IMG/VR virus record: IMGVR_UViG_3300032245_001127 | Reading direction: 5' to 3' (one strand) | Source: a virus | DNA length: 64,000 nucleotides | Made by a program: the position numbers and the translations under genes | Part shown: piece after piece, positions 1 to 64,000 of the stretch | How the letters are laid out: the number at the start of each line of letters is the position of its first letter | Numbering within the stretch: the first letter of the stretch is position 1 | The notes under the pieces: generated by a model | What the model was told of the DNA's origin: nothing | The model's database searches: none | Seen by the model: the letters and a program-made list of their open reading frames with translations, nothing else

Positions 1-1547
1 GGAAGATAGTCAATCATATAATATAAAGATTCATTTAATGGTGTACTTGCTAAATTATAATTCGGCACCCATTGATATGGTTTTGCCATTAAAAGAGAAA
101 CCATACTATATAATTCTTTTTTATTCATTTTAGAAGTAAATAATTCAACTAGATTAAACCATCCTAATTCAAATTTTGACCAGTCTGGTGTTGTTGCTGA
201 TTGTAGTTTTTTTTGCTCTTTTAATTCTTTAAATTTTTTATAGTCTTCTGTATTATCAGTTCCATTTGTAAATGCTAATACTTGAAATGGAATATTTACT
301 TGATGACAAAACAGCACTAGAATAACTGTTTGCTTAATTACATCATCAAGACAAGCACTCATAGAACCAGACCAATCTACTAGCATTATCATTCCATGTT
401 GTTTGCCTTTTGGCAATACTTCTATAGATTTAAATAATTCATCTTTAATTTTATATGCATATAATTTTTTAATATCAATTTGACCTGTTTTATGCGATTT
501 TGTTTTATAATATGCATTTGCTGCTTTTTTCATTTCAAATTCTTTAACAAGATAATTTACTTCTTTTTTACAATCATCTAAAAACTTTTTACTAGCAGTT
601 TCACCTTGAGATAACTTATCTCTAATATATTGTGAAGAACTATATGGATTGTTTGCATCTTTTAATGTAGAAGTAACATAAGAATTTATTTCTTTAATAA
701 AATCTTTATATGAAATAATTGGATTGTATTTTAATGACTCAGTAGTATATGGAATGTTAATGTAATTAGTATTAACATTAGCACGATCGCGCAATTTAGA
801 ATCTAAAGATTTTTGAGTTTTAGGTAACATATCATCTTCATTATTAGAAGAAATATCTTTAGATGAACAACCATCGCTTTCAATTCCTGATTCAATGTCT
901 TCAGTCAATGAAGCAATTAAAGCATCTTGTTTAGCATCATTACTATCTTCTTCTGAACCATATTGAGCAGTTAATAATTCTATTGCTTTTTCTTTTTTAA
1001 CTCTTTGAATTTTAGCAAAATTTATAATCTCATTTGCAAGTTTATAAACGTCATCCAAAGTTTTACATCTATCAACCGCATGTACGTATTTTAATTCTTC
1101 GTTTGTAAATTTTACACCACAGTTATAACCAGCTTTATAGTATAAATTAATTCTATCGATTAAATTAAGTTTAGATAAATCTTTACCTTTAATTCCAAAA
1201 AAGTCTTTATCTTGTAATTCTTTATATGCAGATAAAAAAGTTTTTTTCAGTCCAGGATATTCTTTTTGAATGCCTTTCTCAATACGAACATCTTCAATCA
1301 CATTCATATATGAATGAAGAGTAACATCATCACCAATTTTTTTAGTATATTTTCCTGAAGTATAAAGAGCATGACCAACTTCGTGACCGATCAGCATTTC
1401 TTCTACGATCGGTGATAAATCTTTCCATGTTGGTAATGTTAATGTGCGAGATTCAATATCAAAAGATGCAGTAGATGCAGAACCACGAACGATATTAATA
1501 TCCTCTTTAGCGAGTAACTTAGCAATTAAATCTTTATAATTAATCAT
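1..1547 (-). CDS. CobT-like metallopeptidase/VWA-domain protein (3' end runs off the window; absent from the ORF track)
   Basis: Manual translation from ATG at 1547 gives MINYKDLIAKLLAKEDINIVRG...ASFDIESRTLTLPTW...LIGHEVGHALYT. HExxH at 1371-1385, followed by NVIEDVRIEK. MIDAS motif LVDWSGSM at 363-377 and STPLNES near the window edge are in the same frame. Confidence 0.85.
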   Translation of the reverse strand, partial: MINYKDLIAKLLAKEDINIVRGSASTASFDIESRTLTLPTWKDLSPIVEEMLIGHEVGHALYTSGKYTKKIGDDVTLHSYMNVIEDVRIEKGIQKEYPGLKKTFLSAYKELQDKDFFGIKGKDLSKLNLIDRINLYYKAGYNCGVKFTNEELKYVHAVDRCKTLDDVYKLANEIINFAKIQRVKKEKAIELLTAQYGSEEDSNDAKQDALIASLTEDIESGIESDGCSSKDISSNNEDDMLPKTQKSLDSKLRDRANVNTNYINIPYTTESLKYNPIISYKDFIKEINSYVTSTLKDANNPYSSSQYIRDKLSQGETASKKFLDDCKKEVNYLVKEFEMKKAANAYYKTKSHKTGQIDIKKLYAYKIKDELFKSIEVLPKGKQHGMIMLVDWSGSMSACLDDVIKQTVILVLFCHQVNIPFQVLAFTNGTDNTEDYKKFKELKEQKKLQSATTPDWSKFELGWFNLVELFTSKMNKKELYSMVSLLMAKPYQWVPNYNLASTPLNESLYYMIDYL

Positions 1548-1558
1548 ATATACCGACT

Positions 1559-1587
1559 ATTGTACTATAAAACCCTCTAAAAGTATA
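1559..1587 (-). promoter_or_regulatory. sigma70-like promoter
   Basis: TATACT-N17-TACAAT ending 11 nt before the ATG at 1547. Confidence 0.5.
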
Positions 1588-1659
1588 TACTTCTGGAAAA
1601 TAAAAAACGTATATATTTCAGTGACTTAGTTTAAATAGTTAAAGTGGTCATTCTATAAA

Positions 1660-1836
1660 TTAGCTAAAAAATGAATTTTCATTCATTCCAAACCATATTT
1701 CTTGACCATTTAAAAAATCATTAATTGTTTCGAGTGGGATATTTTCTACCGAAGATGCGTCGGCAATTGTACAAAGATACTCAGCTGTATTTGAGTCTAT
1801 GTCTTTATGTGAAGTGTAATTAAAATATAACGACAC
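1660..1836 (-). CDS. small acidic hypothetical protein (58 aa, GTG start; below the ORF-track cutoff)
   Basis: GGAG 9 nt before GTG at 1836; MSLYFNYTSHKDIDSNTAEYLCTIADASSVENIPLETINDFLNGQEIWFGMNENSFFS; fills an otherwise empty gap. Confidence 0.45.
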   Translation of the reverse strand: MSLYFNYTSHKDIDSNTAEYLCTIADASSVENIPLETINDFLNGQEIWFGMNENSFFS

Positions 1837-2011
1837 TGATAATTACTCCAAGAATAATACCTGCAAAAAACCATTTTCCACCAGCTACAAATCCAGCCCA
1901 AAATGCTTCTTTTTCTTTTTTTGCTTTCGCTTCGGCAATAAATCTTTGTTTGATTTTATCGTGTTTACTTTCTAAACTTCTTTTTGTATTCATTATATAA
2001 GGATAGTCCAT
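1820..2011 (-). CDS. small membrane protein, hypothetical
   Basis: 63 aa with a basic middle and a C-terminal hydrophobic helix WFFAGIILGVIISVVIF; own promoter directly upstream. Confidence 0.65.
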   Translation of the reverse strand: MDYPYIMNTKRSLESKHDKIKQRFIAEAKAKKEKEAFWAGFVAGGKWFFAGIILGVIISVVIF

Positions 2012-2018
2012 ATTACAT

Positions 2019-2047
2019 ATTATATATTATTAAATCTTGGAAGGCAA
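2019..2047 (-). promoter_or_regulatory. promoter of the TT(G/C)CAA-N12-TATAAT class
   Basis: TTGCCT-TCCAA-N12-TATAAT, 7 nt before the ATG at 2011. Confidence 0.7.
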
Positions 2048-2830
2048 CTATTCAGCTTTTAGTATTGGTCTTAAACGTCCTTCTCCTGTATAGCTTTTTT
2101 CTGTTACCATTTTACGAATTTGTCTATCCATTCGTTTTAAAGCCAAATCTAATTTAAGTTTTCCAACTCTTTGAGTAAAATCTATTCCTAACATATGATC
2201 GTATTCATGTTGAAAAACTCTTGCTACATATCCGTTATATTGTGTTATAACCTCTTCATTTTTAAAAGTTCTATATTTAACTTTAATTGATTCAGGTCTC
2301 GTAATTTTTAACCAAAGTCCTGGACGAGAAAGACATCCTTCTTCCATCATTGAAGTTTCTACTGATGATTCTATAATTTCTGGATTAAATACTGCAAAGT
2401 GATGATTTTCTACAACTGTAAGAACAAATACTTTAGCATCTACTCCTATTTGATTTGCTGATAAACCAGCACCACCAAGTTCTTTTGAAATTTTAATTAA
2501 TAAAATTCCTAGTTGTGCTGCTTCTTCAACAGTCTTCTTTTCAAAATCCCATAATGAACAAGGTTTCTTTAAAAGTGGGTGGTTCCAATGTATCAATCCA
2601 CCTTTAGTTTGAATAGGAGAAATTATATTTTTACCATCGCTCGTTTGAATAATATCAACAGGAACTTCTATTGGTTTTTGTTTTTCTGGAGTTGGGGTTG
2701 GAGTTGGTGTTTCAATTTTAGTAACTCTTTCATCAAAACTTTCTTCAACTATTGGTAATTTTCTTTTTGGTGCAATGGGATTGCCATTCTCATCAACTTC
2801 ATTCCATTGTGCTTCTATGATATCGCTCAT
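2048..2830 (-). CDS. def: peptide deformylase with N-terminal extension
   Basis: All three PDF motifs present: GAGLSANQIG, EEGCLS, QHEYDHMLG. Confidence 0.95.
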   Translation of the reverse strand: MSDIIEAQWNEVDENGNPIAPKRKLPIVEESFDERVTKIETPTPTPTPEKQKPIEVPVDIIQTSDGKNIISPIQTKGGLIHWNHPLLKKPCSLWDFEKKTVEEAAQLGILLIKISKELGGAGLSANQIGVDAKVFVLTVVENHHFAVFNPEIIESSVETSMMEEGCLSRPGLWLKITRPESIKVKYRTFKNEEVITQYNGYVARVFQHEYDHMLGIDFTQRVGKLKLDLALKRMDRQIRKMVTEKSYTGEGRLRPILKAE

Positions 2831-3066
2831 TCTTTTATTCCTAATTCTTTACATATACGTTTATATTCATGTTTCATATTATGTAATTGTAGTTTTCTTT
2901 TTTCGTTTTCAGGTGTTGTTCTTTTACTTTCTTTCACCCAAGATTCTAACATTTTTAATTTAAACACCAAATGTGCGTGTTTATCTTTTAATAAACGTTT
3001 TGTCTTGGCTGGGTTTTGCTGATCGTTCTCTTTTCGAGAATTTATTTTTTTAGATTTTTTTCTCAT
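2827..3066 (-). CDS. basic hypothetical protein (79 aa)
   Basis: Tiles between gp46 and def with an ATGA overlap; Lys/Arg-rich. Confidence 0.7.
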   Translation of the reverse strand: MRKKSKKINSRKENDQQNPAKTKRLLKDKHAHLVFKLKMLESWVKESKRTTPENEKRKLQLHNMKHEYKRICKELGIKE

Positions 3067-3067
3067 A

Positions 3068-4780
3068 TTATACGTTTACGATTGTAGAGAAGTCATTTTT
3101 CTTCTCGAATTTAATAGTACCTTGAAATTTTTCAATCAAAGTATCGCCTTTATGGCTAATTACAAATACGTTGACTTGAGAATCCATTTGAGAGATTAAG
3201 TTTAAGAAATAATCAGTCCCAGCTGAATCCAATGATGAGTCAAATATTTCATCAAGTATCAATAAACTTGTATTAATACTATTCTTCATTTTCGCAATCT
3301 GTCGCCATGTAAACAAAATCGCCAAGTCTATACGCATCTTTTCACCCTCTGAAAAACTGTCATAAGTAAATTCATCTCTGTGTCTTGAACGTATAGTCTC
3401 GTTGAAGTTCTCATCTAATTCAAAATGGACGAAAAAATCCATTGCTTGTAAATATTTATTGATTAGTTTATTCATTACTGGTAAATACTTTCGAATAATT
3501 GCAGTTTTAACACCAGTATCTTGTAGTAATATTTTAGAAGCACTTTCTATCTCTGATTGTTTAAGTAATTCAGTTCTCGCATTTACTTGTTCTAATGCAT
3601 TTTTAGCAAGTTCTTTTAATTTTTCTTTCTGTTTTTCTACACTATTATCTGATGTAGAAATAGAATTTTTTTCTTCTAATAAATCATCAATTGAGGTTTG
3701 GATTAAACTAATGCTTGAAGTATAATTAGATACTTCGCTCGTACACTCGTTTATTTTAATATTTGTTCTTTTAATTTCTTTTAATTTCTCACCAATAGCA
3801 GCAAATGCTTCAACTATTTTATGAGCACGAAGTTCTATATCAGCACGATCTTTAGAAAGTTTATTAATTGCGTTTTCTTTTGCTGCTATTAATTGGTCGC
3901 ACGTTGGACAAGTATCATTATTTTCAAAAAATTCTATTTTTTCATTTAATTGCTCTACTTTACTCTCATTTTTTGCGATTAATGATTTTGCTTTTTCAAA
4001 TCTATCATATACTACATCTTCTTCTTCAATAGATTTCTTATATTCGCTAATTCGATTATTACAATCAATAATTTGTTTCTTAATTGATTCTATTTGCTCA
4101 TTATATTTGAGTATTTTATTATCTATTTTTTCTACAGTCTCTGTTTTAGTTACTGAAAGATTATCTATAATTGCTTGTTGTGCGTTTGCTGCAGCACGAG
4201 CAATCTCAATATTTTTATTTGCTTCGCTTAATGATTCTTTGGTTTCAAACATCTTAGATTTAAGAACTTCATTCATCTTACTGAATATTCCTATATCTAA
4301 AATATCTTCAATAACTAATCTACGATGATAAGGAATTAATTGCATAAATGGAACATAAGAAGCAGATCCGAGTATGCATACTTGACAAAAAGTTCTGTAA
4401 TTAATCTTTAAAATTTGTTCTTCAATAATTTTTTGATAATCGCTTACAGCTGCAGTTTGATTTTGTAATACGTCATTCTCATAAAAAGCAAATTTATTTG
4501 GCTTAATTGAACGATATATTCTATAAGAAATTGTTCCTGAAGTAAATTCTATTTCTACTTCTGCGTTTTTACCATTAATTGTATTTACTAATTGTGCTTT
4601 TTTAACTTGACGAAATGGTTCACCAAATAAAGCGAATGTGAGTGCATCAAGTATTGTAGATTTACCATCTCCATTTTTACCAATAATTAATGTTGTACGG
4701 AAACGATCTAGTTGAACTTCGTTCCAAACATTACCAGTAGATAAAAAATTACGCCATTTTAATTTACGAAAAACTATCAT
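3068..4780 (-). CDS. gp46: recombination endonuclease ATPase subunit (Rad50/SbcC-like)
   Basis: Walker A GKNGDGKST, coiled coil with CPTC zinc hook, FSEGE signature, LILDE Walker B, ISH; adjacent to gp47. Confidence 0.97.
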   Translation of the reverse strand: MIVFRKLKWRNFLSTGNVWNEVQLDRFRTTLIIGKNGDGKSTILDALTFALFGEPFRQVKKAQLVNTINGKNAEVEIEFTSGTISYRIYRSIKPNKFAFYENDVLQNQTAAVSDYQKIIEEQILKINYRTFCQVCILGSASYVPFMQLIPYHRRLVIEDILDIGIFSKMNEVLKSKMFETKESLSEANKNIEIARAAANAQQAIIDNLSVTKTETVEKIDNKILKYNEQIESIKKQIIDCNNRISEYKKSIEEEDVVYDRFEKAKSLIAKNESKVEQLNEKIEFFENNDTCPTCDQLIAAKENAINKLSKDRADIELRAHKIVEAFAAIGEKLKEIKRTNIKINECTSEVSNYTSSISLIQTSIDDLLEEKNSISTSDNSVEKQKEKLKELAKNALEQVNARTELLKQSEIESASKILLQDTGVKTAIIRKYLPVMNKLINKYLQAMDFFVHFELDENFNETIRSRHRDEFTYDSFSEGEKMRIDLAILFTWRQIAKMKNSINTSLLILDEIFDSSLDSAGTDYFLNLISQMDSQVNVFVISHKGDTLIEKFQGTIKFEKKNDFSTIVNV

Positions 4781-4791
4781 ATAAGAGGAGT

Positions 4792-4820
4792 ATTATACCC
4801 TAATTTGTTTTGCAAGTATA
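4792..4820 (-). promoter_or_regulatory. promoter of the TT(G/C)CAA-N12-TATAAT class (gp46)
   Basis: TATACT-TGCAA-N12-TATAAT in the gp47-gp46 gap. Confidence 0.7.
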
Positions 4821-5882
4821 TTATTCTTTTGCAGTATTGTCAGTTGAGATCGCTTCAACATGCAAAGATTTTAAAAATGATTTGAGTTTTGGTTTATCAA
4901 TTACTGTTTCGATTGACTCAATATATGTGTCAAGAATGCTTAGAGTATCTTCAATATGTACTTCGTCATTTATATCGCCAGATGAAAGGTCTGCAAAAGT
5001 TTCCAAGATTTTAACATCATATGGATCTGAGTTATAAACCTTTTTGATAAACGTGTCAAATTTATAAAGATCTTTTTTATTCAAAATAAGAATTTTAATA
5101 TATTTGTGCTTACAAACACTAAAATCAAAAGGGTTGTGTTCAAAATAAGATTCATCATACTCAATTTTATAGAACATTGTGTATGGGTTATATATGAATT
5201 CAAGTTCACGAGTATTTGTATCAAAAATGTGGAATCCTCTTCGATCTGCATAATCCATCCATGTTAATTCATATGGATTACCAAGATAATATATATTATC
5301 ACCTTTTGAACGATGATGGTAATGACCTGTAAATACTTTATCAAATTTTTTAAATGTAGAAACTGGCAAACCATTTACACTTTTAGTTCCACCAACATGC
5401 ATTAAGAATCCTTGTATTTCAAAATGACCCATACAAATTTCAGCTGTTGTCGTGTTCATTTCATTAATGCACTGAGTAAAATTATCAGCACACAACCAAG
5501 GAACCATACAAATCTTTAAACCATCTAATGTGATAGTAGTTGGGTCTGGTAAGAATTTTATATTTTTATATTCGTTAAGGAGTAGCGAAATAGAATTAAG
5601 ATCGTTGGTATTACGATAGTAAGTATCGTGATTACCAGCAATCATGTAGGTAGTATAATTTTTTATTTTATCGAAAAAGAATTTACGACTTTGCGCAAGA
5701 GTTGCGTAGTTGATATATTTACGACGATCAAACACATCTCCTAGATGTAAGATAGTATCTATTTTATATTCTTCACATTTAGGAAAAAATATATTATCAA
5801 AAAATCTTTCTTGAGCATCTAAAAAATGAGAAACATCATTACGTGCTCCAAAATGTGTATCAGTTATAATTGCTATCTTCAT
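4821..5882 (-). CDS. gp47: recombination endonuclease nuclease subunit (Mre11/SbcD-like)
   Basis: Phosphoesterase motifs DTHFG, LGDVFD, GNHD, GHFE, GHYH. ATG at 5882 (MKIAIITD) preferred over TTG at 5891. Confidence 0.96.
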   Translation of the reverse strand: MKIAIITDTHFGARNDVSHFLDAQERFFDNIFFPKCEEYKIDTILHLGDVFDRRKYINYATLAQSRKFFFDKIKNYTTYMIAGNHDTYYRNTNDLNSISLLLNEYKNIKFLPDPTTITLDGLKICMVPWLCADNFTQCINEMNTTTAEICMGHFEIQGFLMHVGGTKSVNGLPVSTFKKFDKVFTGHYHHRSKGDNIYYLGNPYELTWMDYADRRGFHIFDTNTRELEFIYNPYTMFYKIEYDESYFEHNPFDFSVCKHKYIKILILNKKDLYKFDTFIKKVYNSDPYDVKILETFADLSSGDINDEVHIEDTLSILDTYIESIETVIDKPKLKSFLKSLHVEAISTDNTAKE

Positions 5883-6429
5883 TATCTTCAAATCCTATCT
5901 GTTCAATATTTTTTTTCATTTTACGAGCAACCTTACGTTTTTCTAACCAATCATCGAAATTACGATTCTTCTTCATAAATTCTACGAATGCTTCTAGGTT
6001 GTTAGCTTCATTATTCTCATCAAGTACTGCAAATAATTCAGGAGGAAGATTGAGTATTAATTTATTTTTGATGTAGGATTGTTTTTTCTCTCTCATAATT
6101 CTTCTTAAGAATGCAAAGTAAATTATTTGAGTGAAATAAGAAAACGGATTGCTTGATTTTTTAGGATCAAAGTTATGTATATATTGAATACAGTTTTCAA
6201 TACCATCAAGAATCATATCATCACGATATGTGTAATTACTAAAATTCGGTTTAAGTGATAGACGAGTTGCTATCTTAAGAATGCAGTCGCCAACATACTC
6301 GGGAACTTTTGGTTTATCTTCGCCACTATTTTCTGCATCTTCGCATTCAGCTTTCCATACTATAAGTGCAGATAAAAGATCGGCATTATTTACATAATGC
6401 TCTTTAGATTTTGGTTTGGTAGATTTCAT
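5860..6429 (-). CDS. gp55: late-transcription sigma factor
   Basis: HYVNN..., NFSNYTYRDDMILDGIENC, NPFSYFTQIIYFAFLRRI; upstream of gp47. Confidence 0.96.
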   Translation of the reverse strand: MKSTKPKSKEHYVNNADLLSALIVWKAECEDAENSGEDKPKVPEYVGDCILKIATRLSLKPNFSNYTYRDDMILDGIENCIQYIHNFDPKKSSNPFSYFTQIIYFAFLRRIMREKKQSYIKNKLILNLPPELFAVLDENNEANNLEAFVEFMKKNRNFDDWLEKRKVARKMKKNIEQIGFEDNEDSNYN

Positions 6430-6435
6430 AAAAAT

Positions 6436-6464
6436 ATTATATAATAATTAATATTGCAACGCAA
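6436..6464 (-). promoter_or_regulatory. promoter of the TT(G/C)CAA-N12-TATAAT class (gp55)
   Basis: TTGCGT-TGCAA-N12-TATAAT, 6 nt before the ATG. Confidence 0.75.
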
Positions 6465-6468
6465 GCAC

Positions 6469-6497
6469 TTTACTTCCAATTTTAAGACCAGTACAAT
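6469..6497 (+). promoter_or_regulatory. divergent/antisense promoter of the same class
   Basis: TTTACT-TCCAA-N12-TACAAT, back-to-back with the gp55 promoter; no credible plus-strand ORF downstream. Confidence 0.55.
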
Positions 6498-6521
6498 AAC
6501 CCTGTCAGGTTTGATGATCTA

Positions 6522-7013
6522 TTAATGCAGTTTATCATTTCTTGTCTTTTTTAGTTTATTTAAAACATCTGATAAACGATCTTGCATTTCTTCGTTTATA
6601 CTCTCATCATCCCACTCTTCGTCATCTTCTGCCATCAGAGTAGTTGGTGGATTAGTTTCTACTTCTGTCTTGCGAATCGTTTCATCAAAATAAAGAAGTT
6701 CTCTCTCATGTTGTTCATAAAGAGATATATAAAATGGTATTGCAACTGAATGAAGTTTCTTTGCAAAAAGTAAATGATCCTTCTTAAAGGTGAATACACG
6801 ATTCTCTGCAAAACTGCAAAAAGGACCAGCAGTAACTGATTCAACTATATTACCAGTTCTTAATATTCTCGGATAATTCTTAACTATAAATGGAAATTCT
6901 ACTGTTATTTCTTGAGAAGTTTCAGAAAGTTTGATCGCAAGTAACACTTCGCCTGAAGTAAGTTTGAGAATGGTAAAATTTTCACTGGTCGATAGTGGTC
7001 TTGGTGTCTGCAT
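6522..7013 (-). CDS. hypothetical protein between uvsW and gp55
   Basis: ILKLTSGEVLLA beta-rich N-terminus, acidic tail ending KLH; usual position in aquatic T4-like phages. Confidence 0.8.
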   Translation of the reverse strand: MQTPRPLSTSENFTILKLTSGEVLLAIKLSETSQEITVEFPFIVKNYPRILRTGNIVESVTAGPFCSFAENRVFTFKKDHLLFAKKLHSVAIPFYISLYEQHERELLYFDETIRKTEVETNPPTTLMAEDDEEWDDESINEEMQDRLSDVLNKLKKTRNDKLH

Positions 7014-8499
7014 TTATTTTTACCTCTATTATTTTAAAATCAAATTTTTCTTCGCTGTATTGTCGAATGCGTTCAAAAAAATGTTTAAGTGTATGATTTT
7101 TCCATTTTTTTACTGAAAGATCATCTGCTATATCATATAGATTGCAAATAGTTTTTCCTTCTTTTAATCTTAACCCTCTACCAATACTTTGCAAATTTCT
7201 TATTTTTGATTTAGATGGGCTTGCAAATATAATGTTTTCGATACTCGGTATATTAATTCCTGTACTGAAAGTTCCATAACTTGCAACAATAATACAGTCA
7301 TTCGTATCATTGGCAAATTCACGTATTGCTTCTCGATCAGATACAATCGTATTTCCAGATACGAAATAAACTTTTTTATTAAATTCTTTCTCTTTTTTAT
7401 TTAGGTACTCATATAATGGTATTCCATGCTTTTGTACGAATTGATAAAGGATAAGTGTATTTCCTTTTGTCTTTAATGCAAGATCGCATATAAACTTATT
7501 CCTTTTCTCAAAAGTAACTAGAAAATCCATCTCATCAGAGAATATATTGTTTTTTCTTCCAAGGCATGTTATTTCATCGTATTTAAGCAATAGACACGTT
7601 ATCGAAAGTTTAGCTAGTTTGTTCGTTTCCATTAATCTCGACGTGCTGGTGACCTTGTATAACGTTCCAAATAGCCCTTCTAGAACGAGTTTATGTACCT
7701 TTCGATTATCAATAGTTCCAGTGGTTCCAATACGATATGGAAGATTTTTACATTTTTCCAATATACTAATTAAAGATCGTGCTTTAAATTGGTGTGCTTC
7801 GTCTCCAAAGAATACTGAGAAACTATTAAAATATGAAGCAGGTAATCGATATATACTTTGCCATGTAGTAATTAAAACATTTTTTTCGAATGTTTTACTA
7901 AATCCACTATACAGTTTTTGACAGTTATTCTGTACATCCCAACCATTGACTCTTGAATAATCAATAAAATCTGTATATAACTGTTCAACTAAATTTGTTG
8001 TTGGAACAACGATAATGCACTTGCGTTTATTTTCTAAATGCCAACGCATAATAGAATAGATAATTAAAGATTTTCCTGATGCTGTTGGTGAGAGTAAAAG
8101 TGTTCTTGTTTCTGAGATTGCGTTATGAATTGCGTTAATTTGATAATCACGTATTTCTAAATCTTTTGTTGCGTTTGATAATAATAGTGATTTGGTGTAT
8201 TCAGATATTTGATTAATAGTGATTGGAATTTTTACACTCGGAATACGATTTTCGATATTATAGCCACGTTCATTCGCGAACATTTCTACATATGATAATA
8301 GCCCAGCATAAAGTGTTTTTCGAAATAAATCGTAAAGTCTTACTTTTCCATCCCATATGCGAGCACGAAATTGTGGTGTAAATCTTGCTCCAGGATATTC
8401 ATAAGTAAAGAAATCTACTAATTCTCTTTCAATAGAATCTTCGCTTAAAACCCGAATATGAGTTTCATCTAATTTTTCGATTATAATATTATGCGCCAC
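6982..8499 (-). CDS. uvsW: UvsW SF2 helicase
   Basis: WDGKVRL, SPTASGKS, DEAH, TTGT, QSIGRGLR; follows uvsY. Confidence 0.97.
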   Translation of the reverse strand: MAHNIIIEKLDETHIRVLSEDSIERELVDFFTYEYPGARFTPQFRARIWDGKVRLYDLFRKTLYAGLLSYVEMFANERGYNIENRIPSVKIPITINQISEYTKSLLLSNATKDLEIRDYQINAIHNAISETRTLLLSPTASGKSLIIYSIMRWHLENKRKCIIVVPTTNLVEQLYTDFIDYSRVNGWDVQNNCQKLYSGFSKTFEKNVLITTWQSIYRLPASYFNSFSVFFGDEAHQFKARSLISILEKCKNLPYRIGTTGTIDNRKVHKLVLEGLFGTLYKVTSTSRLMETNKLAKLSITCLLLKYDEITCLGRKNNIFSDEMDFLVTFEKRNKFICDLALKTKGNTLILYQFVQKHGIPLYEYLNKKEKEFNKKVYFVSGNTIVSDREAIREFANDTNDCIIVASYGTFSTGINIPSIENIIFASPSKSKIRNLQSIGRGLRLKEGKTICNLYDIADDLSVKKWKNHTLKHFFERIRQYSEEKFDFKIIEVKINADTKTTIDQ

Positions 8500-8926
8500 T
8501 GATAAACTGTTTCCATTGAATTGCGTTACGGATTTGCCAGTCTCTCGCTTTGATTTGATTTAATATTGATTCTAAATATTCAACTATACTTGTAAGATAT
8601 TCAATTTTTAATTTTGCTTTAATTAGATCAGAATCGCCATTTAAAAATTCATCCATTTCATTTCTTAATGGTTTTATACCTTGCCACTGTTCCCAGCCAG
8701 CCAATTCTAATTCTCCTTTGGACATCTCACCTCGATAATAACGAAATTTTTTTGTACGCAGCATCGCATATTCAGAGTTAGCTGAAGTGACACGATGTTT
8801 ATGTGATATTAAATGATGAAGATATTTTGCATGCATTGCAGGTGTTCGAACGCTCTCACGATCTAAATGATCATCGTCAATCTTGCAATCGCTATTCCAT
8901 TCATTTTGTAATTCTTCCAAAGTCAT
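8489..8926 (-). CDS. uvsY: recombination mediator UvsY
   Basis: MTLEELQNEW..D..ID, HAKYL, YYRG, RDWQIRNAIQWKQFISG. Confidence 0.93.
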   Translation of the reverse strand: MTLEELQNEWNSDCKIDDDHLDRESVRTPAMHAKYLHHLISHKHRVTSANSEYAMLRTKKFRYYRGEMSKGELELAGWEQWQGIKPLRNEMDEFLNGDSDLIKAKLKIEYLTSIVEYLESILNQIKARDWQIRNAIQWKQFISGA

Positions 8927-8933
8927 AATTTAT

Positions 8934-8962
8934 ATTATATAATAAAAACTCTTGCAAAGCAA
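8934..8962 (-). promoter_or_regulatory. promoter of the TT(G/C)CAA-N12-TATAAT class (uvsY)
   Basis: TTGCTT-TGCAA-N12-TATAAT, 7 nt before the ATG. Confidence 0.75.
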
Positions 8963-8968
8963 TGAATT

Positions 8969-9307
8969 TTATCTATTTGAACGATCAAATGCAGTATATA
9001 CTATGCAACTTTCACCATCTGGAACAGAAATTACTGAAAGAATGCTCTCTTTTCCATTGATTGTTTTTGTAAAATGTGAAACCAAAAAGATAGAGTTGCC
9101 TTTTGGATTTGCATCTTGTTTTCCAATATATGCGTACTTTTCTTTCCAACCTTGTGATATTATATGGTCATAAAGTTTTGTTGTTGGAGCACATATTGCA
9201 GGAATCACATCAAAATAAAATTCTTCTGGTGCAATCTGTTTCTGTGCATATGAAGCACTATACGAAAATAAACTTAAAATACATAACAAAAGAAGCAATT
9301 TACGCAT
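8969..9307 (-). CDS. secreted/periplasmic hypothetical protein
   Basis: Sec-type signal peptide MRKLLLLLCILSLFSYSASYA; two Cys in the mature part. Confidence 0.75.
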   Translation of the reverse strand: MRKLLLLLCILSLFSYSASYAQKQIAPEEFYFDVIPAICAPTTKLYDHIISQGWKEKYAYIGKQDANPKGNSIFLVSHFTKTINGKESILSVISVPDGESCIVYTAFDRSNR

Positions 9308-9324
9308 TCTTTTTTCTTTCTTTT

Positions 9325-9885
9325 TTAGTATGATGTCGTAGAATTTGGTGAAGAAATAGTGTAATAAGAATATCTAAAAGTACAAGTTGATTTCACATAT
9401 GTCACGTCACTTACTGACGCATCGAAGTTAATAGCATTAATTGAAGTCGGAAAACAATCTTTAAAAGTTATAATTCGACTCGCTTGATTATTATTATTTA
9501 GTAAAGTAAGAGTTGCATCAGAATAGTTTTTAGCCAACTCAGAAATTAACGAATTATTTACATTTGAATCTACTGGTATATTCCCATATTGACTGTAATT
9601 TTTTGGTTTTCCGAGAGCAACCAACCATTTATATAATATCATATAATTAGTCATATCTTCATCAACAATATATTCAAGATTTAATGATCCGTAAGTAAGA
9701 ATTTCTCCTGGAATATAAATTGGGCTTAAAGGTGTATTTTGAGTTGGTTCTCCTAATGTAATATCAGGAAGATTAATGCTTTGTACGAAATATGATATTC
9801 CTGTAATTTTTGAAAATCCAAATTTAAACCCATTTGGATTTAAAGGATTAATGTTTGTCGGTCGATTAGTTGAAGTATATGTCAT
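9325..9885 (-). CDS. gp3: tail completion / tube terminator
   Basis: NPLNPNGFKF, FVQSINLPDITLG, YIVDEDMTNY, FKDCFPTSI; position after gp23. Confidence 0.88.
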   Translation of the reverse strand: MTYTSTNRPTNINPLNPNGFKFGFSKITGISYFVQSINLPDITLGEPTQNTPLSPIYIPGEILTYGSLNLEYIVDEDMTNYMILYKWLVALGKPKNYSQYGNIPVDSNVNNSLISELAKNYSDATLTLLNNNNQASRIITFKDCFPTSINAINFDASVSDVTYVKSTCTFRYSYYTISSPNSTTSY

Positions 9886-9890
9886 AATAT

Positions 9891-9898
9891 TATTTAGG
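9891..9898 (-). promoter_or_regulatory. late promoter (gp55-type)
   Basis: CCTAAATA (T4 consensus TATAAATA), 5 nt before the gp3 ATG. Confidence 0.7.
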
Positions 9899-9899
9899 T

Positions 9900-9936
9900 A
9901 AAAAAAAAGGGGAGAACTTTTACATTCCCCCCTTTT
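9900..9936 (-). terminator. intrinsic terminator after the major capsid gene
   Basis: GGGGGGAAU-GUAAAA-GUUCUCCCC followed by U9, with a flanking A-tract. Confidence 0.9.
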
Positions 9937-9964
9937 AAATTGTGTACTATGTACTAATTTAATA

Positions 9965-11227
9965 TTACATTAAATTTGTAACAGCAACTTTTCTGTAGTA
10001 GTAGTTTTCACCAGCTACTAAGTTGCCTGTACCATCTAATTGTACGAAAGGATTTGACACCATTCCATATCTTGTTTTAAATCCAATTTTTGGTTGGAAA
10101 GTAGATGGGTCAACCGCACGCACTAATTGTAATGGGATGTACGGACAATAGAAGATACCAGCATCAAATGCTGAAGAACCTTTATATCCTACCACAAAAT
10201 ATTGTGTTGACACAGTATTTGCAGAATATGGATCTACGAACACTTTGTAACGTCCATTTAGAACACCAGCAAAAGTTGTAGATGCTTCATCCACGTTTAA
10301 ATTAGTTGAAAGAGCAGGAGCGTAATCTAATACACCAGCCATTGCTAATGCACTCGCAACGTCAGAAGATGTAATAATGAAATTACCTTTTCCTCTACGA
10401 GTTTGTTGAGCAACTGCGTTTGCTTCTCTTTCGATTTGGAATAATAAACCTTTGAACTTTTCAACAGACCAACGTCCATTAGAGTCTACGTCTAAGTCAA
10501 AAGTACCAGCAGTTGCAGTTCCAGTTTGAGCACCAGCTTTCGCAGATGAATAAACAGTTCTTACAACTTCTCTATTGATTTCAGCTAAGATCTCAGTAGA
10601 AAGAATATTTGATAATTCTCCCTCTGCATCTAAACCATGCACAGATTTAAGATCTTGTGCTAATTCAACAGTATACTCAGCTTTTAGAGCACGTGACTTA
10701 GCTGTTACTGAAGTTTTTTCGATAGAAAACGCCATTTGATTGAACGTTGAACCATCGCCTAATGTTTCAGCAGCAGTTGTCGACATACCAGTTCCTGTAG
10801 TATAAGAACCAGATGCTGGGTTTGAACCTGCATGTGTACCTGTACCAGAGAAGTCTGTGTCAGCTTCGTTGAACAATGCTTCAGTATTGTTCTGTGCTGT
10901 GTATCTGCTCTTCATAGCAAATATTAAGCCAGTTGGTTGAGTCATTGGTTGCACACCGCAAATGTCGTAAGCGATCATTTGTGGAGCAGCACGACGTACT
11001 AATGAAATTAATACTGGGTCGAATTTAGCAACACCACCAGTATCTGGCAATGCAGCTGCTGCGTTTGCATGCGTTTCAAAAAGTGCTGCTTTTTCTTCAT
11101 TAATAGAACGTTCTTGGTTCTCTAATAGAACAGCAGTTACTTCTTTACGATACGCATCTTTAATTGGAGCCACACCCTCGTGATTAAGGACAGGCGACCA
11201 TTTTTTTAAAAGATCTTTGCGATCCAT
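9965..11227 (-). CDS. gp23: major capsid protein
   Basis: VTAVLLENQE, FDPVLISLVRR, GVQPMTQPTGLIFAM, RALKAEYTVELAQDLK, YCPYIPL, FQPKIGFKTRYG; AGGAG RBS. Confidence 0.99.
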   Translation of the reverse strand: MDRKDLLKKWSPVLNHEGVAPIKDAYRKEVTAVLLENQERSINEEKAALFETHANAAAALPDTGGVAKFDPVLISLVRRAAPQMIAYDICGVQPMTQPTGLIFAMKSRYTAQNNTEALFNEADTDFSGTGTHAGSNPASGSYTTGTGMSTTAAETLGDGSTFNQMAFSIEKTSVTAKSRALKAEYTVELAQDLKSVHGLDAEGELSNILSTEILAEINREVVRTVYSSAKAGAQTGTATAGTFDLDVDSNGRWSVEKFKGLLFQIEREANAVAQQTRRGKGNFIITSSDVASALAMAGVLDYAPALSTNLNVDEASTTFAGVLNGRYKVFVDPYSANTVSTQYFVVGYKGSSAFDAGIFYCPYIPLQLVRAVDPSTFQPKIGFKTRYGMVSNPFVQLDGTGNLVAGENYYYRKVAVTNLM

Positions 11228-11253
11228 ATTTTTTCTCCTAGTTTATTATAAAT

Positions 11254-12591
11254 TTATAGTCTCTTTGCTCTTCTTAGCATATCTGCATAAGCTGCAATCT
11301 TTTTGTCAGTAATTTTTACTGACTCGTCAATTGCTACTGGAGCATCAGTTACTATATTATCAACAATTGTAGATTGTTGAGTTTGTGATGCATTACTTGC
11401 AATAATGCTAAAGTAATTATCACGGATTGTTTGTACTTTCTTAGCAAAAGAGTCAGAATCTTCAAAAGATAGTTCTTCAACTAAATTTTTAAGTTTTTCT
11501 GCATCAGTAGTAACTAAATCTTTTGTCGCTTTCTCAATAATTGATACTTTGCGCATCTCATTTAGAGACTTGTTTAGTTCTACATTTTTCGCTGTTTCAG
11601 CATTAAGTTTCTCATTCGTAGCATTTAGCGAATCTTGTAAATCGCCAAGTACATCAAATTTTTCATTTGGTACTTCGATATAATGCTCTTCGAATAAGTT
11701 TTTTAATCCGAATACGAAATTTTCTAAGATTTCCGATTTCATACCAGATTCAAGGGCTATCGCATTTTGTTCAATCCACTGCTCAATCACGTAATTGAGA
11801 TATCCATCAACTTTTTCAACAAGTCCCTCTTTGATTGCTTCAACATTTTTAGATGTTTCTGCAGTCAATTCGTTTCTAATTCGTGCAACTTCTGTTTTTA
11901 CACGATTAATAACAACGTTTTCGAATATTACTTTCGCTTTATTCTTAAACTCTTCTGATAAAGTTTCTCCGTTTAAAAGAGCAGCAACATCAGCAGAAAC
12001 GTCTACGTTAAAAGATTCAGCTTTTACTTCAGCAGCTTTTTTCTCTGCTGCAGCTTTTTCTTCTTCTTCACGTTTTTTCTTTTCTTCTTCTGTCTCTTCT
12101 TTCATTTTTACTTCGTCTGCTTCTTTTTCATCTTCGTCTTTTACTTCATCTTTTTTTTCGTTGTCATTCTCTGAACCCATAGATTCTTTTGTAGGTTCCT
12201 TAGAATTTTTTGCTTTTTCTTCTTCTTCTCTTTTTTTCTTTTCTTCTTCTGTTTCTTCTTTAACTGGTGAAGATGATTTTTCAGCTTCAGCTTTCGCTTT
12301 TGCTTCTTCTTCTTCACGTTTTTTCTTTTCTTCTTCAGTTTCTTCTTTTTTCATAATAGATTTTGCAATTTCATGTGCTTTATTGATAGTCGCTTTTTCT
12401 AATGGTGGAGTATCACCTGTAGATTTCATTGCTTGTGACATACCAATTGCATATGGATTTGCAACTACACTTGCTTCTTTTATTTCTGTTTTAGTTTCTG
12501 TTGTAGCAGAATTCTCTAGAGTGGATGCAATTTCTTTTGCTTTTCTTGACTCTGCAAGAAGTTCAGCTATTTTACTTTCAATTGATGACAT
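11254..12591 (-). CDS. gp22: prohead core scaffold protein
   Basis: LSEEFKNKAKVIFE, VDGYLNYVIEQW, GLKNLFEEHYIEVP; between gp21 and gp23. Confidence 0.95.
   Translation of the reverse strand: MSSIESKIAELLAESRKAKEIASTLENSATTETKTEIKEASVVANPYAIGMSQAMKSTGDTPPLEKATINKAHEIAKSIMKKEETEEEKKKREEEEAKAKAEAEKSSSPVKEETEEEKKKREEEEKAKNSKEPTKESMGSENDNEKKDEVKDEDEKEADEVKMKEETEEEKKKREEEEKAAAEKKAAEVKAESFNVDVSADVAALLNGETLSEEFKNKAKVIFENVVINRVKTEVARIRNELTAETSKNVEAIKEGLVEKVDGYLNYVIEQWIEQNAIALESGMKSEILENFVFGLKNLFEEHYIEVPNEKFDVLGDLQDSLNATNEKLNAETAKNVELNKSLNEMRKVSIIEKATKDLVTTDAEKLKNLVEELSFEDSDSFAKKVQTIRDNYFSIIASNASQTQQSTIVDNIVTDAPVAIDESVKITDKKIAAYADMLRRAKRL
12058..12348 (-). repeat. three copies of KEETEEEKKKREEEE inside gp22
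   Basis: 45-bp coding repeats at 12304-12348, 12217-12261 and 12058-12102. Confidence 0.9.
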
Positions 12592-12631
12592 TTTGTTTTT
12601 TCTCCTATTTAAATCCGAATGTTTTCATTGT

Positions 12632-12639
12632 TATTTATA
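12632..12639 (-). promoter_or_regulatory. late promoter for gp22-gp23
   Basis: Exact TATAAATA. Confidence 0.8.
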
Positions 12640-12640
12640 A

Positions 12641-13300
12641 TTATTTTATCTTTTCCAAAAACTTAGCAAATTGAATTGCTTGTGCTTCTGCGAGTGCTAT
12701 CTTACTTGTTTTCGCAATTTCTTTGCGAACTTGTTCGATATCTTTCTCGATAAACTTACCATCGACGAACATCCACTCTTTACCCTCCATCACACCACGA
12801 ACAAATGCGTCTGGTGCACTTGGATCAGCAACGATATCGCCTGCAGTTGCAAGCATAAAATCGTCTTGAACAAGTTGTGTTCCGTCGTTTCTTTGTCTCA
12901 ATGAACCCATCCCTCTAGATGACACACCGAGATTTGCTCCCTCGTCAATAAGACTTTTTACAATCTTACCATATGGTGTATCCATAATTTTTGCCTTGCC
13001 GACATAATTGTTGCCTTCAAGACGCAATTCTTTAATCATATGCGATACACGATCTAAATTGATCGTTGGTGAATCAGGATGTCCTAACTCTCCATACGCA
13101 CGATTTTTTTCAATATATTCTTTTGTATATCTTTCAACTTCTTTACTCATTACGTCCATTGGATATACACGACCATTACGATTCTTTATTTCTCCTTGTA
13201 GAAAAACTCCTTCAATAAAATAAGATTTTTCTTTTCCTACTTCATTTGGGCTTTCTACCAAGTATTTTACAGATTCATTATATTCTCTTATCAGCTTCAT
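12641..13300 (-). CDS. gp21: prohead protease
   Basis: KNRNGRVYP, GELGHP, GVSSRGMGSL, DIVADPSAPDA. Confidence 0.97.
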   Translation of the reverse strand: MKLIREYNESVKYLVESPNEVGKEKSYFIEGVFLQGEIKNRNGRVYPMDVMSKEVERYTKEYIEKNRAYGELGHPDSPTINLDRVSHMIKELRLEGNNYVGKAKIMDTPYGKIVKSLIDEGANLGVSSRGMGSLRQRNDGTQLVQDDFMLATAGDIVADPSAPDAFVRGVMEGKEWMFVDGKFIEKDIEQVRKEIAKTSKIALAEAQAIQFAKFLEKIK

Positions 13301-13301
13301 A

Positions 13302-13730
13302 TTAACTTCCTACTGCGTTGGTATCGTCATAGATACTAAATTGAGCAGTTTCTATTTTGCTTGTATATCCACTTGTTTTTCTTAGTGTTAAATATACATA
13401 AATTTCATCATTCATTGTCGCAACAATATCATAAGTGTTATTGATCGAGTCAACAAATCCTTCTCCTTCAAAAGAGAATTTTTGTGGTTGATCTCCTGGA
13501 CCACCAATAATTTTAACACTATTTCTTGTTAATGTAAAATTAGATCCATTTTGTCCAGTCCAATATACATTTACAATATTTACTGCTTGAGTTGCTCCAA
13601 GTTCTTCGCTACTTAATAAACAATCAGTTTGTAAGTCAATTGTCGCAGTTTGAGATGTTCCTGTATTGTTTGTAAGTTTAATTACAGTTTCATTTTTAGT
13701 ATTTTTTAATACTGTTTTTGTAATTGCCAT
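13302..13730 (-). CDS. hypothetical head-region protein (142 aa)
   Basis: Tightly tiled ORF in the head operon. Confidence 0.75.
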   Translation of the reverse strand: MAITKTVLKNTKNETVIKLTNNTGTSQTATIDLQTDCLLSSEELGATQAVNIVNVYWTGQNGSNFTLTRNSVKIIGGPGDQPQKFSFEGEGFVDSINNTYDIVATMNDEIYVYLTLRKTSGYTSKIETAQFSIYDDTNAVGS

Positions 13731-14279
13731 TTAAATTATTCCTCTTACGACACTCATAAAATTTGTTTTATTTTTACTCATAAACAATACTGTGTCAGGT
13801 TTATCCTTTAAAACATCAGCAAGCATTTCTTGCGTTTCAGTCGTTAAAGCGATTCTTGTATTATCTTCTAATACATATTCTAATTTATCATATAACGTAC
13901 TATTTTCTTTTTGCTTTAATTCTGTAATCACTGAATCAATAGTATATACTTCAGAGGAAGCTAAATTTTTATAACTTTCTAATAGAGTATCAGTAATTTT
14001 ATTCGTATTATGATATTTCTGTATAATCGTTATTAGTCTTTCGTCTGGTATAATGTTTTTTGTATTAATCGTATCTACAATATTATCAATATATGATCGA
14101 GTATAACTTATTGCTTCCTCTGAAGAACTGAAATTTTCATTCAGTTTTTCGTTATCTATACTCACATTAAATTCGTTATCTATTACAACCCTTTTTCCAT
14201 TATGAATAAAAGAAGTATGTATATTTGCTATTTCTTTTATACTTGTTTTAAAAGAATTATAATCCTTTTTCTGATTCAT
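13731..14279 (-). CDS. hypothetical prohead core-like protein (182 aa)
   Basis: Tiled ORF between portal and protease, where T4 has gp67/gp68. Confidence 0.7.
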   Translation of the reverse strand: MNQKKDYNSFKTSIKEIANIHTSFIHNGKRVVIDNEFNVSIDNEKLNENFSSSEEAISYTRSYIDNIVDTINTKNIIPDERLITIIQKYHNTNKITDTLLESYKNLASSEVYTIDSVITELKQKENSTLYDKLEYVLEDNTRIALTTETQEMLADVLKDKPDTVLFMSKNKTNFMSVVRGII

Positions 14280-14481
14280 TTTTAATCTCTGGCTCTAGCT
14301 TTTGTTCTGTCTTCTGTTCTGTTTCTGTTTCTGTTCTAAACATTGTAGCAGCAAGTTCTTGTCTCATACTATCTAATTTACTCGACACTTTATCTGCCAT
14401 CACAGAAGTAAATGCAGAATTTATATTTTCGCTTTTACCACTTTCAATTGAATCAATCAACTCTCTAATTTTGTTTGTCAT
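14257..14481 (-). CDS. small prohead core protein (gp67-like by position)
   Basis: Helical 74 aa with AFTSVMADKV..KLD; immediately after the portal gene. Confidence 0.7.
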   Translation of the reverse strand: MTNKIRELIDSIESGKSENINSAFTSVMADKVSSKLDSMRQELAATMFRTETETEQKTEQKLEPEIKNESEKGL

Positions 14482-16027
14482 TTATTATTTCATCCTCTGG
14501 TTCACTTGTTGCTTTTTCTAATTCTTGTGCATTTTTATCAGTTTCAGCTGTTTGTGCAGTTTGTAACTGATTAATCTTATCTTGTTCGTTACCAATTTCT
14601 TTATCATTTTTTTGTATATCGTCTTCAGTTTGACGTAATACGTTTTTACGAACCCAAGTAATTGAATAATATTTACCGATATATTGTTCAATCGAATTTA
14701 ACATATTAATTCGTTGAGATAATATTTCGTTTTCTTTTAATTCAGTAAAGAAATTATCTTTTAAATAATCAAAACGAATATCTTGAGCGAATTGATCCCA
14801 CTCAACATCTTTCATTATTCCTTTTAAAATTAATTGCACTCGCATTAAATTATAGAATAACGAACTAAATTTGCGTCTTAAACGATCAACAAATTTTTGA
14901 AAGTTTAATTCATCTCTTGTAATCTCACTTGAACGACCTAAATTAAATCCTGTGTCGCTTACTAATCTTGATATTGGCACGTTTAATGCTTGATACAATT
15001 TTCTTTGGAAATATTGTATATCAGCAATCTCACCTAAATTTTGACCACCTTGTAATGTAGTGATTTCAGTTCCTTTTCCACCCTCTCTTCTCGGCATCCA
15101 AAAGTCTTCCATCATACTTAAATGTTTACGATCGTCTCGTACTTCACCAGTAGTCGCATCATAAACAACTTTATTTCTAAATTTGTTCATAATGTCATTT
15201 ACATATTGTTCTGCTTTTATCTTAGGCAGATTTCCAACATCAATGTAAAAAATTCTTCTTTCGGGTGCACGTGATAATCGATATATCACGATTGCATCCT
15301 CTACCATTTTTAACTGATTTGTCGGTTTAATCGCTTTATGTAAATGCGATAAAGTCATCCCACTATTCAGATCAGTTAAACCTGACGGACAGAATACTAC
15401 TGAATCTAAACTAAGTTTAATTCCAGTCGCAAGACTGTCTGTAATTCCTTTGTCATTATAAATGTAATATTCTTCAATTTCTTTAACGACGTCTATGCCA
15501 CGATCGTTTTTTTCTTTTTTATAATTCTTTATTTTTCTTATCTTACGAGGATCTATAAATCTTAATTCTACAATTCCTTTTTTCGTATCTGCTGGGTCGA
15601 TGATTATATGATAGTATAATCTTCCGTCAACATACCACGTACGAAATATATCGTGTCCTCGTGCATCAAATTGCAATAATTTATATACATTATCAAATTC
15701 ATCACGAATCGCATCTTTAATTGTATCTGATGCTTTTAATTCATCTAATACTATATCTAGTGATGGGCGATCATCATCTGAGATAATTGATTCGTTAATA
15801 ATATTTTCAATTGCATTATCTGCATCTGGATAATGAGATATCTCACGATATCTTTTAATTAAATCATTTTCGCCTTTTATACTCGCATCTAGATCAAGTG
15901 TAACTCCATAATAAGCAGAAGCATCAGCAACTACTGTACTTCCATCTACATTTGAAGGAGTAACAACCGAAGGAATTTCTTTCTTCGGCTGTTTTCTCTT
16001 AATCTCAAAACCAAATAATTCTGCCAT
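14465..16027 (-). CDS. gp20: portal protein
   Basis: FRTWYVDGRLYYH, IYRLSRAPERRIFYIDVGNLPK, EDFWMPRREGGKGTEITTL. Confidence 0.99.
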   Translation of the reverse strand: MAELFGFEIKRKQPKKEIPSVVTPSNVDGSTVVADASAYYGVTLDLDASIKGENDLIKRYREISHYPDADNAIENIINESIISDDDRPSLDIVLDELKASDTIKDAIRDEFDNVYKLLQFDARGHDIFRTWYVDGRLYYHIIIDPADTKKGIVELRFIDPRKIRKIKNYKKEKNDRGIDVVKEIEEYYIYNDKGITDSLATGIKLSLDSVVFCPSGLTDLNSGMTLSHLHKAIKPTNQLKMVEDAIVIYRLSRAPERRIFYIDVGNLPKIKAEQYVNDIMNKFRNKVVYDATTGEVRDDRKHLSMMEDFWMPRREGGKGTEITTLQGGQNLGEIADIQYFQRKLYQALNVPISRLVSDTGFNLGRSSEITRDELNFQKFVDRLRRKFSSLFYNLMRVQLILKGIMKDVEWDQFAQDIRFDYLKDNFFTELKENEILSQRINMLNSIEQYIGKYYSITWVRKNVLRQTEDDIQKNDKEIGNEQDKINQLQTAQTAETDKNAQELEKATSEPEDEIINDKQN

Positions 16028-16040
16028 AATCTATATTTCT

Positions 16041-16062
16041 AACTCTCTAAATTTAGAAAGTT
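16041..16062 (-). other. stem-loop between gp19 and gp20
   Basis: AACUUUCUA-AAUU-UAGAGAGUU, 9-bp stem with one G-U pair, no U-tract. Confidence 0.45.
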
Positions 16063-16068
16063 TGTTAA

Positions 16069-16662
16069 TTATATTTTAATCGGGAACGATCCAACTGGTG
16101 TATCAATTGAAACATTAACTCCAATACCATCACGTGTAGCTGTATCACTATCAAAGTAATTAAATTGAAACTCTACATCAAATGTTTCGATTGCATTTGT
16201 TGTATCGTAATCTAATGTAACTGCACCAATAGAGATTGGATATGCATCTACAAATCTGTAAGATTTTACGATTGCACCAGAACGATCTAATTGACGAACA
16301 TTTAGATCAGTTTGATAATCTCTTGGATTTACTCGTCCATTTGTTGTTTGATAATTTTGTATTCCATTTGACCAACGTTCCATCGCATTTCTTATATTGA
16401 AATTAGTGTCGTTGTAAATAGATACTGTCCATGTAGTAAATGTTCTTTCTCCTGCAAAATTAACTGCACGACCTCTATATTGAACAGGGATGTTCTCAAT
16501 AGTGCTCGCTGGTAATTGTGCTGCTTTGCAAAGGAATTGTCCTTGTGCACTTGCAACTAAACCTGCAATCACGTAGCTAGGAAAAGTTAATTCTACACGA
16601 AACTGATTCGGACGTGCTCCACCTCCGAACATTTGCGCTTTAAAATCTGCTATATCAGCCAT
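16069..16662 (-). CDS. gp19: tail tube protein
   Basis: GGARPNQFRV, FLCKAAQLPAS, AGERTF..W.VSIYND, QLDR. Confidence 0.96.
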   Translation of the reverse strand: MADIADFKAQMFGGGARPNQFRVELTFPSYVIAGLVASAQGQFLCKAAQLPASTIENIPVQYRGRAVNFAGERTFTTWTVSIYNDTNFNIRNAMERWSNGIQNYQTTNGRVNPRDYQTDLNVRQLDRSGAIVKSYRFVDAYPISIGAVTLDYDTTNAIETFDVEFQFNYFDSDTATRDGIGVNVSIDTPVGSFPIKI

Positions 16663-16681
16663 TGTGTTTTTCTCCTTTAAT

Positions 16682-16689
16682 TATTTAGC
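16682..16689 (-). promoter_or_regulatory. late promoter for gp19
   Basis: GCTAAATA overlapping the gp18 stop, upstream of AGGAG. Confidence 0.6.
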
Positions 16690-18397
16690 CACCGATTTCA
16701 CTAAAATTAACACTTGATCTTGCTGCAACAAATGTTAAATTAATGAAGTTGATTGAGCGATTAGGTTTAATGAATATACTCGCAACAAATTCGTTACGAT
16801 CTATTACATCAGCAGTGTTGTTTGTTTCGTCGCACACTACTCTAAAATCAGTTATTCCACGACGACCTTGTATATCTCTTAAGAAAGGTTCAACCTGATT
16901 CTTAAATTGAGCTCTTGTAAATGAATCGTTGAATTCAAATAATTGTGCTTTTGCAGCAATCGCAATCGCTTTTTCAAGAACAATAAACAATCTTCTTACG
17001 TTAATACGATCGAAAGCACTTGGTGCTGACAATAAAGTTTTATCGCCGAATAATTGAGTTCCTTGTCCAGGAAAAGTTACAACTGGATTAATTCCTGCTT
17101 GATATAATGTGTCGCGTTGTGTTTTATTTGGAGATAATCCAAGTTTAACAACGTTTTTAATTTGACCACGATTTGTTCCAGCTGGAGAATACCATGGATC
17201 TTGTGCATAGTCTGTTCTTGCACATAATCCAGCGATATCACCATTTAATGGAACATAACGATATTTGTCGTTATAACGATCATATTGATACTTAGATCCT
17301 GTATCTAATACTGCATATGATGTTGATGGTAAAGAATTACGATATGTTTTAATATCTGCCACAGCTGTTGCAGAATCAGATGTAATAATTCCACCAGTAG
17401 ATGTTTCTGGAGAAATTAAAGCAATACAATCTTTTCTTACTTCTGTAACGTTATTAATTACATAAGTTGATGTTGCTGCTGTCGCTTTTCCTAATAATAC
17501 TAAACTAATATCATATAATTCATCGTTTGCAAATAAAGAATATGCAGTTTGAATGTTTCCTGCAGATACTCCAGCATAATCATCTACACCACCAGTAAGT
17601 GAAGCATTTGTTGCTGCTGTAATATCTTTAAATGCATTTCCTGCTCCAGTAGAACCCCATGCAACAGCATTCGGATTCGCAACGTTGTTTACTTCAGCAG
17701 ATTGAGTTGGATGATCCATCCACCATAAATATTCTGAGTTTGAATTGATTACGTCTTTGTAATAATTGTTTGATCCGTCAAATTTCTTAGCATCTCTTGC
17801 TTTTGAAACGTGAGCAAATTTTTCTAATACAGTTCCTGCAGTTCCTGTGAACGCACCATCTTCATCAACTACGATAATATGAACTTCATCGTTTGATGCA
17901 TTTTGGTTAGTTGCCCAAGCTGACGTATCTGGAGATCTTTCAAATTGAGCTTCATATGCCCAACCTGTAAATGTTGATTTATCTGCCATTGATACTTTTA
18001 ACGAGTTACCAAGTGAACCAGCCCATTTAGCTGCAAATTCTCCTACAGTACCTTGTCCGTCTGCATATGTACTTAAATATGTACTTGCGTTTTTAATTTT
18101 TACTGCTGTTCCTGACACTACTGCGTTTTTGTCAGTTGAACCATTCCCACGAACTACTAATAGATTATTTGCATAAGCTAAAAAATTTGCTGCTGTGAAA
18201 AACGATTCGAAATTATTATCGTTTGGTTGTCCGAAACGATCTACTAATTCTACTTCTGAAGCTATTTGTACAGGGTCTTCAATCGGTCCCCATGCGAATT
18301 TGCCAGCAAATGCACCTGCGCTTGTTGCAACATTTGGTACAATTGTTGAAAAATCCTTCTCCGTTACAATTACTCCAGGACTAAGTTGGAATGCCAT
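16685..18397 (-). CDS. gp18: tail sheath protein
   Basis: QLSPGV...EKD, FAWGP, PWYSPAG.NRG, FGDKT, FDRINVRRLF. Confidence 0.98.
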   Translation of the reverse strand: MAFQLSPGVIVTEKDFSTIVPNVATSAGAFAGKFAWGPIEDPVQIASEVELVDRFGQPNDNNFESFFTAANFLAYANNLLVVRGNGSTDKNAVVSGTAVKIKNASTYLSTYADGQGTVGEFAAKWAGSLGNSLKVSMADKSTFTGWAYEAQFERSPDTSAWATNQNASNDEVHIIVVDEDGAFTGTAGTVLEKFAHVSKARDAKKFDGSNNYYKDVINSNSEYLWWMDHPTQSAEVNNVANPNAVAWGSTGAGNAFKDITAATNASLTGGVDDYAGVSAGNIQTAYSLFANDELYDISLVLLGKATAATSTYVINNVTEVRKDCIALISPETSTGGIITSDSATAVADIKTYRNSLPSTSYAVLDTGSKYQYDRYNDKYRYVPLNGDIAGLCARTDYAQDPWYSPAGTNRGQIKNVVKLGLSPNKTQRDTLYQAGINPVVTFPGQGTQLFGDKTLLSAPSAFDRINVRRLFIVLEKAIAIAAKAQLFEFNDSFTRAQFKNQVEPFLRDIQGRRGITDFRVVCDETNNTADVIDRNEFVASIFIKPNRSINFINLTFVAARSSVNFSEIGG

Positions 18398-18468
18398 TTT
18401 TAATTCTCCTCTTTATATTACATGGATTATGATGGTGCCTTGAGTTAAAAGCACTCTTCATACGTTGT

Positions 18469-18476
18469 TATTTATT
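18469..18476 (-). promoter_or_regulatory. late promoter for gp18
   Basis: AATAAATA in the gp17-gp18 gap. Confidence 0.55.
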
Positions 18477-18493
18477 CTTTTAAGTATTTCACT

Positions 18494-20074
18494 TTAAAAA
18501 TTATATGGATTATAACTCTTATCGCTACCATCATCATAAAAACCAAATGGAGTTAATTCTTCCTCTATTTGCTTCATTTGATTTTGAAACATCTCTCTTC
18601 GAAGATTTACATCTGTTATTTCTTTAAAATAAGGATCAGATGTAAGCCATGCGAATAGAACACAAGTCATTGCAAGATCGTCATTATATCCATCGTCAGC
18701 AGAATATGATCCACCACGTTGAATAAATGTCGTCAATTCATTTATTATATCAATATCAAAGATAAGTAAATTCTTTGATTCGATTAAATTTTTTAAAGTT
18801 GTACAACCTTTTCTCTTTACTCGAGCATCAGTTGATACACCTAATTGTATATTTTTAGAACCAAACCCACCAGAAACAATCTGACCATTTGGTCCACGAG
18901 AAACAAATATCATATTCTCATATTCAATTTCATTATAAAGAATATATGGTACTTGTTCACTACTATTAATCTCAATTAGAACAAATGCTTTATTATAATC
19001 TTTTGCAACTTTTGCAATGATCGAAGGATAAAGCAGTGGACTTATTGTATTACTTCTATACTTTGCTACCACTTTATATGGCAACTCTGTTATATCAAAA
19101 ATTGTAAATGCACTATAATCTGCACCAATTCCTTTACTTGTATCAGCTACACAAATATATTTGTGTTTAAGTTCTGGCTTGTCAAGAACATCTAAACCAT
19201 CTTTACTATGAATAAATGATTTAGGCGATAGTGTACGAAGTGTATCACCAGCGATTAAAGTTAGTGTAGATCCAAGAAACTCACAAAGAACTTCTTGATT
19301 ATATTTTAATTCTCCTAATAAACTCTTTTGTGTTGCAGCCCACTTTTCATCTCTTCCTGGAATTTTCCAATAAGGAATAAAAAGATTTACAAATCCGTTT
19401 TTATTCTCTTTCGCATCATTCCAAAACTTCCAGAAATGATTATATCCTAAAGGAGTAGAAGATAATAATATCTTAGTTGTTTCTCCTGCTGAAATAGTAG
19501 GATATACTGAAGTAAAAAATTCATCAGCAACATTATTCGGCACAATTGCAGCTTCATCTACATATAACCAATTAACAGATTTACCACGAATCGCACTTGC
19601 TGAAGTTGCAGCTGTAAAAACTTTACTTCCGTTTTCTAATTCTATATCGCCTTTATTCCAAGTTGTTACACCTTGTTGTAACCAAATAGGCAAATTTTCA
19701 TACATTAATTGATAACGAGATAAAACTTCTCTTGCAGCAGTGGCTTTATTCGCAAGGATTGCAACTGTTACGTTATCAGTAAATAATGTAAAATGGAGTA
19801 TGCAAGCAGCAGATGTAATTGTTTTTCCTTGCTGTCTTCCTTCCATTAATATGACTTTACGATTCTTCATTATAATATCAACTTTTTCTCGTTGACAATC
19901 GTAAAGTTTAAAATCGACTAATCCTTTATCTAATGAAACTATTTTACAATATGTTTCTATAAAGTAAATTGGATTTTCTTTACATTTTAAATATTCTTTT
20001 ACTTGCTCTGGAGTAAAATCTATTTTTACACCTGCTGCTTTTAACGCAGCATTCGCATTATAAAAGTTCGCCAT
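18494..20074 (-). CDS. gp17: terminase large subunit
   Basis: RQQGKT Walker A, YVDEAA Walker B, SSTPLG, nuclease ADTSKG.G.DYS and DDLAM. Confidence 0.98.
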   Translation of the reverse strand: MANFYNANAALKAAGVKIDFTPEQVKEYLKCKENPIYFIETYCKIVSLDKGLVDFKLYDCQREKVDIIMKNRKVILMEGRQQGKTITSAACILHFTLFTDNVTVAILANKATAAREVLSRYQLMYENLPIWLQQGVTTWNKGDIELENGSKVFTAATSASAIRGKSVNWLYVDEAAIVPNNVADEFFTSVYPTISAGETTKILLSSTPLGYNHFWKFWNDAKENKNGFVNLFIPYWKIPGRDEKWAATQKSLLGELKYNQEVLCEFLGSTLTLIAGDTLRTLSPKSFIHSKDGLDVLDKPELKHKYICVADTSKGIGADYSAFTIFDITELPYKVVAKYRSNTISPLLYPSIIAKVAKDYNKAFVLIEINSSEQVPYILYNEIEYENMIFVSRGPNGQIVSGGFGSKNIQLGVSTDARVKRKGCTTLKNLIESKNLLIFDIDIINELTTFIQRGGSYSADDGYNDDLAMTCVLFAWLTSDPYFKEITDVNLRREMFQNQMKQIEEELTPFGFYDDGSDKSYNPYNF

Positions 20075-20089
20075 AAATTTCTTAAACGA

Positions 20090-21013
20090 TTAAATAACTG
20101 TAATCGTTCCTAACATTGTTCCAGGATTTGCTTTACTTCTATATTTGTAAGTATTTCCAGTTGCTGCAGACATTGGTATTGTAAACGTAATTGTTTCGTT
20201 TTGGTCTGCTTCATTTCTTGTTGATCCTGTAGAAGAAATATAATCAGTTGCTGGAGCAACATCAGAGGAATCTAATATTTCTAAAATTTGTCCTACTCTA
20301 GTATTTGTAAATTTATATGTTTCGCCACGCTGTACAATAATTGTTGGGTCGGACTCACCAGCAGTTGCAAGACCTCTTCCTGTAACTGTATAATTTGTAG
20401 TTCCAGTTCCTGCATATGTAAAGGTTGCTCTTGTATCAACAGCACCGACTGCTCCATTTACAGATGTTACTAATGCTTCTAATTGTATGTTACTTGCATC
20501 TGGGTTTGAAATAGATAAACCAGCACCTGCGATAATATTTACATCATCGATTGAACCTGATGAACCACTTAAACGAATTGCTCTTTGTCCTGAAACGATA
20601 GACTCAATGCTAATACCATAAGTGATAGTTGATACGTTATTTGTTAATGTGATTGTATTCGCATCAGTTCTTGCGATCGTTAATCCTGCGTTTGCACTTA
20701 ATATTGAAATGTCATCTGTTGTAGTATCAGAACCAGTTAAACGTACTTTCGCACCACTCGTAACTGTTTCAGCACTAATCGCATAAGTAGTGTTTGTGTC
20801 TATATCTGTATTTGGTACAAAATTCGTTCCGTCAAATTTTAATGTTGCTCCATTTGAAATAGAAGTTCCTGGAATTAATATACGTGGTGTGTTTCCACCA
20901 AGTGCTGTATATAATTCGTCAAAATTTGCTTGTATCTTTACGCCACCATCACGAAGTGTATTGCCTGTACCATCGTTTGGAGTAAGACCAACGTTTAATG
21001 TTTGTTTTGCCAT
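20090..21013 (-). CDS. gp9/gp10-like virion structural protein with C-terminal cupredoxin-like domain
   Basis: N-terminus MAKQTLNVG..PNDGTGNTLRDGG.KI.ANFDELY resembles the T4 gp9/gp10 N-terminal motif. Confidence 0.75.
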   Translation of the reverse strand: MAKQTLNVGLTPNDGTGNTLRDGGVKIQANFDELYTALGGNTPRILIPGTSISNGATLKFDGTNFVPNTDIDTNTTYAISAETVTSGAKVRLTGSDTTTDDISILSANAGLTIARTDANTITLTNNVSTITYGISIESIVSGQRAIRLSGSSGSIDDVNIIAGAGLSISNPDASNIQLEALVTSVNGAVGAVDTRATFTYAGTGTTNYTVTGRGLATAGESDPTIIVQRGETYKFTNTRVGQILEILDSSDVAPATDYISSTGSTRNEADQNETITFTIPMSAATGNTYKYRSKANPGTMLGTITVI

Positions 21014-21031
21014 ATTTTTATATTCCTTATT

Positions 21032-21778
21032 TTATTCTATATCAAAAGCACTTGTTTTGTATATCGTGCTCCAAGTTTCACTTGTAATTCCACCTGTATT
21101 TAGGTTACCAATTACTGTATATTGCTGATCAGGATTTCCTATATCCACGATCGCTTTCGAAATGATTTTACCATTTGGATTAACATAACCAAATAAATTA
21201 ATCTTTAATTGGAAATTCATAGTCCAAGTTACAAATCTTCTTGTTTCAAATGCACCATCATATTCATCACTAAAAACAATACTACTTAATACAATCGGCA
21301 CATCTGACACCACATTTAATGGAGTATTCAATGACTGTATTGACATTGTAAACTCTGGTGTAAAATATGGTAATATTTGCTCAACAATTTGTAAACCATC
21401 TTCAGTGGTTTTTGTTAAAGCATATAAACTAATATCCAAATTATAAGGTACTGGAGAATATACTGAAGTTGCACCAGTAACTGTATTTTGTGTTATATTA
21501 TTTAATCTTCCTACTTTTCTTGTAGGATCGTAATTAATTCCTGTCATTTCAAATGACAAACGAGGTAATGTCGTATAAACATTATTCTCTAATTTTGGAT
21601 CTTGGTCAATCCTTTGAATCCATTTTTCTTTTGGAGCATAAGCAATTGGTATTAATAGTGTTTGTTCTACACCACCTTGCTTATTTTTTCTCTCAATTTT
21701 AAGATCACTAAAAATTTTAGCAAATCCTATAATACAATTTCGTATCGTTTCATGATAATATGGTGCTTTTCCTAACAT
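21032..21778 (-). CDS. gp15: tail sheath stabiliser/terminator
   Basis: YYHETIR, IPIAYAPKEKW, TLPRLSFE, PVPYNL, QIVEQILPYFTP. Confidence 0.95.
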   Translation of the reverse strand: MLGKAPYYHETIRNCIIGFAKIFSDLKIERKNKQGGVEQTLLIPIAYAPKEKWIQRIDQDPKLENNVYTTLPRLSFEMTGINYDPTRKVGRLNNITQNTVTGATSVYSPVPYNLDISLYALTKTTEDGLQIVEQILPYFTPEFTMSIQSLNTPLNVVSDVPIVLSSIVFSDEYDGAFETRRFVTWTMNFQLKINLFGYVNPNGKIISKAIVDIGNPDQQYTVIGNLNTGGITSETWSTIYKTSAFDIE

Positions 21779-22695
21779 TAAAATTCTCCAAAAGGATTAT
21801 CTTCTGACCATGCAACTTTATTTCCAGAAGTATTTCTTTCAACTCTTGCAGAAACGTTATCACCATATCCACCTTGACGATCAACATTCATATTAATCGT
21901 ACATGTAGCAGTTGCTGTTACTCCACCTGCTGGCGCACTACTAATTGTTACGATTGGTACAGATCTAAACCCACTACCAACATTTGTAATTGTCGCACTA
22001 TTAATTTTTCCATTTTCAATCGTACAAACTGCTGTAGCATTTGTAAGTGGATCTCCACCAGAAAAAGTAATAGTTGGAGCAGTAATATATCCAGCACCAA
22101 TATTCGTAATTGTTAATGAATCTACGTACATTACTTCATTACGAGTTGGATTAATGTCAAAAGTTTTTAATGTTTCAAACGTATCAATTTCTGGAATACC
22201 AGTATCAAGTCGCTCAGAAGCATATTGGAATAATTCAACTTGTAATTTATATACATAAAGTTTTCCTAATTGATAGAAAGGATCTTGATGTTTTACAAAT
22301 TTAATTTCAAATAAACTTTTTGTTAAAGGAAAATAAATTAGATCTCCTTCAACTGGTCTTGATGTTAATATAGTATTACCATATTGACCAACTAATTGGT
22401 TCCACTTTCTTCTTGCTACTGTTAATGTAGCAGATTGTTCTAGCATTAAACCAAATTTTTGTATGAACGCACCTTGTCCATCATAACTATCTATATTATC
22501 AAAATACATTTCAATCGGATAAGCATGTTCAAATTTGCTTAAAGTATCTTCTCCAAGAATCTGATCTTTATTTACATACTTTCTTGGAATGTAATAAACA
22601 GATTGTCCATAAATGCTTAAAGATTCAATAATTAAATCTTCAATTAGATTCTGTTCGTTACCAGTCCCTTGCGTAAAATATACATTTCGAGACAT
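21778..22695 (-). CDS. gp14: neck protein
   Basis: EQNLIEDLIIES..IYG, YYIPR, RPVEGDLIYFP, PFYQLGK, C-terminal EDNPFGEF. Confidence 0.96.
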   Translation of the reverse strand: MSRNVYFTQGTGNEQNLIEDLIIESLSIYGQSVYYIPRKYVNKDQILGEDTLSKFEHAYPIEMYFDNIDSYDGQGAFIQKFGLMLEQSATLTVARRKWNQLVGQYGNTILTSRPVEGDLIYFPLTKSLFEIKFVKHQDPFYQLGKLYVYKLQVELFQYASERLDTGIPEIDTFETLKTFDINPTRNEVMYVDSLTITNIGAGYITAPTITFSGGDPLTNATAVCTIENGKINSATITNVGSGFRSVPIVTISSAPAGGVTATATCTINMNVDRQGGYGDNVSARVERNTSGNKVAWSEDNPFGEF

Positions 22696-22701
22696 AATTA
22701 C

Positions 22702-23442
22702 CTACCCTACAAAGAATTCTAATGGTGCACTCTTACCTGTTAATTCTTCTTCTAATTCTTTTTTTTCTTCAATTGCTTCAGCATACAACTTATCGCCATC
22801 TAGTGTTACACCTCCTGGAAGTGTTAAGCCAGAAAACTTTTTAAGATTAGTTCCCCATTGTTGTTTAAAAAGAACAGTTGTATATTTCTTTAACCAATTT
22901 TCATTCCAAACTCTTGCGAAACTTGCAGGATCGATTGCTTTATATGTGTCGATCATTAAATAGTCATCTACTTTTACGTTTACTCCCCAATTAATATCAA
23001 TATATAAACGATTTGTCAATCGATTAAAACGATATAATGGCATACCATTTAATATAGTATCAAGCATTTGTAAATGCCCCATTACAGTTGTAAAATAAAC
23101 AACTGATGTAGAAGTTAAATCGTATAAGTCATTTAATCTTAATTGATATTGTAAATCAAATATATTTTTTGATGTACTTGATCCAGAATAAATCGAATAA
23201 ACTCTCGATATACCAAAAACATTATCATTAATTGGAATATACTTATTTGTCAAATCTGAGTTTGTAACTTTATGCATTAAATATGCTCTCTCAGAACCAT
23301 CCCAATGATAGATATTAAAATATTCTAATGCTTCGTCAATGCGATCTTCTAATTGCTCATCTGCAACATTTATTTCAACAACAGGTGCACCCAATCTTCT
23401 AAGTGCATAATCTTTAAGTCCTTCTCTTGTAGAGATAGGCAT
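22702..23442 (-). CDS. gp13: neck protein
   Basis: LKDYALRRLGAPVVEINV, KQQWGTNLKKF..LTLPGGVTLDG. Confidence 0.96.
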   Translation of the reverse strand: MPISTREGLKDYALRRLGAPVVEINVADEQLEDRIDEALEYFNIYHWDGSERAYLMHKVTNSDLTNKYIPINDNVFGISRVYSIYSGSSTSKNIFDLQYQLRLNDLYDLTSTSVVYFTTVMGHLQMLDTILNGMPLYRFNRLTNRLYIDINWGVNVKVDDYLMIDTYKAIDPASFARVWNENWLKKYTTVLFKQQWGTNLKKFSGLTLPGGVTLDGDKLYAEAIEEKKELEEELTGKSAPLEFFVG

Positions 23443-23444
23443 GA

Positions 23445-26400
23445 TTACATACCCCCAAGAGCAATTGCTAATGCTGCTGCTGTTGAAGAAGAAACTCCAC
23501 CACCACCACCAACACCATTTGTAGCTGTAGCCACGCTCACGTTACTTCCTGAAGGATAACCACCTGCTGAATTATTATTAAATACAAAATAACCATCAGC
23601 ATGCATTGAAACTTTTGTTGATCCCATAAATAATGAAGCACCATCTAGATATAAATGTCTAAATTTATTTGCTGCTGATCCTAAATCAATTGTTGCGTTT
23701 GCGTTTGGTATTAAATTTCCACTAATTGTTGCAGCACCAATTGTTTTATTCGTTAGTGTATCTGTAGTCGCTCTACCAACTAATGTGTCTGTTGAAGTTG
23801 GTAATGTAAGTGTTCCTGTATTAGATATAGTGCTAATAATAGGCGAAGTTAAAGTTTTATTTGTAAGCGTATCAGTTGTTGCTCTTCCAACTAAAGTGTC
23901 AGTTGAAGTAGGTAATGTCAATGTTCCAGTGTTAGAGATAGAAGATATAACTGGAGATGTTAATGTTTTATTTGTTAAAGTATCTGTAGTCGTTCTACCA
24001 ACTAAAGTATCTGTTGATGTAGGTAATGTCAATGTTCCAGTGTTAGAGATAGAAGATATAACTGGAGATGTTAATGTTTTATTTGTTAATGTGTCTGTAG
24101 TTGCACGACCAACTAATGTATCAGTTGCTGATGGTAATGTTAATGTTCCGCTCGCAGTCGCAGCCACATTTAATGTTGTTTTACCTGAACTTGAACCACT
24201 TAATGCTAATGTTTTTCCTGCAGCAGTTTCAGTGTTTCCTAATACAACGACACCAGTTCCTTTTGGTGTAATATTAAGTCCAACATTTGCGTCTGATCCT
24301 GTTGCAGAAAGAGTTGGGTTATTTCCTGTTGCAGCATTGTTAATCGCAAGTTCATTTACAGCACCAAGCGTTTCATTAATTCTTAGAACAAGAGTACTAT
24401 TGTTTGTTATTATTCCAGCAAGCCCATAACCATTTGGCACAATCTTTGGTAATTCTAAGTTTTTATTCGTTAATGTTTCAGAACCATCTAAAGTCGCAAC
24501 AGTACCAGTTGTTGGTAAAGTTATTGATGTATTTGCAGTAGTTGTTAAACCAAGAGTATGAGCACCAGTATGTGTAAAATTACCACCAAGTGTAAGTGTT
24601 TTGCCAGAATTATTTACTCCAGTTCCACCATATTGACCAGCGATTGCTGAACCTTGCCATGTTCCACTCGAAATTGTTCCTAATGTTGTAATTGTGTTTT
24701 GACCAGCATATGTTGAAGCAATATCAATACTATTTGCATTTACAGTAATACGATCTGCAGTTCCAACTGCGTCAATTGTATTACCATCTTTTGTTAATCC
24801 ATTTCCAGCTATTATTTGACCAGCACCAGAAAATTGAGTAAATGAAATATTTGTAGTTCCGACTGTAACCATTGGGATTGTTTGTACAAATCCTTGATTA
24901 CCAAATTGTGTTCCATTTGATACAAATAAGAAATCACCACTCGCAACTTCTGAAACAGAATCAAAATCTGTTGCTCTTGTTAATATTGTTTTTGTTGCGT
25001 CAATAGTATAGATACCATTGTGAGCAGCATTTGCTTGATTTTTAATTAAAAGTCTATCACCACTTACTACTGTGTATGATGTATCTAAAGTTGTTAAAGC
25101 ATTTTGTAATGTTAATGTTGCACCATTTCCAGCTGTACCATTATCGTAAGTGACTGTGCCACCTGTTAAAACTGCAAGTGTGTCTGTTGTTGCAGCTTTT
25201 ACTGATGCATGAACGTGAAGACCTGCTTCAAGAGCATCAATATAAGATTTTGGAACAAGAGAATTAGCACCAAATCCTGCTCTTCCAGTATAACCAGCAG
25301 GAACATTTACAACTCCTGTTCCATCTGGCGATAATGATATATTAGAATTACTTGTTGTGCTAATAGTTGTGATAACTGGCGAAGTTAAAGTTTTATTTGT
25401 TAATGTTTCAGCACCACTAATTGTAACAAAATTATCATCTGATAATGCTGTATTAAATTCAGCTGTAGTTCCAGTAATTATATTATTAGCTAAATTGATT
25501 GATTTATTTGTTAATGTATCTGTAGTTGCTTTTCCAACTAAAGTATCTGTTCCTGTAGGAATAGTTATTGTTCCACTATTAGAAACAGAAGATATTACAG
25601 GAGTTGTTAATGTTTTGTTTGTTAATGTTTCTGTTCCAGTTAATGAAACGAAATTATCATCTGATAATGCAGTATTGAATTGTGCTAATGTTCCTGTAAT
25701 TGTGTTTGATGTTAAATCAATTGATTTGTTTGTTAATGTGTCTGTAGTTGCACGACCAACTAATGTATCTGTTCCAGTAGGAATAGTTATTGTTCCACTA
25801 TTAGAAATACTAGAAATAACAGGAGTAGTTAATGTTTTGTTTGTTAAAGTATCTGTTGTAGCTCTACCAACTAAAGTATCAGTTGATGTTGGTAATGTTA
25901 ATGTTCCAGTATTACTGATTGAAGATATTATAGGAGTCGTTAATGTCTTATTCGTTAATGTTTCTGTTCCTGCAAGTGTAGCGAAATCACCATCACTCAA
26001 TGCTGCATTAAACTCTGCTTTAGTACCTGTAATTGTATTAGTTGTAAGACTTATAGATTTATTTGTTAAAGTTTCAGAACCTGCTAATGTAGCAAAATCT
26101 GCATCAGTCATAGCTGCATTAAACTCTGCTTTAGTGCCTGTAATTGTATTAGTTGTAAGACTTATAGATTTATTTGTTAATGTATCTGATGTTGCTCGAC
26201 CAACTAAAGTATCAGTTGCGTCTGGAAGAGAAAGTGTTCTGTCTGCTGTTGGATCAACTGTTGTTAAAGTTGTTTCAAAATTATCAGCAGTTGCACCCTC
26301 AAATACAAAAGCATTTTGAATATTAACTGTTGTTGAGTCTACTGTAGTTGTTGTACCAGAAACAGTAAGATTACCTGTGACTGTTAAATTATTATTAACT

Positions 26401-27224
26401 GTTGTAGTACCTGTTCCAGCACCAAGATTTAAAGATGTAGCAGCACCACCAACGTTCAATGTTGTGGCAGTTGTATTTAATAAATTGAAAGTTGTTTGAG
26501 AAGTTGTTAGATCACCACCATTAACTGCTAAATCGCCAGCAATAACTGCGTTTCCTGTAGATGCGTTTGATGTAAATTTTGAAGTTGCAACAGAAAAATT
26601 ACTTTCAGCATTTAAAGTTCCTTTAATATTTGTATTTCCTGTAGATGCTTCGATTGTAACTTTATCCGTACCAATTGCTACGTTTCCAGTAATTGCAGCT
26701 GTACCCTCGATCGCAGTATTTCCATTTCCTGCGTTTACTGTAAATTTATCTGTATTTACTGAAAAGTTTCCAACTACATTTGCAGTTGAACCAAGAGATG
26801 CTGCACCAGTTGTGTTTAACGTGTTAGTTCTTACATCTGACCATTTTTTAGAAACTGTACCTAATGAATAAGTGTTATCTGTATTCGGAACTATATTTGA
26901 ATTTACATCTGCACCAAAAACAACATTATCAGTGTCAGCATCACCCATAGTGATTGTTCCACCATTAAATGTTGTTGTTCCTGTAACAGTTAAATTTCCG
27001 CCAACATTTACGTTTCCTGTTGTAGTTAAAGATGCAATCGAAGGAGTTGATGTAGCATCAACGTTTGTCATATCAGCACGTAATAATTCTTTACCACCTA
27101 CTGTTGATCCGTCATGAACAACAGCAACTTTTTTTGAAGTATTAATTGTTAATTCGCCATCTGCTCCTGTGAAAGATGCATGTTGGGCTGTCGTTCCTCT
27201 TCTTAATTGTAATTGTGTTGGCAT
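23445..27224 (-). CDS. long repeat-rich fibre protein (1259 aa) with Mtd_N-like N-terminal domain
   Basis: [12 protein letters not shown]...GELT...VHDG start; Thr/Gly-rich shaft; 37-aa TLTNK repeats; ends [11 protein letters not shown]. Confidence 0.85.
23745..24150 (-). repeat. tandem 111-bp coding repeat (module B x3.5)
   Basis: TLTNK junctions at 24078, 23967, 23856, 23745. Confidence 0.95.
25360..26237 (-). repeat. tandem 111-bp coding array of two alternative modules (A-A-B-B-A-B-A)
   Basis: Eight TLTNK junctions exactly 111 bp apart, from 26169 to 25392. Confidence 0.95.
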
Positions 27225-27225
27225 G

Positions 27226-27582
27226 TTATATTAATCCTTGGTTATCTATAATTCTTAAACCATCTGTTGCTTGATTGTCGTATGTAAATAATACATTTTG
27301 TCCAAAAGCATCAACAGTTGGGTCTGTTATATTTCCATAATCTCCTAATGGAAATACACCATATTTAATTGCAAAAGAAAGTTGATTAAGTAATACGTCA
27401 TCAGTTCCTTCTTGTCCAGCAGTTCCTGCTCCAGATGAAAAATATGCTATTTGTCCTGCAGCATTTTTATAATAAAGTTTTCCATCTGCATAATTTAATG
27501 CAACTTCTCTATATGATAAATCAGAAGGAGATGGCGCAAGATTTGGTATTGCTGAACCTTTAAGTTTTACAACTGTTGCCAT
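27226..27582 (-). CDS. short fibre adaptor-like protein (118 aa)
   Basis: N-terminus VKLKGS...P..L...EVALNYADGKLYYK, similar to the start of the 880-aa protein. Confidence 0.8.
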   Translation of the reverse strand: MATVVKLKGSAIPNLAPSPSDLSYREVALNYADGKLYYKNAAGQIAYFSSGAGTAGQEGTDDVLLNQLSFAIKYGVFPLGDYGNITDPTVDAFGQNVLFTYDNQATDGLRIIDNQGLI

Positions 27583-27681
27583 TTACTTTTTTTCCTTTTG
27601 CTTTTTTCTTTTTTGTATCTCTTTATATCTCTTTTTTAACAATGTACGAAATGGGAGACCTGTACGTTTTCTTTGTGCCAT
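27583..27681 (-). CDS. 32-aa highly basic peptide (absent from the ORF track)
   Basis: MAQRKRTGLPFRTLLKKRYKEIQKRKKQKEKK; its TAA directly abuts the next ATG. Confidence 0.6.
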   Translation of the reverse strand: MAQRKRTGLPFRTLLKKRYKEIQKRKKQKEKK

Positions 27682-27707
27682 TTTAGATCTTTACTTCTAA
27701 AATTTAA

Positions 27708-30350
27708 TTATGCGTAAATTCCACCATCAACATCGCCATAAGTCAAACTTGCGCCATTTCCTGCAACTTGCAATACTTGACCAGCTGTTCCGATGTTCAA
27801 TTTGCTTAATACATTGTTTGCAGTCGCAACTAATAAATCACCAACTGAATAGCTTGATTGACCAGTTCCACCATATGGCGCACCAATTGTTGTGCCTTGC
27901 CATGTACCTGATGAAATTGTTCCTAATGTTGTGATTGAATTTTGTCCAACGTAAGTTGAAGCAATATCGATTGAATCAGCACCAACAGTTATACGATCTG
28001 CAGTTCCAACTACTGCTAAAACACCATTATTAAATGTTAATCCGTTTCCTGCAGTTGAAGATTTTAATCCTAGTTCGTCAGAAACTATTTCTAATCCACC
28101 ATTTGTGTTTAAAACAATATCAAATGTTGTTCCAGTTAATGATAAACCTTGACCAGCTGTATAAGTTCCTGCTCCAGAAAATTGTTCAAATGAAATATTT
28201 GAAGAACCAAACGTAACCATCTGAACTGTTTGCACCCAACCAGTTTTTCCATTTGCTGTACCATATGATACGAATAAAAAGTCTCCACTCGCAACTTCAA
28301 GTACTGTATCAAAATCAGCAGCACGTGTAAATATTGTTGAAGATGTACGAACATAGATACCATTATGAGCAGCATTCGCTTGGTTTTTAATCAATACACG
28401 ATCACCATTTACTAATGAATATCCATCTAATATACTAATTCCTGTTGAAAGAGTAATTGTTGCTCCAGAACCATTTGTTCCATTATCGTAAGTTGCTGTA
28501 CCACCAGAATGTGCTTCAAGTGTAGTTGTTGTAGCAGCTTTTACTGATGCATGAACGTGAAGTCCTTCAGCAACTGCATCTACGTATGCTTTATTCGCAG
28601 CATCTTGTGCCTGTGTTGGTGCTGCAACATTTTGAATTTTCGCAAAGTTTGCAGAAATATGACCTGATCCATTCGGAGCAAGTGTAATTCCACCATTTGC
28701 ATCTGTAGCACTAATTGTGTTTCCATCAATTCTTATATTATCAACATCTAATTGTTGAATACCAGCTAATGATAAAGAAGTTGATCCTAATGAAACAGTC
28801 GTAGATCCAAATGTAACTGAACTGTTCACTAATTGAGCGTTATCTACTCCTGCAGTTTTAATTGATACTGCACCACTACTTACAGAAAAATCTCCTGAAT
28901 CAAAAGAAGCAACCCCTGCATTTGTTGTTGTTGCAAGTTCTGCATCAATTGTTAAAGTGTTTGCAGCATCATTATATGTTAAATCTATTCCTTCGCCAGC
29001 TACTAATAAACCATTAACGATATCTTCAACTCTTTCAGCATTTAAAGTAACATTTCCTGACGAAACTGAGAAATCAGTTGAATCAAAAGATGCAACACCT
29101 TTATTTACTGAAGATGCATCTTCTGCTGAAATTGTTAATGTATTATTTGTGACAGTAGTATCAATTCCTTCACCACCAGTAAATGTTAATGTATCTGTTA
29201 AATGAGCAACCGCATCTGTTCCTGTATCACCTGCAATATTTAATGTAGTTGAAATATTTGCTGTACCAGCAGCAGTTAATTGTCCTTGTGCATTTACAGT
29301 AAATGTAGGGATTGCTGTAGTTGACCCATAAGAACCAGCAGTGACAGCTGTGTTTGTAATATTAATTGTAGAAGTATTTCCTGCATCACTATTTGTGACA
29401 GTAATACCAGTTCCTGAAGTAACTGCACCACCTACTGTATCATAAATGAATTCAGCAAGAGTGTCTGTTGTACCATTAATGTATGGATTGTTTAAAACTA
29501 ATTTACCAGTACCATTTGGAGTTATACTAATATCACCATTTGTGTTTGTAGATGATAATGTATTTGTATCTAATCTTAAATTATCAATATTAATTACACC
29601 ACCAACATTTAAATTTTCAGCAATACCAACACCACCATCAACAACTAATGCTCCAGTTGAAGTTGATGTTGACGTTAAAGTTGAATTAATATTTGTTGTT
29701 AAAATTTTTGACGCAACATCAAGACTGTCTTTGTCTAAAGACATTGCTTCAGTTCCGTCAGTTACAAATTTTAATGTGTCATCTGAAAGTCCTGGAGAAG
29801 ATTCTGCAGAAATGTATGTTAAACCATCAACAGATTTAACACCACCTAGAGATCCCCAAGTTGATCCTGAATATCCTTCGAAAGAAGAAGTTTCAGTATT
29901 GTATCGAATTGTTCCTTGTACGTTCGGTCCACGTTGAGAAGTTGTACCAACTGGAATCGCAACTCCATTTGTGCCTACGATTGATACATAACCAGTTCCA
30001 TTCGGATCTAATACAATATTTCCATTGGCATCAGTTGAAGTAATTGTATTTCCGTTTAGATCTAGATTATCTACTTTTAAATTGTCAAGTTTGCTATTTG
30101 AATCTGTAATTAATGCAGATGATGCTGTAAGTGTACCACGAGTGTGATCAAGTAAATCAGTGAAATATTTTCCACCGACAACAATATGATTTGCTGCGTT
30201 TCCACCTGTTTCAGTACCTATACCAACGTAGAGACGATCACCACCATTGATATCGTTATTTTCTAAAGCCGAATAAGCAAGTTCCCCTGCTGCTAATATT
30301 GCGGGATTTCCTGCCGTACTTGATCGTTTAATTCTTATAATTGATGCCAT
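27708..30350 (-). CDS. fibre protein (880 aa)
   Basis: MASIIRIKRS...GELAY start; three VDN.....NT.S.T..NG.I...PNG.G repeats; two GVASFDS.DFSVSSG repeats; ends DVDGGIYA; AGGAG RBS. Confidence 0.85.
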   Translation of the reverse strand: MASIIRIKRSSTAGNPAILAAGELAYSALENNDINGGDRLYVGIGTETGGNAANHIVVGGKYFTDLLDHTRGTLTASSALITDSNSKLDNLKVDNLDLNGNTITSTDANGNIVLDPNGTGYVSIVGTNGVAIPVGTTSQRGPNVQGTIRYNTETSSFEGYSGSTWGSLGGVKSVDGLTYISAESSPGLSDDTLKFVTDGTEAMSLDKDSLDVASKILTTNINSTLTSTSTSTGALVVDGGVGIAENLNVGGVINIDNLRLDTNTLSSTNTNGDISITPNGTGKLVLNNPYINGTTDTLAEFIYDTVGGAVTSGTGITVTNSDAGNTSTINITNTAVTAGSYGSTTAIPTFTVNAQGQLTAAGTANISTTLNIAGDTGTDAVAHLTDTLTFTGGEGIDTTVTNNTLTISAEDASSVNKGVASFDSTDFSVSSGNVTLNAERVEDIVNGLLVAGEGIDLTYNDAANTLTIDAELATTTNAGVASFDSGDFSVSSGAVSIKTAGVDNAQLVNSSVTFGSTTVSLGSTSLSLAGIQQLDVDNIRIDGNTISATDANGGITLAPNGSGHISANFAKIQNVAAPTQAQDAANKAYVDAVAEGLHVHASVKAATTTTLEAHSGGTATYDNGTNGSGATITLSTGISILDGYSLVNGDRVLIKNQANAAHNGIYVRTSSTIFTRAADFDTVLEVASGDFLFVSYGTANGKTGWVQTVQMVTFGSSNISFEQFSGAGTYTAGQGLSLTGTTFDIVLNTNGGLEIVSDELGLKSSTAGNGLTFNNGVLAVVGTADRITVGADSIDIASTYVGQNSITTLGTISSGTWQGTTIGAPYGGTGQSSYSVGDLLVATANNVLSKLNIGTAGQVLQVAGNGASLTYGDVDGGIYA

Positions 30351-30362
30351 TGTTTTCTCCTG

Positions 30363-30641
30363 TTAAAATTCCCCACTATCTACATTTTGTAGATTTAAAT
30401 TTTTAGTGCTTGTCCATTTTGATGTTGCAGTTTTATAAACTAATACTGAACCATTTTGTAATCCTTCAGAAATTACATCTACTTCTGCGTTTTCACTTAA
30501 AGGAACAACCGCACCAGATGTTCCTTGAATACCAATAGTTGTTATAGTAGTGTTGCCTTCAGTTGACGACTGTGTAAGTGTCGTATTTCCTGGATTCAAT
30601 TCACCACCTTGAGTCGATATATTTGCTATAATTTCTGCCAT
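30363..30641 (-). CDS. small structural/adaptor protein (92 aa)
   Basis: NGSVLVY...SKW; ends NVDSGEF. Confidence 0.75.
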   Translation of the reverse strand: MAEIIANISTQGGELNPGNTTLTQSSTEGNTTITTIGIQGTSGAVVPLSENAEVDVISEGLQNGSVLVYKTATSKWTSTKNLNLQNVDSGEF

Positions 30642-30642
30642 A

Positions 30643-30978
30643 TTATCTTGTTACTTCTGGATTAATTGTAACTATTCCTTCCATTAAACGACTTTTTTTA
30701 CCACTTGCACTTGTCACTTCAACATCATAAACATATCTTCCAGCTTTCATCGCACTTGAAGTAGTTGCACTCAATTCTAATTTAATTTGTCCATTTGTTT
30801 GTGGAGAAATTATAGTTGCTGTAAAGGAAGTATAAGTTGTTGAACCATATCCTCTACGCATTTGAGCAGCAATTGTATAATTGGTAAAATCTCTCGGTGT
30901 ACCATTAACATTCTTAAAATCTATAATCGCTGACCAATCAGTTCCTTGGTCTATAAACAAGTCGCTAACTGTTGCCAT
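30643..30978 (-). CDS. small virion structural protein (111 aa)
   Basis: LFIDQGTD, AQMRR, GRYVYDVEV, R.MEGIVTINPEVT; a family typical of aquatic T4-like phages. Confidence 0.8.
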   Translation of the reverse strand: MATVSDLFIDQGTDWSAIIDFKNVNGTPRDFTNYTIAAQMRRGYGSTTYTSFTATIISPQTNGQIKLELSATTSSAMKAGRYVYDVEVTSASGKKSRLMEGIVTINPEVTR

Positions 30979-30990
30979 TTCTCTCTTCCC

Positions 30991-30998
30991 TATTTATA
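30991..30998 (-). promoter_or_regulatory. late promoter
   Basis: Exact TATAAATA, 12 nt before the ATG at 30978. Confidence 0.8.
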
Positions 30999-31002
30999 AA
31001 AA

Positions 31003-31641
31003 TTAATTATTCCAAGTATTTACTCGCCATCCTTGAGTAATATTTGTGTAAGTATATAATTTAATTTGTCCTGCAGTCGTACTAATTGGATTAATTGGAG
31101 AAGTTCCATTTCCATCAACGTTATGACCATTTGTATTCAATATAACTCGTTGACTTACAGTTCCCCATGTACGATTTAAATCTCCAATCCAAATTGAATC
31201 ACCTAATATTGCTGTTGCTGGCAGTGTTACTGTAACGTTTCCAGCTGAGGAATTAACCCAATAAAAATTTCCTTTTGAAGCTGTAAAGTCGCTAGTTTTA
31301 ATTTGGTGTGTAAGTGGCAATTTAGAAGTAACTGAATCTGCAAATTTCTCAGCAATGAGTGTGTTATTTGCAACTGTATTTAAAAGTGATTGTTTTGAAA
31401 GATAAATTGCATGAAGTGCAGTTCCTGATGCGATTGCTGCACCAGCAATAGAAATAGTGTTACCACCATTTAAAAGTGTATAATCGATTCCAGGAATTAA
31501 TATTGTTCCTGCTCGAATAAGAAGTATTGATGATGCAGATCCAATCGGATAATCGAGTGCGAAGGAAGTGCTTACACTGTTTGGTGTAAACACTTGAACT
31601 TCGAGACTTCCGTAATTTGGTTCTCTTCCAAGATATGGCAT
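31003..31641 (-). CDS. fibre-associated protein (212 aa)
   Basis: MPYLGREP start; C-terminal VTVTLPATAILGD.I.I.D...GW domain. Confidence 0.8.
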   Translation of the reverse strand: MPYLGREPNYGSLEVQVFTPNSVSTSFALDYPIGSASSILLIRAGTILIPGIDYTLLNGGNTISIAGAAIASGTALHAIYLSKQSLLNTVANNTLIAEKFADSVTSKLPLTHQIKTSDFTASKGNFYWVNSSAGNVTVTLPATAILGDSIWIGDLNRTWGTVSQRVILNTNGHNVDGNGTSPINPISTTAGQIKLYTYTNITQGWRVNTWNN

Positions 31642-31653
31642 TTAGAACCCTCT

Positions 31654-34600
31654 CTATGCTTGTGATTCAGACCAAGATATTTTTCCTGACACAAACATTG
31701 GCGATGCTGCTGTGATCGTCGACGTATCTGTTGGCTGAATTGCCACTGTTAATAAGTCTGGACCACTCGGGAATATAGAGTCACCACCTAATATTGAGTT
31801 TCCTAAATCAATCAATCCTTTTAGATCGATATTTGTAGAACCTGTTGATACTTTCGTAGAAAAGATCGGTACACCATCTTTAATCACGTCACCTGTATCA
31901 TGCGATATCAGATTAGATAATGATGGAGATGGCACTTTATCGAAAAGTAATTTCGATGGAATACCATTTAATATAAAGAAAACGTTCACGTCTTTATTTG
32001 TGTTTATCGACGCCGAGTTTAGAATTAATTGCATTCTATTTACAATTTCTCTTTCTCCGATCACACCTGTTAAACTTGAGTCAACTGCTGGAGCAAGACG
32101 AATAGAAATTAATGGAATAGGACGAGTTAAGTCAACTGCACCATTTCCAAATGCGTTTTCACCGATAGTGAATGATGTTCCGTTTGCAATCTCATTCAAG
32201 TTTGTAGGTGAAGCTGATGTTGCAGGATATGAAGTCCAAATACGTGAGTTATTTCCTTCAACTCTAACCTGAGCAACATACGATCCGTCTGGAATGTTTG
32301 TTCCTGGAGCAGATGTTTCACTAATTAATTGTCCAACTTTTGCTTTTGCGGCATCAGCAGCAGAAACTCCGAAAGAGTACACATAAACACGTCTTGCGTT
32401 TAATGTAATTTCTTGGAATGACGATGCTGAAGTTCCTGTAATTGTGTCTGTTGTACCTTGAGCAAATACGAATGGTTTTGAACTACCTGTAAATAAATAT
32501 GCTCCGTCATTATCATATGTACCATCCATAATCACCGATGTACCAAAGTGGAATAATGTAGGTGAAGATGATGGACTTACACCATTTTCAATTTCATATC
32601 TTCCTGGAAGGTTACCAGATCTAAAGTATGATTCATTTAATTTATTGTTATGTATAAATTCATGATGATAATGAATATGACCTTTTGCATCTTTAGTACC
32701 GAAACGTATTTTACCTGCTCCGTACCAAGAATAATCAGCATAACACATTTGTATTTTATGAATATCTAAATTATATCCATTTACACCTGTACCATCGCAT
32801 GGATCTATATTCCATTGACTTTGAGGAATTTTCGTGTCAACTCTCTTTGTAATTTTAATATTACTCGCTGTTAATCCACGATAAGGTGGTTGAACTGTTA
32901 ATGAGCTGTCAGAATTTACAGCAACAACTCGATAAACTTGACCACGAACTGAAACGTGATCTCCTACAACTAATTGTCCTGTGAATGATGTATTAATACC
33001 TGTAATTCTCTGACTGTTTCTTGTAGCAGTACATGTTCCTGAAAGCTGTAATGTACAAGATCTTCTTACAACACTTAAATTTTGACCATCATACTCAAAG
33101 AAGAAACCATTCGAATCATCGAACATACCTGCTCGAATATAAGAATCTCTCCAACCATTTCTTCCATATTCTGGGAATCCACCAGCTTTTTGTTGAACTG
33201 GGGCTTGTCCTACAGCATATGTAAATGTAGTATTATTTACAATTGATCTTACGTTAAATGTTCCGTTATATACGTTGTTACCGATATCAACAGTAGCAGC
33301 ATCAATTATAATTGAATCGTTTACTCTTAAATTGTGTGGTTCTTGGCACACAACTGTAATCACGTGAATACCACTCACTAAAGAATATGTTAAACTTTGT
33401 GTAGTCTTTAATGGTGAGAAGTTAATCGCGTAAGAGTTTTGAATACCTTTACCAGATTGATATCTAAAGTATTTACGAGATTGACGACAAATACGACTAT
33501 TTGGTGATGTACCAGCAGTAATGTCAACACCTCCGTCAAACGATTTATGTAAAGAATAACCATCAGGTCTTAAATTTACAGCTGTAATAGTAAAATATTG
33601 AGCACTATTAAATGTAGATGGGAATACGTCTGATGATATGTCTAACGTCATTTCAGTATCTGAAGTAATTTTATCAACAATAAATTTTCTCAGTCTATTG
33701 CTAATTAAAATATAGATTGAATCAAATCGTTTAAATTTAGATAAGAATTTAGTTCCAGAACCACTTAAAATTCTTGTATTATTTACTCCAGAAACTGTTC
33801 CAGATTGAACAGCAGTTTTCACAATATTTGTAGTAGATAATGTTTGTGTTTGAGAACTTGCTGCTGGAGATAATTGTACTAATTGTCCTGCAAGTGCAGA
33901 TACATAAGAGTTCGATAATGAAACAGTATATTGATCTCTTACGATTACAAAATAGTCATCTACAGCTGGATCGTTTATGATATCTGTATTTCCATTTCCT
34001 GGAGTGTAAGTAATTCTTTCTCCTGGAAATAAATTGTGTGGAGCATAAGGATTTGATGTTCCAATTACAATTGTATCGTCAGTAGAATTTACTGCACCAC
34101 CAGTTGCTGTTGATCTTGCGTTAAAGCTATATGTTCTTGCTGGAATTTGAAAATCTATTCCGAATGTAAATGAATTAGTCGTAGGAGTTGTTGCGATAGT
34201 GTATATACCATCATATGCTCCTGAAACGTTATTTACAGTGAAATTTTGCGCACCTGAACCAGATGATGATAAAAGAATATCACCAGTAGTTGCTGTTACA
34301 AGGAATCTTATTTCCCACCAGTTTGTCATTCCTGGAACAACTCTGTTCACACTAGCTGTTGGAGAAGCTGTAACAACTACTCCTAATGGTGATCCTGTTA
34401 AGAATGCTGATATGTTTTTAGAAACCCAAGTTGGTTCATCTAAGTATGAGCTAGTGTTTTGACCATTGATAACACCAATATTATAATTGATATTATCAGC
34501 GAATTTAATTGTAACGTATCTTGTTGTTCCTGAGAAATATCCTCTAAATTGAACACCTACAATTTCAGCATTATTTGGTACAACACCAAGAGGAGTTTCT

Positions 34601-37218
34601 ATATTTACTGTGAAAGATTGATTCGCAGAAATAGAAGTGCTTCCGAATGAAGATGTTGTTGCAGATGCAGATCCAGAAACAATGTTAGAATCTCTAATGA
34701 CTAATCTTGAGTCATTTACAAATGAAAGAGCATAAACTGTTCCAGATGTTAAACCACCAATGACTGTTCCTGCTGTTGTATATGTTGCAAGAGCACTTCC
34801 TTGTATTTTGTGGTTACGAATATAAATTGTATTATATAACGGATTTGTTTTTTCTGAAGATATAGTAAATTCTATTGGATAAGAAGCTATATCATTTGTG
34901 AAAGGAGCAATTCTTGATGTTAATCTTATATAATTTGATGATATAACATTAACGTCACATTGAACTGATGCTGATGTGATTGGCACAAACGCACCAGAAG
35001 AATCAACGAAACCAAATCTGTTTGTTGTTGAATAACCAGAACCTGTAACTGCAAGAGTTACAACTTCATTATTTACAAGTCCATGACTCGGCACATATAA
35101 TAAATTTTTAAATGCTGTTAAATCGTTTGCGAATCCATAAAAAATATTTGATGAAGAAGTGAAATCTACATAACCTGGATCGTTATAATCTACTGTTATT
35201 GCACCATAACTGTTTGTAGATGTTGAAAGTGCAACATATGGTATATTTCCAGTTCCATATCTTCCATTGTTTACTGTATTTGATTGGTAAGAATATGCAT
35301 CTGAAGCTCCGTTTGTTGATGATGCACCATTTGAACGACCTTGAAATGCAATCAATTTATTTCCTGAAACTCCACCTCTTCCGAATGATGATGAAGCCAA
35401 ATCAGAACCAGAATGTGCGTCATTAATTGCTGTTGGAACATCGTCTACAGACAAATAGTATTCATGGTAGTAGGATGATGTTGGATTACCAAATTTATCT
35501 CTGTTAATCGCACTAAATTGATATTGTATATCAATATAATAACTTCCAGAAGATAGATATAAACATCTAGTTACATCTGTATTTGGATATTCGTATGCAG
35601 TATCTGATCCTTTTGCGGCTAATGAATAGTAAATATTATCAGATCCTTGATTTAAATAATTTCTTGCTAAGTAGTAAATGTTTACAGGGCTTCCTGCCAT
35701 GTTTGTACCAGAATGATACAATTGATAAATTATTGCAGCAACTGGAATACGACTACCACCAATAAATGATGTAACGTCCCAAGTAAACGAATTTGTATTT
35801 GAGTTGTTAATACTTCCTGGAGTGTAACTTCCTGTTGTACCTGTTCTTACGTTTCTTGTATAAAAAGGAGTATATCTTAAAGTATCTTTTTTAGCTTCAA
35901 TTTTATAAACTAATCCAAGACGTGGATATCCTTTTGTTAAATCAATTGCTGTTAAATTCATTTTAGAAGCAAGTGTTCCATAATCACTATACAATTCAAA
36001 AGTATTTGCAGTTAAAACTTTAACATAGTAAACTGTTCCGTCAGTCAGACTACCATTTGTAGATGGACTTGCTTCTGTTCCACGAACTTGAGTTTGAAAT
36101 AATAATGCTGCATTATTTGCAAATCCATGAGCATTCCATGTAACTATGTCCGTAGCAGCATCAACATCAGATGCTTGTAAATATTTAACATAAGTTGGTT
36201 CCCAATCCCAAGTTACTACAGGATATTCATACGCAAGAGATGCTGCACCAATTCCTGTATTTGCAGATACACTATTTGATACTGTAAGTGTTGCTGACGA
36301 ATCAATATAAGGACGACCATCAGGAGCAGTTCCAACTGGATTTGAAATTGAAAGTACTTTAGGACCAATTGTTTGTCTTAAATAAATTTTTGTACCAACA
36401 GCTAATCCATGTGTATCTGATGTTCTTACTGTAAGAGTTGATGGACTTGCTGCATTTGTAGAAATTGCACCATCCGCATTCGAAAGATCTATTTGAAGAT
36501 TTGATCCTTCAAAAAATTTTGCAGGAATTACGTTTGTATATGAACCATTTACAATTTTAGTTTCAAAAGCAGTTTGATCTATTTCGTAGTATAATTCGGT
36601 TGCAACAGGAATACCAGTTACAAGGAATGCACCCTCTGCAGTTATATCGCTTACTCCTGATATAATGATTGGATCTCCAACTGCTAAGTTATGAGCAGTA
36701 GTAAAAATACATTTTACTTGTTTTGACCCTGCTGTCATTGTGATAGATACTAATCCTTCAAGTGATGCGTCACCTGCTGTAGAATAAATTGTAGGAATAT
36801 TTAAAACTGTTTGAAGTGTTTCCCATTTTGTAGATTGTGTGCCATATTCAAAGTCTGTATCAATTAAGTTTTCTGGATTTGATACACGCAATTTGTTCAC
36901 TGGGTCGATCATGGCTTCTTCGAAACCAATACGAGCAAATTCTTCTTCTATAAATATTTGTAAATCATCATTGTTTGTTGTCGGACCTAATGCAGCATTT
37001 GATAATGTTCCTCTTAGAACAAATGTAGTTTTTTCTGAACCTGCGTCGTAAATACGATTCGTTACACCTAATGCTGAATCAGCAAAGTTGTAAATAATTT
37101 TATTTGCAGTAACGTTAGTGATTAATAATAAACGTTCAAGAGGTACGTTACCATCAACAGTAACAGAGTTATTTGAAACGCTAATTTCATATTTTGTAGC
37201 AAGTAGTTTTTTAGGCAT
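31654..37218 (-). CDS. large virion structural protein (1854 aa)
   Basis: KLRVSNPENLIDTDFEYG, RQSRKYFRYQSGKG, YSWYGAGKIRFG and RSGNLPGRYEI blocks with repeated beta domains (H.L.VGD.I). Confidence 0.85.
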   Translation of the reverse strand: MPKKLLATKYEISVSNNSVTVDGNVPLERLLLITNVTANKIIYNFADSALGVTNRIYDAGSEKTTFVLRGTLSNAALGPTTNNDDLQIFIEEEFARIGFEEAMIDPVNKLRVSNPENLIDTDFEYGTQSTKWETLQTVLNIPTIYSTAGDASLEGLVSITMTAGSKQVKCIFTTAHNLAVGDPIIISGVSDITAEGAFLVTGIPVATELYYEIDQTAFETKIVNGSYTNVIPAKFFEGSNLQIDLSNADGAISTNAASPSTLTVRTSDTHGLAVGTKIYLRQTIGPKVLSISNPVGTAPDGRPYIDSSATLTVSNSVSANTGIGAASLAYEYPVVTWDWEPTYVKYLQASDVDAATDIVTWNAHGFANNAALLFQTQVRGTEASPSTNGSLTDGTVYYVKVLTANTFELYSDYGTLASKMNLTAIDLTKGYPRLGLVYKIEAKKDTLRYTPFYTRNVRTGTTGSYTPGSINNSNTNSFTWDVTSFIGGSRIPVAAIIYQLYHSGTNMAGSPVNIYYLARNYLNQGSDNIYYSLAAKGSDTAYEYPNTDVTRCLYLSSGSYYIDIQYQFSAINRDKFGNPTSSYYHEYYLSVDDVPTAINDAHSGSDLASSSFGRGGVSGNKLIAFQGRSNGASSTNGASDAYSYQSNTVNNGRYGTGNIPYVALSTSTNSYGAITVDYNDPGYVDFTSSSNIFYGFANDLTAFKNLLYVPSHGLVNNEVVTLAVTGSGYSTTNRFGFVDSSGAFVPITSASVQCDVNVISSNYIRLTSRIAPFTNDIASYPIEFTISSEKTNPLYNTIYIRNHKIQGSALATYTTAGTVIGGLTSGTVYALSFVNDSRLVIRDSNIVSGSASATTSSFGSTSISANQSFTVNIETPLGVVPNNAEIVGVQFRGYFSGTTRYVTIKFADNINYNIGVINGQNTSSYLDEPTWVSKNISAFLTGSPLGVVVTASPTASVNRVVPGMTNWWEIRFLVTATTGDILLSSSGSGAQNFTVNNVSGAYDGIYTIATTPTTNSFTFGIDFQIPARTYSFNARSTATGGAVNSTDDTIVIGTSNPYAPHNLFPGERITYTPGNGNTDIINDPAVDDYFVIVRDQYTVSLSNSYVSALAGQLVQLSPAASSQTQTLSTTNIVKTAVQSGTVSGVNNTRILSGSGTKFLSKFKRFDSIYILISNRLRKFIVDKITSDTEMTLDISSDVFPSTFNSAQYFTITAVNLRPDGYSLHKSFDGGVDITAGTSPNSRICRQSRKYFRYQSGKGIQNSYAINFSPLKTTQSLTYSLVSGIHVITVVCQEPHNLRVNDSIIIDAATVDIGNNVYNGTFNVRSIVNNTTFTYAVGQAPVQQKAGGFPEYGRNGWRDSYIRAGMFDDSNGFFFEYDGQNLSVVRRSCTLQLSGTCTATRNSQRITGINTSFTGQLVVGDHVSVRGQVYRVVAVNSDSSLTVQPPYRGLTASNIKITKRVDTKIPQSQWNIDPCDGTGVNGYNLDIHKIQMCYADYSWYGAGKIRFGTKDAKGHIHYHHEFIHNNKLNESYFRSGNLPGRYEIENGVSPSSSPTLFHFGTSVIMDGTYDNDGAYLFTGSSKPFVFAQGTTDTITGTSASSFQEITLNARRVYVYSFGVSAADAAKAKVGQLISETSAPGTNIPDGSYVAQVRVEGNNSRIWTSYPATSASPTNLNEIANGTSFTIGENAFGNGAVDLTRPIPLISIRLAPAVDSSLTGVIGEREIVNRMQLILNSASINTNKDVNVFFILNGIPSKLLFDKVPSPSLSNLISHDTGDVIKDGVPIFSTKVSTGSTNIDLKGLIDLGNSILGGDSIFPSGPDLLTVAIQPTDTSTITAASPMFVSGKISWSESQA

Positions 37219-37234
37219 TTTCTATATTCCTTAT

Positions 37235-37894
37235 TTAATTTAATTCTTCTTTGACATATCTTGGTAAAGCATTCGCATCATGCTTATATACTCCTGTCGG
37301 TGCTGTAATCATATACATTCCTTTAGGATTTCCGCTGATTGTTATATCAGCATCATATACACTTAAACTATGCAACCGATATTTTTCAACAGGTTTTTCG
37401 TTTATATTTAGGTTATCGTCAAGTGCGATAAACTTATATTGTGGGTTTAATTTAAGTATTTTAGGTGTATTTCCTAAAAATTCAGTATATCCGTCCCAAA
37501 TTAATACATCTTTTGGGTCTGAAATACAATAAAACGTACTTTTTTCACTCACAGTTTTTAAACGAACATGTGTTTTACTCGCAGTTGCAAGTATTTCTTC
37601 ATTACTTGGGAGTGGGTTACCAACATAATCGGTTCTTCCATCATACCCTTTCATAATATATGAATAATGAAATCTAAAATTTGGACCCATTATTCCTAAT
37701 TCTTTTTTTGTATCCCAGTCACAAATCGCAACTGCACCCTCTTTAAGTGTTGTAAGTGTGCATAGTTCTACATTTGGGATTCCAATCCATCCTTCTTGTC
37801 CCTTGGTTCCTGTAGCTTTTTGCAATATAAAATTTTCTTTATATTTTGAACAAACTACTTCCCATGACCAATCATCAGGAGTCTTTAATTTCAT
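37235..37894 (-). CDS. hypothetical protein (219 aa), non-fibre composition
   Basis: Tiled ORF with its own late promoter. Confidence 0.75.
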   Translation of the reverse strand: MKLKTPDDWSWEVVCSKYKENFILQKATGTKGQEGWIGIPNVELCTLTTLKEGAVAICDWDTKKELGIMGPNFRFHYSYIMKGYDGRTDYVGNPLPSNEEILATASKTHVRLKTVSEKSTFYCISDPKDVLIWDGYTEFLGNTPKILKLNPQYKFIALDDNLNINEKPVEKYRLHSLSVYDADITISGNPKGMYMITAPTGVYKHDANALPRYVKEELN

Positions 37895-37901
37895 AATATA
37901 A

Positions 37902-37909
37902 TATTTAGG
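37902..37909 (-). promoter_or_regulatory. late promoter
   Basis: CCTAAATA, 7 nt before the ATG. Confidence 0.65.
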
Positions 37910-37911
37910 TA

Positions 37912-38142
37912 TTATCCACCCAATGCGACGCTCATCGCAGTCGTAATTGATGCTGGATTAATTATATCCCATTTAGATCCGTCGTAAATTTCTTCTCTAC
38001 TTAACGATGTATTAAATCTTATGTCACCAGCTTTTGGAACAAGTGGTCTTTCTTCTGTTGTGCCTTTTGCAAGAGTACTTGCAGTTCCTCTTAATTCTAT
38101 ATTTTTTGAAATCGAATTATTTACTATTTTACTGATTGGCAT
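37912..38142 (-). CDS. short fibre adaptor-like protein (76 aa)
   Basis: GTTEERP...GDIRFNT....E.YDG..W knob motif; ends AMSVALGG. Confidence 0.8.
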   Translation of the reverse strand: MPISKIVNNSISKNIELRGTASTLAKGTTEERPLVPKAGDIRFNTSLSREEIYDGSKWDIINPASITTAMSVALGG

Positions 38143-38151
38143 ATATATCCC

Positions 38152-38159
38152 TATTTAGT
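38152..38159 (-). promoter_or_regulatory. late promoter
   Basis: ACTAAATA, 9 nt before the ATG. Confidence 0.55.
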
Positions 38160-38163
38160 ATTT

Positions 38164-40053
38164 TTAATCGTTCGAAATATACGATATGCTAAATTCTAAA
38201 ACACTCGAAGCAGTTAAATTTGCAATCGTTGCAGCAGAACCATTTGTTAAAACACCTAATGTTGTTGTGTTTGTAATCGCACGAACCAATGGATTCGTAA
38301 ATGATGTGCCATTTGTAACTAGAAGAGTTCCATAGTCAAATACTACGTTTCCTGCTCCATTTGCAATCGTTGGCATTCCACCAATCGTAAACGTTCCAGA
38401 AGCAGTTCCTAATCCAGTAACTGTAATTTTTCCTGATACTTTTACAAGTCGACCAATTTTAATATATTTTGCTTGATTGAATGAATAAGTTATTCCTGTT
38501 CCAGTTGCTGGGATTAAAGTTGGACTAAAATCTCCTTCTTCATAATCATCTAAAACGTTTGGATTATTCGAAGCATTTTGAGTTCCTGGAAATTGTACAT
38601 ATCCGTTTGTAGTTAAATTTCCTGTAATTGCAAGAGCACCAGCATACGTTTGTTGTGTAAGCAATGTAGGATTGTGTGGTGTATATCCTAAATTCGCAAT
38701 CGCAACACCAGCTGCAAGTTTTGAATTTGTAATTGTACTATCTGCAATTTTTGCAGCAGTAACTGCTTGATCTCTTAATGCTGCAGTTGCAATCGCACCA
38801 TCAACATATGAATTTCTTGATACTGTACCGAATCCTAAATGTAATATGTTTACTTTAATTCCAGCAACTAAAGGGCTTGCTAATCGACAAGTTGTTCCAC
38901 CTACAATCGTATAATCTACTGTATCAGTTTGTACAACTCCATTTATTGTAACTAATATTGCTTGTGGAGAAACTGGAACTTTAGACATTGTAAAATCTTG
39001 TTGATTCAACGTACTTACAAATTTATCAACTGTAAAATTTTTTAAATTATCTGCAAGAGCAAGATCCGTTACAGAACCTGCTGATGGAGTTACTTGATAA
39101 TTTGACCCACCTGTGTGTGTAATGTAAATATTTTGTCCTAATTCTGGAATACCATTAAAAACAACTGCTCTAAATCTTAATAGTTCAATACTTGAAATTA
39201 AAAAAGAACCACCTGTTTCATTTTCATAAGTGATAGTATCTGTATCATAATTTACAGTTTTTGGTTCGTTATATACAACAGTTGTTGCTCCAGCACTAAA
39301 ATTTGCTGTTGATGTTTTAATTACATCTATAAAACTTGTTGTAGCATTTGCTATAATTCCTGTTGCTGAACCTTGTGTTATTTTGTCTGAAATTTTTGGA
39401 GACTCAGCTTCTGCTGTAACTGATGTGGCAGTAAAATATTGATTGAAAGCAGTGGTTGGAAGAGTATTACCAACATCAACAAGACCACTCGGATTAAGTG
39501 CATAATATACGTTGTCTGTTGTGTTTCTAAAAATTAAATAATGTGTAGTTGTATCTGTTACAAATGCTCCAGAAGATAATACACCAACAATAGCTGTTGG
39601 TTGATTAACTGAATCAACTCTATTTACTGTAATTTCTGCAACAAGTGTATTTCCTGTAATTGTACGTTGTTGTAATGTTATAGTATCTCCAGAAGCTGAT
39701 GCAAATGCGTTTACACCATTTAACATATCTTTTACAGAATTATATAATACTGAATTTGATGCATAGTTCGCAACACCAGTCGCAGCACTTCCTGTTGGTT
39801 TTCCAATTGTAATATTTCTTATTTGCTTGATTACACCACCAGAAATAATTATTCGATAAACGTCTTGAATTGTGTATGCAGTTACTGGTTGTTGCGGAAC
39901 GTTATCCACAATCGCTAATACATTTGACTCAAATCCTCCAGGAATTTCTTGAGCAAGGACATATTCTTTTTGATATCCTGTGCCAGCAAATTCGTCTCTC
40001 GGACGAAGCTGAGTATTTAATGCTTCTACATTTGAAGAACCAATATATGCCAT
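38164..40053 (-). CDS. tail fibre protein (629 aa)
   Basis: MAYIG start; ILVTINGVVQ domain; VTAAKIAD..IT.SKLA repeats; C-terminal LDDYEEG...YIKIGRLV domain. Confidence 0.85.
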   Translation of the reverse strand: MAYIGSSNVEALNTQLRPRDEFAGTGYQKEYVLAQEIPGGFESNVLAIVDNVPQQPVTAYTIQDVYRIIISGGVIKQIRNITIGKPTGSAATGVANYASNSVLYNSVKDMLNGVNAFASASGDTITLQQRTITGNTLVAEITVNRVDSVNQPTAIVGVLSSGAFVTDTTTHYLIFRNTTDNVYYALNPSGLVDVGNTLPTTAFNQYFTATSVTAEAESPKISDKITQGSATGIIANATTSFIDVIKTSTANFSAGATTVVYNEPKTVNYDTDTITYENETGGSFLISSIELLRFRAVVFNGIPELGQNIYITHTGGSNYQVTPSAGSVTDLALADNLKNFTVDKFVSTLNQQDFTMSKVPVSPQAILVTINGVVQTDTVDYTIVGGTTCRLASPLVAGIKVNILHLGFGTVSRNSYVDGAIATAALRDQAVTAAKIADSTITNSKLAAGVAIANLGYTPHNPTLLTQQTYAGALAITGNLTTNGYVQFPGTQNASNNPNVLDDYEEGDFSPTLIPATGTGITYSFNQAKYIKIGRLVKVSGKITVTGLGTASGTFTIGGMPTIANGAGNVVFDYGTLLVTNGTSFTNPLVRAITNTTTLGVLTNGSAATIANLTASSVLEFSISYISND

Positions 40054-40061
40054 GAATTTTT

Positions 40062-40385
40062 TTAGATGTCTTCTAAAATACTCGCAATCGCATCAATTGA
40101 TGTTGATGTATTACTTACTACTTTTAGAGCATCTGTATTTGTTAAAACTATTTTTTGACCAGAAATAATTTGTAAAGTGCCACCAGTTGGAACTGGAGCA
40201 TTTTTTACAAGATAATAATCTGAGCCTGAACGAGATATATAAGCATTGACTGTAACTGCAGCATTCGAAGTATTACATACATCCAACTCAATTACAATTG
40301 AATTTTTTGAAGCTGGAGCTGAATACATCGTAACTGGAGTCGTACCAATATCTCGTTGTAATGCGTTTTTAAAGACGTTTGCCAT
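40062..40385 (-). CDS. small structural protein (107 aa)
   Basis: MANVFKN...YSAPA...L.VCN...LVKNAPVPTGG.L...KIVL...D.LKV...SILE. Confidence 0.8.
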   Translation of the reverse strand: MANVFKNALQRDIGTTPVTMYSAPASKNSIVIELDVCNTSNAAVTVNAYISRSGSDYYLVKNAPVPTGGTLQIISGQKIVLTNTDALKVVSNTSTSIDAIASILEDI

Positions 40386-40388
40386 TGT

Positions 40389-40598
40389 TTATCCTAATGC
40401 TATTGTTATCGCTACTGAGTATTCGCGTGTTTCGTTTACTGCTGACACTAAATCTGGTTCTGCATTCGATAAAAGTGCAAGATCACCAATATAGTCTTCT
40501 TGATTATTTGTTTTGGTAATTACTGAATTTGTTTGAACACGCCATTGATCGAACGTATTCGCTTGTGATACAGTATTTACGACAGCTTGTTTTGCCAT
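40389..40598 (-). CDS. minimal fibre anchor/adaptor (69 aa)
   Basis: NTFDQWRVQTN, IGDLALL, DLVSAVNE; ends VAITIALG. Confidence 0.8.
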   Translation of the reverse strand: MAKQAVVNTVSQANTFDQWRVQTNSVITKTNNQEDYIGDLALLSNAEPDLVSAVNETREYSVAITIALG

Positions 40599-40600
40599 AC

Positions 40601-40819
40601 TTATTTTTTCTCTTTAGTTAATTGAGTTAATAAAGATCTTATCTCGAATAACTCACTTTTGATAGTATTTATTTCACTCTGCATCATTCTTTCTCTACTT
40701 AATGCATTTTCTTGTATTTTTATATAGTTTTCATATTCAGAAGTATTCGTATTAATTACTCCATTTGAATAAGAATCTCTTATATATGCTGGATAATCAG
40801 ATACTCTATACTTTGTCAT
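40601..40819 (-). CDS. small hypothetical protein with C-terminal coiled coil
   Basis: IRD..SNGVINTN.SEY..Y; EINTIKSELFEIRSLL. Confidence 0.75.
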   Translation of the reverse strand: MTKYRVSDYPAYIRDSYSNGVINTNTSEYENYIKIQENALSRERMMQSEINTIKSELFEIRSLLTQLTKEKK

Positions 40820-40823
40820 ATAC

Positions 40824-43800
40824 TTAACTATAAGAAATTACTCTTAAATTCTTTACTTTAGGCACATAAACTGAATTACTTGATTTAAATACAATTTTAA
40901 TTTGTATATTTTTATATGCTGATAATGACTCTAATGTATGTATTCTTTCTTTAAATACGTCAATTGAATCTTTTGAAGATGCTGTAAATCCTGTATCAAT
41001 CCATCTTAATTTAGATAATACTACTTCATCATTCCATGTTCGATAGTATAATTTTAAATTAGTATTTATAGGTATATTTGCATCAAATAATATCTTAAGA
41101 TTATTTGCTGGATTTGTTAATGTCAATGTTCTTGTAATGTAATTCGCTAAATTAGTTGCACCTGTTGGAGCAAAATCACTTACATATGCATCATATTGTT
41201 TAATTGACCATGACGCACAAGTTCTTCGTATTGCCATTTTAGTAGTTGTAATTGTAGTCGTTGCATTTCCTGTAAGTGTAATTGTTCCAGATGTTACAGA
41301 AGCAACAGTTCCTACTACTTTTTTCTCTAATCTTTGTTTCGATCCACCATCTGGTGTAACTGTCTCATATAAAGTAGTTGAAATTAATATATCACCAGCA
41401 GCAATTCTTGAAGTGTTATCAGCTGAAGATGATACTGAAGTAGAAGATGAGCTTGAAGATTGTGTTCCTTCTAAATCAAATTCAAGCCAATCATGTACTA
41501 CATCCAAATATATTGTATTTGTTGTTGGAAGTGAAGAGAATGCTGAATTAAATGTTACAGTAACTTTATTTCCATCAGCTGAACCTGCATAACGATCAAG
41601 AGATCTTTCCTCTACTACGTTTGCAATATTATATGTTCCATTAATTCCTGTGCGTACAGAATTTAATATTAAGTCAGCACCAATTTGTGTGTTTGCTAAT
41701 AAATTATCAGCAGCATCAATCCATGTAACTAATTGACCATTTCCTGAATTATTGTTTGATATTTCTACAACACCACGAGATACTATTTCATATGCAACAC
41801 CACTTGCATTTGTTGCAAGAGCATTCGCAGTTAATACGATTGTAGTTGCGTTTGTTATTGAAGAAATTACACCAATCGCAGTATTTCCTACACGAATCGT
41901 ATCACCAACTCTTGCTTCAGTAGTAAATAAAGTTCCTGAACCACTTACTGAAGTTGAAGAAGTGCTTGTTGTAATTGTTCCTGTTCCAGTTATAAATGTA
42001 TCAGCATCAGTTACTGTATTCGAAACTAATATGTTTCGGTCGTCAATTCCTGATACGTTTAGATTAGCTGATGATTTATCATCAATTGAATTTGATATCG
42101 CATAAACACTCATCTTTTGTAAATCAATTACAGGCGATAAATTTGCGTTTGTTGAGAATAGTCTTGCACGAATCTTTAATGATGGTCTCTTTAATAGTGG
42201 TGATGTGCTCACTACTGTTTGATTTTCGTATGATTTAATAATTTTTCTTGAATTGAAATAATAGTTTTCATTCGCAACAATCGGTAAAAAGTCAGTTGCT
42301 ACATTTGCCGAGTCAGAAGCTGATATATAATATTCAATTTTAGTATCTGTAAATGTTAAATCATTTGTTTTTAAATACAATGCATCAAGATTTAATTGAC
42401 GTGAACATCTTACATTTGTTCCACCATAATTACCTTTAATAAAGTTTGCAGTTGTTCCAGTTAATAAATTTGTACTATTCGGATCAGTTGTTTGTAATTG
42501 AACCACGAAAGAATCTTTTGTCAATCCTTCTGCTAAAACTAAGTGAGATCCATTTAATAATGTATTTGGCGCACCATTTACTCCATCTGCACCATAAATT
42601 CCTACAGGAACACCAGAAATAACAGCAATATCGTTAAATGTGAATCCATGATTTCTTGCTTTTACTCTTACATGTGGTGAGTTGGGTGTAAATTCAAAAG
42701 GATTTTCATCTAAATTAAATGTAATTGGTGGGTTTGCTTTTAATTCTACATCAGCGATCACTCCTGTATCAAAAGTGCAAGAGTATAATCTAAACTTCAT
42801 ATCTAATAATGGATTAATTTGAAACTCTGAAGAGTTTTGTGAAAGATATAAAGATCCAGTTAATGGCTGTTGAGTAATAATATTTGTAGTTTGTAAATCT
42901 GTTTTACCCAGTTCAGAAATAAAAATTTTAGCTCCAGGTTCGTCTGTTCTTACAACAATTGCATATGTTTCGTTATCTTGTAAATAAACTGGTGCTAAAA
43001 ATTTAAAGTTAGTTGCAACCGATCCATTTGATGATATATTAATTTCGTTTGGATTTTTTGTAATTGTTGTAAATGGTACTACTCTTGAAGATGGAACACC
43101 ATTATTTGTAACACGCAATTCTACTATAATTGGTCTATTACCTGCTTCTTCAAAATATAAATCAACTGAAGAAACAAAAGCACCACCTTTAGATGATACC
43201 ACAAATGTTTGCGCAATCGGATCGTGTCCTCTTCTAATTGTATAAAGAAGACGAGTTGTAGTTGTTGTTCTTCTTGCAGGTATTTCTTCAAATAAACGAT
43301 CTTGAACGAATCTTACATCTCTTGAGTTTACGATTGTTCTTTCTTTTGAAAGTGTAGTTCCTGAAGCAATATAAGTTGCAGATCCTTTAGAATCGAAATC
43401 AAATTCACTATTTGAAACGTTATCAATTAATTTAAATGTACGTTCTCCTGTTCTAAAATTAGGAGAAGGAATAGTAAACACACCGCAAATAGATCCATTT
43501 ACATCAGTTCTTAATTGACTTCCAGTTGTTTTTAAAGTAGGTGGAGTTGATGCGTCAGTGCTTCCATTAATACTTGTAATTGTAACTCGGTTTCTTGCAC
43601 CATTTCCTATATCTACTTCACCAACTAATACGTCACCGATAGCAAATCCTCTTTTAATATTAATCATGTGAAGATCACGAACAGTTGACGATGTACGATA
43701 TCCTTCAAAATTTGCAACAGCACTTGCTTGAAGACGTTGTAATTTACCACCATCTCCTGCAGCATATGCAGTTGTTGAATATGCATCAAAAGGATATATT

Positions 43801-46800
43801 AGCGATCCATCAATATTTTCTAATGTAATCGTTGTTCCTGATACTGCTTTTACTCTAAAGATTTTTAAATTTAATTGTTTTGAATGATTCGATCCATACG
43901 TTACAATTGTAGAAGTAATATTATTCTCAATTACATTCGATGTAACTGCTGGGTTTGCTCGAACAGCATCAAAGTTATACATGTGTACATGATGTCCTGG
44001 ACGAATACCAGAAGCACTTGATACTGTAAGTGTAAATGAACTGTCGCCAAGAGCATTTGTAACATTTGCAATTGTTAAAACTCGAGTCGCCGTATGTTCT
44101 TCGTTCTTTAATACATCACCGAAATAAAATGCTGGTTGTGATATACCATTCGCATCAGTTCTTGCTGGTGAATCTGATAAAACTGATTGAATAGTTGATT
44201 GTACGTTAAAGTTTAAATCTGCAGCACCAACTACTTTAGTTACACGGAAAACGTCAGCAGGTTTTATATAACTTGCATCAACTCTTGTATTATCAAAGAA
44301 AGCATAAAAATTCGTATCAGGTTTTAAATTCCAACCAACAAATGCAACTGGTCTTGTTCTTATAAAAGGAATATAAGATACATCTACAACTCTATCACCA
44401 TAATTAATAGAATTTGTTGTTCCTGAAAGAGATGTACGTATTCCCTCTCTTGATTGTGTTCCTGTTTGTGTAGTAATTGTTTCTTGAAATCCTGCGTTCC
44501 ATGTTTCGTAATTTCTTACTTGATCAGTTGAACCTGTCCAGTTATATGACCATTCATTCCACTGCGTTCCCATTACTCCTGCTTTTTCAGCAAGGAATCG
44601 AATCGCATCATATCCATTATTATCCGTTACTTGTAAATCAGGACGACGATCTGTTTCTTTCCAGAAATCTCCTTCTGGTGTTAATTCTATTTCTCCTTTG
44701 AAAGCACCAATCTTATATGGATTTACATCGATAGTTCTTGATGCGTTTGGATTAAATATGAAAGATGATTCTGTATATGGTAATGTAATTAAATCATTCG
44801 TTCTTTGATAATCTCTACTTGCTCTTTGTGGACCTGAATCTAGATTTTCAATTACATCTAATGCATCAGTAAAGTGCATTGGTCTTAATTCATTTTTCGC
44901 TGAATCAACTGCGATACGATAATCTGGATGTTGTACGTTTCCTACACCATGACCACTAAATTGATCAACAAGGAATCCGTTCTTAAATCTGTCTAATCCT
45001 GTAGTTGCTGATTTAATTGAATATGATTCAGTTTCTTTTTCTAAAAGAGTTAAACTTGTATAATATTCTAAATTTGAAATTCTTTTTTCTAAGAATCCAA
45101 TATCTCTCATCGTATAACGACGATTATCTCTTTTAAATAATACTACATCAGATGCTAATTTAGTATAAGCTGGTAAAAACACAGATCCTAATATCATTCC
45201 AGTTTTTGGATCTTCAGGTTGTTTTGGTTCTAATGCTGGCACTCCAGTTAATATATTAAAGTTTCCGACGCTATCAAGAACTATTTTATCCCAACGAGGA
45301 AGATAGTTTGCGATACTTGTATTAAAATCTGTTCCAATTTTTGGTATGCTTGGTGAAAATGTATTTAATCCTTCAATCACTGGACGATAATCAATTACGT
45401 CATGTAAAAATACAGTTGATGTAGTACCATCTGGGTTCGTAGATTTAAAAGATGGTATTTGATCGTAAGAAATAGTTGAACTATAACTATCTACTGAGAA
45501 ATAATTTCCTGTTCCACTATATGTGAAATATCTATAAGATACTCTTAAAGCACCTGTTGGAACACCTGCTCCTTCTTTTAAAACTAAAGCACCTTTTTGA
45601 TAATGTGTAGTTCTTTGACCATTATCTAATGTGAAACGATCTGTAATATCTACAGCCCCAGATGAAGAATATGCTGAATAGTTTCCTGGAGTCATACTTA
45701 CAGAAACGATATTAAATATATCTGCATGTGGTAATATAACTGATTTTGCAGTTACGTTAATCGCAGAAACTATATCTGCAGTTGTAGATGTAAGTGTTTT
45801 AATTTTTTCTCTTGCAGATACACCAGTTTGTAATATGCTTGTAATTAATGTGTAACTTCTTGCATTAGATAATCCTGAAATTGTAACTGTCTTACGATTT
45901 GAATCGTTATCAAATGCAATAGTTGAAGCAGAAATGTTTACAACTGTTTTTGCTACGTTATCAAATAATGTATAGTTAGTTAAATCTGAATCTGATAAAA
46001 AGAATTCTGTTGGGGTTGTGAGAGTATGAACCCACTCACCACCTGCGTTTGTTGTTGCAGTAATAGTTCTTCGAATCGTATGAGTTGAAGAAAGTACACT
46101 ATCTTGTGCAGTTGCTGAATCGTATCCACGTAATGTTTTAGTGTTTTCAATTCCTGTATCAAATACTAATGATGTATATTCAGGATTATAAACTGCAGTC
46201 GCACCACGAGCATAAACAACTCCTGTGTAATTTGCAGCTAAATTTCGATCAAGAGTTAAAGAAGTTGGAGATGCAATCGATAGTACATGACCAACAAATG
46301 TATTTGAAGTTGTAAGTAATACCGCATCACCCACTTTATATTCATCTTGAAATCTTGTTCCAACTCCTGTAAGAGTTGCAGCACCAGAAGTTCCTGATAC
46401 TGTTCCTAATAGTGGAACTAATGTCCCTGCAGTATTTTGATCAGTTGTACAATAGAAATTAATTACACCAGTCGCACCAACATCAGTAATCCATTTTACA
46501 TCTCTTTCAATGTTATATCCACTTTCTAATTTAATATCAAAAAGAGAAAGTTTAAATTCTGGTGATGAATAACTTGAAGAATGTAATTGAATAGAACGAA
46601 GTCTTGCTGTTCCGATTAAACCTGTTTTTCCTGAATTTGTTGTTGTTCCGATTGTTGGTGCAGATACGTGCATTGTTGAACCATTCCACAAATAAACTAA
46701 TCCATAAGTATCAACAGCTGGTAATCCAATCACACCTTCTACTAAAACATAATTTCCTACAGATGTTCCGATTGGTTGATCGTCAAGTCTTGATACGTGA

Positions 46801-48029
46801 CCATTTTCAATTCCATTAATTGGTCTTGCACGATTAATACTTAAATATTGAGAAATTGTGCTTTCAACTTCATATCCTTCGATATATGCTTTTCCTGGAT
46901 CTACAACGATTGCAACTTTGTCTGCACTTCCATATGTAACACCAGAAACTGGAGTCGCTGGACTCGCAGGGAACACACCTCTATTTGTTCCTGATATTAA
47001 ATGTTCTCTTGCTGTTAAATTAAATTTTGTTACTTCATAGCTACCAGATTCATCAAAAGTTCTTCTTGCGAATGTTTTTTCTATTTCAGCATATGATGTT
47101 TTTTCAACTTTGTGTTGAATAATACCATCTTTTACACGTAATAATTCTACAAATTTAATTGTGTCTGTAGAATCTATCGTTAATCTTTTTAGTGATAAAT
47201 TAATTTTATAACGATGAGCTCCTGGAGCAGCATAGTTATTACTTCCTTGAGCATTATCATTTAATGTTGAATCTTGTTCAGGTGTTACGATAGATTCAGT
47301 AACTTCAAACCCAACACGAGCAGTTACTGTGTTTGTAAATCTTCCAATATAAAGATGTAGTTCTTCAGTTGTAACAAAAAAGCCATCAATATAATAAATT
47401 CCTTGTTCAACTTCAACAGATGTTGCATATCCTAATACGTCTGTTGTTGAATTATTTGTATAAACTGTACCAGCAATACCAGTGTCACCGAATGTTCGAA
47501 TGGTAACTGATATATCTGTAGTTTGATTTGCTGTTAATCTATAATTGGCTGCTGTTGTGTTATCACTTGCGTATGCAGTAATAATTTCTCCTGGAATGAA
47601 ACGTTTAGTCGTTCCATCATCAGCAGTATCTTGAATTTTATAATAAAGAGTTGCAACATCGCTATCTCCTTCTACCATACATCCGCATTCAGATGTATCA
47701 AGTACTACTGCTTTTACACCAGAAGTTTGTCCAGTAATAACTTTATCTCTAAAAGATGTTAGATAAGATGATACGTTTGTATTTCCGAAAAGATCTTGAA
47801 GTTTTGCAAAATGAATTGTATTATCATAGTTCACTGCTCCAGGAACAACCATCGATCCATTTTTGAATATATGGTTTCCAAATCTACTTATTTGATTTTG
47901 AAGAAGTGTTTGAAGTTGAGTTAATTCTCGTGCTTGAACAGCATATCCTGGACGAAACAATACACGAAGAAACTGTTTCGTTTCATCGTAATCGTCAAAA
48001 TAAGGTGTTACATTGAAATTTATACTCAT
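40824..48029 (-). CDS. VrlC/DUF4815-like large baseplate structural protein (2401 aa)
   Basis: NVTPYFDDYD, LFRPGYAVQARELTQLQ, APGAHRYKI, RRYTMRDIG.LEKRI.NLEYYTSL, RFKNGFLVDQF, DPIAQTF. Confidence 0.9.
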   Translation of the reverse strand: MSINFNVTPYFDDYDETKQFLRVLFRPGYAVQARELTQLQTLLQNQISRFGNHIFKNGSMVVPGAVNYDNTIHFAKLQDLFGNTNVSSYLTSFRDKVITGQTSGVKAVVLDTSECGCMVEGDSDVATLYYKIQDTADDGTTKRFIPGEIITAYASDNTTAANYRLTANQTTDISVTIRTFGDTGIAGTVYTNNSTTDVLGYATSVEVEQGIYYIDGFFVTTEELHLYIGRFTNTVTARVGFEVTESIVTPEQDSTLNDNAQGSNNYAAPGAHRYKINLSLKRLTIDSTDTIKFVELLRVKDGIIQHKVEKTSYAEIEKTFARRTFDESGSYEVTKFNLTAREHLISGTNRGVFPASPATPVSGVTYGSADKVAIVVDPGKAYIEGYEVESTISQYLSINRARPINGIENGHVSRLDDQPIGTSVGNYVLVEGVIGLPAVDTYGLVYLWNGSTMHVSAPTIGTTTNSGKTGLIGTARLRSIQLHSSSYSSPEFKLSLFDIKLESGYNIERDVKWITDVGATGVINFYCTTDQNTAGTLVPLLGTVSGTSGAATLTGVGTRFQDEYKVGDAVLLTTSNTFVGHVLSIASPTSLTLDRNLAANYTGVVYARGATAVYNPEYTSLVFDTGIENTKTLRGYDSATAQDSVLSSTHTIRRTITATTNAGGEWVHTLTTPTEFFLSDSDLTNYTLFDNVAKTVVNISASTIAFDNDSNRKTVTISGLSNARSYTLITSILQTGVSAREKIKTLTSTTADIVSAINVTAKSVILPHADIFNIVSVSMTPGNYSAYSSSGAVDITDRFTLDNGQRTTHYQKGALVLKEGAGVPTGALRVSYRYFTYSGTGNYFSVDSYSSTISYDQIPSFKSTNPDGTTSTVFLHDVIDYRPVIEGLNTFSPSIPKIGTDFNTSIANYLPRWDKIVLDSVGNFNILTGVPALEPKQPEDPKTGMILGSVFLPAYTKLASDVVLFKRDNRRYTMRDIGFLEKRISNLEYYTSLTLLEKETESYSIKSATTGLDRFKNGFLVDQFSGHGVGNVQHPDYRIAVDSAKNELRPMHFTDALDVIENLDSGPQRASRDYQRTNDLITLPYTESSFIFNPNASRTIDVNPYKIGAFKGEIELTPEGDFWKETDRRPDLQVTDNNGYDAIRFLAEKAGVMGTQWNEWSYNWTGSTDQVRNYETWNAGFQETITTQTGTQSREGIRTSLSGTTNSINYGDRVVDVSYIPFIRTRPVAFVGWNLKPDTNFYAFFDNTRVDASYIKPADVFRVTKVVGAADLNFNVQSTIQSVLSDSPARTDANGISQPAFYFGDVLKNEEHTATRVLTIANVTNALGDSSFTLTVSSASGIRPGHHVHMYNFDAVRANPAVTSNVIENNITSTIVTYGSNHSKQLNLKIFRVKAVSGTTITLENIDGSLIYPFDAYSTTAYAAGDGGKLQRLQASAVANFEGYRTSSTVRDLHMINIKRGFAIGDVLVGEVDIGNGARNRVTITSINGSTDASTPPTLKTTGSQLRTDVNGSICGVFTIPSPNFRTGERTFKLIDNVSNSEFDFDSKGSATYIASGTTLSKERTIVNSRDVRFVQDRLFEEIPARRTTTTTRLLYTIRRGHDPIAQTFVVSSKGGAFVSSVDLYFEEAGNRPIIVELRVTNNGVPSSRVVPFTTITKNPNEINISSNGSVATNFKFLAPVYLQDNETYAIVVRTDEPGAKIFISELGKTDLQTTNIITQQPLTGSLYLSQNSSEFQINPLLDMKFRLYSCTFDTGVIADVELKANPPITFNLDENPFEFTPNSPHVRVKARNHGFTFNDIAVISGVPVGIYGADGVNGAPNTLLNGSHLVLAEGLTKDSFVVQLQTTDPNSTNLLTGTTANFIKGNYGGTNVRCSRQLNLDALYLKTNDLTFTDTKIEYYISASDSANVATDFLPIVANENYYFNSRKIIKSYENQTVVSTSPLLKRPSLKIRARLFSTNANLSPVIDLQKMSVYAISNSIDDKSSANLNVSGIDDRNILVSNTVTDADTFITGTGTITTSTSSTSVSGSGTLFTTEARVGDTIRVGNTAIGVISSITNATTIVLTANALATNASGVAYEIVSRGVVEISNNNSGNGQLVTWIDAADNLLANTQIGADLILNSVRTGINGTYNIANVVEERSLDRYAGSADGNKVTVTFNSAFSSLPTTNTIYLDVVHDWLEFDLEGTQSSSSSSTSVSSSADNTSRIAAGDILISTTLYETVTPDGGSKQRLEKKVVGTVASVTSGTITLTGNATTTITTTKMAIRRTCASWSIKQYDAYVSDFAPTGATNLANYITRTLTLTNPANNLKILFDANIPINTNLKLYYRTWNDEVVLSKLRWIDTGFTASSKDSIDVFKERIHTLESLSAYKNIQIKIVFKSSNSVYVPKVKNLRVISYS

Positions 48030-48068
48030 GCTATTTTCTGTTATATAAAAAGAACCGAACTAAATCGA

Positions 48069-49472
48069 TTACATTTCAACTATGATTTTAATATCTTCGA
48101 TTTGGTCTATCGCACGATTAATCGGTCTTCTATTCTCAACGTAGATAACATCGCCACTGTCAGCTTGAATTTCTGGATTTGTTAATGCTCCAGAAGTAAA
48201 TGTTACAGCGACTGGTGTTACTCCATCAGAAGCATACATCGTAATCGTTTCACTAGATTGAAATGATGCACCAGTTGGATTGTCTGTACGAGTTTGAATA
48301 TAACGAATTAAATTGCTCGCTGTATTGATTGATACGATACGACCTTTTGCGTTTGATGTACCACCTGATATAATTCGATCAACTAATGGTGTTCCAACAA
48401 GAGATGAATATGCAACTTGTTTTGTTGCTGTTCTTGTTGAAAGAGTCGCAACGTTTGTAGTACCAAAGTTATAAGGATCACGAACTAATGTAATACGACG
48501 ATAGTCATTGTCAACTGGGAAGTCGCCAGAACCATCATTGTATTCTAATCTTACGTTCATCATTACATAAAATGCACCTAATTCTTTTACTGAATCAGAA
48601 CCATGTCCACCTTTTGGTGAAATGATTGCAGATGCTGCAGCATTCGCTCCAGAACCACCTGAGAAAGAAACAGTTGCATATGTGTAACCAGAACCACCAG
48701 ATGTAATTGTTACACCAGTGATTGTGTTACTTCCTGGATCTCTTACAGCTGTTGCTGTTGCACCAGTACCATCACCAATAATAGTTACTAATGGTGTTCC
48801 TGAGTATCCTGAACCAGCATTTGTTACTTTTATAAAATCAATTCTTCCGTCGACGGCAGCTTGTTCAACAAGATATTGATTATAGTAAGCATCTGTAGAT
48901 CCTGGATTAGATCCGATCTTTTTAACTGGAATAAAATCTGTAGAAACAAATTTTAAAACGTTTGCTGGAGAAACTGTGAACATATATTTCCACTTATAAC
49001 TGTCCGCAGTTGTAATAATTGATGTGCCTGTTCCTGTTGGTTTTGTAGTTGAAGCAGCACCACTATTATTTGAAATACATTTATAAACATTGTATTCGTC
49101 TGTAATTACATAATAGTTTGCATCAAATAAAGTTGCAGGTGTTGTTGCTCCACCAGAGTCAATGTTTACACCAGCAGTAGTTCCATTGTAATCGTGGCGA
49201 TACATATCATAATATTTTCCTGAAGTCCAATCACGTCTTGGAATAGAAAGGATTACATCAGATGCTTGAACTCGCTTTAAAGCGATCATATCATCCCAGT
49301 AATATAATTCGTCTGATACTGTATCTTTTGGTGTATCTGGTAAATTGTCGTCAGTCCATGATTGTGGTCTTCCGATACCAAGATATATATTTGTTGCTGA
49401 AGATTCGTCAAAACCCTCTAAAAATGATTGCGCATTATGAATGCGAAATTTATTTGAAATAATTGCTGCCAT
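48069..49472 (-). CDS. gp8: baseplate wedge subunit
   Basis: MAAIISNKFR..NA, YNVYKCISN, D.YKWKYMF, GGHG, YVENRRPI.R..DQIEDIKIIVE. Confidence 0.92.
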   Translation of the reverse strand: MAAIISNKFRIHNAQSFLEGFDESSATNIYLGIGRPQSWTDDNLPDTPKDTVSDELYYWDDMIALKRVQASDVILSIPRRDWTSGKYYDMYRHDYNGTTAGVNIDSGGATTPATLFDANYYVITDEYNVYKCISNNSGAASTTKPTGTGTSIITTADSYKWKYMFTVSPANVLKFVSTDFIPVKKIGSNPGSTDAYYNQYLVEQAAVDGRIDFIKVTNAGSGYSGTPLVTIIGDGTGATATAVRDPGSNTITGVTITSGGSGYTYATVSFSGGSGANAAASAIISPKGGHGSDSVKELGAFYVMMNVRLEYNDGSGDFPVDNDYRRITLVRDPYNFGTTNVATLSTRTATKQVAYSSLVGTPLVDRIISGGTSNAKGRIVSINTASNLIRYIQTRTDNPTGASFQSSETITMYASDGVTPVAVTFTSGALTNPEIQADSGDVIYVENRRPINRAIDQIEDIKIIVEM

Positions 49473-49490
49473 GTTTGTTTTCCTGTAATT

Positions 49491-52109
49491 TTAAGTATAT
49501 AAATCAAATTTAAGAGTATCGACATCCCATTTATATTCTGTTGTATCGAACTCAACACTGTCTGCGTCAAACGTATATGTATCATCCCATGTAAAACGAG
49601 CATCGTCTGTGGAGAATCTTAATGCCGATGCAGGTAATCTAATGATACCTATTTCTGACTCAATTGCAAAATTGACTTTTCTATATGGACTATTTAGTAC
49701 ATCTGAAACAGTCAAACTACCAAAATCTTTAATTTGTGTATTTCCAATCCCCCAGTAGTTATAATTAGGATTCGGATACGTATTAATTACTCCATACGTC
49801 GAAGTAGTATAAGCAGGTGTTCCGTCTATATTTGCGTATTTTGTACCAAATACCGATGGTTTATGCGTAAATTTGTATCTTTCAAGATCAACTAGATTGG
49901 CTCCTGCTCTTCTTGCAGAACCATCAAAAGCTGGACTTGATCTTTCAACTAAATTCGTTTGATTCGAACGATATAATACTTGATCAGTAACCTTTGAACG
50001 AGTAATAATCGTTTTTGCCTGCTCGAATCCAATTACTTCAGGTCTTAGATCAAGTAAATGAATTTGATCAATAGGCAAGTTCGGGAAGTTAAGAATTGGT
50101 AAAAATTCACTCGAACTAATACTTATATTTAGGTGACTCACTATGAAATCTGTTAAATAAAGTGTTATTTGTTCTTTATTTGCAGAAGCATAGACTTCAT
50201 AAGCAGTTCTATAATTTCCAACTGCTCGCATTTTAGCATCAATAATTTTTCGAACTGTATAGTTAATTGAGCTTGAATGAATAGATGCTCGAGAAGTTGC
50301 AGTAGATTTAAGTTTTACTTCTCCGAAAAGTGCTAATCCGATTGGATGCAATAGTTTTTTAACTGCATCACGATATTGATTAATACTTTGTCCTACTTTA
50401 ATTACATATGAATAATCTTGATAATATAGTGAATCTTGAATTCTTTTGCTTGATTCTGATATCTTTCCGTCTGTATTACTAAATCCACCAATTTGTTTTC
50501 CGACGGCACCAACACTAGCTCGAATAGATGGATTATTTACAGAAGTAATTACTGCAGTGGTATTCGAAACTGTACCTCGAATATCCATATGTTTTATAAA
50601 ATAGCCCGATTCTTCACGAACAAATATATCTTCATCTTCATCAAGTAAATAGCCTGAACCATCTTCGAGTAAATAACCACCGAATGATGTAGATTCTTTT
50701 AATTTAATTAAATGTAAATCCCCATCAATATTTTCAAGAATACCAGAAGCATTTTGTTGTTTCTCTGAAAGGAATTTTTCTCCACTCTCTAATAATAAAT
50801 TATCATCTAGGCTGGTTTCTAAACCTAACTTTTGTGGAAGCGAAACGATCGATTCACCAACAATAAAATTTCCTGATGGGTTTTTAATTACAGCATAGGT
50901 TGGTATTTGTAAATTTGGAGGATTAATGTAATTAAACCCAGATTCTGGAACTACAATACTTGAAATTGTTCCAATATCATTTGACTCTGCTAATACTTTA
51001 CCACCAGTTCTTCCTGCTCCAGTTGGTAATGAAACTTTAGGAAGTCGATTGTAAAAAAATCCACCATTAATAACAGTTACTTTTTTGATCGGTCCAGAAT
51101 TAGAAGTTTCGATATCTAATTCTCCTAATGACTCACTTAAAATTTTACCTCCACCTTCAAGTAATAAACTATCTCTATCTATTTCTGTTATATTTGCGAC
51201 TGCACTTAAACTTGGAGAATTTTCTGGTCCACCAGTTCCAGTATTATCGAAAAGAATAGGATCGCCAATTAAATATCCAGTTCCTCTATTTGCAATTGTA
51301 ATATTTGTTACAGATCCTGGAAGAATAGTTGCTACTTCAGCACGAGCAAGTGCTCCTGTTGAAGATATAAATCCGATTAAATCACCAACTGTATAATAAG
51401 ATCCTCCACTTGTAATATCAAAATCATTAATGATAGATAAAACGTTACAACTAACAACCGAATTGTCAATATTAGATCTTGATGTAATCGTAAAAGATTC
51501 AGAATCCGTTTGAGAGTAAAAAACTCCAGTAATACTATCTTCTGATAAAGTTAATTCTGAAATAGTTGTTCCTAGATAATCAAATTCTGTAACGTTTTCA
51601 ACTCGAGCTGTTGCAATCTGTACACTACCATCTTGATAGTTTCTTGTTTGAGTGATTGTTTGTCCAACGATATTTCTCGCGTCCCCAATAATTGAAGTTG
51701 CTCTTAAAATGTTTCTTTGACTCCATTTACCATCAGAAACACGAAGCATATCGATTTTAGGATAATATACTTCTGCGTCTTCATTAAAAAGTATTCGGAA
51801 TAAAAACTTATAAGAGTTCTCTGTACCTTTACTTAAATATAAATTCTTAATATTTTTAGCTAAGAATCTTTTATTTGAAATTATATCTTGTGGGATTGGT
51901 GCAAGTATTTCTTTTTTAAAATAGTCTATAAAAAAATCTACTGTATTATCGATATCTTTAATATCTTCAAGATTAGATTGTGGATAAAAGTTTTCAAGCC
52001 ACTCGTAGTATGCTTTAAGAAAATCTACAAATTTAGTATTTTCTTCACGAATAAATTCGGGAACTTGTTTTGATACTACTGTTGATGCTTTCGCTTTTAC
52101 GTATGCCAT
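49491..52109 (-). CDS. gp7: baseplate wedge initiator
   Basis: FLKAYYEWLE, Y.SKGT..SYKFLFRILF, IQDSLYYQDYSY, LLHPIG..LFG. Confidence 0.88.
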   Translation of the reverse strand: MAYVKAKASTVVSKQVPEFIREENTKFVDFLKAYYEWLENFYPQSNLEDIKDIDNTVDFFIDYFKKEILAPIPQDIISNKRFLAKNIKNLYLSKGTENSYKFLFRILFNEDAEVYYPKIDMLRVSDGKWSQRNILRATSIIGDARNIVGQTITQTRNYQDGSVQIATARVENVTEFDYLGTTISELTLSEDSITGVFYSQTDSESFTITSRSNIDNSVVSCNVLSIINDFDITSGGSYYTVGDLIGFISSTGALARAEVATILPGSVTNITIANRGTGYLIGDPILFDNTGTGGPENSPSLSAVANITEIDRDSLLLEGGGKILSESLGELDIETSNSGPIKKVTVINGGFFYNRLPKVSLPTGAGRTGGKVLAESNDIGTISSIVVPESGFNYINPPNLQIPTYAVIKNPSGNFIVGESIVSLPQKLGLETSLDDNLLLESGEKFLSEKQQNASGILENIDGDLHLIKLKESTSFGGYLLEDGSGYLLDEDEDIFVREESGYFIKHMDIRGTVSNTTAVITSVNNPSIRASVGAVGKQIGGFSNTDGKISESSKRIQDSLYYQDYSYVIKVGQSINQYRDAVKKLLHPIGLALFGEVKLKSTATSRASIHSSSINYTVRKIIDAKMRAVGNYRTAYEVYASANKEQITLYLTDFIVSHLNISISSSEFLPILNFPNLPIDQIHLLDLRPEVIGFEQAKTIITRSKVTDQVLYRSNQTNLVERSSPAFDGSARRAGANLVDLERYKFTHKPSVFGTKYANIDGTPAYTTSTYGVINTYPNPNYNYWGIGNTQIKDFGSLTVSDVLNSPYRKVNFAIESEIGIIRLPASALRFSTDDARFTWDDTYTFDADSVEFDTTEYKWDVDTLKFDLYT

Positions 52110-52111
52110 GT

Positions 52112-53959
52112 CTATCTACTAGATGTAAATATAAAGTCTTTACCTGAACTTGATTCGCCTGATGCTATTTTATCTGCAATTACATTTACAATAATATCTT
52201 GTTCACGAATAAAAGACAACTGATTTCTTACTGATATAACATCATATGAATTAGGTTCAGCTGTAAACACAATTTTTCCAAATGAATTTCCACTTGAAAT
52301 ATTGATGCTGTCTAATTGAATTTTTCCTGTAGTATAATCAACTGTTCCAATGTAATTTGGAGTATATACTTTTGCGTTTGAAGCTGTTAAATAATACAAT
52401 CTTAAATTTCCAATAGTATTATCTTCAATAAAGTAAGTATAATTGCTTCCTGCTATATTAAATCCAGAAGATGTAACTGCTGCAAAAGAATTTTGAGCAT
52501 TGGTATTATGATATAATGGATTATTTAATTTGATTGTATATTTTGTTGTATTATTAAAACTTGGTGTAAGTTCGTATTTAAGTTTAATTTTTGTTATATT
52601 CGAAACGATACTATCTTCAGAATTATCAATTAACTTAGATAAAGCTGATTCTCTAAAAATAGAATCAAAACGATTCAAATTAGTTGTATTGTAATTTTCA
52701 ATCACATCAGATACAAGTGTTTTAATAGTATCTGCACCACGTGTAGTTGCTTTTGGATTGTAATATACTGTTGAATCTACATTAATATAAAGTATTTCAG
52801 CATCAACTATTTCTGGTAATATAGAAACTAAATTTTTACTTTTTACAATATTTGTTATAATATCAGTTTTAGTAGATTGAGTAAGTGTAGTTCCTGTTTT
52901 TGGTTTAATACAAATAAATGCTTTTCCATAAATTGGTGGATCGTTTTCTTCGCCACCCCAAACAGAAATAGCATCAACGTTATTATATAATTTTGGTATA
53001 ATTACTTTATAATCATCAGCTGTTACTGCACGATTTTGAGCAGCATAATATCTTGGCGCATTGTATTTAATACTTTCGATAGATTCTGGTTCAGTTCCAC
53101 CAGCAGCTGGAGATGTTGTTGTGATTGTAACGTTTGCTGTATTTGTAAATGCGTTTCCTGTATAAGTGAATACACGTGAGTCGTTTGCTGCATTCTCATT
53201 GCATGAAAAATAATCTAAAGTTACAATCGAACCATTTGTTGGCTTATAACCAATTAAACCATCTCCAAAATAAATTTCGAATAAACCATCATCTCTTTCT
53301 TTTAAAAAATAAACTCTTGAATTTGCACTAACAGAAGTAAACCCATCATTTAAATTATAGATAGTTGTTGCTGCAGAGTTAGGATCTTCTTGAACTAATA
53401 CTTTTAATGTCGTAGTGTCTATTTTTGGATTCGGAAGAACATATGAAACGTTATTTCCAACTGTATATGTTCGAATTAAATTTGTTCCTTCGATTAATGT
53501 TACGTTCGAAAAAAGATATGTATTTAAAACAGATCTAGTTGTAGTAATTGCAGACTCTGTATTAAAATTATAATTAGTGCCATTATAGTTAGTACGGAAT
53601 ATTGTTCCTCTCGGAAGAACTATGGATGTTGGATTTCCTGATACGTTAGAAACTGAAATATTTACTGTTGCTTTTGCAGCAATTGAAGACTTTGGAATAT
53701 ACCCAAGCATTTTTGCTAATGATACTACAGAAGATCTTTTTACTGCTGAATCAAGAAACATCTCATTTACACTTAAATTATAATATAAAGCATTATAATG
53801 TGTATTATAAGCAAGAACATCCAAAAGAACTGACATTCCAGATCCTTCGAAATTATAGTCAGTAAATTCAGGTTGAGTTTTTAAATAGTTTTTTAAATTA
53901 CTTTTAATTTCGTCAAAATCTAATTCTGTTACTTTAATATTTTTATTTTGTGTTGCCAT
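52112..53959 (-). CDS. gp6: baseplate wedge subunit
   Basis: ELDFDEIK.NLK, DYNFEGS, LAYNTHY, FGDG, QNRAVTADDY, WGGEEN.PP.YG. Confidence 0.96.
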   Translation of the reverse strand: MATQNKNIKVTELDFDEIKSNLKNYLKTQPEFTDYNFEGSGMSVLLDVLAYNTHYNALYYNLSVNEMFLDSAVKRSSVVSLAKMLGYIPKSSIAAKATVNISVSNVSGNPTSIVLPRGTIFRTNYNGTNYNFNTESAITTTRSVLNTYLFSNVTLIEGTNLIRTYTVGNNVSYVLPNPKIDTTTLKVLVQEDPNSAATTIYNLNDGFTSVSANSRVYFLKERDDGLFEIYFGDGLIGYKPTNGSIVTLDYFSCNENAANDSRVFTYTGNAFTNTANVTITTTSPAAGGTEPESIESIKYNAPRYYAAQNRAVTADDYKVIIPKLYNNVDAISVWGGEENDPPIYGKAFICIKPKTGTTLTQSTKTDIITNIVKSKNLVSILPEIVDAEILYINVDSTVYYNPKATTRGADTIKTLVSDVIENYNTTNLNRFDSIFRESALSKLIDNSEDSIVSNITKIKLKYELTPSFNNTTKYTIKLNNPLYHNTNAQNSFAAVTSSGFNIAGSNYTYFIEDNTIGNLRLYYLTASNAKVYTPNYIGTVDYTTGKIQLDSINISSGNSFGKIVFTAEPNSYDVISVRNQLSFIREQDIIVNVIADKIASGESSSGKDFIFTSSR

Positions 53960-54351
53960 TATCGTGTTCTTTCTAGAGTTAAATTCAATTCAATTGGTGT
54001 AAAGGTATTAATGATTTTAAAGATTATCTTTACATCAACATAATTTTCATCAGGACGAATATTTACTATTACGTCAATTAGATCTGCTCTTGGTTCAAAA
54101 TTACGAATTACATCAACAATACTTCTTTTTAATAATGCTTTAGTCATTGGAGTTGCAGGTTCGAACAACAATGCGCGAACTTGAGATCCTATTTCACTAT
54201 GAAATGGTCGCTCGTAATTTCTTGTTAATACAAGATTTTTAATACTTTGTTTTACAGCAGTTTCATCGTATTTACGTGATATATCTCCATTTACTGGATG
54301 AGCAGTAAAATTTAAATCTAAATCGATGAATGTTCTTGAGTTATTTGCCAT
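53959..54351 (-). CDS. gp25: baseplate wedge subunit
   Basis: DLDLNF..HP, AVKQSIKNLVLT...ERPF, FEPR. Start moved to MANNSRT at 54351 because a late promoter lies at 54357-54364. Confidence 0.93.
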   Translation of the reverse strand: MANNSRTFIDLDLNFTAHPVNGDISRKYDETAVKQSIKNLVLTRNYERPFHSEIGSQVRALLFEPATPMTKALLKRSIVDVIRNFEPRADLIDVIVNIRPDENYVDVKIIFKIINTFTPIELNLTLERTR

Positions 54352-54356
54352 AGCAT

Positions 54357-54364
54357 TATTTAGG
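54357..54364 (-). promoter_or_regulatory. late promoter
   Basis: CCTAAATA, 5 nt before ATG 54351. Confidence 0.65.
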
Positions 54365-54670
54365 TTATCCACCTATAAAAACTTTGTTACTTCCAGAGCC
54401 TATTTTATCACCACAAGCAATATTATCAAAAGTTCTACTCGCTGGATATCCTTCGATCGTTACTTTCGTTGAACCAGTCGAAACTTTACGTTGAACACCA
54501 GCATGCGTAATTAATAAGCAAGTATGACTAATATAGATTGTTCTATTCGTTTGTACTACTGGTTTTCCCTGAATAGTCGTCTTTAATGAGAACGGACCAC
54601 TCGGAAGTCTTGCTGGCCAACATCCATGACCAGTCGAAAGTGTAGTCGAAATTGCAGCTGGTTTTAACAT
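54365..54670 (-). CDS. PAAR-repeat spike tip protein (gp5.4-like)
   Basis: KPAA, TGHGCWP, I.GKPV, GS.KV.IEGYPASR..D.IACG; directly after gp5. Confidence 0.88.
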   Translation of the reverse strand: MLKPAAISTTLSTGHGCWPARLPSGPFSLKTTIQGKPVVQTNRTIYISHTCLLITHAGVQRKVSTGSTKVTIEGYPASRTFDNIACGDKIGSGSNKVFIGG

Positions 54671-57106
54671 TTAAACCTCTGATATAAGAGTAAAGCCATC
54701 AGCAATCTTTAAATGATCTCGAACTGTAAATGTTTCATATCTATTTCCATCATATTTCCATGATATGTGTAACCAAACTGTTTTTGCGCCAGCATATGAA
54801 AGAACGATTCGATCATATCCATATGGTAAATTTTCAGCTAATGCGATTGCTGCAGCAACATGTTGCGCACGATTCCATCCTGAGAAACGTATATCAACTG
54901 CTTCACCAACATAATGTTGTGAAGATTCTGGTGCTCCTGGAATTTCTTCTTTATTTCTAAACCCATTTAGAATAATTAAATTTGCATATAAATCTTTTGC
55001 TGGTTCAAGAACATATTCGCATAATCCTTTTAAATTACAAACGATTGACGATTTGGTCACACCTAATTGATCGATAATCGGTATTCCACCATTTCGATTA
55101 AGTGCTGCTAATTGTATTCGAGCAGATAATTGAAGACTTGGATCAAAAGTTGTTAAACTATCGATTAATTCGCAATTTCGTGAAGCGATTGATGGAACCA
55201 CACCACCAACTGGAATTGTGTTTGCTCCTAAAGTTCCTAAATCTAAATTTTTACTTAAATATAATCCACGAGTTATTTGTCTTTGTCTGTGTGCGATCGC
55301 ATCTCCTTCGTCTGGAGTTTCATAAAGTAGTTGTTCACGATTACTTCGAGAATTCACAATCAATGGTGAAAACACAGGCATAATTGGAGATTCTACTGCG
55401 TTTTCGTTAATAGCTAATCCAGTTGAAGAATATCCTTCTCCTATTTCTATTTTTGCGCCATCAATTTGAGTTAAATTTTCTCCATTAATTGAGAATGTTC
55501 CTTTAGCTTCCATTAATATATTATTCGCAATTACATTATAATTTCCTGCAACGTTTGCATTTAAATTTCCAGCAATAATTAAATTACAATCATTATTAAT
55601 TTGTATATCTCCTGGACCATCGATTCTTATTTTACCACCATTCTTTACTACGATATCTAATTCGCCATAAACTGTTAAAACCTTTGACCCATTGCTTACT
55701 TCGTAAGTGTTTCGTTCATTTAATACGTATCGATCTCCTGCGACACGATCAGTTAATGTTCCATTTGAATCCCATTCGTGCCAAGATCCTCTACGATGAT
55801 ATAGATTAATACGTTCAGCATTCGGTGTATCGTCCATTTCAAATACATGACCACTTTCTGTTTCAATTACTTTATTAAATGGATATTCAGCATTATAAGG
55901 TACTTCTGGTGCGTCCCATGTACTATAATCAAATCTTTCTAAATTAAATGCACGTGCTGCTTCTTTTTGATACACGGAAGTTTTATCTATATTCTCATGT
56001 CTTGCTAATCTGCTTGTATCTGGTTCGTTAGTATATGTAACATATCCAGATGCAGCACCGAATAATCCAGCATAAACGCCTTTTTTAGTTCCAGCATTAC
56101 CAGAAGAATTGTTTGTGCCTATCGGATCTACATAAGCCGTATTTTCATCAAAAAGTTCTCCACCAAATTTTGGTGTTCCAACTGAAGTGAATTTTTTTGC
56201 TGCAGCAGTTCTTCTTGATTTTTTTGATGAAATTCCACCAAAAGATATTCCTGATAAACTACTTAAAACACTATCAACTCCAATACCACTCGCTAATCCT
56301 GAAATAGCACCAGCAGCACCAGCATAGTCTGCCGAATTAATAAGTGGTAATACTGAAGATGCTTTAAATGCACCAACTCCTAAATCAGAAGCAACATCGA
56401 CTACAGAATCAAACATTTCTTGATTGACTAATCCTCGAACTGAACCTGCAAGATTTGCGGCAACATCATCATTTAAATAATTTTTAAATTCAGAAACAGC
56501 GATTGGTTGATCTACACTTCCAGGATAAGTAGAAGAAACAGGCAATCCTTGCCAAGAAGTTTGACCATAACCAATTGTATATGTGTCGACACCATTTATT
56601 TTAGAAAGAACTGGTGTATCAGAAAAAGGGGTATTCTCTATAATACTATTTACTGTTGCATCTGTAACAGAAAATGTAGAGAAAGGTCTTGCGTCTTGTA
56701 TTTCGAGAGATGCGTTTGAAATTTCACCACTATAAGTTTTCGTTACTCCATCAGAACCAATTCCGATTGAAGATGCAGTATTCACTTTTCGATCAGCAGG
56801 CTTAATAGATAATGTTGTTTCGTTGTTTTGTGGAATCCCTGCAAGTGTTCCGAATATGACTGGAACTTGTTGATCTTTATCTGTAAACCCAATCAATACG
56901 ACACTGCCAAGAGTAATTCCTGTTGGGCTAATTCCTATGCCAGCACTCGCAGCAGAATTAATCGATGAAACAGGCATCGCCCATGGTAAATCTACTGTTG
57001 GAAGTATAGAAACATCTTCGTCATGTACACCAACTACACGTACTTGACATCTTCCTAATTTTAATGGGTCGTTTCTATTTTCAACTCTTCCTATATAAAA
57101 TTGCAT
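54671..57106 (-). CDS. gp5: baseplate central spike: OB fold, degenerate GH24 lysozyme-like domain, beta-helix, C-terminal M15-type peptidase
   Basis: GRVENRNDPLKLGRCQVR, LPWA, YPFNKVIETESGHVFEMDDTP.AERI; TIGYG; SQHYVGEAVD and WLHIS. Confidence 0.92.
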   Translation of the reverse strand: MQFYIGRVENRNDPLKLGRCQVRVVGVHDEDVSILPTVDLPWAMPVSSINSAASAGIGISPTGITLGSVVLIGFTDKDQQVPVIFGTLAGIPQNNETTLSIKPADRKVNTASSIGIGSDGVTKTYSGEISNASLEIQDARPFSTFSVTDATVNSIIENTPFSDTPVLSKINGVDTYTIGYGQTSWQGLPVSSTYPGSVDQPIAVSEFKNYLNDDVAANLAGSVRGLVNQEMFDSVVDVASDLGVGAFKASSVLPLINSADYAGAAGAISGLASGIGVDSVLSSLSGISFGGISSKKSRRTAAAKKFTSVGTPKFGGELFDENTAYVDPIGTNNSSGNAGTKKGVYAGLFGAASGYVTYTNEPDTSRLARHENIDKTSVYQKEAARAFNLERFDYSTWDAPEVPYNAEYPFNKVIETESGHVFEMDDTPNAERINLYHRRGSWHEWDSNGTLTDRVAGDRYVLNERNTYEVSNGSKVLTVYGELDIVVKNGGKIRIDGPGDIQINNDCNLIIAGNLNANVAGNYNVIANNILMEAKGTFSINGENLTQIDGAKIEIGEGYSSTGLAINENAVESPIMPVFSPLIVNSRSNREQLLYETPDEGDAIAHRQRQITRGLYLSKNLDLGTLGANTIPVGGVVPSIASRNCELIDSLTTFDPSLQLSARIQLAALNRNGGIPIIDQLGVTKSSIVCNLKGLCEYVLEPAKDLYANLIILNGFRNKEEIPGAPESSQHYVGEAVDIRFSGWNRAQHVAAAIALAENLPYGYDRIVLSYAGAKTVWLHISWKYDGNRYETFTVRDHLKIADGFTLISEV

Positions 57107-58377
57107 TATGCTAACTCCGTAATTCCACTAATTAAACTGTCTTTAATTAATTCTATTGTACACACATGTTCCTTTGTACTTATATCGTGATTAATTGATG
57201 CAATTAAATAACGACCAGAATACATTGGATCAACTGTATCCATATCAGAAGAAGAAATGGGTGCTGATCTAAACGTTTTCATTGTAACAACTTTCCCAAC
57301 TGTATAATCTGTTCTTCCAGGAACTGTAATTTGTAATCTAAATCCTTGGGCAGTTGCAATCGCTGCGTTTCTTAATAAAAAAGAATCTGTATTGCTTACA
57401 TCTTCAAATCCATTATGCATTGCTGTATGTTTAATTGAGTTATATGAAGATGAATATGGTGCTGAGATTACATTCGCTGACATTAATGGATTGCTATTTA
57501 AATGAGGTAATTTAGAGAAATCTTCAACTGAATCGTAATATTTTCTTTTAAATCTTTTTGTAATTAAATCATAAGTTGTCATTGTTGAGTTAAACATACC
57601 TTTTGTTAAACGATCGATAAAATCAAATCCTTTTGGCATGGTTAATTCTTTTGCTCTCTTATAATCTTCTTCTACATCTCGAATCGACTCTCCTTTAGAA
57701 TTAGGAGTTCGATCGTAATTATCAACTATAAAATTTTGTAATGGTTCTTGTTTATATAAGCTGTTTAATGAAATAAAATTAAATCCGTCTCTATTTTCGA
57801 AAAACAAATAACTAGAGATACCATCTTTATTGATACTTTTTTCAGCAGTATAATTTAATGCTCGAATAGGACTCCAATGATTACATATAAACTTAATTCC
57901 ATTAGAAGAAGTTTCGATATTGTATTGTTTATTTGTAGATAATCCATCATTATCGCCACGAATTAAACGATATGCTATATCTGAACAATAACCTGATTGA
58001 GCATTGGTTAATCTTAGATTCATATCTTTAATCGCTTCAATTGATATAAAATAAAGATTGTAAAGAGATTCTCTATCTTTTAATGAAATTTTATCAGATA
58101 GTTTATATACATAAAAACGACCTTTAAGAATTCGAGAATCTCCTTCGAAAGTTGGAGTAGAAACGTGTATGTCTACAAATTCTTCGCCGATTAATGGAAG
58201 TTGATTAATTAAATCTAAAGATTCTTTGATTGTTATTTTACCTGATATAAATGGAGAGAATAGATCTTCATAAATGGATATAGACGCCATTAATTGACGT
58301 ATATCAACCACACCAGTTTTACCGATTAAACTTAAATCATGTATTTCAACATCACCTGCAAATTTTAATTGTTCCAT
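57106..58377 (-). CDS. baseplate hub protein (gp27-like)
   Basis: ISIYEDLFSPFISG.I, LPLIGEE, YLFFENRDGFNFISL, VPGR....VG, YSGRYLI..I.H; between gp53 and gp5. Confidence 0.8.
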   Translation of the reverse strand: MEQLKFAGDVEIHDLSLIGKTGVVDIRQLMASISIYEDLFSPFISGKITIKESLDLINQLPLIGEEFVDIHVSTPTFEGDSRILKGRFYVYKLSDKISLKDRESLYNLYFISIEAIKDMNLRLTNAQSGYCSDIAYRLIRGDNDGLSTNKQYNIETSSNGIKFICNHWSPIRALNYTAEKSINKDGISSYLFFENRDGFNFISLNSLYKQEPLQNFIVDNYDRTPNSKGESIRDVEEDYKRAKELTMPKGFDFIDRLTKGMFNSTMTTYDLITKRFKRKYYDSVEDFSKLPHLNSNPLMSANVISAPYSSSYNSIKHTAMHNGFEDVSNTDSFLLRNAAIATAQGFRLQITVPGRTDYTVGKVVTMKTFRSAPISSSDMDTVDPMYSGRYLIASINHDISTKEHVCTIELIKDSLISGITELA

Positions 58378-58380
58378 AAA

Positions 58381-58872
58381 TTATTGTATTAAACTATTTA
58401 ATTCATTTACTACTCGATTAATTAATGATGGTGCAATTAACTTAATTCTTCTTTTTGCGTCGTTAAGTGATATTTCATAATCTCTATTTGTAACTGCAGA
58501 TGCTCCAGCGACAGTACTATCAACTACAAATCCATCTTTTCTATATTCTCTAATCGCATATGGGTTTTGATATTTACGATTAATATGTTCTTCTAATTGT
58601 GCCCACTCAAGTGGGAAATCATTATATACATCATATCGTTCATTTGCAAGCATGATCACCCAATGTAATGAAGCATTACCATATACTTTTTCTGCAAGTA
58701 TTTCTGGTGTTTCACCATCTTTCATATCATAGTATTCCCATAAGGTAATATTTGATAATACTTCTTTTCTTACTCTTACATTTTGAGTAATATCAGAAAC
58801 TACTTTAAAAACATCAACATTTTTTTCTCTTAAAGTATAATATATTTTTGGAAATTTTTTAAAATAAGACAT
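58381..58872 (-). CDS. gp53: baseplate wedge subunit (LysM-like)
   Basis: YFKKFPKI.Y, DGETPEILAEKVYG...LHWVIMLAN, N..KRRIKL. Confidence 0.92.
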   Translation of the reverse strand: MSYFKKFPKIYYTLREKNVDVFKVVSDITQNVRVRKEVLSNITLWEYYDMKDGETPEILAEKVYGNASLHWVIMLANERYDVYNDFPLEWAQLEEHINRKYQNPYAIREYRKDGFVVDSTVAGASAVTNRDYEISLNDAKRRIKLIAPSLINRVVNELNSLIQ

Positions 58873-60065
58873 TAGAATGTATCCACAATAGTTGAATTGA
58901 TAGTAGTGTTAGTTGTTCCTTTTCTCGATACTTCGCCAGTTGCTTCCAATACTTCTTTCGTAATAATAGCAACTTCTTTAAAGTTAAGAGTCATTTGAAC
59001 TCCTGTTGGTGCACCATTTGCGAATGTATTATATTGACCATTTGGTGCATAATTAACATTCATACTCTCAAGAACAGCTGACGTATGTTTATGAATAAAT
59101 TTATTTTCTTTTCCAGCATGTACGTAGAATATGTCAAATTCAGCTGGATATACAAATAAAAATCCATCTGTATCTTTTAATTCTGGATGCATGTGATATT
59201 TAAATTCATCGATAATGTTTTTTACATTCTCAGATTCTTTTTCATTTCTTGGATAAAAGTCATAGATATAACTAAATGTTCTAAAAGGAACTCCTTCGAA
59301 TATTTGTTCTTTTTTTGGATTTACAGCGATCGTGCTCATCTTACCAAGAATTTTACCAGTTTCTCCCATTCCTGCTAATACTGCTGCTCCAATTAAATCT
59401 GCATTTTTCTTTAATACATCTCCAACATTATTCTTCGCTGGACTTGTTGTTGCTCCTTTTAATGCTTCAGCCACATCACTTCCACCTCTGGAAATCATTT
59501 CAAATACATTCGTATCTAATTCGCCATAAGTTACACCATAATTAATCGAAAGATTGTTTGGTACATGTAAAGCGATTGCACTCTGAAGTCTTTTTCTTGG
59601 TTTTGTAAATTGTTTATCACCTGCATCTATATTTGATCCAACAGATCTTGCTGCGTTTTCTTTTGCGGCAGTTGCAGCAACCCCACCAACTCCGAGTGTA
59701 CCTAATACAGCACCTCTTGTGCCAGTGCCTAGTACAGAACCAATCAGTCCACCAGAAACTGCTGCTTTAAGCATTGCGCCAGTAACTGCTTGATTTGCTG
59801 TAAGTTTTGCTCCAGAAAGTGCTCCACCAATTCTTGAAGTAACTTCTGGTATTGTTGTTCCGCGATCGTCAGATTTTGTAAATTTGCTATCTTCTGTAAT
59901 GTTAATATAAAACATTACATATTGATCACCATAAGGATTTTTTCCAGCATTTGTAGAAAGTAGATCAATAGGATACGAGTAGTTGCTTACTCGATATTGA
60001 TCTTGTACGAATGGCGATGTAGCCATTGATGTAGTATCAGAGAGTATTTTTTTAGTTAATTCCAT
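58872..60065 (-). CDS. gp48: baseplate tail-tube cap
   Basis: IALHVP, NPKKEQIFEGV.FRTFSY.YDFYPRN..E, II..FKYHMHP, YP.EFDI, L.FKE. Confidence 0.85.
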   Translation of the reverse strand: MELTKKILSDTTSMATSPFVQDQYRVSNYSYPIDLLSTNAGKNPYGDQYVMFYINITEDSKFTKSDDRGTTIPEVTSRIGGALSGAKLTANQAVTGAMLKAAVSGGLIGSVLGTGTRGAVLGTLGVGGVAATAAKENAARSVGSNIDAGDKQFTKPRKRLQSAIALHVPNNLSINYGVTYGELDTNVFEMISRGGSDVAEALKGATTSPAKNNVGDVLKKNADLIGAAVLAGMGETGKILGKMSTIAVNPKKEQIFEGVPFRTFSYIYDFYPRNEKESENVKNIIDEFKYHMHPELKDTDGFLFVYPAEFDIFYVHAGKENKFIHKHTSAVLESMNVNYAPNGQYNTFANGAPTGVQMTLNFKEVAIITKEVLEATGEVSRKGTTNTTINSTIVDTF

Positions 60066-60072
60066 AGAGTGC

Positions 60073-60080
60073 TATAAATA
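60073..60080 (+). promoter_or_regulatory. late promoter for the plus-strand arm
   Basis: Exact TATAAATA upstream of gp4. Confidence 0.75.
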
Positions 60081-60102
60081 GTTATTATTACTATTATTTC
60101 AT

Positions 60103-60110
60103 TATTTAGG
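60103..60110 (-). promoter_or_regulatory. late promoter for the baseplate operon
   Basis: CCTAAATA upstream of gp48. Confidence 0.65.
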
Positions 60111-60111
60111 T

Positions 60112-60555
60112 ATGTTTCATAAAAGAAAGTATAAACCAATACATCCAGAGAAATATGCAGGTGATCCTACTTGTATTATTCTAAGAAGTTCATGGGAATC
60201 AAGATTTGCATCTTGGTGCGATAGAACACCATCGGTGATTTCATGGAAAAGTGAAGAAATAGTCGTACCCTATCGATCCCCAATCGATAATCGTCTTCAT
60301 CGTTATTTTATTGATTTTTCAGTCTCTGTAAGAGAGAAAGATACAAATACTCTTCGAACATATTTAGTTGAAATTAAGCCAGAATCTCAAACAAAACCAC
60401 CCAAATTTCCTGGACGCCAAACTAGATCATATCTAACAGAATGTAACACTTTCCTTGTAAATTCAGCTAAATGGAAAGCAGCAACAGAATATGCCAAAGA
60501 TAGAGGGCAACATTTTATCATATTAACAGAAAAGCATTTAGGGTTGGCAACCTAA
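60112..60555 (+). CDS. gp4: head completion nuclease
   Basis: P..PEKY.GDP, RSSWE, W.SEE..VPY, HRYF.DF, VEIKP, N.AKW.AA, ILTE. Confidence 0.93.
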   Translation: MFHKRKYKPIHPEKYAGDPTCIILRSSWESRFASWCDRTPSVISWKSEEIVVPYRSPIDNRLHRYFIDFSVSVREKDTNTLRTYLVEIKPESQTKPPKFPGRQTRSYLTECNTFLVNSAKWKAATEYAKDRGQHFIILTEKHLGLAT

Positions 60556-60558
60556 ATA
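60551..60558 (+). promoter_or_regulatory. late promoter
   Basis: CCTAAATA, 5 nt before the gp2 ATG. Confidence 0.65.
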
Positions 60559-60563
60559 GTGCT

Positions 60564-61154
60564 ATGGCAACTAGAATAACAGCACAAACAATCTTCGATA
60601 GATATCGTCAAGATCCCAGTATAAAGAATAAAACTCTTAACTGGTTTCAAAGACAGGTAAATATATTGCAAAAAGATCGAATACAGCCAAACGTATTAGT
60701 TCGTGGCGATAAAGAAAATCGACCTACTTCGCGAATTGTTCCTGGAAACCTTTATATGTTCTTTTATGATCCAAAAGGTAAAGAAGAACTTCCTTATTAT
60801 GATCGATTTCCTTTAGTGTTTCCTTATGATGCATCTGCGGATGGATTTATAGGTTTAAATATGCATTATCTTCCATATCAACTACGAGTTCGATTATTAG
60901 ATCGTTTGTTAGATTATTCTTCAAATAGAAAAATGGATAGCACGACTAGATTAAGATATAGCTGGGCAACTATAAGATCAGCAAGTAAAATGGCACTAGC
61001 CAAACCATGTATTAAATCTTACTTAACAAATCACGTTCAGTCTTCAATGTTAAGAGTTGCTCCTGAAAATTGGTTCACAGCAATGATGTTACCAGTTGAA
61101 AGATTTACGAAAAATAAAAACAACGTCTGGGCAGACAGCATAGGAATGATTTAA
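60564..61154 (+). CDS. gp2: DNA end protector protein
   Basis: FFYDPK.K..LPYYDRFPL, GLNMHYLP, PCIK.YL, LPVERF. Confidence 0.93.
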   Translation: MATRITAQTIFDRYRQDPSIKNKTLNWFQRQVNILQKDRIQPNVLVRGDKENRPTSRIVPGNLYMFFYDPKGKEELPYYDRFPLVFPYDASADGFIGLNMHYLPYQLRVRLLDRLLDYSSNRKMDSTTRLRYSWATIRSASKMALAKPCIKSYLTNHVQSSMLRVAPENWFTAMMLPVERFTKNKNNVWADSIGMI

Positions 61155-62014
61155 TGTCAATATTCGATATTTTCGGAACTACAGAAGCACCACAAAAAGA
61201 AGGAGATATTCGTCAGTTTGTGGCATCAGTTAAAAAAGAAGGTCTTGCTCTTACAAATCGTTTTAGTGCTCGTGTTGGATTGCCTAAGACTCTTCAAGGA
61301 AGAGGTTATACAACAGAAACATCTAAAAAGTTATTTTTATATTGTGACACTGCAACTCTTCCAGGAATTGCATATAGTACATTTCAAGCAAGAACTTATG
61401 GAGAAATTCGTGAGATGCCGTATGAAAGAACTTTTGATCCAGTAGTTTTAACTTTTTATGTGGATAATTCTTTTATAGTTAAAGGATTCTTTGAAGATTG
61501 GCAGAATTCTATACAAAATAACGTAACTAGAGAAATTCAATTTTACGATAATTATACTACATTAGTCGATATATTTGTTTATGATGTTGCAAACAACTCA
61601 AGATATCTTTGTCGTTTACATGAAGCATATCCTAAAATTGTAGCACCAATTCAAATGGATTATGCGAGTAAAGATGTAATGAAATTAAATGTTACAATAC
61701 AATATAAGTATTGGACAAGTCAAGCATTCGCTGCACCAGATACTAAACAAAGAGGATGGATTAGTAAAATATTCGGTGATTCGGTAGAAGATGCTGTAGG
61801 AACAATTACAAACTCATTACCAATTCCAAGCGATTACTTTGGAAATTTTAATCAATTCCAAGAAACTTATAATGATTTATCGAATGGAAATAATATAGGA
61901 AATACATTTAATAATTCAATTAATAGTGCAACTCCTGCAATATATAATACGCAACCAACTTTTACGAATGAAACACTTGCGCAAGTAGCAGGAACCACAT
62001 TCAGAGTAGTTTAA
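61154..62014 (+). CDS. gp54: baseplate tail-tube initiator (gp19-like fold)
   Basis: GLA.TNRF, CD.A.LPG, MPYER, L.FYVD, FFEDW, EAYP, L.V...YKYW. Confidence 0.8.
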   Translation: MSIFDIFGTTEAPQKEGDIRQFVASVKKEGLALTNRFSARVGLPKTLQGRGYTTETSKKLFLYCDTATLPGIAYSTFQARTYGEIREMPYERTFDPVVLTFYVDNSFIVKGFFEDWQNSIQNNVTREIQFYDNYTTLVDIFVYDVANNSRYLCRLHEAYPKIVAPIQMDYASKDVMKLNVTIQYKYWTSQAFAAPDTKQRGWISKIFGDSVEDAVGTITNSLPIPSDYFGNFNQFQETYNDLSNGNNIGNTFNNSINSATPAIYNTQPTFTNETLAQVAGTTFRVV

Positions 62015-62015
62015 T

Positions 62016-62255
62016 ATGAAAGTTTTTATAATGACTATTCTTATGTGTCATGTGGACGCGACAAATTCATTTTATTATACTTCTATGATTGAAGAACCTA
62101 GAATAGAATATAGTACATATGAAGAATGCGTAGATGCAGGAAAAATTAAAAGAAGAGATATGTTAAAATCTTCTTTAAAATATCCTGATTTAGAAATATT
62201 TGACGTAATTATAAAATGCAAAAATTCGATTGAATCGCAAGAGGATTTAATATGA
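62016..62255 (+). CDS. hypothetical protein (79 aa)
   Basis: Hydrophobic N-terminus, three Cys, ATGA coupling to gp16. Confidence 0.65.
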   Translation: MKVFIMTILMCHVDATNSFYYTSMIEEPRIEYSTYEECVDAGKIKRRDMLKSSLKYPDLEIFDVIIKCKNSIESQEDLI

Positions 62256-62677
62256 CAAAACTTGATGATAAATTAAGTGAAACATTTAAAACAGAAGCTG
62301 TTGAAGTAGTTCCACAGCCATTTAAAAAGGAGTCATCTTATGAGAACATTACCGACTCTAAGACTAAAGTTAATAATGATTTTAATACTTCTCGTTCTAA
62401 TTTGCATAACCTTTTAGAAAGAGGAGAAGAAGCATTAATACATGCTTTAGAAATAGCAAAACAATCAGAACATCCAAGAGCATTTGAAGTTGTTGGAAAT
62501 ATGATTAAACAACTTGCTGACGTAAACCAACAACTAATGGATTTACATAATCAGCAAAAAAAGATTGAAGAACCAACTTCTTCATCTGGAAAGCAGATAA
62601 CAAATAACTCGATCTTTGTAGGATCGACTGCTGAATTGAATAAGATAATAGGAAAATATAAACAAGACGGAGAATAA
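62252..62677 (+). CDS. gp16: terminase small subunit
   Basis: DF...R.NL..L.E.G..A, A.QSEHPRAFEV, TNNSIFVGSTAEL. Confidence 0.9.
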   Translation: MTKLDDKLSETFKTEAVEVVPQPFKKESSYENITDSKTKVNNDFNTSRSNLHNLLERGEEALIHALEIAKQSEHPRAFEVVGNMIKQLADVNQQLMDLHNQQKKIEEPTSSSGKQITNNSIFVGSTAELNKIIGKYKQDGE

Positions 62678-62681
62678 TATT

Positions 62682-63413
62682 ATGGCTTTGCCAATGAATA
62701 CGACACCAATTTATACGTTGGTGGTACCATCTACAAAACGTGAACATCGCTTTAAACCATTTGTTGTAAAACAAGAAAAGGCATTATTAATTGCGATGCA
62801 ATCTGAAAACGAAAAGGTGATGGTAGATACTTTAAAAAGTATCATTTCAGATTGTGTACTTGATATAAATGTAAACGAACTTTCAATGTTTGATCTAGAA
62901 TATATATTCTGTTCTTTACGTGGTAAGTCCGTTGGAGAAGAAGTAGAATTAATTGCTCGTTGTAATTCAAAAGAATGTGAAACCAACGATAAAGCAAAAA
63001 CGTTAATTAAATTAAATATAATGGATATCCCAGTGGTTACTGGTGAAGGACATTCTAAAAAAATTCCTTTATTTAATGATGTAGGTGTGATAATGAAATA
63101 TCCATCAATCGATACGTTAATTAAACTAAGTGAGTTTAAAAAAGAAAAATCAGCAGATACTGATTTAATCTTTAAGATAATTGCTGATTGTATTGAAAGT
63201 ATATATGATGGTGTTCAAATATATCCTACAAAGGATCAAACACCAGCTGAAGTGCAAACGTTTTTAGATAATTTAACAAATGAACAGTTTGCTAAAATAC
63301 AAAATTTCTTTACAACAATGCCGAAACTGACAAAGACAATTGAATTTACATGTTCGGTATGTAATAAAGCACAAACTCGTAAAATAGAAGGATTAGCAAA
63401 TTTTTTTTCGTAA
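62682..63413 (+). CDS. gp26: baseplate hub assembly protein
   Basis: MALP....P.Y.L.VPS, PF.VKQEKALL.A, FDLEYIF..LR.KSVGE, FF.TMPKL, C..C, IEGLANFF. Confidence 0.92.
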   Translation: MALPMNTTPIYTLVVPSTKREHRFKPFVVKQEKALLIAMQSENEKVMVDTLKSIISDCVLDINVNELSMFDLEYIFCSLRGKSVGEEVELIARCNSKECETNDKAKTLIKLNIMDIPVVTGEGHSKKIPLFNDVGVIMKYPSIDTLIKLSEFKKEKSADTDLIFKIIADCIESIYDGVQIYPTKDQTPAEVQTFLDNLTNEQFAKIQNFFTTMPKLTKTIEFTCSVCNKAQTRKIEGLANFFS

Positions 63414-63598
63414 TGCTCAGCCATGAGTCATTAGTGAACTTCTATAAAACGAATTTCGCATTAATGCAGTATCACAAATATACGATGACTGAGCTTGATG
63501 AACAGTTACCCTTTGAAAGAGAAGTTTATATAAGTATGTTGATAAAACATCTAGAAGAAGAAAAACAAAGAAACGAACAAAGAAAGTTAAAATCGTAA
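63413..63598 (+). CDS. gp51: baseplate hub assembly catalyst
   Basis: L.NFYKTNFALMQYHKY...EL....PFEREVY..ML. Confidence 0.88.
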   Translation: MLSHESLVNFYKTNFALMQYHKYTMTELDEQLPFEREVYISMLIKHLEEEKQRNEQRKLKS

Positions 63599-64000
63599 AT
63601 GGCACTCGCAGCAGTACTAGAGCAACAACAAACGCAAACGAATAAACCGATCCCAACTACATTAGTTGATTCGGCAGGTCGTCCATTGTCTATTGTCGAA
63701 GAACTTCAAAAATCAACTAAAACTCCGACTCGAGAAGATACAATCGAAGCAAACTCTCAATTAGCAAAACAAACTCAATTATTAGAAATTATTGCGAATG
63801 CTGTAAGTGGAAAAGGTTCTGCTGGTTATAGCGATTCTAAATCAAAATCAAAAGAAGATAATTCAAAGATGTTTTCTGCAGCCACAGGTGGAATCGTAGG
63901 TGCAATTACTGTAATGTTATTAAACACAATCAAATTTCTCGGTTCATTCGTACTCCGTGCAGTTCCGCAAATTGGAAAATTATTGTTAGCGACAGTGGCA
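63599..64000 (+). CDS. probable tape-measure (gp29-like) protein, 5' part
   Basis: ATG directly after the gp51 TAA; MALAAVLEQQQ...TREDTIEAN...GGIVGAITVMLL...; open to the window end. Confidence 0.6.
   Translation, partial: MALAAVLEQQQTQTNKPIPTTLVDSAGRPLSIVEELQKSTKTPTREDTIEANSQLAKQTQLLEIIANAVSGKGSAGYSDSKSKSKEDNSKMFSAATGGIVGAITVMLLNTIKFLGSFVLRAVPQIGKLLLATVA

What the first reader, a model, noticed from the sequence alone, without database searches (positions are those of the whole stretch)
23445..40598. Candidate tag/catcher chain for fibre assembly: C-terminal peptide tags matched to the next gene's N-terminal domain
Seen: in transcription order the 92-aa protein ends VDSGEF and the next starts MASIIRIKRS..GELAY (880 aa). 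That one ends VDGGIYA and the next fibre gene starts MATVVKLKGS..EVALNY (118 aa). That one ends GDYGNIT..IIDNQGLI and the next starts [14 protein letters not shown] (1259 aa). A second tag ends three otherwise unrelated proteins: VAITIALG (69 aa, followed by MANVFKN), AMSVALGG (76 aa, followed after one insert by MPKKLL) and ALAIALGGM (1259 aa). MAYIG and MPYLG starts follow the two ALG-downstream proteins (107 aa and 1854 aa). The 69-, 76-, 92- and 118-aa proteins are little more than an input domain plus an output tag. Inference: these are orthogonal plug-and-socket pairs (DxG-aromatic tag to I-K/R-L-K/R-R/G domain; IALG tag to the 107-aa or 1854-aa N-domain) that concatenate and branch fibres. 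The 1259-aa IALG tag has no adjacent partner and may recruit one in trans. I know of no description of this code but cannot search the literature.
Basis: partly seen in the sequence, partly recalled or inferred. Interest (0 to 1): 0.8.

Follow-up and report, generated by a model that had tools for sequence, protein, structure and literature searches.

The report
Strand-docking joints linking phage tail-fibre proteins
In this marine T4-like phage, consecutive tail-fibre genes appear to be joined end to end: a short peptide at the end of one protein is predicted to dock onto the first domain of the next, a rule also seen in unrelated phages, so fibre architecture could be read from gene order.

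Summary
The window is the fibre module of a T4-like marine myophage.

**Joint 1 (well supported).** C-terminal D/E-x-G-x-aromatic/aliphatic peptides precede genes that start with an Mtd_N-like domain.
- About 190 related loci show strict subtype pairing: 46/49, 59/63 and 13/13 unique junctions.
- The peptide is kept through free synonymous change.
- The same tag ends the gene upstream of Mtd_N genes in about 10 unrelated phages, including Bordetella BPP-1 (Bbp9 before Mtd).
- Pseudomonas jumbo phage D6 carries as two genes what RVTF4 and PS119XW carry as one. The break lies exactly between tag and domain.
- A 3+3 complex model scored 0.89 against 0.00 for the best control. Its interface is residues 82-92 of the 92-aa protein and 1-25 of the 880-aa protein.
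- The chain starts at an LtfC/p132-like collar protein of 111 aa.

**Joint 2 (adjacency only).** ..AIALG-type ends precede the 107-aa jellyroll family in 20/22 unique junctions, against a 2% background. No complex was modelled for it.

Orthogonality and branching are untested. FWSEAQA ends break the "code". Four earlier first-reader notes of this scan describe the same grammar on other genomes. I found no published description.

The parts
30643..30978 (-). 111-aa LtfC/p132-like beta-sandwich, proposed virion-side anchor (collar) at the head of the chain
   Evidence: phrog_3304 'L-shaped tail fiber protein assembly' E 3e-22. Pfam LtfC 19.3 bits, below the cut-off of 27. The AF2 model has pLDDT 92.4. 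Its best PDB matches are DT57C baseplate 8hqz chains T/Q (TM 0.80/0.78) and T5 tail tip 7qg9 chains L/J (TM 0.75/0.73). I take those chains to be LtfC/p132 from their length and the DT57C paper, not from a chain label. It is fused to the tag-bearing domain in L115 (172 aa).
30363..30641 (-). 92-aa connector protein; conserved core NGS-L-Y-K-T-x-T-x-K-W and a C-terminal tag
   Evidence: It lies between the LtfC-like gene and the MASIIRIKRS gene in nearly all loci L101-L179.
30366..30398 (-). Tag a: residues 82-92 of the 92-aa protein (LNLQNVDSGEF)
   Evidence: These residues form the whole modelled interface on this chain. Q85 and G90 are invariant, and N86 and E91 nearly so.
27708..30350 (-). 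880-aa fibre protein (proximal shaft)
   Evidence: tblastn hits 'tail fiber' genes of Methylophilales phage Melnitz and Pelagibacter phage Mosig.
30171..30350 (-). N-domain subtype A (MASIIRIKRS..GELAY), Mtd_N-like socket of the 880-aa protein
   Evidence: Modelled contacts are at residues 1-10, 13, 16-18, 20 and 23-25. The most conserved positions lie there. It aligns in register with Mtd_N, but the statistics are weak (hhalign E 0.005).
27711..27731 (-). Tag b: VDGGIYA at the end of the 880-aa protein
   Evidence: In relatives..DGGTY is followed by a subtype-B start in 59 of 63 unique junctions. DGGTY is written in 34 DNA versions with free synonymous change.
27226..27582 (-). 118-aa mini-adaptor: subtype-B N-domain (MATVVKLKGS..EVALNY) plus tag c (IIDNQGLI, 27229-27252)
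   Evidence: phrog_17885 tail fiber N-terminus E 7e-6. Homologues in L003, L004 and L102 end ..IDNEGLV and abut an Mtd_N gene with a 1-nt gap.
23445..27224 (-). 1259-aa fibre protein (distal shaft); canonical Mtd_N at residues 6-41 (27102-27209); ends ALAIALGGM (23448-23474)
   Evidence: Pfam PF18454 45 bits, cut-off 26.3. A profile of the N-domains hits the Mtd crystal structures 1yu0-1yu4 at E 3e-16.
40389..40598 (-). 69-aa protein ending VAITIALG (tag d at 40392-40415)
   Evidence: Homologues in L105 and L110 end ..SIAITIALG and also abut the 107-aa gene.
40062..40385 (-). 107-aa jellyroll protein, candidate socket for ..AIALG ends
   Evidence: AF2 pLDDT 92.5, nine strands. The fold matches are generic jellyrolls, such as Ena pilus subunits and IBDV VP2. 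It is always preceded by a ..[LF]G end. One natural fusion joins it to a MAFIG-start domain (P0001).
38164..40053 (-). 629-aa protein with a MAYIG-type N-domain
   Evidence: A profile of MAYIG N-domains hits fibre protein gp28 of cyanopodophage P-SCSP1u (8i4m) at E 8e-11.
37912..38142 (-). 76-aa protein ending AMSVALGG (tag d at 37915-37938)
   Evidence: 76-80-aa homologues ending ..I(G/A)LGG sit at the same place in L105, L106, L110, L111 and L112.
37235..37894 (-). 219-aa protein of unknown family between the 76-aa and 1854-aa genes
   Evidence: No Pfam or PHROG hit. A gene of 176-234 aa holds this position in six other loci of the clade, seven counting L081, a near-identical contig. It is absent from cyanophage-type loci.
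31654..37218 (-). 1854-aa protein (MPKKLL..KY start, ..SWSESQA end)
   Evidence: Its N-terminus is homologous to the 953-aa MARQLIEKY family, which directly follows ..IIFGF ends. There is no homology to the 107-aa family.
31003..31641 (-). 212-aa protein with a MPYLG (MAYIG-type) N-domain

Best explanation
**What it is.** The region is the tail-fibre module of a T4-like marine myophage. At least one fibre appears to be built as a linear chain of separately encoded trimers. In gene order these are:
- a 111-aa LtfC/p132-like collar protein,
- a 92-aa connector,
- an 880-aa shaft,
- a 118-aa knee adaptor,
- a 1259-aa distal shaft.

**How each of the last three joints works.** The final 6-11 residues of the proximal protein carry the motif acidic-x-G-x-hydrophobic. 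These residues lie as an added beta-strand on the first strand of the Mtd_N-type N-terminal domain of the next protein (Phi-x-Phi-K/R-K/R-G/S .. GEL). Acidic tag residues face the basic K/R pair. The tag plus the N-domain form one structural module that can be encoded in cis or split between two genes.

**Second joint type.** A C-terminal ..A-I-A-x-A-I-A-L-G strand is followed by a 107-aa jellyroll protein and then by a MAYIG-type N-domain protein. This probably links other baseplate fibres.

**Shown:** the motifs, their conservation, the split/fused pair, and the fold of the 111-aa and 107-aa proteins.
**Predicted:** the 92/880 interface.
**Inferred:** the other joints, the order of the chain, and the anchor role of the 111-aa protein.
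For: **Complex model.** Three copies of the 92-aa protein were modelled with three copies of residues 1-110 of the 880-aa protein.
- The score was 0.89 in all three runs; the best of 3 controls scored 0.00. That mark was reached by 58 of 80 solved complexes and 2 of 110 mismatched pairs.
- The runs agree in at least 100% of contacts, and partner pLDDT is 92-94.
- The interface is exactly residues 82-92 against 1-10, 13, 16-18, 20 and 23-25.
- Neither family has a solved relative, so recall of a known complex is unlikely.

**Subtype pairing in about 190 loci.**
- xGGEF is followed by an IIRIKRS start in 46 of 49 unique junctions.
- DGGTY is followed by a VLLKKSS start in 59 of 63.
- D-x-G-x-[ILV]-x and DFGxL ends are followed by a QLQLRRG start in 13 of 13.
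- The exceptions are small inserted ORFs with the expected gene right after them.

**Selection acts on the protein.** DGGTY is written in 34 DNA versions and sits on several unrelated C-terminal domains.

**Independent lineages.** The gene upstream of an Mtd_N-start gene ends as follows:
- BPP-1 Bbp9: ..ADLGGIA
- S-TIP37: ..IDFGTL
- a Syntrophomonadaceae phage: ..DWGSLT
- Pseudomonas AH02: ..NLGGLA
- Vibrio D181: ..DDGGLS
- Vibrio 1.021.A: ..DYGSVA
- Drulisvirus AV102: ..MDLGEL
- a proteobacterial prophage: ..LDGGSV

**Rosetta stone.** D6 genes WDS62244 (ends ..FDEGRVTP) and WDS62243 (starts MVIQFKRG) equal one 339-aa protein in RVTF4 (72% and 56% identity) and in PS119XW. Vibrio 1.007.O also carries the tag and domain in cis.

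**Domain position and anchor.**
- The Mtd_N-like domain is N-terminal in 74 of 76 local hits.
- The 111-aa model matches the DT57C and T5 collar at TM 0.80. In DT57C that collar holds the fibre by beta-strand donation (PMC10713586).

**Joint 2.** Searches give the adjacency, and P0001 is a natural fusion of the jellyroll with a MAFIG-start domain.
Against: - No experiment was done, and only one pair was modelled. The calibration of that score held for pairs of single chains, not 3+3 assemblies with my own alignments.
- Gene order is conserved among relatives, so strict subtype pairing is confounded with synteny.
- By sequence statistics only the 1259-aa N-domain is a proven Mtd_N. Subtypes A and B align in register, but weakly (hhalign E 0.005 and 0.002, probability 7-14%). 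Alone they do not find Mtd in the PDB.
- Many canonical Mtd_N genes in cyanophage-type loci follow ..FWSEAQA (28 junction occurrences, not dereplicated; 24 unique) or other ends without the tag.
- Two Mtd_N genes follow ..AIAVALG.
- Vibrio K437b has only ..TATGLA.
- Mtd crystallised as a stable trimer without any tag, so the tag is not needed for folding.
- For joint 2 there is no model, and no fusion of an IALG end with the jellyroll was found.
Confidence: 0.72

Rival explanations
1. The conserved ends are only markers of conserved synteny or module boundaries. That is, they would be recombination linkers or translational-coupling signals between neighbouring fibre genes, with no protein-protein docking.
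For: Gene order is highly conserved in the related loci. Several junctions are very tight, for example a 1-nt gap between the 118-aa and 1259-aa genes. Mosaic exchange of fibre bodies between conserved ends is visible.
Against: - The tag is kept at the protein level with free synonymous change: 34 DNA versions of DGGTY.
- It recurs in unrelated phage families whose neighbouring protein bodies show no likeness.
- Inserted ORFs can separate the tag gene from the socket gene without loss of either (L019, L115, L177, L182).
- The D6 versus RVTF4 split/fusion and the complex model point to a physical unit.
Confidence: 0.08
2. The tags are self-contained C-terminal caps, or chaperone or trimerisation signals of their own fibre. 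The Mtd_N-like domains each dock onto the baseplate or another common site, so the proteins are parallel fibres rather than one chain.
For: - Mtd_N-start genes are often preceded by ends without the tag: FWSEAQA 28 times..QFIGK 7 times.
- Tandem Mtd_N paralogues occur (L025).
- The window holds three Mtd_N-like starts, which would need strict specificity to assemble in order. That specificity is untested.
Against: - The modelled interface uses exactly the tag and the N-terminal strand, with controls at 0.00.
- Tag and domain are contiguous in cis forms.
- Proteins of 82-118 aa that hold little beyond an N-domain and a tag make sense as in-line adaptors, not as fibres.
Confidence: 0.12
3. This rival concerns the second joint only. 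The 107-aa jellyroll would be a fibre chaperone or a tip-bound adhesin that binds ..AIALG ends, as T2-type gp38 binds gp37 or as Tfa proteins do. It would not be an in-line adaptor, and it could serve all three IALG ends of the window in trans.
For: - Small genes right after fibre genes are often chaperones or tip proteins (established knowledge of T4/T2 gp38, Mu and lambda Tfa; Pam3 chaperone, PMC9608196).
- IALG-ended fibres are often the last gene before gp13, with no adjacent partner (13 unique junctions).
- The window has three IALG ends and one jellyroll gene.
Against: - The upstream IALG proteins are often tiny (67-135 aa) and would hardly need a chaperone.
- The jellyroll is usually followed by a MAYIG-type protein and is fused to one in P0001. 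This fits a middle position in a chain.
Confidence: 0.3

Closest known systems
Bordetella phage BPP-1 Mtd (major tropism determinant), N-terminal beta-prism, Pfam PF18454, PDB 1yu0
   Same: The 1259-aa protein carries the same N-terminal domain. [quoted passage not shown] The upstream BPP-1 gene bbp9 ends ..ADLGGIA, the same tag class.
   Different: For BPP-1, the papers I read give no residue-level partner or tag. Here the domain is used three times in series, with mini-adaptors. Two of the three copies are divergent subtypes that the Pfam model does not detect.
T5/DT57C lateral tail fibre attachment: LtfC (p132) collar and LtfA
   Same: The 111-aa protein has the LtfC fold (TM 0.80) and heads the fibre gene chain. 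In DT57C the fibre is fixed by donating beta-strands to the LtfC sheets (PMC10713586). This is the same kind of joint as proposed here.
   Different: LtfC is a dodecameric ring on a siphophage tail tip. Its place on a T4-like myophage is unknown. Here a separate 92-aa connector follows instead of LtfA, and the Pfam score is below the cut-off.
Anchor / T4gp10-like branching domain / conserved N-terminal peptide systems of Klebsiella and E. coli podophages (KP32, K11, KP34, K1-5, SP6, G7C)
   Same: Separately encoded receptor-binding proteins are joined through a short conserved terminal peptide and a docking domain. The parts are modular and exchangeable (PMC6872550, PMC13352976).
   Different: There the peptide is at the N-terminus of the distal protein (for example MALxxLV) and the socket is an internal gp10-like domain of the proximal protein. 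Here the peptide is at the C-terminus of the proximal protein and the socket is the N-domain of the distal one. No gp10-like domain was detected.
T4 long tail fibre gp34-gp35-gp36-gp37
   Same: It is a serial fibre made of separately encoded proteins, with gene order matching the order in the fibre and a small protein at the knee (established knowledge).
   Different: No sequence homology was detected, apart from a weak PHROG hit of the 212-aa protein to the proximal subunit. The T4 joints are not known to use this tag or domain.
Donor-strand complementation in chaperone-usher pili; split-domain pairs such as SpyTag/SpyCatcher
   Same: It works alike: a terminal strand of one subunit completes or extends a beta-structure of the next, and the domain can be encoded whole or split.
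   Different: The families are unrelated. No chaperone-usher machinery is present and nothing suggests a covalent bond.

Membership tests
Mtd_N (PF18454) | Match to the Pfam model above its gathering score | tested here: met
   The 1259-aa protein scores 45 bits against a cut-off of 26.3, at residues 6-41. This holds for that protein only.
Mtd_N (PF18454) | The same, for the 880-aa and 118-aa N-domains | tested here: inconclusive
   There is no Pfam hit at E 0.01. hhalign against the canonical set gives E 0.005 and 0.002 at probability 7-14%, but aligned in register from residue 1. Their own profiles do not find Mtd in the PDB. A mixed profile does, at E 3e-16.
Mtd_N (PF18454) | Domain at the extreme N-terminus of a fibre or receptor-binding protein | tested here: met
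   74 of 76 local hits begin at residues 1-5.
Mtd_N (PF18454) | Trimeric beta-prism fold | not testable with these tools
   The complex model gave partner pLDDT 92-94, but its coordinates could not be inspected or searched.
LtfC / p132 collar (PF23926) | Match to the Pfam model above its gathering score | tested here: not met
   19.3 bits against a cut-off of 27, E 0.0017. However, phrog_3304 matches at E 3e-22.
LtfC / p132 collar (PF23926) | Compact single-domain beta-sandwich fold of LtfC | tested here: met
   The model has pLDDT 92.4. The top four PDB matches are 8hqz chains T/Q and 7qg9 chains L/J, at TM 0.73-0.80 and 22-24% identity.
LtfC / p132 collar (PF23926) | Forms a ring on the tail that holds fibre N-termini by strand donation | not testable with these tools
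   Support is indirect only: its position at the head of the fibre genes, and its fusion to the tag-bearing domain in L115.
Anchor-branch-conserved-peptide RBP systems | T4gp10-like branching domain on the proximal protein | tested here: not met
   Pfam scans of all 14 proteins of the module returned no gp10-like family.
T4 long tail fibre proteins gp34-gp37 | Sequence homology to gp34, gp35, gp36 or gp37 | tested here: not met
   The only hit is weak: phrog_972 on residues 114-210 of the 212-aa protein, E 5e-5.
T7-type tail fibre N-terminal beta-sandwich (MAYIG class) | Profile match to a solved podophage fibre | tested here: met
   The profile hits P-SCSP1u fibre gp28 (8i4m) at E 8e-11 and a K1 depolymerase (9k4a) at E 7e-7. 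No Pfam family was assigned.

The most novel reading that the evidence does not exclude
The proposal is a general docking grammar for phage fibres that can be read from sequence.
- A C-terminal acidic-x-G-x-hydrophobic strand docks on Mtd_N-type N-domains. This holds in myo-, podo- and jumbo phages, including the attachment of the diversity-generating Mtd of BPP-1.
- Mutually specific subtypes of this joint fix the order of a five-protein chain.
- A second, independent joint links ..AIALG ends to a jellyroll adaptor and then to MAYIG domains.

Together these would let the connectivity, and possibly the branching, of uncultured phages' fibres be read from gene ends alone.
Probability: 0.3. Interest if true: 0.8.

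Novelty: new variant of a known kind. Interest (0 to 1): 0.66.

Why it matters
- **Annotation.** Fibre genes of marine T4-like phages are mostly labelled 'hypothetical' or generic 'tail fiber', and no virion structure of their fibres turned up in the papers searched. A simple end-to-start rule would tell which proteins form one fibre and in what order.
- **Mtd attachment.** The rule gives a concrete, testable answer to how Mtd-type receptor-binding proteins are attached, including the BPP-1 archetype (the Bbp9 C-terminus).
- **Modular evolution.** It explains how fibre bodies are exchanged while the joints stay fixed, which is a route for modular host-range evolution in the ocean.
- **A small split module.** It offers a naturally split docking module. 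The tag is about 10 residues and the N-domain is about 40 (Pfam match 6-41), of which the first 25 make the modelled contacts.

Tried and rejected
- **Shine-Dalgarno idea.** I asked whether the conserved GG of the tag is really a ribosome-binding site (GGAGG) for the next gene. This was rejected. The glycine codons vary freely (GGT, GGC, GGA), and the distance to the next start is often 60 nt or more.
- **Fused tag plus Mtd_N proteins in the T4-like loci.** None were found; only 2 weak internal hits out of 76. Fused forms turned up only in cultured Vibrio and Pseudomonas jumbo phages.
- **Homology between the 107-aa jellyroll and the N-terminus of the 1854/953-aa family.** None was found (hhalign probability 0.3%), so the two proteins found downstream of IALG ends are unrelated.
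- **Fusions of an IALG end with the jellyroll among longer proteins.** None appeared among 5 hits.
- **Fold search of the 107-aa model.** It gave only generic jellyroll matches at TM about 0.5.
- **Own assembly.** It is not held. A Pfam Mtd_N search of the nearest record, G001, found nothing, and nothing rang in the control genomes either, so that tool does not see this short family.
- **Scan of bacterial genome contigs with the Mtd_N alignment.** It returned only 10 loci because a single narrow pattern was used.
- **Literature.** Searches for Mtd_N/PF18454, beta-prism fibre adaptors, pelagimyophage fibres and T4-like cyanophage cryo-EM found no description of this tag. The phi24B and Peru-2 papers were read and are unrelated.

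Full report
**What the window is.** All genes from 1820 to 60065 lie on the minus strand and form the structural module of a T4-like myophage. They include gp5-, gp6-, gp7- and gp8-like baseplate genes, a 2401-aa DUF4815 protein, the fibre genes, gp13/gp14/gp15-like neck genes, terminase, sheath, tube and portal. GC content is about 32%. The nearest cultured relatives of the 880-aa fibre protein are Limnohabitans phage DC31, Methylophilales phage Melnitz and Pelagibacter phage Mosig. The window's own assembly is not held. A near-identical IMG/VR contig supplies loci L081 and L101.

**Observation.** The transcription order between the DUF4815 gene and gp13 is:

| Protein | Start / family | End |
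|---|---|---|
| 72 aa | phrog_473 | |
| 69 aa | | ..AITIALG |
| 107 aa | MANVFKN | |
| 629 aa | MAYIG | |
| 76 aa | | ..SVALGG |
| 219 aa | | |
| 1854 aa | MPKKLL | ..SWSESQA |
| 212 aa | MPYLG | |
| 111 aa | | |
| 92 aa | | ..VDSGEF |
| 880 aa | MASIIRIKRS | ..VDGGIYA |
| 118 aa | MATVVKLKGS | ..IIDNQGLI |
| 1259 aa | [10 protein letters not shown] | ..AIALGGM |

**The N-domains.**
- The 1259-aa protein has a Pfam Mtd_N domain at residues 6-41, scoring 45 bits against a cut-off of 26.3.
- The three N-termini of the window and their relatives align from residue 1 on a common pattern: Phi-x-Phi-K/R-K/R-G/S, then GEL, then L-Y/R.
- A profile of that alignment finds the Mtd crystal structures at E 3e-16 and nothing else.
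- Taken alone, subtype A (880-aa type) and subtype B (118-aa type) are only weakly linked to the canonical set. hhalign gives E 0.005 and 0.002, and neither finds Mtd in the PDB.
- I therefore call subtypes A and B Mtd_N-like, not proven members.
- The domain is N-terminal in 74 of 76 local hits.

**Conservation of the junctions.** I fetched 179 loci from IMG/VR. They were anchored on gp13, on the 72-aa protein and on the 92-aa family. Ten more came from bacterial genome assemblies.
- The core order is kept in almost every locus, while lengths and bodies of the fibre proteins vary widely. That order is: LtfC-like 111 aa, then a protein of about 83 aa ending ..EGGEF, then a MASIIRIKRS.. protein ending ..DGGTY, then a MANKVLLKKSS.. 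protein.
- Counting unique junctions:
  - xGGEF ends are followed by subtype A in 46 of 49.
  - DGGTY ends are followed by subtype B in 59 of 63.
  - D-x-G-x-[ILV]-x and DFGxL ends are followed by canonical Mtd_N in 13 of 13.
- The exceptions are small inserted ORFs, with the expected gene right behind them. One of these looks like a homing endonuclease (L177).
- A generic tag pattern has a background rate of 1.2%.
- DGGTY is attached to several unrelated C-terminal domains.
- DGGTY is encoded in 34 different ways with free synonymous change. Selection therefore acts on the peptide, not on the DNA.

**Independent lineages.** In BPP-1, the gene before mtd (bbp9) ends ..ADLGGIA. I sampled twelve other cultured phages that have an Mtd_N match.
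- In eight, a co-directional upstream gene precedes an N-terminal Mtd_N. In seven of these the upstream gene ends in the tag:
  - S-TIP37: ..IDFGTL
  - a gut Syntrophomonadaceae phage: ..DWGSLT
  - Pseudomonas AH02: ..NLGGLA
  - Vibrio D181: ..DDGGLS
  - Vibrio 1.021.A: ..DYGSVA
  - E. coli Drulisvirus AV102: ..MDLGEL
  - Pseudomonas jumbo phage D6: ..FDEGRVTP
- The eighth, Vibrio K437b (..TATGLA), is only loosely similar.
- In three of the twelve (Vibrio 1.007.O, PS119XW, RVTF4) the domain is internal; see the next paragraph.
- In the twelfth, Sinorhizobium phage Phosso, the Mtd_N gene has no co-directional upstream gene.
- A proteobacterial prophage ends ..LDGGSV, overlapping the next start.

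**Split and fused forms.**
- In Vibrio phage 1.007.O the Mtd_N-like domain is internal, starting at residue 154. It is directly preceded by ..DLGSV plus three residues.
- D6 genes WDS62244 (197 aa) and WDS62243 (178 aa) correspond to a single 339-aa protein in RVTF4 and in PS119XW.
- For RVTF4 the identities are 72% and 56%, with blastp E-values of 2e-106 and 4e-35.
- The break falls exactly between the tag and the first strand of the domain.
- Tag and domain are therefore one module that can be encoded in cis or in trans.

**Complex model.** Three copies of the 92-aa protein were modelled with three copies of residues 1-110 of the 880-aa protein, each with an alignment of 55 natural sequences.
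- The score was 0.89 in three runs, against 0.00 for the best of three controls. That mark was reached by 58 of 80 solved complexes and 2 of 110 mismatched pairs.
- The runs agree in at least 100% of contacts, and partner pLDDT is 92-94.
- The calibration was made on pairs of single chains with other alignments, so the counts hold only roughly.
- The confident interface is residues 82-92 (LNLQNVDSGEF) on one side and residues 1-10, 13, 16-18, 20 and 23-25 on the other.
- The closest pairs (85 with 3, 87 with 5, 88 with 6, 90 with 8) run in parallel register. D88 and E91 lie next to R6 and K8.
- These are the most conserved positions of both families.
- Neither family has a solved relative by sequence.
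- The model supports binding but does not show it.

**The head of the chain.**
- The 111-aa protein matches phrog_3304 (E 3e-22) and scores below the cut-off on Pfam LtfC.
- Its model (pLDDT 92.4) finds the DT57C baseplate and T5 tail-tip collar chains as its top four PDB matches, at TM up to 0.80.
- In DT57C this collar fixes the lateral fibre because LtfA donates beta-strands to the LtfC sheets (PMC10713586).
- In L115 the LtfC-like domain and the tag-bearing domain are one 172-aa protein.
- I infer that the 111-aa protein anchors the chain and that the 92-aa protein connects it to the 880-aa shaft.

**The IALG class.**
- Every member of the 107-aa family that has an upstream gene is preceded by a small-hydrophobic strand ending in G. 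Examples are ..AITIALG, ..AVAVALG, ..ALILALG, ..AMAIIFGS and ..FMLMGA.
- These ends sit on proteins of at least ten different architectures, from 67 to 396 aa.
- Counted as unique junctions, this is 20 of 22, against 29 of 1442 elsewhere.
- The 107-aa protein is a confident nine-strand jellyroll with only generic fold matches.
- It is usually followed by a MAYIG-type protein, and it is fused to one in P0001.
- The MAYIG N-domain matches the fibre of cyanopodophage P-SCSP1u.
- IALG ends also occur on the last fibre gene before gp13, as in the 1259-aa protein (13 unique junctions).
- ..IIFGF ends precede the MARQLIEKY family, to which the 1854-aa protein belongs. That family's N-terminus is unrelated to the jellyroll.
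- No model of this joint could be run.
- A chaperone or tip-protein role for the jellyroll remains open.

**Limits of the 'code'.**
- ..FWSEAQA ends precede Mtd_N starts in cyanophage-type loci, but a MAYIG start precedes here.
- Two ..AIAVALG ends precede Mtd_N starts.
- Tandem Mtd_N paralogues end ..EEIYGYV.
- L115 has two DGGTY-ended proteins for one subtype-B gene.
- Subtypes blur in a distant T4-like contig, L182.
- Orthogonality and branching are therefore hypotheses.

**Literature.**
- The Mtd prism is said to attach 'presumably' to the fibre (PMC10743442).
- Terminal-peptide docking of a second receptor-binding protein is established in Klebsiella podophages, but with the opposite polarity and a gp10-like socket (PMC6872550, PMC13352976).
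- I found no description of the C-terminal tag, of its pairing with Mtd_N-type domains, or of the chain in T4-like marine phages.
- Four earlier first-reader notes of this scan describe the same grammar on other genomes. These are unchecked notes and do not count as independent evidence.

**Verdict.** The plug-and-socket reading is well supported for the D-x-G class and plausible for the IALG class. It is a new variant of known fibre-joining systems, and it is ready for experimental testing.

Noticed in passing
window 27583-27681 (-): A 32-aa, very basic ORF (MAQRKRTG..KKQKEKK) fills the gap between the 880-aa and 118-aa genes. Its stop codon abuts the ATG of the 118-aa gene. Relatives carry a 57-62-aa strongly acidic ORF at the same place (L102:13004-13177, and in L003).
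   Followed up: partly
L177:1640-2236: A 198-aa ORF is inserted between the ..EGGEF gene and the MASIIRIKRS gene and overlaps the former by 32 nt. Its start (..YLLKHIPTGKFYY) looks like a GIY-YIG-type homing endonuclease.
   Followed up: no
window 37235-37894 (-); L102, L105, L106, L110, L111, L112: The 219-aa gene between the 76-aa and 1854-aa genes has no family hit. A gene of 176-234 aa holds that position throughout this pelagimyophage-like clade. It is absent from cyanophage-type loci, where the ..IIFGF protein directly abuts the 953-aa protein.
   Followed up: partly
L115:12783-16931: A 1382-aa protein without an Mtd_N start (MANRYWVGG..) also ends ..TDGGTY. It lies between a DGGTY-ended fibre and the single subtype-B gene. 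Two plugs for one socket type could mean alternative or branched fibres.
   Followed up: no
L025:412-2588 (also L027, L122, L128, L140): There are tandem paralogues of about 230-245 aa. Each starts with a canonical Mtd_N (MSKQV(R/K)(F/L)RRGTTAQH) and ends ..EE(I/F)YG(Y/F/L)(V/W).
   Followed up: no
L200 (Pseudomonas phage D6), L201 (PS119XW), L202 (RVTF4): A virion protein is split into two genes in D6 and fused in the other two jumbo phages. The fused proteins are annotated as 'tail assembly protein' or 'N-acetylmuramoyl-L-alanine amidase', which looks like mis-annotation.
   Followed up: partly
window 21778-22695 (-): The gp14-like neck protein ends ..NPFGEF. This looks like a tag but is followed by gp15, not by an Mtd_N start. 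It is an example of a false positive for simple tag patterns.
   Followed up: no
window 37912-38142, 27708-30350 and 30363-30641 (-): A hairpin-like motif G-x-(I/L)-(R/L)-(F/Y)-(N/K)..W recurs in three proteins: the 76-aa protein (GDIRFNT..YDGSKW), the 880-aa protein (GTIRYNTETSSFEGYSGSTW) and the 92-aa protein (GSVLVYKTATSKW). It matches the N-terminal part of many PHROGs of unknown function.
   Followed up: no
P0001 (527 aa, ENA metagenome protein): This is a natural fusion of the 107-aa-type jellyroll (residues 1-103) with a domain that begins ..MAFIGRKPT. The second domain is the type of protein usually encoded by the next gene.
   Followed up: partly
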